The position numbers and the translations under genes were made by a program. From contig NKIB01014579.1 in assembly GCA_002256025.1 (NCBI GenBank), positions 1-42,522 of the forward strand: DNA of 42,522 nucleotides, in the 5' to 3' direction. Under the pieces are notes generated by a model that made no database searches, was not told where the DNA came from, and saw only the letters and a program-made list of their open reading frames with translations. Each line of letters begins with the position of its first letter. Positions within the stretch are counted from its first letter, which is position 1. Origin of the DNA: Asterionella formosa (Eukaryota). This document shows, piece by piece, positions 1-42,522 of the stretch.

Positions 1-756
1 GAGTGCCAGAGGCGATTCTTAAGGTAGACAGCATGAACAAGTGCAGCACTCCAGTATGTTGGGGGAAGGCCAGCAGAATAGAGAAGAGAGCGGACCATGA
101 CACCAAATGTGCCATTGAGGCGTTCAACTTTCCCATTTTGATGCGGACTGTCACTGCCAGTGGGTTCCATAATATAACCAGCTGTGGAAGTAACAGTTCG
201 TAAGGCATCAGATCGCCATAGTTCACCGCCTTGATCAACACGGAGAGCACGGTAGCCATCACGAAGACCAAAAGTAGTTAGGAATTTGTGAACAATATCA
301 ACTGGAGGAGATTTGGTAGCAGTTAAGAATACCCATGTAAAACGGGTTTTAGCATCAGTGATTAAGAGATAGGAATTATAGCCATCATATGAATTCACAA
401 TACGGGGAGCACCAACTTGTTTCTGGAAAGATTGAGAACTGGCACGCATGAAACCAAAATCCAAATGAAAGCGGGAGCCAGGAAGGAGATCAGCAACAGA
501 AGTGGTGTGGCCCATGGTGTTACGGCGGGCATGTGCTTGACTGCAGATGGGACAATGATGGAGAGGGTGTATAAGGTGATGGAGATCCAAAGGAAGGCAG
601 GCCTGTGCTGCAATGTGGAAGATGGCGAAGTTGATGCATGCCAGGATGACCAAGTCGTTGATGACACAACTCTGAGCTGAGAATAGGAGATAAGCGGTGT
701 GTGGTGGGCTGAAAGGAAATCTGATTGAAATAAAAGAGATTATTTGATCTAGTCAA
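1..756 (-). mobile_element. Ty1/copia (CoDi-like) pol fragment: GAG-pre-integrase and integrase core, frameshifted, runs off the window start
   Basis: Minus strand reads ELCHQRLGHPG (pre-integrase HH), frameshifts near 560-590, then HCPICSQA...RFHLDFGF...LRVDQGGEL...SPHQNGKVERLNGT...YWSAALVHAVYLKNRLWH (rve D,D,E motifs). Confidence 0.9.
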
Positions 757-966
757 GGGTCAGCATGTCTGCAAGACCGCGGCCACGGTCGGCTTCAAGG
801 CTTTTGAAGCTGATCAGAATTAGCACCTTCATGCACTTGGCTTCTTGCAAAGCAAGCTTGATGTTGACTGCATTTGCAATGTTGATCTCAGGGCCTCTGT
901 TGTCAAAAAACCCAGGGCAGTCGCAATAGGCTAGCACAGGGTAACCGAGGTCTGCTGCTATCTGGG
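757..966 (-). pseudogene. Isolated internal fragment of a P-loop GTPase gene (G3 region)
   Basis: QIAADLGYPVLAYCDCPGFFDNRGPEINIANAVNIK...VLILIS contains a DxPG G3 motif followed by a hydrophobic strand. No G1 motif; both ends are truncated. Confidence 0.65.
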
Positions 967-997
967 CCTAACCCTAACCCTAACCCTAACCCAAACC
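967..997 (+). repeat. Interstitial telomeric repeat, about 5 CCCTAA units
   Basis: cctaa ccctaa ccctaa ccctaa cccaaa cc. Confidence 0.9.
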
Positions 998-1900
998 TAC
1001 GTCAAGGAAACTCTGGAGAGAGTGAAAACCATGCTAGGCCGGAAGGACCTTGGCAAGGATGACACACCTATCTCACCAACATTCCATCCAGAGCTAGACA
1101 ATTCACAACTACTAGACGTCGACCAACACAGGTTGTACCAACAACTAGTTGGAATAGCCCAGTGGTTGATAACATGTGGTAGGCTTGATCTTTGCTATGC
1201 CATTTCGTCTTTAAGTCGATTCAGCTCTGCACCGCGGATAAAACATCTAAATGCACTGGAGCGAGTATTCAAGTATATTAACAAGAATAGAGCACTGGCG
1301 ATTAAGATAAATCCGGAAAACTATGTCTTACCAAAGCATGACATCATGTACGAGAGCGCAGATTGGACTGAGCAGTACCCGGGAGCAATCGAAGAAATGG
1401 ATGAGAAATTCCCTATCCCACTAGGGAAGGAACTTAGCACAACCATATACTTTGATTCAGACCACGCCCATGATCAGAAAACGAGACGCTCTATTACTGG
1501 GATGATTGCCTTTATAGGATCTACCCCAGTAACATGGGCATCGAAGCGTCAAGGGGCCATAGCAACTAGCACTTACACTGCAGAGCTATGTGCGGGTAGA
1601 ACGGCTGCTGAGGAAGCCATCAGCATTAGATACATGCTGAGATCTTTAGGGGTGCCCGTGACGACACGAACGCTATTATTGGGAGACAACCTAGGCTCGC
1701 TCCAAAGTACCTCGAATCCTGGGTCTGAATGTCATAAGAAACATAGTATGGTTAATTACCACTGTGTGCAAGAGTGTTGTGCATCTGGAATCATCCAACT
1801 TGCGAAGGTAGACACTAAGTTGAATCTTAGCGATGGCTTTACCAAAGCTATCGAGAAGTCTATCTACCTTGATCATAGAAGATGCCATTTTGCAGCGTGA
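992..1900 (+). mobile_element. Ty1/copia (CoDi-like) reverse transcriptase C-terminus and RNase H, 5'-truncated
   Basis: QTYVKE...YQQLVGIAQW...GRLDLCYAISSLSRF...YFDSDHAHD...RRSITG...WASKRQ...STYTAE...GDN...NLSDGFTK. A purine-rich PPT-like gaggggtgg lies near 1966-1974. Confidence 0.95.
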
Positions 1901-2866
1901 CATATCTGATAACGAGGCAATGTGGTAGATTCATCATTACGTTAGAGGCACTACGTCCATAGCTTGAGGGGTGGTCAGGTACTATGTAAAACTTACCGGT
2001 TCATTTTTGTCAGCTTAACTTTGAGAGAAGGTCAACTTTTTGTCAGTTTTGTTCCAACAGAAGTGAATAGGTCCAACGAGCGACAAGAGCACTTACGCAA
2101 TTTGGTTTGGTTTTGTTTTACATTGGTGCTCCCCAACAAGCGAAACGAGCTGTTGAATCAACTGAGAAAACAGGAAATGTGCGTTTAGTTAACAATTTGT
2201 TGTTGTGCTGCCTGCCTCCCAACGATTGTCATCCAAGTACCACATTGATGGCTTCATTACCTTAATCATTCTCCCTTCTTTGAATGCGCAATGTGTCGAA
2301 GCCACAATGTTTTTCGTTATGTATTGCGAAAATTTTCTTTTCTTGTCATGTGCTTTACTACGACGTATCTTTTCATGAAGCAGCAGGCATTGTTTGTTAA
2401 CATGACAGAACGATTTCAAAAATATATATGCCATGAATATAGTAATAAAATTTGTAAATATATATATATATATATTAAGTGTTATACATTTATAAAATTC
2501 AAAGGCGCTCTCGATATGGAACATCTGATATGGTTGAGATGATCATACTCGCATATACATAATTCGAAAATACTCAATGCACTATTTGTCCATTGTTTTC
2601 CATGACTACGTGTACCGGTATTGTTTCTGAAAATTGTTTGCATTGATATTTTCTACGTCCGTTGAAACTAATTATTTAGACCGTTCAAATGCCGCAAGGG
2701 TTTTGGTAGCAAATTGTTTAAGCCCCTTTTTTGGTTGGGAGCTCTTCATGTGTACCGGTTCATCATAAACTATGACAATAACAATATATCATATATATAT
2801 ATACAGAGTACCAGTAGCAGGTAGTAAGTGATATACTGGGGGTAGTCGGAGTAGTAAACTAGCAAC

Positions 2867-3105
2867 AGAACACCATATGTTCAGGACTGTTGCTACTGCA
2901 GTGGGACAGTAAATCATCATAGTTTTAGGATCATATGATCGTAAAACTAAAACCAAATAGGACACCATTTGTTCAGGACTGTTGCTACTGCAGTGGGACA
3001 GTAAATCATCATAGTTTTAGGATCATATGATCGTAAAACTAAAACCAAATAGAACACCATATGTTCAGGACTGCTGATACTGCAGTGGGGCAGTAAACCA
3101 TCATA
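2867..3105. repeat. Tandem repeat, 92-bp unit, about 2.6 copies, with an internal palindrome
   Basis: Units start at 2867, 2959 and 3051 (agaacaccatatgttcaggactg...). Confidence 0.95.
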
Positions 3106-3642
3106 GGACAGGCATCCAAAAGGGCCCTGATAACCACCACATTGGCCCCTTCTTCTACTCCAAGGTACAACAGAGTCTTTTGCGTAGTGGCTGGTGTTGC
3201 ACCTTTGCAGCTTCAGGACAAGCTTTCAACTGGGCTTCAATAACATCCAGCCCAATAGGAATGAAATGACAGTCCGAGAAAGAGCGAAGCCAACAGGTAC
3301 ACGAATTGAATTGAAGTATCATACATATTGAGCAATGATCCGTCGGACGAATTACATCAAGAAAGGGTTGGCGATAGTGGTTGCTATCCACTAGCCGACC
3401 CGGCGCTGGCTCACAGGACTTGAACATATACATGTGCTTAACAGTACATGACGAATTAATTCAATGTTCAAGTAGATGTTCAAGACCTGGATACATGTGC
3501 TTTCTGTAGGCAATTTAGTCGGGGGAAGACACTTCAAGGCGGCGAAAAGAACCAACCTGTAGTCAAGCATGGCGCACCAATCACGATCGGTGGATACCGG
3601 TGATTCTAAACTATCATTACCCTTGTACCTGGTACTGGAACT

Positions 3643-3679
3643 CCCTCACCCTAATCCTAACCATAACCCTAACCCTAAC
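3643..3679 (+). repeat. Degenerate interstitial telomeric repeat, 6 units
   Basis: ccctca ccctaa tcctaa ccataa ccctaa ccctaa. Confidence 0.8.
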
Positions 3680-5025
3680 AGATCTGGATAAATCCTTTAC
3701 GAGATCACGCAGCAGCCACACATGGCAGCTCTATCGAAATCTTGCTTTTGAGGTGGCCCAACTTTGGCCTTTTGTGGGGGCTCCTGTGCAGTGGCAGCAC
3801 ATTTGAAATCAGTACAGGTCACCAGTTCAAATCTACAAAGGTACAAGATACAATTACATTATACTGTACAGTAAAAAAAGGCTCTCTTCTCTGTCTACGG
3901 AGGACATGCTACCGGATAGAACAACGAGGTACCAGGTACCACGTACCAATACGGCCAATATTACTCCGTGCCTGTGACTAAACAGATGTCCTGGTACCAG
4001 ACCCCAGGTACCAGGTACCAGGTAAGGCCCAGGACAATGGAGAGATTTCCCTTATGTAGAGCATCGCCACCGCATCGACCAAATACCAAAGCCAATTGCA
4101 GTTGAAAATATCAATACACATCACTTGGTTGAGAAATCTTTTATCAATAGTCGAATTACCTTAAGGTTGCGGCCCCAGCTTAACCCTAGTTCGTAGAAAA
4201 CATCGCTAGGGTTGTAAAAACGGCGTGGAACAGGGAGTTTCCTACTATGAACTCCCACGATTCGAGTGCCCATTTGAATATTTGAATTAAAATGGAATCG
4301 GCGCCAGATTGATAGAATTCCATTAAAAAATGATATTCAAACATTTATACTATTTCTTCGTTGCTGAATGTAGACATAATTTTACTCAACACCAAAACAA
4401 AAATAAATTAGGAGTATGCCAACATGTATGCTCATGGCTCGTGTTTATACGTTTATATTGAATCTACGTTGCTGAATGTAGTTTCAATATCACTCCACGC
4501 ACAAAGGTATATACCGGTGTGTGAATCAGTACCAGTACCGGAGTCCCAGAGTAATGGTATTTCGGTACTCAGAGTGCCAGGTACCAGTAGTACACAATAT
4601 TGGTTCATCATGATGAAGGACAGGATGTACTACTGGTGGTAGTACCGGTACTGATTTTACCAACCAGTATTCAGTACATCCAATACATGTGGCTCAAGTG
4701 TGGCTGGCGAGAATTTACAAGCTCTTCAGCGAATCGGGAGCAGGTGAATAAAACCAATTCAACCAATCAGAAGTTGTGTAGGGACGCGGGAACTTACCCT
4801 GGAGTCTTTTCGGACTGAGAATTATTCAGCGAAACATACCTACGCAAGACTCCACGTATACGAGAACGTTTTTGCACGTACAAATTCTGATTCCAATATT
4901 TTGGCGACTGTTGAAAAAGCCGATCGGGTCGACTTTTTGGAGGAGGATTGCGCTACATCTACGGGGTTTCATGAAGAATGAAATAGATAGCCTTGTACCC
5001 TATAACGTCAGGAGTTAACTTTTGC

Positions 5026-5134
5026 AGAGAAGTGGCAGTTATCCCTCGTAGATTTTTTTAAAAGCTTGATGGCCCCCTTTTTTTCCTTTTTTTTGGATAG
5101 TTACGATTCCAAGAGGGATAACTGCCACTTCTCT
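5026..5134. repeat. Perfect 22-bp inverted repeat with 65-bp spacer (hairpin or mini-MITE)
   Basis: agagaagtggcagttatccctc (5026-5047) and gagggataactgccacttctct (5113-5134). Confidence 0.9.
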
Positions 5135-5902
5135 CCAGAAATGAGCAGAAATGAGGTCCTTACCATATCTGTATATAGATCATACCCCTAAGTCGAGGAA
5201 TGACTGTATCTAAGCATATGTAAAGTGGTCGTATTGGTGAAAGCTAAATTTACCTTTAACTATTTTATTTCCTTGCAGGTACTGTGTAGATTAACGTACA
5301 TAATAAAATTATTTTGGAAAAACACAGACCTTGTGATGTGTAACAGCGGGGCCGCAACCCTAAGAGATATGCATAACATAATAATGTATAACATTCTTAC
5401 ATGACCATCACTCTGGTAAGTACAACAAAGTGCACTTCTACATATTGATATCAAAAGACAAACAACCGGGACTTTTCCCAAACAGGGTTGAAAAAGAGAA
5501 AACTATTCGTAAATTCAACTGCCCATTGGCATTTGCACCACAATTGCACCACCGATTGCACCACTGTTACTTAGAGAAACCAAAATTGCACCATCAGACT
5601 ATCCATATATCAAATCCGTGCTACGGCCTGCACTACCGTAGTGATATTTTCTACATAGGATCACGATCAGATTCATATAAGATATGTATTTTGTAGCAGC
5701 CAACGGCAAAAGGCTACCCGGTTCATAAAAGTAATAGGACATACCGGTACTAGTAAGTATTGCTAGCATTTTGTATCATATACCGGTATATAGGTTACTA
5801 CCGGTAATGAATTTTTAACTACCGGTAAGGCACTCCTTGCTGACGTCATATTGTCGCTGCACCACATTGCACCACCATAGACCTACTGGTACCTGTTACC
5901 GG

Positions 5903-6095
5903 TAGTAGAAACACTACATTCATAGAAGCTAGCTACCGTACCGGTAGCTAGTTTACCCACTACATTTCTTCATTGACGAGAGTTGGTGTTTGTCCCTCTA
6001 GAAAATGGGAATTTCGGTTGATTGTTGGATTTCAGCCGTTCAGCAGCCCAGCCAACACGACTGCATCGGACAGTTCTCCTCCAAATTTACGACAC
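5903..6095 (+). repeat. Left arm of a ~190-bp inverted repeat; partner at 15815-15998
   Basis: Contains gtccctctagaaaatgggaatttcggttgattgttggatttcagc, whose reverse complement is at about 15871-15915. Confidence 0.9.
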
Positions 6096-6902
6096 TCTTT
6101 TGTGAACTTTTGCGAACTTCGCGTTCTTTTGCGGTCATTTGGGAAAACGTGATGCGAGGTCGATTTTAGATAAAAAAACAGTTTTTGTACGTTACTTTTC
6201 GGACTTCAGAGTTTCTGTCAACTCCCTGCCCGGAATGATGAGCAACAATGACCGTCGGGGTCATTTACTCCATATTAAATTTAGGTGTGTATATATATTG
6301 GACTAAACTTCCACCTTTTAAGAATTATTACGGTACCAGGTACCAGCTATATATCAGTAGGTGTACCAGGTAAAACTACGAGAACTTCTCCAATAAATGT
6401 ACCTCCTGTGCATATAAAATGATACTGGTATATTCAGGACACAGTAAAGCTCGTAAATTCTCAAAATGTCTTTATGATCTCATTCGTCATGAAACAACGT
6501 CTTCTATACAAGATCCATCGTCCTGTTACCCGTTACGAAAGTTTTATGTATAATCAATTAGATATCCATACAGGAATACTGGTAAAACACTCCACAACAA
6601 AAGCCTTTTTTCATCACGACTATAAAATGCAGTCAAGTGCATACTAATTATCACGTACATATGTATATATATATATAATCATCACGTTGGACAAAAATTC
6701 CAGGATAGAAATGTGCTACGAATAGTATGACTGAATGAACATAGAGCTTGCTTGTACTGTAGAATTCCGAGAGAGGCAGTGGAAGAACTCAAGAATTACC
6801 GGTAGTTCAAACACGACCAGGACAAAAAAAATCAACAGGCAAATCAAAGCATGTAAAATTCGGAGGAGGCGGCCGGTAAAACAATCCTCAAATCAGTCCA
6901 AC

Positions 6903-8040
6903 ATGGGGAATGTCGCCTCACTAGCAGCTGCACTATTTCCACTTAAACTTGCCCATGAACACCATCAGCATGAAGCTCCAATTTTAAGTGAGCATGGTGT
7001 ACAAGCAGAGCTCATTAGGAATGGATTCTGTCTTCATCATGCAGACATTCAGCTTCGCAAAAAGAATTTGCTTGGAGGTTGGAAGACTGTGCGAGACAGC
7101 TGCCCTAATTGCGATCAAGAACGTAGGAATAATCAAGGGGCTAGTACCACTTCAATTTCGTCACCGATTGCTACAATTCTTTCAAAGATGCAAATGAATG
7201 AACGGAAGGATGACATTCAAAAAGAAGGTCTCATGGAGCTTGCGAACTTGGCTGCGAATAATGACAACAACAGTGTGACAATTGCTGCAGAAGGAGGTAT
7301 CACTACGATTCTGTCTGCGATGAAGACTCATTCCTCCAATGCTAATGTACAACAATATGGTTGTGCAGCTCTTCAGAAGTTGGCTTTGAATAATGGCAAC
7401 AAGGTGAAAATTGCTGAAGCAGGAGGTATCACTATGATTCTGTCCGCATTGAAGACTCATTCCTCCAATGCTAAGGTGCAAGAAAATGGTTGTGGAGCAC
7501 TTATGAACTTGACTTTTAATGACAACAACAGTGTGAAAATTGCTGAAGCAGGAGGTATCACTACGATTCTGTCTGCAATGAAGACTCATTCCTCCAATGC
7601 TACTTTGCAAGAAAATGGTTGTGGAGCACTTGGCTGTCAATGACAAAAACCAGGTGACGATTGCTAATGCAAAATGTATTCCTAGGATTGTGTCTGCAAT
7701 GAAGACTCATTCCTCCAATGCTACTGTGCAACACTTTGGTTGTGGAGCACTTTGTGTTTTGGCTTCAAAGAATTATAAAAACAGGGTGACGATTGTTCAA
7801 GCAGGAGGTATCACTACGATTCTGGCTGCAATGGAGAATCATACAAACAATGCTACTGTGCAAGAAAAAGGTTGTGGAGCACTTCAGAACTTGGCTGTGA
7901 ATGACTGCAACAAGGTGGAAATTGTTGAAGCAGGAGGTATTGCTGCGATTCAGGCTGCAATGGCGAATCATCAAAACAATGCTGATGTGCAAGAAAAAGG
8001 TAAAGACACACTTAACATATTGAACCAAAGTGGATCATGA
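6903..8040 (+). pseudogene. Armadillo-repeat protein (aardvark-like repeats) with a Cys/His N-terminal domain; one frameshift near 7630
   Basis: MGNVAS start, then CLHHADIQLRKKNLLGGWKTVRDSCPNC, then 42-43 aa repeats (IAEAGGITTILSAMKTHSSNAxVQExGCGALxNL). gcacttggct at about 7626 lacks 8 nt relative to gcacttcagaacttggct in a sister repeat. Confidence 0.88.
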
Positions 8041-8212
8041 TCATTATGGTAATATTTAGGAGGATCAATCAGTATTTATTTTCGTAATTACACAACTGTT
8101 ACATTTGATAATCAATATGTATACTTTTTGTTCAACTGCAACTTGGAATTTACTTTTATGCTCTTCTTTATTGTTTTTTTGAGGAAGGAAGAAAAAATTG
8201 GAGTACTGGTAC

Positions 8213-8262
8213 TTTATCCTCCATAAATTCTGTTCTCATGTGTTGTCTTTTTGAGACTGTTG
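8213..8262 (+). repeat. Orphan copy of the 5' leader found in front of the LRR genes
   Basis: atcctccataaattctgttctc...gtctttttgagactgttg matches about 30964-31021, 34211-34254 and 38118-38175. No LRR coding sequence follows. Confidence 0.65.
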
Positions 8263-8397
8263 GAACTTATCCACTTGCTGAGAGGCTAGTACAGTTGATA
8301 GATTTTAGGAAACCTGCAAGGATTGCGAATGGCTAGTGTAGATGATTTAAACCAGTGTTGTAAATTATCAGTTCTAGAAATTCTGACTAGTATCATG

Positions 8398-10540
8398 TCT
8401 GCAAATAAAAACTATCATATTCCCATAATGCATCATAGGATTGTGATCATCTGATCATAATATTTCGTTATATCATCTAATAATTTTGATAGATGCCCTT
8501 GTAATTTAAATAGTAACCCTTTTGACTATTTTTATTTAATTATTATTATATTTTTTGTTTCTATTAGATTCCTGAATTTGAATTTCTTGGTAGGATAATG
8601 TACCAGCTAAAGTAATGTAATTTGGCTCATCATTTCCATCTGTCATCACTCTAATTTTTGCAAGAACAACGAAAAACTAGCGATGATAAGTGGAATGATT
8701 GTTTGCGATAACGTTTTCAATTGTTGGTCAAGTGATCATTTTATCTTTGAGTACTCGTCATGTGCAGTGAACCTATGTTCATAATCAATCAATTAAGAGT
8801 TTACAGAGAAGAAATCATTCGAACTTGGAATGGTTCCACACACAGAGAACAAGGTGAATCCGTTTCATCGACCAGCAGCATTACAATCGCGCCAATCAAT
8901 TCGGAAACAAACGCATTCTACTTGTTCTTGTTGAAATTTTCAATTCTCACGTGATACTACATCTACTATTGAGATTCAGCATAGAAGGAGATGATACGAA
9001 AATGTATCAGACTACTGTCCATATAGTAGTTACAGTTATAGAATGATTCTGATTACAATTTCTTTTTCATATTCCTTGTTTCCGCATTTGGGATGCTGTA
9101 CTTGTAACTGTTGAACTTGTCCGCATCTTTGTTACCATCAAGAGAGCAACAGCAAGTGGCTCGCTTCATTGTTCTTGTTTGCTCATGGAAAACCCGCCTG
9201 GTATCCATATCATCAACAATAGAGGGACAAATGTCCTTCATCATTGTGGTTTGCCACTGGAATAATTGGTACCCATATCGTCATTTGCTGGTTGGGAACC
9301 ACTGTCCATTGCCTCAAACCTGCTTACTGTGGTGTGTGTATGTACTATGTCGAATTGTGTACATTACAGCAGTGACTTCGTCTGCAAAAAAAACTATCAT
9401 ATTTCCATGATGCATCATAGGATTGTGATCATCTGATCATAATATTTCGTTATATCATCTAATAATTTTGATAGATGCCCTTGTAATTTAAATAGTAACC
9501 CTTTTGACTACAGATATTTAATTATTATATGTATTGTTTCTATTTGATTCCTGAATTTGAATTTCTTGGTAGGATAATGTACCAGCTAAAGTAATGTAAT
9601 TTGGCTCGTCATTTCCACCTGTCATCACCCCGATTTTTGCAACAACAACGAAATACTAGCAATGACAAGCGGAATGAAAGTTTGCGATAACGTCTTCAAT
9701 TTGTTGGTCAAGTGATCATTATATCTTCGAGTAATCGTCATGTGCAGTGAACCTTTGTTCATAATCATTCAATTACGAGTTTACAGGAGAGAAGAAACCA
9801 TTCAAACTCGTTATGGTTCCGCACACAGCGCACAAAGTATATCCGTTTTGTCGACTTCAGCATGACAATTTCACCAATCAACCCGAAAACAAACACATTC
9901 TACTTGTTCTTGTTGACATTTTCAATTCTCACATGATACAATATTTACTATTGAGATTCAGCATAGAAGGAGATACGAAAATGTGCGTAACAGACTACTG
10001 TCCACATAGCTATAGTTATAGAATGATTCTGATTAGAACGCATTTCATTTTCATATCGCTTGCTCGTTTCTGCATTTGGCATACTGTACTTGAATTAACT
10101 ATTGAACTTGTCCGCATCTTTGATACCATCAAGAGAGCGAAAGCAAGTGGCTCTTTTCATTGTCGTTTGCTTTAGGAAAAATTTGATATCCATATCGTCA
10201 TTTGCTTATTGGAATTGTCCATTGCCTCAAAACTGCTTGGCGTGTGCGTACACGCACTGTTGACTTGTTTTCATTGGTATGTTGTTCTTGTATTCACTGT
10301 TGAACTTGTCCGCATCTTTGTTACCATCAATAGAGCGACAAGTGGGTTTCTTCATTGTTGTTTGCTCCTGGAAAAGTCGGTGTCCGTGTCATCCTCATCA
10401 ATAGAGAGACAAGTTCTTTCGTTGGAAAAATTGGTACCGTATCATCATTCGCTCGTTCGAACCGCTGTCCGTTGCCTCAAACCTGATTAGCGTGTGAGTA
10501 TGTGCACTGTCGACTTGTGTACATTACAGGCGGAGTGACT
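8398..10540. repeat. Diverged tandem duplication of a ~980-bp unit plus a partial third copy
   Basis: tctgcaaa..aaactatcatatt..cat.atgcatcataggattgtgatc at 8398 and 9381. ctgttgaacttgtccgcatcttt-like motif near 9108, 10099 and 10297. Confidence 0.9.
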
Positions 10541-10580
10541 TGTTAGCTACTAAATTGCGTGATACAATAATATACCCCAT

Positions 10581-11896
10581 ATATGTACATCAATATAATA
10601 TGATTTGTGACATGGATTGATGCCTATCACATACCGGGATCCTCAACAACCAGCCATCACGTTCATTGTTGTGTCGTCTTTCGTTGTTTTAGCTATATAT
10701 ATATGCCGGCATGTGTATTTTGTAAACACTACGCAGGCGGAACATGCATATTACACTGTGCTTTGTTCAACAATTACTACACTTGGTTACCATCACACCA
10801 GTTCCACCTCCACAAGTGCCGCAAAAAGCTCCGCGTTTCCCTTCGTCTGCAAATAAAAAGTATCATGATATCAAGGGTATCATACGCTAAGTGGCACAGG
10901 ATTTTCGTATATATATGATAATTTTTGGATCAAAAATATGATCAAGGTATCTTGTAACTATGATGATTTATTAATATTTTACCGACCTTGAAGTATAATG
11001 ATAATAAGAACATTATCATCACACAATTTATATAAACTGATTCAACAGCATTTCCCATCAATATCATAAACCTTCTCATATTATTTTCACTTCTCGTGAT
11101 CGCCCGATGTAAATTATAACTACAACGTATCCTAGAACCAGCTCAACTCTATGCTATCATGTGAATTATTTCATCGTAAATCTATCGTAAACACGATCAT
11201 AATTCTAATCATAAGCATTGGTCAAAATAGATTAAAATGGATCGTAATTCAACTATCAAATTAAGCAATGCTATCTATTAATCTACATGCCAGCGACCCA
11301 ACGTTTCTCTCTCTACTCGGCTCAATGTATATTGTTCCTGTCTCACTCTTTTCTTCCTCTTTTCTGCATCTTGTGCAAAGCAATGCCTTATTAATGTTTC
11401 GTCTCTCTCCCTGCTGTTAGTGTCATTGTGAACTCGCCGGCTATTCCGTTTGATCGGTTTTATTTTCCTATATTGAATAAAGTTGATCAAATAGCTATGA
11501 TACATTGATCGTATAACTATGATGATCTTAAAATAATTATGATATATTTTTAATCAAAGTATGATCATGTTAAAGTAAAACAATGATAATAAAATACGAT
11601 AAAATATGTACGCAAGTGTTATCAATACATCAGCGTTGATATGTACATCATCATAATATGATTTGTGATATGGATTGATATCACATACCCGCATCCTCAA
11701 AAACAAGCCATCACGTTCATCGTCGTGTCGTTTTTCCTTCTTTTAGCTATATATACTGGCATATGTATTGTGTAAACACTACGCTGGCGGAACATGCATA
11801 ATATTACACTGTGCTCTGTTCAACAATTAAAAAACTCGGTTACCACCACAGCAGTTGCACCTCCATAAGCGCCGAAAAAAGCTCCGCATTTCCCTT
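10581..11896. repeat. Direct repeat of ~260 bp (10581-10844 and 11639-11896)
   Basis: Both copies run from atatgtacatca..ataatatgatttgtga to aaaaagctccgc.tttcccttc. Confidence 0.9.
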
Positions 11897-11942
11897 CCAC
11901 TGTTTTACATCATAGTCTTCTGGCCCTTTGACAACTTTCTAA

Positions 11943-13970
11943 ATGGCATTTCACGGATTTCATGGAAAAGATCAGTCAAACAGAAAATGTGACTTACTTC
12001 CATTGTTTACACTACACGACTTTATGTTCTCGGAAAAGAAGATGAAGAAAGTTATGAAATCAATCGAAGATTCCTTTGAATACACTCAAAAGTCAGATGA
12101 ATTTGAACAGATTCATAATACTCCAGAATAATAATGAAGTATGCCGATACATTAGTGGCTGAGTTTGAAATGAAGGAAAGATTGCTTTCGAAGAGCCAAG
12201 GAAACCCAAACAGTTGTTCTTCGCGGATTTAGACTCTATTCCTACAGAGTCACAGAATGATCCAGTGTCGTATTTTGCTTGTTCACCTGCCATTCATTGA
12301 TTGTAATTCATTTGTTGAACAAATTCATGCGATGAATGAAAATATCGGCGGAAATGTGGCAGACAACACTTCCAAAGTACAAATGGTTGAAAATTTGCAA
12401 AACCAAGAAATATGTCTCACTATTCGTCCAGAACATCAAGATGAACATCATATAAACTATTGCATTTCTAAAAGAACAGATATTCAAGAAAAAGTCTGCG
12501 CTAGATCAAGACCTCGAATTCAAGAAGATCAATGCAGACAGAGATGTGATGCTGTCTAAGGCAGTTGATGCTCTGATTAAGGAACGAAGTCAGAAACACA
12601 AAATTGAATCTTTTTCCAAATCATACATGGAAGAAAAAGAATTTCTTTGTAAAATCATTGAAAACAATCAAGAAGGCAGCTACTTTTGTGAAGAGTTGGC
12701 ATTTGAAATATGTAGAGTTATTATGCCAAAGCAAACTGCATTTTCCTTGAGTTTGCCGAAAGCGCATGGAGAACTAAAATTGTGGAAAGAATTGTACACT
12801 CGTACCCCACAAGATATATGTAATTACGCCTCTGTATTTTATGGAGTCAAAGGTATCAAGAAATCATCTTCAGATTTTAAATATCTTGCATATTGGGACC
12901 TTGAAACAATTACCTCTATGATCCATTATATAATTCATGAACTTCATCCAAGTGATGTAAAGGTAATACTATATTTGATCTGGATGAGAACCCAGAAAAG
13001 GGTAATAACAAACCATAGCTATATATACCAAGCTGATTGTCATCCACTTCATCATGACAGTAACTATGTTCTAATTGTGTATTGCAAAAGATCAGATGAG
13101 GAGGAAAACAATCATTTTGTGCATTTTCTTTTTGCTATAAATGATGGATTATGTCAAGTCCATGATCCAGGAAAAGATGCAAGTTTGGATGAACATTATG
13201 ATCAAGTATTTCACCTTGCCCGTAAGTACTGCATCATCCCCGGATGCAGAAAAGAATTGGAATTCTTATGCACCGATACAGGATATCTTCCACAAGAATC
13301 CCATACACCTGAAGAAATTGGGTTCTCGGAATCTTTCTATACTGGCACCAAAGCACCATTGCAGATCATTATGGCCACTGAACATGATTCCATGTTATTT
13401 CAACCAGAAGATGACAGTGGATGGTCACGTGGACCTTTTACAATTGTGAAAGTGTTGGAAACTGTATTGCAATTAGAAAGGAATGGCGAAACCAAATTTC
13501 TTGGCAAACGGGCACATTTCCGTTTGGAGATTGAGTCCTGGAAAGCTTTAAAACGTCAGGTGGCAGCAACAGATGGAACAGACGATTTCTTATCCATAAC
13601 ATCTGACCCACCAACCAAGTCAACATACTTTCATCTTTGAACAGTTTGGCCTCAAGTGACAACGACAAATTCTCTTGAGCAGTATATCATGTTTCAGTTG
13701 GAAATAACTGTTCTTCAATTTTGTATTGACAAAATTTTGACCTCCTATTTAGATTTAAAAATGTTGAAGGAAGTATTTGGACGAGTTCCTTGCAACTCTT
13801 CTTTCAAGAAGGATGAAGTTGTCTACGTAAAATCCATGATACAACAAAGTAATGAAAAACTTGCTCCCTTCAAATGGTATAATCATGCACCTCTTGGCCA
13901 AATTTCTGAATGCATCAAAATTGACAAAAATTTAGAAAAATTTCGGACCAAACGAGAAGGACCATCTTAG
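11943..13970 (+). pseudogene. Disrupted gene with a Ulp1/C48-like cysteine-protease domain, probably transposon-borne
   Basis: Successive ORF pieces at 11943, 12257, 12546 and 13656. Motif order is NNHFVHFLF...QVHDPG...QPEDDSGWSRGPF (H, D, Q, then the C position). The expected Cys codon is CGT at 13428-13430. Confidence 0.55.
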
Positions 13971-13999
13971 GTTCTTTGGGAGTGAAAAAGAACAATTAA

Positions 14000-15810
14000 T
14001 GGACCATTGGGATTATCCAATGTCATCATTTCTTAGGAAATTGTAGTTTGTGAAAACCTCATAATAACCAATTTAGTATGTGAAGCTACATTGTTACCAT
14101 TTTCATTTATATTATTCTTGTGTATTTATCAACGTTCGTTTGTTGTTTTTGTTCCCACCCGATTGATTTCCATAAATGATGTGGAGGCATGGCAACATAA
14201 AAATTATCTTTCCGTATTTGTTCCAAAACTTCTTGCGCGCGGTTTCAGATATTTCCTTGATTCCTGTGGTTTCAAAGCAGGTAAACCAAATGCTGTCGAA
14301 AGTATGTTGTGAAATTCAACAACGTTCAATTCAGTTGTATCATTACATAAGGTGTCTCGCTCCTCTTGCAAAAACATACGTTTATGAATTTTCATTTCAG
14401 TTGAACTTTTCAAGGAACGAATACACGCTAAGAGAATGGTTGTTGTATTGGAAAAAATAACATTTGCTTCCCCACAGAAGTAGTTTTGCCAGAACTGTGT
14501 AGGAACTTGTGTCTGCAAAAAAACTGTTTCCCTGATCGTATTTATAAGATCACGGGTATCATACGAGAACTGGCACAGAATTTTTCTGTGCATAATACAT
14601 ATTTCGTCATATGTATGATAAATGCATACTATGAAAGTGGACAGGCTAAGCTTATTTTTAATAATCAAACAACCATATAATTGAGAGGATGTACATTCTT
14701 TTATCATATATCTATCCTCATATGATGGTAACTCTAATCGAAATAGCTGTTAAAAATAGCTTGGATTGTAATTTTACTGTTATATAACGAAATCATTTTT
14801 ATGTTTCTACATTTTCTGCAGTTGCTTAAACAGCCAATGTTCCCCTTTTCCATTGTCTCAATGCTCTTGATGCATGCCTCCCCCCTCCCTTCAGGCAGTG
14901 CTTGTGAGGATGCATGTCTCCCCCGCCTCCCTTCAATGCTCTTGAGGATGCATTGCCTCCTGCCTTCAAATCTCTTGATGCATACTACCTCCCGCCTCCC
15001 TTCCACTCTGTTTCTGAAACTCGTCTGACTACTTGCTGCAAATCCCATTCCCTTTTGATCCAATTCTGATTTCGCATGCGCTATTTCGTTCCTGTTCTAT
15101 CCATTTCGATTTCCTAATCATACTAACGATGAGAAGGAATTACTCGCTTGCTAACCATGTTTCGTTTATATCTCAACACTGCAGTCCCATTTCAGCATGC
15201 TCCACTTACCAGAAGTCGATGAACTTTTCGCATAATTCAGTAAAATAATGTGTCAGTCAATGATCACATAAGTACAAATCAATAAACCGTTCCGCCAATG
15301 TCATTTATAACTTACAACAAAAATCTTTGATTAAAATTATCCTGAAAGATTGAAAAACAAACATGTGTCTGTGATGTTCTAAATGTGGTTCATTGATCCA
15401 ACAAGAGCATTTACAATTTTTTGGTCGACATTGGTGGTATCCCGCTGAATGCGAAATGTGCTTTTGAATTGCTAGGGAAGGAGGCCAATATTTAGTCTTT
15501 GTGAACCCAAAAATTTATCACCTTGGCATGTACTCTTGACATACCATAGCTAGATTCAGTTCACTCTTCCATTTTCAATTCTTCTAAGCCGCAAGGTTTG
15601 TCATCATTGGGTGCGTTGAAGCGTCGTTCTCTCAGTTTTCCTTGTCACAGGGGAGAGATTATCTTTCATTCCAGGATCATAGCTATGTTACCGGTATGGT
15701 CGATTTCAAGCAATCATGAGCGAGGCAGCAAAATATTCAGGAATTAGGTCAACAATGTTGCTTGTTGAAAAGGGCTCTGGGACAAGGGTTTCCTCTGCAT
15801 CATGGTGGAA
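14000..15810 (-). pseudogene. Heavily degraded ORF, possibly a MULE-type transposase
   Basis: Starts just inside the inverted-repeat arm. TTELNVVEFHNIL weakly resembles the MULE TxNxxExxHxxL motif. Many stops and frameshifts. Confidence 0.3.
14860..15004. repeat. Minisatellite, 4 imperfect units of ~33-37 bp
   Basis: aatgctcttga(gga)tgcatg.ctcccc.cctcccttc repeated. Confidence 0.85.
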
Positions 15811-15814
15811 AAGA

Positions 15815-15998
15815 AGGTCGTAAATTTAGAGGAGAACTGTCCCATGCAGTCGTGTTGGTCTGGCTGGGCAGCTGAAATCCAACAATCAACCGAAATTCCC
15901 ATTTTCTAGAGGGACACACACAAACTCTCATCAATGAAGGAGTGTATTAGATAAGCTAGCTACGGTAGCTAGTTTTTATAAATAAAGTGTTTCTACTA
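15815..15998 (-). repeat. Right arm of the ~190-bp inverted repeat; partner at 5903-6095
   Basis: gtcgtaaatttagaggagaactgtcc...agtgtttctacta is the reverse complement of the left arm, with substitutions and small indels. Confidence 0.9.
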
Positions 15999-16568
15999 TT
16001 CTCCTGCTAGTAGCACAGTAGCTGTTTCTAGACTAGCAAAAACAACATCGTACTAATTAAGCTACCAGTATCATTCTGGATGAGATTTTGCTCTTGTAAA
16101 AAAACACTACCAGTAGCAATTCACAAAGTGATTTCCCATTCTGAGTTGTCAGGAGGAGATCGTTCAGGGCATATAAAAGCAGGGGACATGAAAATTTGCT
16201 AAATTAGTCGACTATGAGAAAAAAGTAGAGAAACTAAAATAATCGCTACAGTACTGTAAACAAAAAACTAAATGACATTGCCGTAGTAGGCAACATAAGG
16301 ATAAAAAATCCTATGTATTTATAAAACGAAAAGTGGTCCATGTGAATCTATCATCGTTTTCATCCTGCTGAAACGTAAACGTATTGAGAACAGGCAAGGG
16401 GTTTTCCGTACATGAATTTCGAAGAACTGAAAAAGGAAGAAGCAAGTCTCACTCTCGCAACTTTGTCTGTGCTGTTAAGTAATATCCTTGTACTAGTACC
16501 ATTTTGTAAGAAGGGTGGATGGGAAAAAATTCTCAATCATTCCCTGAATTTGGCTTACTGCCCGGAAT

Positions 16569-16825
16569 GATGAGTTGGATTTCAGTTTTACCGGACACTT
16601 CGACATTTACGTAGGTCAGATATGAATAGGCTACATACAATATATTCCACACACGAGTGTACCATAGGACGGAATCCAGAATCCGTTCGTACGCCATACT
16701 TGATGTCGAAATCAACAGAACGACATCATAAATAATATTTATTATCTTTTATTTCTATCATATACATATATATATTTTGTTCAAGGAGCATGGTGATATG
16801 GTACATTACCTGTAACCTGGTACCA
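16569..16825 (+). repeat. Dispersed repeat; second copy at 34949-35176
   Basis: Shared atttcagttttaccggacactt, aggacggaatccagaatccgttcgta and gttcaaggagcatggtgat...ctgtaacctggtacca. Confidence 0.9.
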
Positions 16826-17314
16826 AGTGAATACCAGTGGCAACTCACCACGAAGTACTTGACGATAGAACACGAAAATGATCACGTGACTACGACATAA
16901 AGCTGTGCAAATGATGCTTTTGCTTTGGCTGTTACTATCACTCTAGCATGTAATAGGCGATAGAATACGAAAATGATCACGTGACTACAACAAATACCAC
17001 CCTGTGCAAATACTTTACCAGGAGGTACCAGGTTCCAGGTACTTCCTGCATCCACATGCTTATATACTGGGAAGTACATCAACTGGTACATACATAGGAG
17101 CATCATTGGAAACACTTGTTCAGTGCTGTACTCGAAACTACAACAGGAATGTGATGATAGCAAGAATTAAGAATCAGGTTTTTTCTGTGTCAATTTCATG
17201 TGTGCTGCTGATCAGACAAGATCAATTGAATCACCAATGTCAGTGTTACCACTTTGTAATGATTCAGTAAATGCTATATCATTAGATGGTATAAGTCCTA
17301 TATAACGTTAACCT

Positions 17315-17757
17315 TGTTATAGGCTCTTCTATACAGACCATATAATTGTTTACTCTCACTGTAGAGATTTACACTATAAAACATCAACCGTAAGTGAAAG
17401 GTGTATCTACCCTTTTACATTACGCACACGACTACTACCATGGAACCCATACGTAGTACATATACATGTAAACAAGAGTGATCATGATTAGTACGTGATG
17501 CTATACACACGGTTACTAGTATGTAGCTCGTAGTACATACTGCATTATGTACCCGCAGCTAGTATATGTTACGTGATAACTATTAGTACAGATGTATCTC
17601 TAGAATACCGGTAGACGTACCAATGCTAGGCTAAAACATGACACCTAGCATGGACTCTTGACACCTAGTACATGCCCTTCTCATCAAGACCCTTGTGAGT
17701 CCCCTTGGACTAGGAGCTAATATAGACACACTAATCATTAAGCTCATAATTACCCAG
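17315..17757. mobile_element. Possible solo LTR
   Basis: Non-coding, begins TGTTAT, has internal short repeats (tgacacctag twice) and is flanked by aacct at 17310-17314 and 17758-17762. The right end is AG rather than CA. Confidence 0.3.
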
Positions 17758-17760
17758 AAC

Positions 17761-19503
17761 CTACTTGTTGAATCCTGACAACCGTAGGGCACAAACATGG
17801 TGTCTTGCGCACTTTCTCTTGTATTGGAGGTGCATGGTGAACAACATCCTCAGCTTGACTGGTGCAAAAGATGCATTGAGGCCGTAAATATGGTGCACTC
17901 TATTGGAAAGACATTTCTTCTTAAAAATGAGAGTGGAGGAAAAACTATTCAAATGTCGTTTTCTGATTTCAGACAAGAACGCAAGTTTCCAAATCCACTC
18001 AAATATTCATCTTAATATGGCCCACTTTTCTTTGCAATGAATCCTGGATTGGACAGCATCCACATAAAGGAGTACTGGAATGCCAATTTGTTAACATTGA
18101 ACTGTAATAGGCTAGCTTTCAAGTTTATATTCTTGAAGAATTGCTTTCCAGATTTGATCAAAGAACGCAATGCTGGAGGCGAGGAACCTGTTTGTACAGA
18201 GCCAACAATTCTTCAGAAATGTGGCTGGCCTAAGGACGCTGTGTGTCACTACTGCCTCAAACTGAATGAAATATCTGGGATTTAAGTCAGTAGAATAAAT
18301 TATGATGACGCAATATTGATCTCTCAATCGATCCTTTGCTTACTGTTCAACCTTTAGGACACCAAAGAAGTTGTCCATTGTCATAATCCCTTTGTGTATG
18401 TACCTGTGGATTGCTTTTGTTTCCACTGAAACTGGAAGAGTGCCAATTGTTCGTGTAATCATGGACATATTTCCTACGGTAATTGGAGGATGGATGGTGA
18501 CTTGGAACGATGATTTAAGAATGACCTTGAGTGCAGCTCTCACCACCAACATAATTGACTCATCTGATGAGAGTATGATATGTGTTTATGTGGCTTTCTC
18601 GTTAACTGGTGGTCAGTTGTGTACAAAAGTTGATCATGTTCTTTTTGCTGTGTTGCATGGTTGGGGAGCATCTCATTGTCGTTTTTCTTGAAGATGATGT
18701 AGTTCCTATCTGTGTCCTGGTCTTGTTGTTCATCTGCTGATTGTGTAGTAATACGCACTGTTTTGTTCTCTGTGTGGCCGGTATGAGTATCTGCTATGAT
18801 CCTTTTCTTCTGGGGGTCAGGTTGCAGAGTTTGGAGTGCCATTGGTTGGGTTGGAGAAATTGTATTGTTGTCGTTGGTGTGCTCTTCTGCAGAAGGCACT
18901 GTCTTTGCTATGGGATGATTTTCCTGATCTATCTGAGTTGTTCCAATGTGTGTGCATAGTAGTAGAGGAGACTGTTTCTTCTGGGTTTTTCTGAGTAGTT
19001 CCATGTTTTTCGGTAGAAAGGGTAGTTTGGTCTGTGTCATTAGAACGTGATTTTGCATGATTGGTGAAGGTGATGCTGGAGGAGAATCGCTATTCTTCTT
19101 CTTTGTCACCTTCAGAACTACCTCCTTCCAGTCATTAGAATCGCGGCCATGAGTTGGATCAGTACTATATTTATAACAAGGCCGCGAACTCATTTAGCCT
19201 CTTTTGCTGTAGTAAATTGGGATTGCTCTTGTATTTTTGGGCGTAAAAGCATGATTGGTTGAACCTATAAATGTCAGGGATATGAAAACCATTGTGTGCT
19301 GGCAAGGGTACTATCAGGATGGGAAGCAGGTCTGTTCTGTTGGAGAAATAATCTCTTGTAGTAGATGGCAAACTTTGATCTGTTGAGGTGGAGAGGACAA
19401 CACCACAATCGCTGAAGCTGCCTGTGATTGATGGATACTCATGTGGGCCATTGAGTTTTCTCCAGATGTACAATAAAAGGGAGCTCCTTACCAAGTATGT
19501 CAA
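17761..19503 (-). pseudogene. Degraded long coding region with a disordered T/Q/P-rich section, possibly non-LTR retroelement ORF1-like
   Basis: Chain of minus-strand ORFs (19171-19503, 18540-19193, 18340-18552, 18112-18327, 17761-17976) separated by stops and frameshifts. No diagnostic motif. Confidence 0.3.
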
Positions 19504-20276
19504 GTGAGAGGGATTGCAATAGGGATTGAAGTTCCGTCTGTTTCATTCGAGCAGAGGACTAAAGAAGCCATCCGCAATCACGTGGGTACTTTGCCGTGGA
19601 ACTGATCAAACAACTGGTCCAAGTGGGATGAGAAAGAGCTATCCAATACTGTTAAGAATAGTAGAAAGTGCTTGTGCTTTACAGGTTCTTATGTGAATTT
19701 GACCCTTGACAATGCGGCCATTAAGAGTGCGCCCGCCGTAAAGGAGTTATATAAATTATTGAGTCTGATTAGATGTTGAAGGGTTTGGGTAGAAGTGGGG
19801 GGATGGGTTGATCCATTGTCAGATGTTTATCTTTTCAGGATATGGTGGTAAATAAAGAACAGAGTGCAGCGACAATCAGGGGAGCCGCATTGGATGGACG
19901 TTTCTTGGTGCTGTGAAGAGTGTCAGAGAGAGTCGTCGTTGGGGGAGTCGGGGAAGAAAAGGTGATTGCGTGGCGCTTGAAGTATGATGCGCCAAGTTGT
20001 CGGGGTTGTCCAGCGCCGACAGAGCGATGATTTTGCCAAGGCTTTCTTGGATGTGGGAGTGGGAATGAAGAGAGTATCGACGTCCATTAGGTCATTGGGA
20101 AAATTATTGATGGGGTCGGTGGCGGCACGGCGGCGGAAAGCGCATTCGCCGTAGGCTCTGGACTAGAAATGTTACTAGTAAATGAATGTACGTAACCCGG
20201 AGGTGAGTCCACCTTCACTTTGGAATTATAGCAATATCATAAAATATATATTGGAAAAAAATTTTCGTTCACCCTT

Positions 20277-22482
20277 TTTCGATATTTCGTAGCCTTTTTT
20301 TTGATAAACCCTTAATTAAACCCTAGCCTACATAGCCTTTATATAAACCACCAATATTTCTTGCTACACGGAAATCAGTTTGCTCGATGACACTGCCGTG
20401 ACTGCTGCTACTCATGGCTAATACTCATACATGCACAGCATCATTGTGTTCGAATCGACTCTGATGCCTCAACCAAAGCTGTTGGAGCCTATTGAGTGGA
20501 CAATACAGAGGAGGAGGGACTGGACGGCCCTATACAGGCGTTCTACGGCGCTGTAGTAATTCGATGATACAGAGCGCATTTGTGCACTTGAACACTCACT
20601 CAGCATACTACATGATCATGTCAAGAAGGCGAGATTATTGCGGACCTCATCATCTTTGCTGGCTTCCATAGTAACTAAAAAGCAGACCAACAGAGGAGGG
20701 AAAGCGACAGTACCTCCCAACAATGTTGTCGTGTCAACTCAGGGTCAATCTTTGGGAAGCTAAGCAATGCAACAAATGGAATCATCAATGGATCTGATGC
20801 TGGCTGCTCAGCCAGCTCGCAGTTCATTTGGAACATTTTTTGTAGTGTGATATACAGAAATATAGAGTGTATAAACTGCAAACTGCAAACTGCAATTTTT
20901 GAAAGCACAAAATCGGTTGGATGAACATGAACTGCAATCAGCAAAGCACAACCTGAATGACACTCTAAGAAATTAAATGATGAAGAACCGACAACCAGAA
21001 GAAATTGCACAGATCATGGATGCTTTGGAGAATGAAAGTGAAGATGAAACAGAAAGCAACAGCAAAGATGAGAATGACAGATATCAACCTGATTATGACA
21101 ATAGTTTCGACTTATGGCATTCATTAGAAGAGGCAATTGAGGAGGTGACTGGTTAGGTCCTCTTGCAAGTGAGGAATCTGACCTTGTTCAAGTCTTCTAT
21201 TGACGAATATGAAGGGCATGAATTGCCCTCAGTTCTTTGTTCTCTTATAAAGTTGCGAGACTAGAAACAAAAAGATGAGTTTGATTGTATCACAGAATCT
21301 GCTGTTTGTTGTGTTTAGTTGTCAGAACCAGAAGATGGAGTGTTTTATGAAAAAGAAGTATTCATTTTTTGATGAAGGTGAGGAGGCTTACAAATTGAAG
21401 CCTTTGTATCTTTTGGGGTTAGTACTAGGCTATCGCCTTTTTTTTGGAAGGACATTGAGGAATGATGATGCATGTGGTCATGGTCAGATTTTGAGCTCAT
21501 TGGCTGGGATGAATCGCTTTTCACTTAATGTAAATGTTACTTTGGAGAGCGGGTTTTTTTGACTTTTTATGAATACAATCTCATTGCAACCTTTCCCTCA
21601 AATGAGTTACCAAAATTAAAAATCATGGGAACAGATGGAATTTATGTAATCTGAAACTTTTCAATTTTCCTGAAATCAACATGATCTGGAAGACTGGTCA
21701 AACAGTTTGTGATGTTTAGGTGCGTACCTATATCAAAATAAATTTAGAGAAGTTTGTGACAAGCTAGAATAGACTCTCCAGGAATACACATTTATTGCGA
21801 TGATTATCATAGTAGTCTACAGATCAAAATATGGTAATAATCATATTTAGCTATATATGTCATTTGCTATAATTCATACTATGTTATGGTTGCTCATTGT
21901 CATAGCAGCTGGGAGGGGACTAAATAACAATATGGTACTAATAATACCAGGTAGATTGGAGAGAGTTAATGCCAGACAAGGATCCCAAGATGCAACTTCC
22001 AAAATTCGTTGGTCTGGTTTCTGCTCCATTGAATTTTCGGTGAACAAGCAAGGTCCTTATTGTTGGGAGGTGCTGTCTCTTTCCCTCCTCTGTTGGTCTT
22101 TTGATGGAAACCTGAGAAGATGATAAGGTCCACAATAATCTCGCCTTGCTTGACATCAGCCATCATGTATACTGAGGGTCGATGAGTGATTATTCATTCG
22201 CTCTGTTTTATTGGTTACAGATCTGTCAAATGCCTGTAAAGGGCCGTCTCCAGTCCCTCCTCTCTATCGTCCACTCAATAGGCTCCAACAACTTTGGTTG
22301 ATGCCATCAGAGTCAATTCGAACACAATGATGTGCATGTGTATGTGTAGCAGCCATCACAGCAGTGTCATGAAGCCAACTGAGTTTCGTGTGGCAAACAA
22401 AATATTGGTTGTTTATGTCAAGGCTATGTAGGCTAGGGTTTAATTCAGGGTTTATCAAAAAGAGGGGGACGAAATATCGAAA
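20277..22482. mobile_element. Non-autonomous long-TIR (MULE/foldback-like) element, arms ~430-450 bp
   Basis: 20277-20722 is the diverged reverse complement of 22060-22482 (tttcgatatttcgt...aattaaaccctagcctacatagcctt...tgttggagcctattgagtggac...agaccaacagaggagggaaag). No TSD recognised. Confidence 0.75.
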
Positions 22483-22958
22483 TACCGGTAGCATACTGCT
22501 ACAAGCAGGATGTATTTCCTACAGGGCAGGTAATTAATTTATATAATATAGCCCACTTAAGTAAAAGAGAACAATTGGCAACTGTATTTCTCTGTGTCCG
22601 GCGGTGGCATACTGGGGTGCTTTCATTGTGATATGTTCAGCAGTTGTTTATATTTTGCTTTTACCAGGATACATTATATTGACTTGTTTAATGCCGCCGT
22701 CCCTCAGATGGTGACGGTGTGCTATCCAACTCCATGTTGATGGATCCTTCTGTATGCAAAATGAACAAGTTTACAAAACAAGCATCACCATGTATGTATC
22801 AATCCGGGAAACATCAATAAAGAAGAGCATGAACTTAAATTCCAAGTCACAGTTTCACAAAACGTACCATAATTGATAATCAAAATTTAACAGTAATGTA
22901 ATTATAATAATAAATACTAGTTGATCCTCCTAAAAATAACCATAATGATCATTTCCCC

Positions 22959-23941
22959 CTATGCCTCTAGAGTCAAATTGCGAAGTGCTCCATTACCATT
23001 TTCTTGAACACAAGCGTTGGATGAGTGATTTTGCATAGCAGACTCAATTGCGACTTTTCCATCAGCATTGACAATCGCCACCTTGTTGTTTTCATTAAAA
23101 GCCAAGTTCCGAAGTGCTGCACAAACATAGTGTTGCACATCAGCATTGGAGGAATGAGTCTTCATTGCAGTCAGAATCGTAGTGATACCTCCTGCTGCAG
23201 CAACCGTCACCTGGTTTTTGTCATTGTTGTAAGCCAAGTTCCCAAGTGCTCCACAACCTTAGAGTTGTACCTTAGCATTGGATGAATGATTCCTCATCGC
23301 AGACAGAATCCTAGTGATACCTTCTGCTGCAGCAATTGCCACCTGGTTGTTGTCATTATTCTCAGCCAAGATCATAAGTGCTCCACAACCATAGAGTTGC
23401 ACCTTAGCATTGTTTTGATGATTCCTCATCGCAGACAGAATCCTAGTGATACCTCCTGCTTCAGCAATTGTCACCTTGTTCTCATTATTCAAAGCCAAGT
23501 TCAGAAGTGCTCCACAACCATAGAGTTGTACCTTAGCATTGGATGAATGAATCCTCATCTCAGACAGAATCGTAGTGATACCTCCTGCTGCAGCAATCGT
23601 CACCTTGTTGTTGTCATTCACAGCCAAGTTCCAAAGTTCTGAACAACCTTTTTTTTGAATCTTAGCATTCCTCTCATTCATTTGCATCCCAGAAATCTGA
23701 GACGAAATTGAAGCGGCAGTAGGCCCTTCATGATCGCATCTGGGGCAGCTGTCTCGCAAAGTCATCCAAACTCCAAGAAAATTCTTTTGCGAAGCTGAAT
23801 TTCTGGATGATGACGATAGAATCCATTCCTAATGAGCTCAGCTTGTACGCCATGCTCATTCATAACTGGAGAATGATGTTCATGGTGGGTGTATCATGAA
23901 GGCTTGAATGATTGTTCGACTGTAGGGACGATATTCCCCAT
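22959..23941 (-). pseudogene. Armadillo-repeat paralog of 6903-8040, disabled
   Basis: MGNIVP start, TGA at 23894-23896, frameshift near 23790, TAA at 23259-23261 replacing Tyr. Same ARM consensus, and both flanks are homologous to the first copy. Confidence 0.9.
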
Positions 23942-25433
23942 GTTTGATTTGTTCTTGTTGATTTGGGTTGCGCACGTGTGATGGAAACACCTTCTTGCTT
24001 TTTCGTTGTGTTTGTAATTCTTTTTATTACCTACAGGTAGTCTTGCCCATTGCTTACCGGCAATGTTTGTTTCTCTACCATCTGTCATTCAATTCTACAT
24101 GCAAGCTCCAAAAAATTCATTCGGTCATCATGAATGATGCCGGGCGGAACTTTTGGTAATCATATCAAATGTATATATATATGCCGGTATGACATTGTTT
24201 GCACTTTACTATATCCATGTATTCAAGAAAACAAGGGCTTTTGTGTGTACCTATCAACGGAACAATGTTTTTTTCACATTTTTTTATTCTAGATAAACTT
24301 GTTCAGAATGCAGGATGGATCTTGAATAAACACGTTTCATGATTCGGCGGAAGAACATTCTCATGATTGATAGGCGTATATATATTCATATATGAATATT
24401 ATCATGGTTGATCATACATGAGAATGCCTACGTATGACTATTCTGCACCAATCCATTTATCAATATGATTCATATTCCGGTATGTGTCATGTAAATGTAC
24501 CGTAGTATGTTCATATGGTGGTAGACTAAGTACCGTTATGTGTCTTGTTGAATACTATACGGTGATTCATATCCATTTGGAGAATATGATATACCCTATA
24601 CTTAGTCACACATTACCGGTAGTAGAATAAAGCACTTATTAATTAAACGTTTTTCTCTGTGTCTGGTGATGTATGGATTCATTGTGCGTGATTTGTGTAT
24701 TACTGCTGTTCATATATTGACTTTGTTATCCTTTCCTATGATTGATGAAGACCACTTGAGAAATTATCTACTATGTGCTATTATAAATTATCCAGTATAG
24801 TATACCACCAGTATCACTACAACAAATACTGTATGATGGTCTATTTTGGAAAGATACCATTTTGTAATAATCTTTATTGCTTACTAGGAGAAGGTCCAGT
24901 GTAGCTATATACTGGTAGAGTAATGTCAAGATTTAGTAGAGCATGCATATTAGTTCAGTCAAACTAATCAATCTTGAATAATATTTCAGCCAAAATCCTG
25001 TATTAAAATGCATGCTATGAGAATTTGAACAGCATTTGATTGCCATGAATTATATCAGTAAACCAAGGTAAATATTTGAATGGAAAATGTTCAAAGTGAT
25101 CAAATTTTCACTGAAGGAAAAGTATACATGCAATGCAGATAGCATTGAATATTTACGATTGTTCTACAAAGTAAGTGGAATTGACTTGTCAGTTGAGAGT
25201 TGAATGTCTAACAATCACACAATGAATATCTATGGACAAATTGGGGAGAGAACCTTAATAATTGGTCATGTAACGATAACAAGATAGATCAAAATAAGAT
25301 CACAATAAGGTGGGATTAGAACAGAAGGTTTTAGTGCACTGAGCTTGTCTAGAATGAGCTACCATAGCATTGTTGTAGTCAGACTGCAGAAGAATGTAAC
25401 ACACTTGCAAGAGGATCAACTTCGTTTTGCAAC

Positions 25434-26030
25434 ATGACAAAGGTGAGCCCATTTGCCTTGTGAAGTTTGATGGCAAAGGGATGCCAATTGGCATGAGTGG
25501 AGTGTGAAGAAACTTGAAAACTTGCACTAGTAGCCAAGACAAGAGGATTCAAGAATGCTTTCATAAAGGATAGTACCAATCCATGCAGCGATGCTGTCTA
25601 CGAAAATAAAGACAAAGACGATGTCAAGAAGATCTACAAGATGAACAATTGCGCATACCAGCTCCTGGTAATGAGTTGCACTGGGATTGCGTTTGGTTTA
25701 GTTAACCAAGCCAAGACAAAGAGTCATTAAGACGGCGATGCATTCCTTGCTTGGACCTAGCTACCTCAAGGCTTGCTATGCCCCTAATGCTAGAAGTGAC
25801 CTAATTTAACTGTCGAGACAGTTCAACAAGTGCATCTGTGAGGGGAAAACGCAAGACCCAGACGAGTGGTTCATCCAACTCAAGTTGTTGATGAATCGAA
25901 TGGCAACAATTGATTCTGATTATCAAAAGATGGATCTTGAGATGATTGACAAACTATCTAAGGAGTACTCAGAAGTGGCTGGTAACAATGGTTGAGGCTA
26001 TGCCCTCCCTGACACTAAAAGACCTCTTGT
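25434..26030 (+). mobile_element. Degenerate Ty1/copia (CoDi-like) gag fragment
   Basis: KFDGK..NWHEWSVK...AYQLLVMSCTGIAFGLVNQAKT..DGDAFLAW...DPDEWFIQL...KLSKEYSEV, with stops and frameshifts. Confidence 0.8.
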
Positions 26031-26340
26031 GGCAAGCAAGGACACAAGGCAGCCGATTGTTGAGGAAACAAGGAGATTTCTGGAATTAAGAATCTTGACA
26101 CTCAGAATTGTGATTGGGGAAAAACCCAATTGTAGCAAAATGTCGTTTACTGGTTTGCTTTTTCAGAAAATCATTCATCAACATTAAATTTTGATGATAA
26201 TGAAATTAATTGGCCAGCGCGTAACTGTTAGAAATCTCTAAATAATAGTACTAGAGAAGTCGAATTTCAGTGGCTGCCAGCACCGCATTCCAACAATTTC
26301 ATTTGCTTTTTCAAATAGTTCCAATGGAACCATGGTTATA

Positions 26341-28649
26341 TGGCTGGTTGCAACCTGAAGATCAATATAGTAGGATACGTAGACCTCCGTATAGATTTTC
26401 TTTTGCATCAAATAATGAAGAGTATAAAATTGTGACGCATACAAAAATTGATGCAAATTCTTTGATTAATATATATTGCCCTCCGCTCATTTCCACTCAA
26501 AAGGTATTTAACATTGATCTGTTGTCGTCCTTCATGTTTGTTGATTTTGGTGCGTGCTTCTTGTTTGCTTAGTTGCTCTCTTGTTTGCTATGTTTGATTG
26601 TTGACATAGGTTGCCTTGCAGAACGTTGTGTCGAAACTGAGAGCACGGCTGTGTGTTTTGAATTGTTTGACAAGCTTCTCAACACTGATGGGGTCCGCTT
26701 CATGTGCTGTTGTGTCAACTTCGGAGTCCATTCTGACATGTTGTTGTTTGTCCAGATCTTTCCAAATCTTGAAGTATGCACATATATATTGTCTTGCTCG
26801 CCTTGAAAAATGTCTTATCCTTTTTGTTGTTAACACTTTGTCTGTTGACAGGCTCTCTCGCACCACAGACATGAAGTCCTCTTTACCCTTTTTTTTCTTC
26901 AGAGAATCCCGACAGTAAAAATTCTTGGTGCAACCCCAAGAATACTCGATTCCCTCTCCTGCAACAAGTTCACAGTGACATTTCGGCGTTCGGTCAAGAA
27001 GTACTCCCATTTCCCTTCCCATTGACTCCAATAGTATCTCCTCTTCCTCGAAATCAAGACAGTTTCCCTTCAGCGACTTCAAATAAGAATCTTTCTACAC
27101 AAATCCATATGCATCCTGCTTTCCATTCAACGTGTAGTTCTCCAATCTCAATTCGTCAATAAATCCACGCTCCCAAAGTACCTGCAACAGACCCTTTGGT
27201 TTATTTTCCCATCCTTCGATAACTTATGCTTTAGTCTCTTCAATTGGTAAGTTGTGTTCTTGCGCCTTAGAGGACTGTATTGCTTGCTTCTTACCCTTTG
27301 GTAACATTCCTCTTTGCCTTAGTTGTTTAAGGAGCTCATCCTTTGTGTATTGTCTTGTAATTATTTGCCCTTCCAGTACCAAGTCATGGTGCTTTTGATC
27401 TTGTTCAGCTTGAGTCATCCAGAATGGTCCGGTGTCATCTATTCTGAATAACATTGATTGCATTGATTGCGTTTTTCCCAGCTATCAAGATAAGTGAGGT
27501 CTCAGGTAACCATGTGTTTGCCATTTTTCTCAACCGTTATTGGGCACCTCCATATGACTTAGTCATTCGTTCCACATTTAAGCCATCTTCTTTCTGACGG
27601 TTGTGCCCACAGTAGTGATCAAAAAGAAACAAGAAATCGAATTGAGGGTAGAGTACTTTGAGAACATCAATGCAATCTTTGAGCTGCAATACCATGATGT
27701 GCTGATAGGACCAGTAGCCTTCTGAGTTTGCCGCCCAATATTCAAACTCTCTAACAAATGATGTTCTGATGATTCATCATTCCCCCCTAGCAATTATAGT
27801 CTACTAGTTGCTTCTTTGCCTTCTTCTTGTTCTCCTTCTTTTTGTTGTTCACTTGTCCTTCACCTTTTCCTTGAATTTAATTCATCTCCTAGACCAGTTA
27901 TAGTAAATTTACTATTTGAATCAAAGGCAGTATGTAGAGTCACATCTTTCTCTAATAGTTTAGGTGAATTACTACTACCACTACCAGATGAATTTACGTG
28001 GCGACCATCACGAAAATTTTGACCATCATTACCCCAGCTTCCATTTCTTACTTAGTAGCCTCTTCAATGGAACGCATTTCTCTTCCAATTCAGATGAATT
28101 ATCATATTTAGGAAGCTTAGGAACCGCTGATACTGTCTTTCCTGTAATGTAAATAAATCTTTGCCTACTTTTGACTTTCGTTTGATACTCATGTCGAAAT
28201 ACTATCACCTTCTTGCCTGTGGAAATCGTGACCTCGTTTGACTCCAAAGATTGGTTTGGAAAAACCTTATTGAGATACCTTATCAATCTATTAGTATTAA
28301 ATTGTATGTTATCGCCAAAAGAGTACTTTTCGTGAAGATATTCCCTGAATTGATCGACCGGCAACCAAACACCATGAATGGCAGGGTCACTGATGGCGGC
28401 CATAACAGATATTGCTATAACTTTTTAAATATCATGTGAAAAGTGATTCCCCAAAAGCATTTCACTCATGACTATACAAACGAATATAAAAGCCTTCGGG
28501 GAATCACTTTTGCACAGGAAACGGCGACGATATTGAGCAACATGGTTAGCCGATCGACGCGATATTCCTTCCTACGGTAGGGATAAGGATAATAGTTTGT
28601 ACCAGCTTTACGTGGGCTACTATAATTATTTTTTTGATGCAACCAGCCT
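26341..28649 (-). mobile_element. IS630/Tc1/mariner-superfamily DNA transposon, internally deleted
   Basis: Imperfect TIRs tggctggttgcaac (26341) and gatgcaaccagcct (ends 28649), with TA on each outer side, enclosing a transposase remnant. Confidence 0.75.
26588..28403 (-). pseudogene. DDE_3-like transposase pseudogene
   Basis: EGWENKPKGLLQVLWERGFID...DFEEEEILLE...TPKCHCELVAGEGIEYSWGCTK (PKxHCELxxIExxWG motif), with frameshifts and stops. Confidence 0.85.
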
Positions 28650-28651
28650 TA

Positions 28652-29445
28652 CCGTAAAACCTAGTGTCTTGTATCCCCCCTGATACCTGTACCCCCCTTC
28701 GTACATCTGGCACAACACCCCCAAATATTTTATGTCTACAGAAAAAATAACAGCATATTATTGTATTCTAGCTATTTATTAATACATTTACTATAATTGT
28801 ATTCTTACCAGTCACCATCATGAAACAAGAATCAACAACAACACGAGCGATGCCAATGACATTTGCAATGGCAATATCCTTGTCCTGAGATCAATTTCAA
28901 AAGTCAAAGCTGCAACTTGCATGCTTGTTGTGGAGCGATTATCAAGCTGAATGCTAAAGGCTCAGGCAGTTCTGGTCTTGATGTTGTCGGCTTGCCGGAA
29001 GTGTTCACAGAATCATTTCGTCTGCTGCCTCATGATGCAGAAATATTTCGTGCATGTCATGATTCTGGTCGAACAATCATATAAGTGATGTGGTTGGCTT
29101 ATATTAATTTCCATCACGATCCAAGTCGTAGAGTCTACACAAGTTAATACCGTTGTAGGATTAGGTACAAATGGGTACACACACCTGGAATTACTATTGA
29201 TGTCATCACAAAACTCGGGAGCACCGGTGCACCAAAAATAGAAATTCTATTGATCATAGAAACTGTTTGAACTTTCAACAATATATCTTTTAATATTGCT
29301 AATTACGTTTTAGACTACGGGGAAACGGTGGTGAAGTTGGTTTGCTCGCAATGTTGGATTATCAAAAAAGGTCCGATGTCTTGTACTCCCCTCTAAGTAA
29401 AATCAGTCATGGCTGTGTACATTGAGGGGTACGAGACACCAGGTT
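28652..29445. mobile_element. Non-autonomous deletion derivative of the pogo family at 40570
   Basis: TA|ccgtaaaacctagtgtcttgtatccccc...gaaaaaataaca matches 40570-40669. Remnant SCNLHACCGAII matches the accessory ORF. Opposite TIR ggggtacgagacaccaggtt (29426-29445) lacks its last bases. Confidence 0.85.
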
Positions 29446-31035
29446 GTCCCAATGATTGTTCACATCCTCCATAATGCCTATTCTCTCAAGAACAATTTTC
29501 TGGAAATCTGCACCATTCCCATATACATTTGTTGGAGCAAATAACGTTCAAGCATCTCCAGAAAGCCACGCACCATACATCAGCATCTGTTTTCATCTGA
29601 TGATGTTCAGCAGGACTAATTCTAATTGGTTCTGATTCATTGCTCCCACTCTTTCGCTTTTTTGCTTGTTCCAATCCATCTCCGTTGCCATTGTTGATAG
29701 CATCATCCATCACTATAAGTTCTTGTTCAGAAATTTTCGTTGACAATGGCTTACTCTGACTGCCTGCTAAAAGCCTTGTCAATACACAATCTTGCTCCCA
29801 TGATGACACTTTCAACTGTGAAGGGAGGGCAGGAACAAATTTCAATTTGGTGGTGACAAAGCAGAAATAGCTACATTTCCGATTTTGGAAGGAATGCCGC
29901 CCTGTATACTTGTACTTGTTGGCCACCTTGAATGATCTCTAGAATGTTCGGTGGAGAACTCATGAGAGGAAGCACCTTGCTTGTTGACCACCCTTATCAT
30001 TGAAGCTAAAATAAACTGTGCTGCATCCTCAATTGAGTATTTCTGGAGCATGTACAATTGCAATTGGTCTGCTTGTAGCTCTCTTTGGCTCATGATGGTC
30101 AAATTGGTCAGATACGGCTACTTGCGGTGCACACTGGAGACAAAGTAGATCTGGAGATATTCACCAACATTGTCAGAGGGAATGAAGCCAATGTAATGAC
30201 ATGATGGAATCTGCATCCAACCGAAAGCAAAAAAAATATCATACCAGCTCTACTATGGCTACCCAACCTTTAGTCTTCGTGCACCCAGCCATATATACCG
30301 GTAGTGTCTTCCATATATCATCACATATCAAAAATGCATGCAGTATATGTAATACTGTATGCATGCATCCTCATCAGAATACCGATACCGGTACCAGGTT
30401 GTACCAGGTACAGTAAATACATACTAGGAGTCTTATGTGAAGAGTGAATTTCTATTTGCAAATTGTCCTGGCTGATTCGCAACATGAGTATTAGACGTAA
30501 GACCAGTATATGTCAAAAAGCGCCAATTTCATTTGCCTTTTTCATAAATTGTAAGTCCTACGGAACCGATACTACAGTACATGCGTTCAAAATTTCCAAC
30601 ATTTATTTGTATCCATCCATACATAGTTCCTTGTTGCATGCCTGCTGAAGAATCAAGTGAGGAGGATAGTACTGTACGCAAGCAGATCTTTACGCGCTCC
30701 CGGGTATATTTTTGTTACGCACGCCGGTCGTGTATGTATATTTCGTTCACTCTTCTTCGCTTCTTTCTATGCATGCTATTTGGAGTGCTTTTGTGTTCTG
30801 GCCATTGTAGAATGGTTGACCACATATTCGTACGCCGGTTTGACGATGATATTGAGAGCGATTGCTTGTTTCTTTCGCGCATCAAGAATGAGGAAAGAAG
30901 CAACAAGGTCTGCTTTCTTAACAAGCGTGGTACCGGGAAAAGTGAATACGTCACATTTTTTTAATCCTCCATAAATTCTGTTTTCACTTTTGTTCTCTCG
31001 TCGTCTTTTTTGAGACCGTTGACAACAAGACCAGC

Positions 31036-32667
31036 ATGTCGTCAAGCAACAACAATAACAAGAAGAATGATAATGCTGGAGGAGGGAAGAAGGAACCTCA
31101 TGGCAACCTGCAATTCCTTGGAGGTTCCGACGAAGTGAATCCTCTAGCTTTGTAAATTCACCAGCAAGAATCTCATTCACAACTTGGCGCATTTCCAGTA
31201 AGAGGACCAGGATTCATTCCACAGGATGATTCATTTTTGCATGTCGCCACTGCTCTTGCTGGCACTAACAACGTTCGGGATGATCATGGTCAGCCGGAAC
31301 CTAGACCTGCACCAATTCTCAATGAGGTTTTTGTCAAAGATCCTGAAATTGCCAGTTCCTCTATTGCTGACCAAAAAGCAGTCGAAAAATCCCAGTGCTG
31401 GCCTCAATGGTGGAGAGTCTTGGCAACAGTTTTGGTGATTGGCATCTTAGTTTCCATCATTGCTATTGTCATAAAGAAACTGACAGAACCAGGATTATCA
31501 GCAAGACCAACATTGGCTCCGTCAGCAAGCCCGTCTCAAAGTTTGTTTGGGTTCTTGGCTGGACATTCATTTGATAATGAAGCAGCACTTTCAACTCCTG
31601 GCTCCTCACAACAATTGGCACTGTCGTGGTTGCAGCAGTTGACACTAGATAATATGCCCAGAGACTATACTTTGTTGCAATTCTATGCCTTGGCAGTTTT
31701 CAATTATGCGACTGGTAATACACTTTCAAACAATACATGGCTGCAAGGTAATAGAACTGCTTCTCAATACGATTTTTGTGATTGGGAACACATTGGTTGC
31801 GAAGGTGGGCCAGATATCACTGATTTGAGTCCTACTCAATTATTTGATGGATCCCTTCCGCCCGAGATTGGACTCTTGACCAGTCTCACTCTTCTAGATT
31901 TGTTCTACAATAATTTCAATCGCACACTTCCCACAGAGATTGGTTTCTTGACAAGGCTCAATTATCTACAGGTCGGAATCAATGAGTTCACTGGCACTCT
32001 TCCCATAGAGATTGTACTCTTGACAAGTCTCAATTTCCTAAGCTTTGGCACCAATTCTTTCCGTGGCACACTTCCTACAGAGATTGGACTCTTGAAAACT
32101 CTCACTCATGTAAATTTTGACACCAATATGTTCAATGGCACAGTTCCCACGGAGATTGGACACTTGACAAGTCTCACTCTTCTATGGTTGCACAAGAATA
32201 AATTCACTGGCACACTTCCCACAGAGATTGGACTCTTGACAAGTCTCAATTATCTTGATTTGCACAGCAATAATTTCAGTAGCACGCTTACCGCAGAGAT
32301 TGGACTCTTCACAAGTCTCACTTATCTAAACTTTGGAACTAATACATTCACTGGCACACTTCCTGCAGAGATTGGAAACTTGACAAGTCTCACTTATCTA
32401 AACTTTGGAACTAATACATTCACTGGCACACTTCCCGCAGAGATTGGAAACTTGACAAATCTCACTTATCTAAACTTTGGAACTAATACATTCACTGGCA
32501 CACTTCCCACAGAGATTGGAAACTTGACAAGTCTCACTGCTCTATATTTGGACAACAATAAATTCACAGGAACAGTGCCAGCTGAGATATTTCCTGGACT
32601 TTACACAAGTCTCATTCACCTAGCATTGGAGAACAATTCATTCAATGGTTCAGTCCCTGATTTGTGA
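31036..32667 (+). CDS. LRR receptor-like type II membrane protein with one in-frame TAA at 31153-31155 (recent pseudogene or allele)
   Basis: ATG 31036 is in frame with ORF 31237-32667. GAFPVRG motif, TM VLATVLVIGILVSIIAIVI, Cys cap FCDWEHIGC, and about 11 plant-type 24-aa LRRs (LTxLxLxxNxFTGTLPxEIGxLTS). Confidence 0.88.
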
Positions 32668-33280
32668 CACCATGACAGTGGCCCATATGCGGGATGCACA
32701 GAATTTAAACAACAATATATAGTCAGGACATAGCCGTATTAGTTAGTATTCATATTCAGTTCCCTTCTTCTTCAATAGATTACTTCAAATAACTCATCCA
32801 CACAAAGAATACCTCTATTATAATATATTAGATTAGTTATCTGTGCTGAGGAGTGTGTTTAATATAGTCAAGTGATTTTAGCTATATCATAAGATTTACG
32901 GATATACATATATAAATATATTATGAACGACAAGCAACGATGATGATGTTGATAGTAAACTATAGTCACACTGCGGCAGGAACTCAATCGGCAGACAGCT
33001 GTGGAGTACTTCTCATGGCAGTATCTCATTACAGTAATTCATGCACCATAGGAGCGAGCGAAAGTGATTCAATTGCTAGATCAGCAAGACGACTGCCCAA
33101 TTCCCAAAGCTCCAGTCCTTTCAACAACTCAAGAATGGAACGCGTGGAGTTTTTGGGAATCGCCAAGGTTGCCTCTGGCATGATTAAGCCCAACATTGCA
33201 AACAATGTTGCATGTTGTCATATAATCATGACAGATACTATAGTAGTTGACAAGGCAATATTGCAGAAAATGATGTCAGA

Positions 33281-33313
33281 GGTGGTGGTGGTGGTGGTGG
33301 TGGTGGTGGTGGT
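33281..33313. repeat. (GGT)11 microsatellite
   Basis: Read directly from the sequence. Confidence 0.98.
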
Positions 33314-34269
33314 AAACATTTTGTTCAACAGCATGTTTGTGGATGGAGACAAATCAACGTCATGTACACTTATGTTGATCTAGTCCAAAAAATACCACCT
33401 GATGCTATGCAGGAATTTTAAAGAGGCACTTGAGGATTGTCAACTCTACCCTCTTCAAAGCTGTGTCGAGAAACCCGAACAATACCATACGATTGACAGC
33501 CGCCATTGGATCCTTCATGGGTAGATTTTAATCTGACAAGAAAATGGATGAAATGAGCTTGACATGACGTGCTGGCTATGTCATTTTCTCAAAGGGCAAA
33601 TTTATATTGGAAGGAAACAAGCAAGGTGGAACCAGCTCTAAGCAACCTCATGGAGGATTCGCAGTATGGGGAACACAAGTTATTTCATCATCACCAAAAG
33701 TTTGTGGAGCTTGGTATTGAGATTGGAACTATCGGAAATGGATGAGAAAAAGTCTTGGGGTCGGATTTGACAAAGGTGCATATTTCCGTCAATGCGGATT
33801 ATTGCAGTTAAGCATTGCTTATTTTTCAACCCAGTCATTGCACATGACATTACTAATAGACAATAAATAAACTGCATACTAAAGTTGCTATGCTTAATGA
33901 TGACTTCATATTATCATTACATTCTAGTATCGTGTTCATCAATGGCTTGTTTCTTTGCATAATTTGATGAAGCACTCTAACTAGACTTTATAGCAATGGG
34001 TGGAATCGATTCTAGAAACTGAACAAGACGAGTGAGTTGCAAATTAATTTGAAAACATTTAATTACATTCCTTGTTTGGTATCAATTCAACATTTCAATA
34101 TTTCCGCTTTCCAATTTAAGCCTTAAAATTATTTAATAACATGACGATGACATTGAGAGCAATTGCTTCTTTCACGAAAAAATGATTACATTATTATAAT
34201 TAGGATACTTATCCTCCATTAATTCTGTTCTCTCTTCGACTTTTTGATACCGTTCACAACAAGACCAGC

Positions 34270-34835
34270 ATGTCATCAAGAAACAATCATTACAAGAAGA
34301 ATGATGATGATACTGGCCTCTATGCTCATCCTTCTGTAGAAGAAGAACCACAGGAGGAATAGAAGGAAGCCACTGCTTTGAAGGATTCGGCAGCGATGAT
34401 GCTCCCTCAAAATGCCAAGAAAAAGTCTGTTGGATCTAGCAAAGAAATCCCGTTTGCAGAGGAGCCGAAAGTGGTTTACCAAGACCAGAAAGACAACACT
34501 TATATTGCAGAAGATACTTGCAGTTGTTGTGCCTCAAGATCACAATCAGACAACGATTCTTCTGACTGTCCTTTTAGCTCCTGTGGTATTGTCTACAGCT
34601 CCACCTCGACAAGTTGTGGCAGCACAATCACTGCAACAAGCACAACCTGGCGCATTTCCAGTATGGGGACCAGTGAGGATTCATTCCACACGATGATGAT
34701 TCCGTTTTGCATGTCGACCCTGCTCTCGCTAGGACCAGCAACGAGGTTCAGGATAAACATGGCCAGCTGGAACCTGCAACACTATTCAATGCTGGTCTTA
34801 GTTATCGATGATCCTGAAATTGCAAGTACCTCGAT
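34270..34835 (+). pseudogene. 5' fragment of a third LRR-family paralog (cytoplasmic N-terminus only)
   Basis: Leader acaacaagaccagcATGtc as at 31036, plus QPGAFPV and DDPEIASTSI motifs. Contains a stop and frameshifts and ends before the TM segment. Confidence 0.75.
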
Positions 34836-34948
34836 TATTGGATCATGGCCTGACGTGAGAAGCGGCCTAACAGATCATCGTCAATGACCACATTGAAACC
34901 ACACAAATGCAACTGGTCTGCAGCATAAGGCTGGTTGCATCAAGCTGT

Positions 34949-35176
34949 GATGAGTTGCATTTCAGTTTTACCGGACACTTTTTCATTTATGTAGATCAGA
35001 TGCGAGTGTACCACAGGACGGAATCCAGAATCCGTTCGTATGCCATCCTTGATGTCGAAATCGGCAGAATGGCGCGATAAATATTATTTTTTATTTCTAT
35101 ATCACATATATACCCTATATATATATTATGTTCAAGGAGCATGGTGATGAGGCACATAACCTGTAACCTGGTACCA
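34949..35176 (+). repeat. Second copy of the dispersed repeat at 16569-16825
   Basis: Direct sequence match with an internal deletion of about 30 bp. Confidence 0.9.
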
Positions 35177-35309
35177 GGTACCCTGCAAGTTGCGGTCATT
35201 TTGCCGAAAATGGAACGCGGCGCCGGCAAGCACTCATATTCGACTCCCCGCTAATATTACTTAAACATTTAGAAAACTCTAACGGTTTCGCGCTGGCCAA
35301 TAAATTTCA

Positions 35310-36255
35310 TTATTAAGCGAAAAAGAAAGAAACGACCTCTGGTGTCAAGGGAAGAGTCATGTTGGTGGAAGAAGTTCCTCACAAACGAAAAGCGCATCTT
35401 ACAATTGGACATGAACACATGGGAAGCACGACTCTTTCGCAAAAATTTTCGTCTTCCATTCGACATATTCTTGAAACTGTATGATATGACAATATCTAAT
35501 GGTTGGTATGATCCGCACAGGAAAGATTGCACCAATCTTCTGTGCAAGGACCTTGAGTTGCTCCTCCTGGGTGTTCTCTACACTCTAGCAACCGGTGCTT
35601 CCCATTTGTATTTGTATATTCAAACTGACATCTCTTAAGAGGTACACCGAAAATTTTTCATTCACTGGACTTAAAGTTTGCAGAAAAGAAGGATGAATAT
35701 GTATACATACTGAGAGAGGAAGTGGAAGATGACCAACTGCAACAAATTCTAAACGATTACAGTTCCATTGGGCTTCCAGGTTGTATAGGCTCAGTCGATT
35801 GTGTGCTTATTGGATGGAATCGATGTCCTGCCTACCAGAAGAATATATTTAAAGGTTCCAAGGGGTATCCTTCAGTAGTTTTTGAGGTGGTTTCTGATCA
35901 CAGAAGAAAGATTTTATCAATCAGCTACCTACACCCAGGAACAAAAAATGACAAACACATATTCAAGTTTGATGCTGCTGTTTCCAATCTACACTCTATA
36001 AATTCGTTTCTTGGCAGGCAAGAGTGGAATGTGCTCACTGTTGAGTCTTCTATTACTTGTAAAGGCTACTATTTCATTTGTGATGGAGGGTACCTACAAT
36101 GGCCAGTGTTGATTTGTCAAATTAAATATGGCGATGAACATGGAAAAGAAAGGGCATGGGGTATGATGGTGGAGTCAGTTCAAAAAGATATTGAATATAC
36201 TTTTGGTATATTGAAAAGTCGATGTGTTGAAGTTCACAACCAGCAGCAAATATAG
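35310..36255 (+). pseudogene. PIF/Harbinger transposase (HARBI1-like nuclease) pseudogene
   Basis: FRKNFRLPFDIF...GLPGCIGSVDCV...PGTKNDK...YFICDGGY...ESVQKDIEYTFGILKSR, with stops and a frameshift at about 35636-35700. Confidence 0.92.
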
Positions 36256-37659
36256 CTAATGGCAATCTGCGCACTTCCAAGCATGTGCACTTGAATGGGG
36301 CTGCCTATCCAATATCGAATATGGTCGCAAAAGGAATGCTCCTCCTCAGTTGAGTATTATGTTGGTCCTTCAGTCACCATTGTGATAATAGAGAGATGCT
36401 GGTGGTGGGAGCAGAGAAGAAAGGAGATAGGACGATGTGATGTTGACAATTTTCATTATAATTAATTACTATAATATTCCTGCGGATGAGACTATGGTAC
36501 TAATTTTCATGTAGGAAATAAATTTCAATTCTCGAGATCGGTCATTTGACGTATGGATTGACATACTATTAATCTTTGGGACCGTAAGGTGGCCATAAAA
36601 TTTCCCGAATACGAAGATCGAAGATTTTGCCGCGATAGCTTCGCAATATTCGATTTTCGTATTTCGTGCACCGAAGTTTCAGCCTACCGGTAAGTGGTTG
36701 TGGTAAAGATCGGTATGCACCATACATAGGAGATCGACGTAGTACATCCATCTTGCATCCCTGTACCGTATGCATACCGGTATCAAATACCGATTCATAA
36801 TGGTACCAGACTACTGGTACTGGTACCAGGGACCACCCTGGTACAATTGACTTCATGTCAGTTAATGGTTGTTAGTAAATAGCTACAAGCACGTACCGGT
36901 ATGTTCTTGAAACATGATGTTTGCCGGTTTGGTACCAGTACCGGTAACATGATGACAAAGATGATACGCCTATTGTAAACAGATAAATCACGAATTATAA
37001 ACCAATTGTTGTTTTCAGCTTCTGATATTATGGAATATGTCTACATGATGTACAACGGTTATGTGCGAACTACTCGGGTATTGATCCAGCAAGAAATCAT
37101 GGAGATATTATCGTTGCGGTCGAACGCCATGCATGGAGCTTCGTCCGCCGATTTTCAATTTTAGCTATTTCGCAATGAATATCAAAGCTACCTGTTCGTT
37201 TCTTTCACTACTTGCTAGCGACACGTGTATTCTATCTAAGAAACTAATAATAGTGTTAAGCAGTTACACAAAATCGAAAATTAATAATCATTTAATCATG
37301 GTGATGGGAAATTTCTCATGTTGTTTCGATTTATACATATAACCGTATGTTCATGTACAGCTACCGGCATAACGCTTTATGTATTCCCGGACATGTGCAC
37401 TCATTGGCGGGGGTCGACTATCATGTTCTTTGATCCCTCTCCTGTGCCCGCATCTGACCCCGACGGAATCTAGCTCTCCGGTAAAACCCCCCAATTTTTT
37501 TGGATTGGGGGAATGAGTTTGACCGTAAAATAGTTCTTGCCAAATCAAATTCTAGCATAATAATATTCAAAACGATCATGCCACGAATGAAACATAACCG
37601 TTTTCCGAGCTAGCCAGATTGGCTGCGTCACTCCAGAAAAAAGTATGTTACTTGTGCTA

Positions 37660-37903
37660 ATTTTCTGGCGCACAAGTGCGCCAAAATTTGGAAAATCAAT
37701 TCATCATAGAAACCGATTCAACCAAGAACAATAACACTTTTTATTAGCATTTCTATGTTTTCAACTATGGAGAAGAGCGTGGATATGACGTTTTGATCAA
37801 CAGAAGTTGGCAATGCCAAAATCGCCATCATCCAGTCTCCCCATCTAAGTAAATCTAGTCATGGCTGTGTACATTTGGGGAGACCGAAACACGGGATTTA
37901 CGG
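37660..37903. mobile_element. Terminal remnant of a related pogo-family element
   Basis: Ends agtcatggctgtgtacatt...acacgggatttacgg|TA and is homologous to about 29210-29445. Confidence 0.75.
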
Positions 37904-38189
37904 TAGGTCATACCGGTATATGAGTGATCGACTTATGTTCATGACAAGACTCAAAGATATGTATGAGTAAAGATTGACTCATGTTCATGACTACCGGTAG
38001 ACCCAAAAAGGTCATGACTGGACTAATTTGGAGACACATTTACGCACGCCGGTCGAGTATGTTTATTTCGTTCACTCTTCTTCGCTTCTTTCTATGATTA
38101 CGTGACATTTAGCGATTCTCCATCATAAATTCTAAATTCACTTCTGTTCTCTCGTCGTCTCTTTTGAGACCGTTGACAACAAAACCAGC

Positions 38190-39224
38190 ATGTCGTCAAG
38201 CGACAACAATAACGAGAACGCATTTCCAGTAAGAGGAGCAGGATTCATTTCACAGGATGATTCCTTTTTACATGTCGCCATTGCTCTCGATAGCACTAAC
38301 AACATTCGGGATGATCATGGTCAACCGGATCCTGCACCTTACCCAATACGCAATGAGGTTTTTGTCGATGATCCAGCTGAAATCGCCAGTGGCTCTATTG
38401 CTGACGAAAAAGTAGTTGAAAAAGCCCAGTGTCGGCCTCAAAGGAGGTGGAGAGTCTTGGCAACAGTTTTGGTGATTGGCATCTTAGTTATCATCATTGC
38501 TATTGTTGTCAAAGGGAAGTCCAAATCATCAGCAGACCCATCTCCTACATCATCACCTTCATCATCACTTTTATCATCACTTACATCATCACCTACATCA
38601 TCACCTACATCATCACCTACATCATCAACTACATCATCACCTACATCATCACCTACATCATCAACTACATTTTCACCTACAACCTTTTCTTTTTTTTGAT
38701 GAAGGAGCAGCACTTTCAACTGATGGCTCCTCACAACAAAAGGCACTGCAATGGTTGGAGCAGTCGACTAATAGTGCCTCTGGCTATACTTTATTGCAAT
38801 TCTATGCCTTGGCAGTGTTTTATTATGCCACTGGTGAAACCCTCTCAACCTCTAAGCTATGCATGGTTGCAAGGAAATGAAATTGTTTCTGGATACAATT
38901 TTTGTAACTGGGATTACACTATTTGCAATGGCGGGATAGATATCATTGATTTGACACCTTCTTCTGAGTCTCAACTTTTTGGATCCCTTCCGCCAGAGAT
39001 TGGTCTCTTGACAAGTCTTTAAAAAAGGTATAGATTTGTCTGTCAATAAGTTCAATGGCACACTTCCCTCAGAGATTGGATGCTTGACAAGTCTCAAATA
39101 TCTAGATTTGGGCATCAAAAACTTCTCAGGTTATGTGCCATCTGAGATTTCGAATTTACTTTTAACAAATCTTGGTAAGGATTGTTCTCTAACCCAAGGG
39201 CGTTGTGGTTGTGTCCCTCTTTAA
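38190..39224 (+). pseudogene. LRR membrane-protein paralog, frameshifted, with only about 2-3 LRRs
   Basis: Same leader, AFPVRG, TM, FCNWDYTIC cap and GSLPPEIGLLTSL as 31036-32667. Frameshifts near 38695, 38855 and 39025; the 3' flank is homologous. Confidence 0.9.
38546..38680 (+). repeat. 12-bp coding minisatellite (acatcatcacct) encoding a Ser/Thr/Pro stalk
   Basis: About 11 units translating as TSSP/TSST. Confidence 0.95.
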
Positions 39225-40784
39225 CAGTGGCCCACATGTGTAATGCACAGCAGAGTTTAATAACTAAATATTATATGGACATATTAAGGATTCTTTTTTA
39301 GTTCCATTCATATTCATATAATTATGATTACAAATAGTTCCATCTTTTATTTTATACAATGCGAAATAACAGTAAGTAATACGTATCAGGCATATACCGG
39401 TAGACAAGTAATTGCTATATAACATATTCAGTAGTGCAATATATATAGTGTTGAAACAATATATTAGAGATTCCTGATTCCAGATCAGATTATGAAAATG
39501 TCAACTCTCTCAATTCTGACTCCGGTATTAACGATTGGAAGCAGGTCCGGTAATCAGTGTACATATCGTGCAGGTTGCTCGTTTTCTGTTCATCGATGCA
39601 CATACTGGTATGTACGAGAAAAGGCAGGGATACATCCCCAAATACTATGTATATTGGTAATGATATGTCCAGCTGACAACGAGCAATGGTGGTACATGGT
39701 GGATATGATCATCATGCATATTGTTCATATATCTATACTTTGTCGCATTCACAAATATTGAACGTTCCTCAACGGTTGCTATCTACTGGTCGTACCAAAT
39801 CGTCATGAAGGAAAGTGCGTATGTAAATATATATGCAATTGTTTGTATAATATATTCCTGTTTACGAACGATTTGAAATGTGAATATATTGATATATGAA
39901 TATATTAATAGTACATCTTATTATCTCTAGTTGCTATGTATCTACAGTTACCCTAACGGTAGGAACTATACATATCCATATAGACCCGTATGTACAATCA
40001 CAATCACCATGCAGCCAGTCAGTATGTACTGTATGGCGCAGGATCATGATCATTATCAACATAATTCATCATTGGCTTGGGTTGACAGCATGATGTTTGT
40101 CCCACAAAAATGTTGTGTACAGTACTGAGTACTTTTTTTTTCAATACAGTTTCATTCTCATCATGTCGATGTTTCATCGTCTCCTTCGTCCTCTTCTTGT
40201 TGTTGTTGTTCTTGTTCTTGTTGTGGTGTTGAAAGGGGCTTTGTGTAAATGATAGAAAACAGTCACACATATCACCTACCGATATTTATCAATATTGCAT
40301 ATTATATGAAAGGGCTTTTGGGATAATTGAATTTATGTATAAAAAGTGTATAAATTAGCTACCATCTGGCTGTACATAAACTCATATACATATAGTAGAA
40401 TAAAGGATGAATCTTGTGTAAAATAGTTGCATGACTGATGAGGACAGCTTGAGCAATTAGGTAGTACGAGCTATTTAGTTACATCAGTACAATTCCTTGT
40501 CGTAGCGGTATGAGGTATATTGGAAAGATATCGATCGGTACCAGTACCTGGTATGGAATAATCTATATACCGTAAAACCTGGTGTCTCGTATCCCCCCAG
40601 ATACCTGTACCCCCCTTTGTACATCTGGCGCAACACTCCCAAATATTTCCTGTGTACAGAAAAAATAACACAACATAAACGTATTCTATTTATTAGTATG
40701 TATTTTCGTATATTACCGGTACCCTACTGTTTCCGGTAAAGTATCATCACCTGTAAAATATCGTCACATATACCGGTTGGCAAC

Positions 40785-41177
40785 ATGATGATTGCGGACG
40801 ACATTCGTGATGGCGAAATCCTTGGCCTCAGAGGTACCACCAATGGAAGAAGCTGTGAGCAGCATGCCTGCTGTGGGGCAATTGTGAGGCCGAATGATTG
40901 TGTTCGGTTCAAGGCAGCAGTGGTCCCGATTGATGGAGTTGATCAGGCAGGTATCAAGGCTGTTCTGATCCTTGATGGGACGGAACTGTGCACGGTTGGT
41001 TTCCTTGGCAAGAATATTGCAGCTTTGAAGAAAACAAGTGACAAGTTTGTCAACAAGTTTGCTCAAGTTATTGAACTCTATGACTCTAGTGAAAATGCTG
41101 CCAAAAGGGCAAAAAGCCACAATAACCTTGGAGTTTGTTCATTCCGGCTTCTTGAGGACATCCAGATTCAGGAATAG
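40785..41177 (+). CDS. Transposon accessory protein, 130 aa, HIRAN-like by motif impression
   Basis: Intact ORF: GRSCEQHACCG...VRF...IKAVLILDG..CTVGFL...FAQVIELY. A degenerate homolog is at about 28870-28950. Confidence 0.75.
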   Translation: MMIADDIRDGEILGLRGTTNGRSCEQHACCGAIVRPNDCVRFKAAVVPIDGVDQAGIKAVLILDGTELCTVGFLGKNIAALKKTSDKFVNKFAQVIELYDSSENAAKRAKSHNNLGVCSFRLLEDIQIQE

Positions 41178-41416
41178 ATGTTATGAAAACTGGACAAGCC
41201 TTTGAATACTTCAACCAATCTACACTATAATGTTAATAATAGTATTAGAAATTAGCATTTTCAGCATTAGAATCACTCCGTTTTGGGTTTTTTGTAGTCA
41301 TCAGCTTAATTTATTTGCCTATTAGGAAATGCCATCCTGAATCTAATTGACGATAATGATTGTTTCACTAAAACTAAATGTTAAAATAGATTATCAAATA
41401 ATCCAATCCTTATTGA

Positions 41417-42522
41417 CTAGTCAACATCAGCAAAGCCCTCATATCCAATGCTCTTCCAGGTATTGGTGATTGTTTGAATTGAGACTCTAGCCCATGCCAT
41501 CTCTACCCATTGTGCAATGTGGTGCCTTTGCACCTTGGGATTATCCACATTGGCAACCATGTAGTCTTCCCAATATCCTCTCATGTAGTCCTTGAAGGGC
41601 TTATTAACTCCTACATCCAACACTTGAAGTCTAGATGTGTAGCCTGGGAGGACGAAATCAATCTCAGTGCCGCAATTTTTAATTGCATCAACACAACGTC
41701 CTACCTTGTGGACAGTAAAATCATCCATAAGAAGGTGAGTAGGCTCACCGCCTTTTCCCAACGCAAATGGTTGCCAAACTTTTTCGATCCATTGTAAAAA
41801 TATGTCTGTATCAACCCAAGCTTTGGGTTGACAAGCGTATTTAATACTGACCGGAAAAAGTTGTTGATTGTTGTCTAGTAATCCCAATTGCCTGGAAATA
41901 CGTCCATCCCTTGTTCCTGTAAATACAATGAATGGTGGCAACTTCTCACCACTCATTGTCACCCCTAACAACACAGTGCAACGATTCGAATTTCCTGTTG
42001 TTCGAAGCCCAATGGTCCTTTCGCCTCGGGTTGCCAAAGTCTTTGATCCAAACATGTCAAAATTGATGTTTGTCTCATCAATATTGACAATGTTTCCAGC
42101 AGGAAATTCGAACGCAGCAATTTGATTGTTGACGTAGGAAACAAAATCTTGAATTGTCTCCTGATCCAGCCTTGTATTTTGGGCGACACGAGTCACACGC
42201 CTAATGACAATGTCCTCACGGGCAAGCCAGCGCTTGATCCGTTTTTCAAGTGCCTTCAGCGACACATTTTCGTTCCCAGGTTGCCTCTTAAGCTCAACAC
42301 TGAGCATCCTGGTGGTGCAGGCCCTATCTTGAAGCCGCAACTGGTCAAAAAGAGTCTTCAATCCTTCGAAATCAGCAGCACTTTTTGGAGAGCGGCCCGG
42401 GTGAGCGATTTTTTTCATCAACACCTGCCTCTGAATCACACCTTCTTCCTGCAGAGGAATCTCCGCCACCTCCGCCGGAACCACAACCATTGCACCATCC
42501 AGCATGGACTTCCAGCTCCGGA
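41417..42522 (-). CDS. pogo-type DD35D transposase (DDE_1), 5'-partial, uninterrupted
   Basis: NIDET...KLPPFIVF...AWVD...LLMD-(35 aa)-D in QVLDVGVNKPFK. The frame stays open upstream of Met 42505 (RSWKS) to the window edge. Confidence 0.95.
   Translation of the reverse strand, partial: RSWKSMLDGAMVVVPAEVAEIPLQEEGVIQRQVLMKKIAHPGRSPKSAADFEGLKTLFDQLRLQDRACTTRMLSVELKRQPGNENVSLKALEKRIKRWLAREDIVIRRVTRVAQNTRLDQETIQDFVSYVNNQIAAFEFPAGNIVNIDETNINFDMFGSKTLATRGERTIGLRTTGNSNRCTVLLGVTMSGEKLPPFIVFTGTRDGRISRQLGLLDNNQQLFPVSIKYACQPKAWVDTDIFLQWIEKVWQPFALGKGGEPTHLLMDDFTVHKVGRCVDAIKNCGTEIDFVLPGYTSRLQVLDVGVNKPFKDYMRGYWEDYMVANVDNPKVQRHHIAQWVEMAWARVSIQTITNTWKSIGYEGFADVD

Follow-up and report, generated by a model that had tools for sequence, protein, structure and literature searches.

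The 8-bp palindrome TACCGGTA occurs 23 times in the window, the whole 42.5-kb stretch of DNA analysed here, and we favor, with moderate confidence, reading it as the excision scar of pogo elements that insert at TA and end in CC...GG. The DNA is eukaryotic and comes probably from a diatom. All evidence on the word comes from this one window and three short contigs (L001–L003), the only contigs of the same pogo family found in a metagenome scan. The coordinates of the palindromes, their paralogous sites and the pogo copies are collected in Table 1.

Table 1 Copies of TACCGGTA, related words and pogo copies in the window.
Feature	Position	Strand	Remark
TACCGGTA	2613..2620	.	in a repeat family that also adjoins the L001 pogo copy
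TACCGGTA	4643..4650	.	in the long ORF-poor stretch 1900-6735
six TACCGGTA, cluster	5742..5946	.	5742, 5781, 5799, 5820, 5897, 5939
TACCGTACCGGTA, two adjacent scar-like units	5934..5946	.	paralog 15961-15967 has a single unit
TACGGTA (= TACCGTA, other strand)	15961..15967	.	paralogous block; shorter state of the 5939 site
block, reverse duplicate 15809-15998	5903..6101	+	84% over 200 columns; basis of the paralog comparison
TACCGGTA	6797..6804	.	62 nt past the ATG of the 302-aa ARM-repeat ORF 6735-7643
TACCGGTA	15689..15696	.	
TACCGGTA	17606..17613	.	
TACCGGTA	22483..22490	.	abuts the outer end of the inverted duplication 20277-20724 / 22059-22482
TACCGGTA	24614..24621	.	right-hand 6 bases GTAGAA common to site 5897
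two TACCGGTA, 90 bp apart	30296..30393	.	30296, 30386; then GGTACCAGG and TACCAGGTA
four TACCGGTA, cluster	36685..36946	.	36685, 36775, 36894, 36939; between Harbinger transposase and pogo remnant
two TACCGGTA	37911..37999	.	37911, 37992; the first 4 bp beyond the TA flanking a pogo terminal repeat
TACCGGTA	39395..39402	.	
TACCGGTA	40714..40721	.	inside pogo, ~145 bp from its end
TACCGGTT in pogo	40771..40778	.	L002 TACCGGTA, L001 only TA
pogo cut by window end	40568..42522	-	TA 40568-40569; terminal repeat from 40570 (CCGTAAAACC...); transposase ORF 41417-42520
older internally deleted pogo derivative	28650..29445	+	one end intact (TA-CCGTAAAACC), other degraded
pogo 5' end remnant	37663..37906	+	ends ...GGGATTTACGG-TA; 72.6% identity to L002 8-219

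Results

The palindrome is strongly enriched and sharply bounded

Markov models of order 1, 2 and 3 predict 0.18, 0.39 and 1.34 copies of TACCGGTA in the window, and in 100 dinucleotide-preserving shuffles the count always stayed below 23 (mean 0.22, maximum 3). All 23 coordinates listed in an earlier note on this DNA proved exact on recount, and the excess claimed there is borne out (23 vs 0.2–1.3 expected). The word is the third commonest 8-mer of the window, over-represented about 60-fold, and in non-ORF DNA an exact copy is met roughly every 900 bp. Its edges are sharp: T precedes 28 of 30 ACCGGT, and A follows in 23 of those 28. Every copy reads TA-CCGG-TA, a short filler with the duplicated TA on both sides, as in a transposon footprint. 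Comparison of the flanks of the 23 copies led us to reject a longer consensus or palindromic flanks, with no consensus found at positions -1 to -12 and a mean of 3.4 of 12 complementary positions vs 3.1 in the background. The dinucleotides TA and CG are under-represented in the window (observed/expected 0.75 and 0.63), and since the word consists of such dinucleotides, drift by point mutation is unlikely as its source.

A scan of all fillers in TA-X-TA words of the window identified CCG/CGG, CCGG and CC(A/T)GG as the fillers commonest over expectation at their respective lengths. The CCGG filler occurs 23 times vs 0.39 expected and CCAGG/CCTGG 10 times vs 0.41. TA-CCG-TA and TA-CGG-TA, the top 7-mers of their class, together occur 12 times vs 3.3, and still 9 times vs 3.3 (P = 0.007) after the three real element ends are removed. 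The CpG transition form of TACCGGTA is found 15 times (~1–1.8 expected) and the double transition form TACTAGTA four times (~0.5 expected), and changes are spread evenly over positions 1, 2 and 3 (5, 7 and 5). The one-mismatch variants look like neutral decay in which CpG transitions dominate. Another word, TATTTCGT, was rejected as a second motif, its copies lying mostly inside duplicated segments.

A young pogo family carries the terminal bases found in the filler

The filler equals the terminal bases of the pogo resident in the same genome. The ends TA-CCGT...ACGG-TA, as described in the earlier note, are correct for the copies in the window, L001 and L002, and the homology shared by the two window copies begins at TA-CCGTAAAACC. 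L001 holds a complete pogo of 2,436 bp (CCGTAAAACC...GGTTTTACGG), flanked by TG on the left and TA on the right, with a terminal inverted repeat of 29 nt (93% complementarity) and an intact 408-aa transposase ORF (PF03184, DDE_1, 5.5e-23). The window transposase matches Pfam DDE_1 at 1e-22, and its element is 97.9% identical in DNA to L001 over 1,958 bp. The family combines a DDE_1 transposase, an N-terminal helix-turn-helix region, terminal inverted repeats and TA target duplication, like pogo, Tigger and Lemi1. Its copies are 97–99% identical, and older remnants and a deletion derivative, L002, also exist. We regard the family as young and probably active.

Complete distant relatives were found at seven of 28 metagenome loci (L004, L005, L007, L011, L012, L014 and L017). 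Their proteins are 30–38% identical to the pogo transposase, and all seven end in TA-CCGTAT...ATACGG-TA. The pogo appears to represent a stramenopile-type lineage in which the CCGTA termini are conserved. No TACCGGTA occurs in the 6.2 kb around the seven relatives, a sample too small to weigh much. In the ESM Atlas, most of the closest protein clusters come from Oomycota, which is a lead only. Viral contigs searched with the transposase and with the terminal repeat, and genome contigs searched with the terminal repeat, gave no match.

Scar-like words also adjoin pogo ends: TACCGGTA lies next to the remnant at 37911, TACCGGTACCGTA 37 bp from the L002 end and TACCTGGTA 15 bp from the 40568 end. 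We counted these in favor of the scar reading.

Two homologous sites differ by exactly 6 bp at TA

Plain TA and TACCGGTA are related by a clean 6-bp indel at two independent homologous sites. At the pogo site 40771, L002 reads GCC-TACCGGTA-TATGT, the window GCC-AACCGGTA-TATGT and L001 GCC-TA-AATGT, with 58 identical bases to the left in copies that are ~98% identical. In the duplicated block, TACCGTACCGGTA at window 5934 is matched by TACCGTA, and the indel is bordered by 9 identical bases to its left and 8 to its right. Among all repeats, 15,229 aligned columns contain four independent 6-bp indels, two of which are of this TA/TACCGGTA type. Seven motif sites have a homologous copy; two are clean indels, one could be an indel but falls at the edge of its alignment, in three the copies have the motif in common and the seventh is not evaluable, and none of the seven shows the motif arising from unrelated sequence by multiple substitutions. 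The paralog alignment and indel tally suggested in the earlier note as a check is thus favorable as far as the data reach.

The 6-bp indels are unpolarised, as the older copy usable as an outgroup aligns ambiguously, and deletion of 6 bp between short repeats may be their source, which counts against the scar reading. No locus occupied in one copy and scarred in another was found in the window or L001–L003. The window counterpart of the L001 insertion site is the TA at ~2559, which bears no scar; the right flank of L001 matches window 2560-2630 at 82%, and at the 2613 site the window has TACCGGTA vs AACCGGTC plus extra bases in L001.

The copies avoid long frames and form tight clusters

Stop-to-stop frames of at least 90 codons cover 51% of the window, and 20 of the 23 copies lie outside them (P = 2e-4). 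The statement in the earlier note that none was found inside the intact ORFs is close to correct, the exceptions being three copies in such frames, namely 6797 in the ARM-repeat ORF, and 36685 and 36775 in a 100-codon minus-strand frame that has no Pfam match.

The copies are strongly clustered, a feature absent from the earlier note. Ten of 22 gaps are at most 120 bp vs 2.5 expected from random placement within the non-ORF half, and 0 of 20,000 simulations reached ten short gaps. The densest groups hold six exact copies in 205 bp and four in 262 bp, together with related words. The first, just upstream of block 5903-6101, which has a reversed duplicate at 15809-15998, also contains TACTGGTA at 5884 and TACCGTA at 5934. 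The second contains TACCGTA at 36764, TACTGGTA at 36812 and 36818, and TACCAGTA at 36933. The single copy at 4643 has TACCAGTA at 4530 and 4582 and GGTACC at 4580 as neighbors. Some clusters lie 60–280 bp upstream of candidate starts, such as 5742-5946 before the duplicated block 5903-6101 and 37911/37992 before the LRR paralog ATG at 38190. When the upstream regions of the LRR paralogs are aligned, the homology ends before reaching the TACCGGTA copies.

Several further candidates were rejected. The word is not one dispersed repeat family, as only two window self-alignments touch any copy. It is not an upstream element of small-RNA genes, the window containing no Rfam family and no tRNA. The 16/18 match between 37911 and 39395, considered as terminal repeats of an element around the LRR paralog, is within chance by our own estimate of ~1,000 possible pairings.

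Discussion

Excision of pogo as the proposed source of the palindrome

A cut-and-paste element of the pogo branch of Tc1/mariner would insert at TA, duplicate it and later excise, with a few bases from each of its ends staying behind next to the two TAs, and TACCGGTA would then be TA + CC + GG + TA. The exact 6-bp presence or absence at TA, the element ends, the enrichment and the decay pattern are direct observations; we infer excision as the maker of the 6-bp insertions, as well as the following joining chemistry. Joining of 3' overhangs via a 2-bp CG overlap, or fill-in of 2-nt overhangs, would give TACCGGTA, and a full 3-nt overlap with a central mismatch would give TACCGTA or TACGGTA. Scars would decay neutrally, mainly by CpG transitions, to TACTGGTA and TACCAGTA and then to TACTAGTA, with the young intact family supplying fresh ones.

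The earlier note had already proposed such scars. Its proposal finds partial support: the 6-bp TA indels, the CCG.../...CGG termini and the enrichment of TA-CCG-TA and TA-CGG-TA speak for it, and the tight clusters are left unexplained by it. The extreme clustering counts against the scar reading, which would need hot spots of insertion; local hops of the element or insertion into older scars might also contribute. TACC(A/T)GGTA and the CCAGGTA runs likewise count against it, as they are not simple products of CCG/CGG overhangs.

Tc1/mariner excision is described as leaving the first or last 2–4 element bases between TAs, for example TACAGTA/TACTGTA for Sleeping Beauty (PMC6943129), and the footprint of the pogo-superfamily element Passer as 0–4 bp (PMC9976928). 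The words in the window resemble both in carrying a duplicated TA around terminal bases, here the CC+GG, CCG and CGG of the resident pogo termini. Published Tc1/mariner footprints are single and come from assays or revertants, whereas those considered here would have accumulated and are proposed from sequence.

Alternative origins

Homotypic clusters upstream of genes have the appearance that would be expected of a transcription-factor site, and an exact 8-bp palindrome, in some clusters upstream of candidate starts, suits a dimeric site conserved in stramenopiles and selected in promoters. The literature adds to this, with the word reported as over-represented in oomycete promoters, which counts against the scar reading. 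TACCGGTA is the predicted promoter motif M94 of Phytophthora infestans (Roy et al. 2013, PMC3597505). It also corresponds to motif-9 (Seidl et al. 2012, PMC3520976), which lies upstream of 1,284 genes with a 3-fold enrichment for RXLR genes, and to ATACCGGTAT of Plasmopara halstedii (PMC10031896). The oomycete motif, which is associated with effector genes, is the identical 8-mer and is likewise non-coding and abundant. M93 of P. infestans (TACATGTA, 4,150 promoter copies; PMC3597505) shares with M94 the form TA-NN-N'N'-TA. The oomycete papers, in the text available, read these words as transcription-factor sites, and 'transpos' is absent from that of PMC3597505. Site 5799 may also be conserved in position, as TACTGGTA, in a paralogous upstream region where the alignment is weak. 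We nevertheless consider a transcription-factor site, the main alternative and one under which the two indels would be coincidental, unlikely. Such sites arise by substitution, but both clean cases are precise 6-bp TA indels, one of which lies within a transposon. Variation is not confined to particular positions, showing CpG mutation bias and even decay at positions 1–3, and words with the spacing altered by -1 or +1 are enriched too, a change that a dimer site would not normally tolerate. Copies also occur within the pogo 3' subterminal region. On the oomycete side, M93 and M94 are not among the six reporter-tested motifs in the available text of PMC3597505, and the text of a PBM survey on P. 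infestans factors contains neither CCGGT nor ACCGG.

Another sequence-specific process, such as CC...GG-ended TA-inserting MITEs, CCGGTA/CCAGGTA slippage or an ACCGGT nuclease or methylase, is improbable. GGTACC is also enriched in the window (24 vs 4.2), CCAGGTA heptamer runs co-localise with TACCGGTA, the CpG depletion (0.63) shows that methylation-type decay is acting, and a 4-base filler cannot identify the element responsible. Against these points, pogo and Harbinger are the only transposases among the 59 window reading frames, with no further Tc1/mariner-type one; no TACCGGTACCGGTA or CCGGTACCGG arrays occur in the window, so 6-mer slippage is not seen; and some GGTACC copies belong to the terminal region of a Harbinger-associated repeat.

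Least probable, and very doubtful in our view, is a subterminal transposon motif, perhaps bound by transposase as in Lemi1/Emigrant, that was spread by degraded copies rather than excision. Pogo-like Lemi1 proteins do bind subterminal repeats (PMC1636448), two copies lie 140–200 bp from the pogo end in young elements (the one at 40714 is common to all three, at L001:2501 and L002:1705), 2613 is in a repeat family and the terminal repeat contains AACCTGGTG, resembling a +1 variant of TACCGGTA. Outside the 8-mer, however, the surroundings of the 23 copies have nothing in common, and only four copies are in detectable repeats: two in the duplicated block (5897 and 5939), 2613, and 40714 within pogo. 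Neutral decay would erase the 8-mer no more slowly than the sequence around it. Of the two copies inside pogo, one is itself polymorphic for the presence or absence of the 6 bp. In Lemi1, the subterminal motifs are repeats of the 3' half of the terminal repeat, unlike TACCGGTA.

Implications for stramenopile intergenic DNA

HIP1 (GCGATCGC) is a highly iterated palindrome of cyanobacteria that occurs in coding and non-coding DNA and is not known to be tied to a transposon. TACCGGTA resembles it, by analogy only, as an 8-bp palindrome far above expectation; it differs in its agreement with transposon ends and in lying, as counted in one window, outside long ORFs in 20 of 23 cases. Excision footprints are textbook knowledge, but are treated as rare, single events. 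Literature searches on footprints as a source of over-represented motifs, on TACCGGTA in diatoms and on Phytophthora pogo footprints found no such claim.

The origin of TACCGGTA matters because the same word is read as a gene switch in related organisms. We tentatively raise, as a speculative extension, that scars from a single pogo clade have built up into an over-represented palindrome in stramenopile intergenic DNA, and that M94 and M93 are likewise scars and not primary transcription-factor sites. M94 would stem from CC...GG-ended and M93 from CA...TG-ended TA-inserting elements; scars may attract further insertions and so give rise to the dense groups of copies, and some may later be co-opted for regulation. 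If this is true, motif discovery for promoter palindromes would need a transposon-scar control, with the oomycete TA-NN-N'N'-TA motifs as the immediate case. Scar counts and their CpG decay would preserve, like fossils, cut-and-paste activity that is not visible in copy counts, and transposons would be a direct source of short promoter insertions in diatoms, an ecologically important group.

Abundance and placement of the palindrome

The eight-letter palindrome TACCGGTA occurs 23 times in the window, and each of the 23 positions listed in the earlier note was an exact copy when rechecked. Dinucleotide-preserving shuffles gave a mean of 0.22 copies, with none of 100 reaching 23, and the Markov expectations were 0.18, 0.39, and 1.34 copies at orders 1, 2, and 3, respectively. 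Once two (TA)n words are set aside, it is the commonest 8-mer of the window. The edges of the motif are sharp: T precedes 28 of the 30 ACCGGT words, and A follows 23 of those 28. Neither a consensus nor added palindromy was found in the 12 positions on each side of the copies.

Stop-to-stop frames of at least 90 codons cover 51% of the window, and 20 of the 23 copies lie outside them (P = 2e-4). The claim that no copy falls inside an intact ORF therefore stands for these 20 and fails for the three copies found within long frames, which are listed in the table. The copies are also clustered, with 10 of the 22 gaps measuring at most 120 bp vs 2.5 expected, a number reached in none of 20,000 simulations. 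Such clusters resemble the homotypic site clusters upstream of genes, which speaks for a transcription-factor site and against excision scars; the latter would require the extra assumption of insertion hot spots, local hopping, or scar re-use.

Positions of sequence features in the window
Feature	Position	Description
TACCGGTA copy	6797	just within ARM-repeat ORF
TACCGGTA copies	36685, 36775	inside a frame without Pfam match
Aligned TACCGGTA site	5897	block edge; paralog AATAGTAG vs TTACCGGTAGTAG; compatible with 6-bp indel, left flank aligns poorly
Aligned TACCGGTA site	5799	possible paralog counterpart TACTGGTA, weak alignment
Aligned TACCGGTA site	2613	in repeat; other repeat copy (flank of metagenome contig L001) has AACCGGTC plus extra bases
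Aligned TACCGGTA site	40714	motif common to all three young pogo copies
Two units side by side	5934	TACCGTACCGGTA
Block and reversed duplicate	5903-6101; 15809-15998	84% identity
Pogo copies	28650; 40568	mutual homology begins at TA followed by CCGTAAAACC
Third pogo end	37906	degraded, terminates ...GGGATTTACGG before TA
CCAGGTA heptamer runs (GGTACCAGGTACC)	3928-3941, 4007-4024, 6332-6345, 30390-30410, 35170-35182	co-localise with TACCGGTA clusters
Tandem duplication	8404-10400	period ~980 bp, units 89-95% identical; no copy of TACCGGTA
Inverted duplication	20277-20724; 22059-22482	arms ~450 bp, 77% identical, ~1.3 kb enclosed; right outer end adjoins TACCGGTA at 22483
5' regions of plant-type LRR genes	30715-31343, 34199-34743, 38040-38374	three paralogous regions
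~60-bp segment	16770-16825; 35110-35182	...TTCAAGGAGCATGGTGAT...ACCTGTAACCTGGTACCA
Harbinger transposase	35629-36252
Telomere-like (CCCTAA)n runs	967-996, 3650-3679, 5356-5363	3-4 units, interstitial, one strand, ORF-poor stretch
Tandem repeat	2864-3139	92-bp unit, three copies, internal 30-nt palindrome
Separate MITE-like hairpin	5020-5140	33-nt inverted repeat, 55-nt loop

Gene content and repeats of the window

The window is eukaryotic and carries ARM-repeat and plant-type LRR genes together with two kinds of transposase, one Harbinger and the other pogo (DDE_1). According to feature-based leads, which are not alignments, the closest protein clusters are mostly diatom for the LRR protein and mostly oomycete for the pogo transposase. 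The relatives of a 364-aa ORF are environmental only. We regard the DNA as coming from a stramenopile, uncultured and marine, that is probably a diatom. The three LRR 5' regions have in common a 42-nt block (TTACGCACGCCGGTCG...CTTCTTTCTATG), identical in two of them and located ~100-450 bp upstream of the ATG; this block is a candidate for a regulatory or 5'-UTR element specific to the gene family. The ~60-bp segment is probably the terminal region of a Harbinger family, since its second copy precedes the Harbinger transposase. The telomere-like runs show a strand bias, with six occurrences of AACCCTAA and none of TTAGGGTT.

The pogo family, its termini, and the expected scars

A single metagenome scan for pogo relatives yielded 28 loci. 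Three short contigs (L001-L003) carry the same pogo family as the window, at 97-99% DNA identity. L001 contains the whole element of 2,436 bp, which ends in CCGT...ACGG and has a terminal inverted repeat of 29 nt. Its left flank is TG, its right flank is TA, and its transposase ORF of 408 aa is intact; L002 is a derivative with an internal deletion. Complete distant relatives of 1.9-2.5 kb, with transposases 30-38% identical, were found in seven other loci (L004, L005, L007, L011, L012, L014, and L017), and all seven terminate in CCGTAT...ATACGG bordered by TA. The ends CCGT...ACGG between TA dinucleotides, as first read from the window, are thus correct, and the shared termini show the terminal CCGTA to be a conserved trait across a deep clade. 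The family seems young and is probably active.

During excision of a Tc1/mariner element, cleavage of the non-transferred strand falls a few bases within the element. End joining then keeps the 2-4 first or last element bases between the TAs (PMC6943129). Sleeping Beauty accordingly leaves TACAGTA/TACTGTA footprints (PMC6943129), and 0-4 bp remain after excision of Passer, of the pogo superfamily (PMC9976928). For CCG/CGG ends, fully overlapped 3-nt overhangs with a central mismatch would produce TACCGTA or TACGGTA, and annealing via a 2-bp CG overlap, or fill-in of 2-nt overhangs, might produce TACCGGTA. We estimate that scar formation at ~1% of the per-base substitution rate would suffice for the ~1 exact copy per ~900 bp of non-ORF DNA, assuming that scars are neutral and decay across eight positions. 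Candidate scars lie 4-40 bp from three of the six pogo ends examined.

Homologous comparisons at the palindrome sites

Every motif copy alignable to homologous sequence was compared, seven in all, including site 22483 at the end of the inverted duplication; in none of the six that could be judged did the motif arise by substitutions. At a site inside pogo, preceded by 58 identical bases, L002 has GCC-TACCGGTA-TATGT, the window GCC-AACCGGTA-TATGT, and L001 GCC-TA-AATGT. In the block with a reversed duplicate, the window has TACCGTACCGGTA and the paralog TACCGTA, the indel having nine matching bases to its left and eight to its right. Clean presence/absence cases comprise exactly six bases at TA in two independent instances; both are unpolarised, which counts against excision scars, as does the failure to find an occupied site and a scar paired at one locus. 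The older pogo derivative, a possible outgroup, is without CCGG at both internal sites in an ambiguous alignment. All indels of 3-12 bp were tallied over 15,229 aligned repeat columns, giving 52 rows, many in coding repeats; two of the four independent 6-bp indels are of the motif type. The proposed check by paralog alignment and indel tally thus favours the scar interpretation on limited data, namely two clean 6-bp indels at TA.

Another indel, of 4 bp, distinguishes CCTAGCTAATAGG in L003 from CCTAATAGG in the window, L001, and L002 (alignment columns ~1933-1940; window pogo at ~41.3 kb), changing TA to TAGCTA. TAGCTA occurs 22 times in the window vs 6.8 expected, a 3.2-fold enrichment, and could thus represent another type of scar, left by a different element.

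Related words and decay of the motif

A scan of all TA-X-TA words for the most enriched filler per length gave CCG/CGG (12 observed vs 3.3 expected; nine vs 3.3 without three true element ends, P = 0.007), CCGG (23 vs 0.39), CCAG/CTGG (15 vs 1.8), and CCAGG/CCTGG (10 vs 0.41). The words TACCAGGTA/TACCTGGTA number 10 vs 0.41 expected. The paired unit TACCGTACCGGTA has a mirror form, TACCGGTACCGTA, in the L002 flank. TACC(A/T)GGTA and the CCAGGTA heptamer runs are not simple products of the overhang model and count against pogo scars. GGTACC (24 vs 4.2 expected) likewise has no simple overhang derivation, and part of its excess is a Harbinger-associated repeat.

Among one-mismatch variants of TACCGGTA, the CpG transition occurs 15 times vs 0-4 for each other change, and motif positions 1, 2, and 3 have five, seven, and five variants, an even decay. 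The doubly deaminated TACTAGTA is present four times vs ~0.5 expected, and CpG is depleted in the window (observed/expected 0.63). These small numbers, taken without a fitted model, give a rough loss of ~23% per CpG cytosine and ~4% per other position, from which the mean scar age is estimated to fall in the range of pogo-copy divergence (~2% young, 13-24% old).

Excision scars or regulatory sites

The same word has been predicted as a promoter motif in oomycetes, which counts against pogo scars. Motif M94 of P. infestans is identical to TACCGGTA and is listed alongside M93, TACATGTA, with 4,150 promoter copies (PMC3597505). Motif-9, a counterpart of TACCGGTA, lies upstream of 1,284 genes, with a 3-fold enrichment for RXLR genes (PMC3520976); the Plasmopara halstedii counterpart is ATACCGGTAT (PMC10031896). 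In the passages that name them, neither M93 nor M94 was reporter-tested, and transposons are nowhere mentioned in that paper (PMC3597505). Both M93 and M94 are of the form TA-NN-N'N'-TA. Moreover, TACATGTA has what we take to be the form expected for the scar of a CA...TG-ended Tc1-type element, so the oomycete data would suit scars and binding sites equally.

Collectively, we favour with moderate confidence the earlier note's interpretation of TACCGGTA as excision scars of pogo. A transcription-factor site is an unlikely source of the motif, and the remaining probability falls to other processes. Nothing found in the literature claims excision footprints as the source of such an over-represented word. 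If the copies are scars, ordinary footprints reach a density here that shapes k-mer composition and can pass for a regulatory motif.

Follow-up and report, generated by a model that had tools for sequence, protein, structure and literature searches.

A pogo-type transposon with a conserved, convergent second gene whose product has a predicted HIRAN-like fold

Introduction

The Tc1/mariner/pogo elements are textbook one-gene transposons, from which gene-transfer tools in wide use have been derived. A different layout is found in the Harbinger/PIF elements, cut-and-paste transposons in which a DDE transposase is accompanied by a second, required protein, a small Myb-like DNA-binding factor that brings the transposase to subterminal repeats of the element or holds it there. 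The transposon described here shares this two-gene layout, and Harbinger/PIF is its nearest functional analogy, but its transposase is of the DDE_1 type and its second (accessory) protein contains neither a Myb/SANT domain nor any other Pfam domain.

Additional genes are also known closer to pogo. The ciliate TBE/Tec elements, which belong to the IS630-Tc1-mariner group, carry three ORFs including one for a zinc-finger protein, as outlined in PMC7325037. They resemble our element in having extra ORFs within the Tc1/mariner/pogo group, and differ from it in being much larger, with terminal inverted repeats (TIRs) of ~700 bp (Tec), a DD34E triad and other accessory genes; a HIRAN-like protein is not reported for them in the available text of that article (PMC7325037). 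The premise of the initial annotation of this locus, that a transposase is normally the sole product of pogo/Tc1 elements, holds in broad terms, with these ciliate elements as an exception. KolobokP, which pairs a DDD/E transposase with a His-Me finger endonuclease, is likewise a eukaryotic TIR lineage marked by an added nucleic-acid-acting gene, but it belongs to another superfamily and its accessory protein is an enzyme, according to the sections of PMC9587614 that describe it.

Pogo families have been reported in stramenopiles (Gao et al. 2020, PMC7386202). As far as that account characterizes them, the Passer, Fot and Fot-like pogo elements share with ours a DDE_1 domain, DD35D spacing, short TIRs and TA flanks, and probably an N-terminal helix-turn-helix; unlike them, our element adds a conserved convergent second gene. 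A search of the open-access literature found no description of a pogo element with a second, HIRAN-like gene.

Results

A two-gene pogo element at the end of the window

The window, by which we mean the whole 42,522-nt stretch of DNA that was analysed, contains a pogo-superfamily cut-and-paste transposon of an algal-type genome. As first proposed, the element has two genes, a DDE_1 transposase and a second conserved gene that lies inside the TIRs. Its extent, initially given as 40570..42522, was correct as to the left terminus and both genes, but the element continues past the end of the window, as comparison with a full, near-identical copy in a metagenome contig (locus L002; ~2.44 kb, TIRs at 78-106 and 2491-2519) makes clear. 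The window therefore holds the left four-fifths of an autonomous transposon, and its end removes the right TIR and the first ~46 codons of the transposase, including the predicted first helix-turn-helix.

The element starts at 40570, after a TA (40568..40569) that represents half of the target-site duplication. This assignment follows from a repeated match of the terminus (40568-40694 matches 28650-28776 at 86.6% across 127 bp), from the excess of a 21-nt terminus core (three occurrences in the window, at 40576 and 28658 on the plus strand and 29425 on the minus strand, versus 0.00 expected from 100 shuffles), and from RNA-library contigs in which several distinct flanks are joined at 40566-40570. 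TA precedes the terminus at all six distinct left ends (the main window copy, a second window copy termed copy B, L001, L002, L004 and L010), and the two readable right ends carry TA in L010 and CA in L002. The left TIR, CCGTAAAACCTGGTGTCTCGTATCCCC, occupies 40570..40596 on the plus strand and has its partner in the right TIR of L002, where the two repeats pair over 29 nt with 93% complementarity. Paired TIRs are present in L002, L010 and copy B, the main window copy showing its left end only. A solo terminus was also seen at 37890-37905, and a search for its partner TIR gave no convincing candidate.

Inside the left TIR, the letters of 40597..40784 (plus strand) read as a subterminal region and the 5′ leader of the small gene. 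The 130-aa ORF noticed at the outset, in the interval from the terminus to the transposase 3′ end, is present and intact at 40785..41177 (plus strand). A 239-bp spacer (41178..41416) separates its stop codon from that of the convergent transposase gene, which runs on the minus strand over 41417..42522 (ORF 41417..42505/42520).

The transposase matches Pfam DDE_1 (PF03184) at E 1.1e-22 (80.9 bits, cut-off 22), and the same domain is found in the transposases of L002, L004 and L015. Its catalytic residues D188, D307 and D343 are invariant across 30 aligned transposases, and the 35 residues between the last two give the DD35D spacing that PMC7386202 describes as characteristic of the Passer and Fot-like elements. 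The full protein, read from L002, has 408 aa counted from the first Met. Its N-terminal helix-turn-helix region, which falls outside the window, gave weak, sub-threshold matches to HTH_Tnp_1 (E 1.8e-4, 22.1 bits versus a cut-off of 24.1) and CENP-B_N (E 6.5e-4, 19.7 bits versus 21.2). The DDE_1 domain, the DD35D triad, this N-terminal region with its sub-threshold matches, the ~27-29-nt TIRs and the TA flanks together place the element in the pogo superfamily. The one-gene organization usual in pogo is absent, but it is an organizational norm rather than a criterion of membership.

The accessory gene is inherited together with the transposase

Sixteen related loci (L001-L016) were recovered from metagenome contigs. 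A convergent transposase lies downstream of the accessory gene in seven of them (L001, L002, L003, L004, L005, L010 and L015), and in L002 and L010 the TIRs enclose both genes. Five further loci (L006, L011, L013, L014 and L016) stop within ~140 bp of the accessory ORF, and L007-L009 are three copies of a single truncated pseudogene derivative. L012 was considered as an unlinked intact copy and rejected: the 750 bp 3′ of its accessory ORF are a tandem array with a unit of ~35 bp that also occurs in the spacer of L015, so that this locus is uninformative rather than unlinked. The convergent spacer ranges from 238 bp in L015 through 242 bp in L002 to 306 bp in L004, and the array expands it in L012.

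The two proteins diverge in parallel, the accessory protein less so: identity to the window proteins in L002, L004 and L015 is 98, 58 and 42-45% for the accessory protein and 98, 49 and 38% for the transposase. The initial annotation had regarded the small ORF as a component of the element rather than a one-off capture, and this is borne out by related contigs in which TIRs enclose both genes in an unchanged order, and by low dN/dS. The accessory ORF is a genuine component of the element, conserved together with its transposase, with linkage established in about four lineages only, against 728 clusters in the family.

One argument originally made for this conclusion did not survive. The survival of the Cys/His motif in the relative at 28652..~29451 (plus strand) had been read as evidence of function, but this second, non-autonomous copy is a deletion derivative of ~0.8 kb that keeps both TIR cores and has lost the transposase; its right end is diverged and the last bases are uncertain by ~3 nt. 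Its accessory-ORF remnant (about 28866-28955) is frameshifted and truncated. The ORF at 28863..29084 still reads ..SCNLHACCGAI.., and tblastn aligned accessory residues 22-37 with 28905-28952 (62.5%, E 0.003). Because the copy has decayed, survival of the motif there reflects common descent and not selection.

Selection is instead evident from the intact genes. One search returned 60 relatives of the accessory protein, and 728 representative clusters at 50% identity were found overall; the protein founds a large family that lacks a Pfam model. The dN/dS check proposed at the outset gave 0.16 for the window and L004 (dS saturated), 0.24 for L012 and L013 (dS 0.089) and 0.13 for L012 and L014, a range of 0.13-0.24 that indicates purifying selection and argues against neutral evolution, whereas the pseudogene copies gave 0.44-0.78. 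Identical accessory proteins were found on up to 52 contigs. Some longer relatives bear extra N-terminal regions in the form of long acidic, low-complexity tails; Pfam searches of 20 of these revealed no tie to a known family, and no fused form was seen among 215 longer candidates, which is weak evidence. Pattern-based searches of prokaryote genomes and viral contigs returned no close relatives.

These data bear on the idea that the accessory gene is a passenger of host origin, picked up in a single event by an ancestor of the element, with no role in transposition and serving the host or nothing at all. The size of the family, set beside linkage in about four lineages, and the longer members with their extra N-terminal regions would suit such a passenger. 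We nevertheless regard it as very improbable: position and orientation inside the TIRs have been kept across lineages whose transposases are 38-50% identical, the ORF is under purifying selection, and in the deletion derivatives and pseudogene copies it is lost by decay, as a gene of the element would be.

Contigs from RNA libraries cover the accessory ORF in four metatranscriptome runs from three studies, although DNA carry-over is possible, and a single 592-nt contig extends over 40586-41183. Both genes are covered, with the spacer uncovered in three runs, a gap on which we place no weight, and contigs of run X15 also reach, at lower depth, the flank outside the element; coverage of this kind falls short of proof of transcription. 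On the strand opposite the accessory gene, the window, L002 and L004 also have an open frame of 102-135 aa, as might be expected if the accessory ORF had arisen by chance or were a shadow cast by a feature on the other strand. That explanation is effectively refuted, and we assign it a negligible probability: an antisense ORF of at least 90 aa is missing from L012-L015, and the sense frame is represented by 728 clusters with low dN/dS and a fold modelled at high confidence.

The accessory protein has a predicted HIRAN-like fold

Similarity of the accessory protein to the HIRAN domain had been suggested from a short residue pattern, and structure prediction with AlphaFold followed by Foldseek upheld it at the level of the fold. 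The protein was modelled with a pLDDT of 91.6 and a pTM of 0.84 (all five models at least 89.7) as a six-stranded β-barrel with helices, in agreement with the HIRAN fold. HIRAN domains, those of HLTF, Rad5 and the bacterial protein lp_0118 (PDB 3k2y, classed as HIRAN by sequence at E 9e-16), were the best structural matches. Foldseek ranks 1-11 were all HLTF HIRAN chains (probability 0.98-1.00, TM 0.44-0.53, 116-118 columns), and after structural re-scoring the top seven entries were all HIRAN, 4s0n_C being aligned over 81 aa at 2.4 Å and 22% identity. Among predicted viral structures, HIRAN-named proteins stood at ranks 5, 11 and 20. In a protein-language-model atlas, HIRAN-bearing clusters took ranks 2-4 with scores of 0.77-0.78, which lie below the trust level and serve as a lead only.

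At the level of sequence profiles the signal is modest but controlled. Comparison by hhalign of 70 family members with 30 bacterial HIRAN domains scored 31.9 (P 5.9e-5, probability 65%), the probability falling to 6.8% when a global alignment was forced. All shuffle controls scored lower (maximum 19.0 in 150 column shuffles and 27.5 in 150 block shuffles); reversed profiles gave 9.3 and 8.7, and an unrelated transposase profile 12.1. A relaxed profile alignment was colinear over 100 columns and placed the Cys/His knuckle as an insertion. No Pfam family matched the window accessory protein at E ≤ 1, the gathering score of Pfam HIRAN (PF08797) was not reached by any of 70 relatives (one, at E 0.12, was treated as noise), and the family profile found no chain among PDB sequences at E ≤ 10. 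The description 'HIRAN-like' is accordingly sound for the fold, has modest backing from the profile comparison, and does not extend to membership of the HIRAN family as defined by Pfam.

In common with HIRAN domains, the accessory protein has a Gly after strand 1, an A-I pair in strand 3 and a G-[FY]-L-x-R motif after strand 4, and it resembles lp_0118 in standing alone and in its size class of ~100-130 aa. It differs from them in the missing Pfam match, in a Cys/His knuckle inserted after strand 1, in a predicted extra helix (residues 105-113) before the last strand and in the lack of conservation at the N/D end-binding positions; unlike the HIRAN domains of SNF2 or nuclease fusions, it is unfused, and its gene belongs to a eukaryotic transposon. 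All 30 bacterial HIRAN domains have N45 and D48, and because the corresponding columns of the accessory family are variable, 3′-OH binding cannot simply be transferred to it. In HLTF, Y72 and Y93 stack on the terminal dinucleotide, as described in the part of PMC4666394 that concerns the pocket; in the equivalent loop of the accessory family no conserved aromatic pair replaces them. The earlier proposal that binding of 3′-OH ends is taken over from HIRAN thus finds no support, in the form given, in the residues of the end pocket.

A putative zinc site and the subterminal repeats

The motif first recorded as CxxHxCCG, and found again in the 28652 copy, had to be redrawn. In 185 near-full-length relatives the conserved ligand set is C24-x2-H27-x2-C30 together with C69 (kept in 177, 177, 179 and 182, respectively), whereas C29, the first Cys of 'CCG', is retained in only 119. 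In the model, C-x2-H-x2-C forms an insertion, relative to HIRAN, in the loop after strand 1, and C69 is predicted to lie on strand 4. On the strength of this conservation, C24, H27, C30 and C69 are four candidate zinc ligands that probably form a zinc knuckle. The accessory protein shows no evident catalytic motif.

Such a knuckle might serve sequence-specific recruitment, by reading subterminal [AT]CCCCCC repeats and bringing or holding the transposase there, with no end binding of the HIRAN type. A doubled [AT]CCCCCC motif does lie at 40590-40630, just inside the left TIR, and L004 shows a like, diverged arrangement of doubled GGACCCCCC; moreover, the canonical end-binding residues of HIRAN are replaced by the Cys/His knuckle, and the accessory gene and that of the transposase are inherited strictly as a pair. 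Several features tell against this possibility, which we hold to be unlikely. The transposase already owns an N-terminal helix-turn-helix DNA-binding region, as judged by the sub-threshold matches, the right end of L002 has a single C6-type motif only, and the accessory protein is non-basic and slightly acidic (pI 6.1; family median 6.09).

Discussion

Our data are consistent with a model in which the accessory protein is remotely related to HIRAN, has been remodelled, and acts as a nucleic-acid-binding cofactor of transposition at the ends made by the transposase. We put the chances of this model at about even; its steps involving zinc, DNA, the transposase and the ends are ones that we infer. 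The protein would be made from its own transcript and would bind nucleic acid through the face that HIRAN uses; the cavity that two loops and one strand make up in HIRAN would here be rebuilt around a zinc knuckle. It would act on the 3′-OH ends of the transposon or on short 3′ overhangs of the donor flanks, and may help in the assembly, protection or repair of these ends. The modest profile probability, the variable end-pocket columns and the non-basic character of the protein weigh against this model.

Accessory proteins of transposons can also work outside the chemistry of transposition, as do the VANC proteins, which counteract silencing of VANDAL elements in plants. By analogy, the protein could inhibit or dose the transposase, or counter host silencing or repair factors. 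Its stronger constraint relative to the transposase (58% versus 49% and 45% versus 38% identity) and its slight acidity would accord with such a role, as would the N-terminal tails of longer relatives, which are of a kind typical of protein-binding regions, and convergent transcription could couple expression of the two genes. Since its sole fold relatives are domains that bind nucleic-acid ends, we think a regulatory or host-directed role unlikely, and prefer the reading as a nucleic-acid-binding cofactor.

A more specific form of end binding was considered in connection with the octamer TACCGGTA, of which there are 23 copies in the window versus 0.22 expected, one of them inside the leader of the element (40714-40721). 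From its sequence, TACCGGTA would be the footprint expected from the ends of the window element, and its excess suggests very frequent excision in the host genome. The initial annotation had suggested that the protein could act on donor-site breaks or stalled forks and thereby account for stereotyped scars. Tc1-group elements that have no accessory gene also leave such footprints, so the scars do not require the accessory ORF. The protein might still be a HIRAN-derived zinc-knuckle 'end-keeper' that sets the outcome of host repair and gives a uniform TA-CC-GG-TA scar, a proposal that we consider improbable. It would capture the CC two-nucleotide 3′ overhangs on the donor flanks, or the 3′-OH ends of the transposon, shield them from resection and pass them to fill-in end joining; if true, this would explain the 23 identical octamers.

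Conservation of a second protein at least as well as the transposase implies that, in these hosts, the transposition cycle includes a step beyond what the transposase alone provides. The predicted structure of the accessory family links a large group of proteins without a Pfam model to the DNA-end-binding fold of HIRAN. If the accessory protein acts on ends, the element would offer a compact, testable case in which mobile DNA directs how breaks are repaired, and the protein might serve as an add-on for algal transposon tools.

Structure of the element

The window is eukaryotic in character, with a G+C content of about 40% and ORFs carrying ARM and leucine-rich repeats, and a single transposon copy occupies it from 40570 to its end. 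The left terminus, CCGTAAAACCTGGTGTCTCGTATCCCC, begins at 40570, directly after a TA at 40568-40569. This position is well founded, because 127 bp from 40568 are repeated at 28650 with 86.6% identity, a 21-nt core of the terminus occurs three times in the window versus 0.00 expected, and several unrelated flanks are joined at 40566-40570 in contigs of four RNA libraries. The initial annotation had placed an intact 130-aa ORF between this terminus and the transposase 3′ end; we found it at 40785-41177 (+), 130 codons long and separated by a 239 bp spacer from the convergent transposase ORF (41417 to the window end, minus strand). The latter matches Pfam DDE_1 (E 1.1e-22), the transposase domain of pogo, Tigger and CENP-B.

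Both genes are covered by contigs from four metatranscriptome runs belonging to three studies. One contig of 592 nt corresponds to 40586-41183, comprising a leader and the entire small ORF, and one run also covers the flank outside the element. As these contigs are strandless, they record presence in RNA libraries, short of proven transcription. DNA matches come from freshwater, riverine and algal samples.

The small-protein alignment was used as a pattern to search metagenome contigs. Among the 16 loci returned (L001-L016), L002 is a complete element copy, 97-98% identical to the window copy. It has 29-nt TIRs at 78-106 and 2491-2519, the small ORF at 288-677 and, on the opposite strand, a transposase of 408 aa with DDE_1 in its C-terminal half and weak helix-turn-helix matches at its N terminus. 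Compared with L002, the window copy is without approximately 46 N-terminal transposase codons and approximately 0.5 kb to the right TIR, and the ATG at 42505 was therefore rejected as the transposase start. An alignment of 30 related transposases shows no variation at D188, D307 or D343, which make up a DD35D triad; Passer and Fot-like pogo families, which stramenopiles also have, are reported to share this spacing (PMC7386202). All six distinct left ends that were inspected have TA ahead of the terminus; the two readable right ends have TA (L010) and CA (L002).

The short relative at 28652-~29451 is a non-autonomous deletion derivative: it retains both TIR cores, has no transposase, and keeps of the ORF just a truncated piece with a frameshift. 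Although the Cys/His motif is indeed present in this copy, it does not signal maintenance of the ORF, since in a frameshifted remnant it reflects common descent.

The accessory ORF as a component of the element

A convergent transposase lies downstream of the accessory ORF, at a comparable distance, in seven of the 16 loci (L001, L002, L003, L004, L005, L010 and L015), and in L002 and L010 a TIR pair encloses both genes. Five loci (L006, L011, L013, L014 and L016) stop within ~140 bp of the ORF and so are uninformative on linkage, as is L012, because the 750 bp downstream of its ORF is a tandem array (655-1305, ~650 bp) of a ~35-bp unit that occurs singly in the L015 spacer (561-599). L007-L009 have no transposase and are copies of one truncated derivative. 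Identity between the window copy and L002, L004 and L015 is 98, 58 and 45% for the small protein and 98, 49 and 38% for the transposase; the two proteins diverge in parallel, the small one being better conserved. Linkage, enclosure and parallel divergence bear out the proposal that the ORF belongs to the element rather than being a one-off capture. Up to 52 contigs carry identical small proteins, which fits a repeated element.

Intact pairs gave dN/dS values of 0.16 (window-L004, with dS saturated), 0.24 (L012-L013, dS 0.089) and 0.13 (L012-L014), as against 0.44-0.78 in pairwise comparisons among stop-bearing copies; that the ORF is a mere passenger gene is improbable. The stop-bearing copies, L005-L011, have two in-frame stops in common, at Arg and Gln positions of intact relatives, and four of the seven (L007, L008, L009 and L011) share a truncated 3′ end. 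They are a decaying, pseudogenised subfamily, yet one that was still copied or duplicated. The decayed copy in L010 is adjoined by a reverse transcriptase (RVT_1) ORF at 1010-1771 (+; E 3.2e-9), so its surroundings are repeat-rich. An ORF of 102-135 aa antisense to the accessory gene (window 40764-41120, L002 282-587 and L004 245-649, all minus strand) is not open in the L012-L015 group, and is probably incidental.

A HIRAN-like fold with a putative zinc site

The accessory protein gave no signal in Pfam, PDB sequences or a search for fused forms. It has 60 relatives in a 90%-clustered protein collection, and among 50%-identity representatives 728 at E <= 0.001 and 264 at E <= 1e-10. Members are mostly stand-alone proteins of 115-140 aa; some (P0088, P0093, P0099, P0117, P0129, P0131, P0136 and others) have N-terminal extensions of 60-190 aa that are acidic, of low complexity and mutually unrelated except for the pair P0099/P0111. 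One member, P0123, has the domain in two tandem copies. C24, H27, C30 and C69 are each kept in 177-182 of 185 near-full-length members, versus 119 of 185 for C29, making the C-x2-H-x2-C motif and the distant Cys four candidate zinc ligands.

AlphaFold prediction reached a pLDDT of 78 with a shallow alignment, and 91.6 (pTM 0.84; five of five models concordant) with 70 diverse members, the resulting model having six strands and short helices. Foldseek against the PDB placed HIRAN chains of HLTF at ranks 1-11 (probability 0.98-1.00, E 0.007-0.09, TM 0.44-0.53, 116-118 columns, 16-22% identity), and in a re-scoring of the best 995 Foldseek chains the first seven entries were again all HIRAN (4s0n_C: 81 residues aligned, 2.4 A, 22% identity). 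All three leaders of the fold comparison are HIRAN, since the bacterial lp_0118 is recognised by a bacterial HIRAN profile at E 9e-16; the match that follows them scores 3.9. The earlier, weaker model had the same three leaders, and HIRAN-named proteins ranked 5, 11 and 20 in a library of predicted viral structures.

A profile of 30 natural HIRAN domains, collected by running the Pfam model on bacterial genomes, was compared with the family profile by hhalign, scoring 31.9 (P 5.9e-5, probability 65%, 42 columns) versus 9.3 and 8.7 for reversed profiles, maxima of 19.0 in 150 column shuffles and 27.5 in 150 six-column block shuffles, and 12.1 for an unrelated transposase profile. Under a relaxed threshold the two profiles align colinearly across 100 columns and agree in a Gly following strand 1, A-I within strand 3 and G-[FY]-L-x-R following strand 4. 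Relative to HIRAN, the loop that follows strand 1 contains the Cys/His knuckle as an insert, and there is an extra helix before the last strand. In HLTF, DNA sits in a cavity of two loops and a strand, Y72 and Y93 stack on the terminal dinucleotide, and an N90/N91 mutant is defective (PMC4666394). In contrast to bacterial HIRAN, where N45 and D48 are invariant, the accessory family is variable at these columns, which, with the inserted knuckle, suggests a retained scaffold with a rebuilt ligand-binding loop. The suspected HIRAN resemblance thus stands for the predicted fold, which is certainly HIRAN-like, but not for membership of PF08797, outside which the sequence falls as that family is defined. 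The protein is probably a distant HIRAN relative.

Candidate excision footprints

The window contains 23 occurrences of the palindrome TACCGGTA versus 0.22 expected (no more than 3 in any of 100 shuffles), in mostly unique contexts, for example at 2613, 4643, 5742-5946 (six), 15689, 30296, 36685-36946 (four), 37911, 39395 and 40714; control palindromes of comparable make-up occur zero or one times. TACCGTA and its complement TACGGTA together number 12 versus 1.7 expected. As TACCGGTA reads TA, CC, GG, TA, and all three subfamilies observed have CC...GG ends, it fits what a TA-flanked CC...GG element is expected to leave behind when excised with two-base overhangs. The 'stereotyped scars' in the initial annotation may refer to these octamers. 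Their excess is compatible with heavy excision activity, and such footprints do not require the accessory gene.

A solo terminus of the L010/L005 subfamily, TACCGTAAATCCCGTG, lies at 37890-37905 (-), with one TACCGGTA 6 bp off; a search upstream for a partner TIR gave none convincing. Eight occurrences of GGTACCAGGTACC or close variants lie in the window (3928-4019, 6332, 35170 and others) versus 0.00 expected, and the motif is also present in flanks of related metagenome elements and of RNA contigs.

Proposed function

Tc1/mariner-type transposases cleave the transferred strand at the end of the element but its complement a few bases further in, so that the donor flanks carry short 3′ overhangs after excision. 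Because the known job of HIRAN is to hold a 3′-terminal dinucleotide, a HIRAN-type fold is a natural candidate for handling such overhangs. With anatomy, linkage, selection, fold and the conserved ligand set established, we infer that the accessory protein would bind zinc, would bind nucleic acid via the face used by HIRAN, and would act as a cofactor at DNA ends made by the transposase. This cofactor role is the most likely, although the remodelled pocket of the model and a pI of 6.1 are counterpoints. Harbinger is a known multi-gene relative or analogue, and a Harbinger-like recruiter reading the doubled C6 subterminal motif is an unlikely alternative role; that of a regulator or anti-silencing factor is somewhat less likely. 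Other known multi-gene relatives or analogues are TBE/Tec (PMC7325037) and KolobokP (PMC9587614).

A full-text literature search found no pogo element described as having a second, HIRAN-like gene. The element represents a pogo lineage with two genes, one of them encoding a member of an undescribed HIRAN-fold family of putative zinc proteins, for which a cofactor role at transposase-made ends is the preferred reading.
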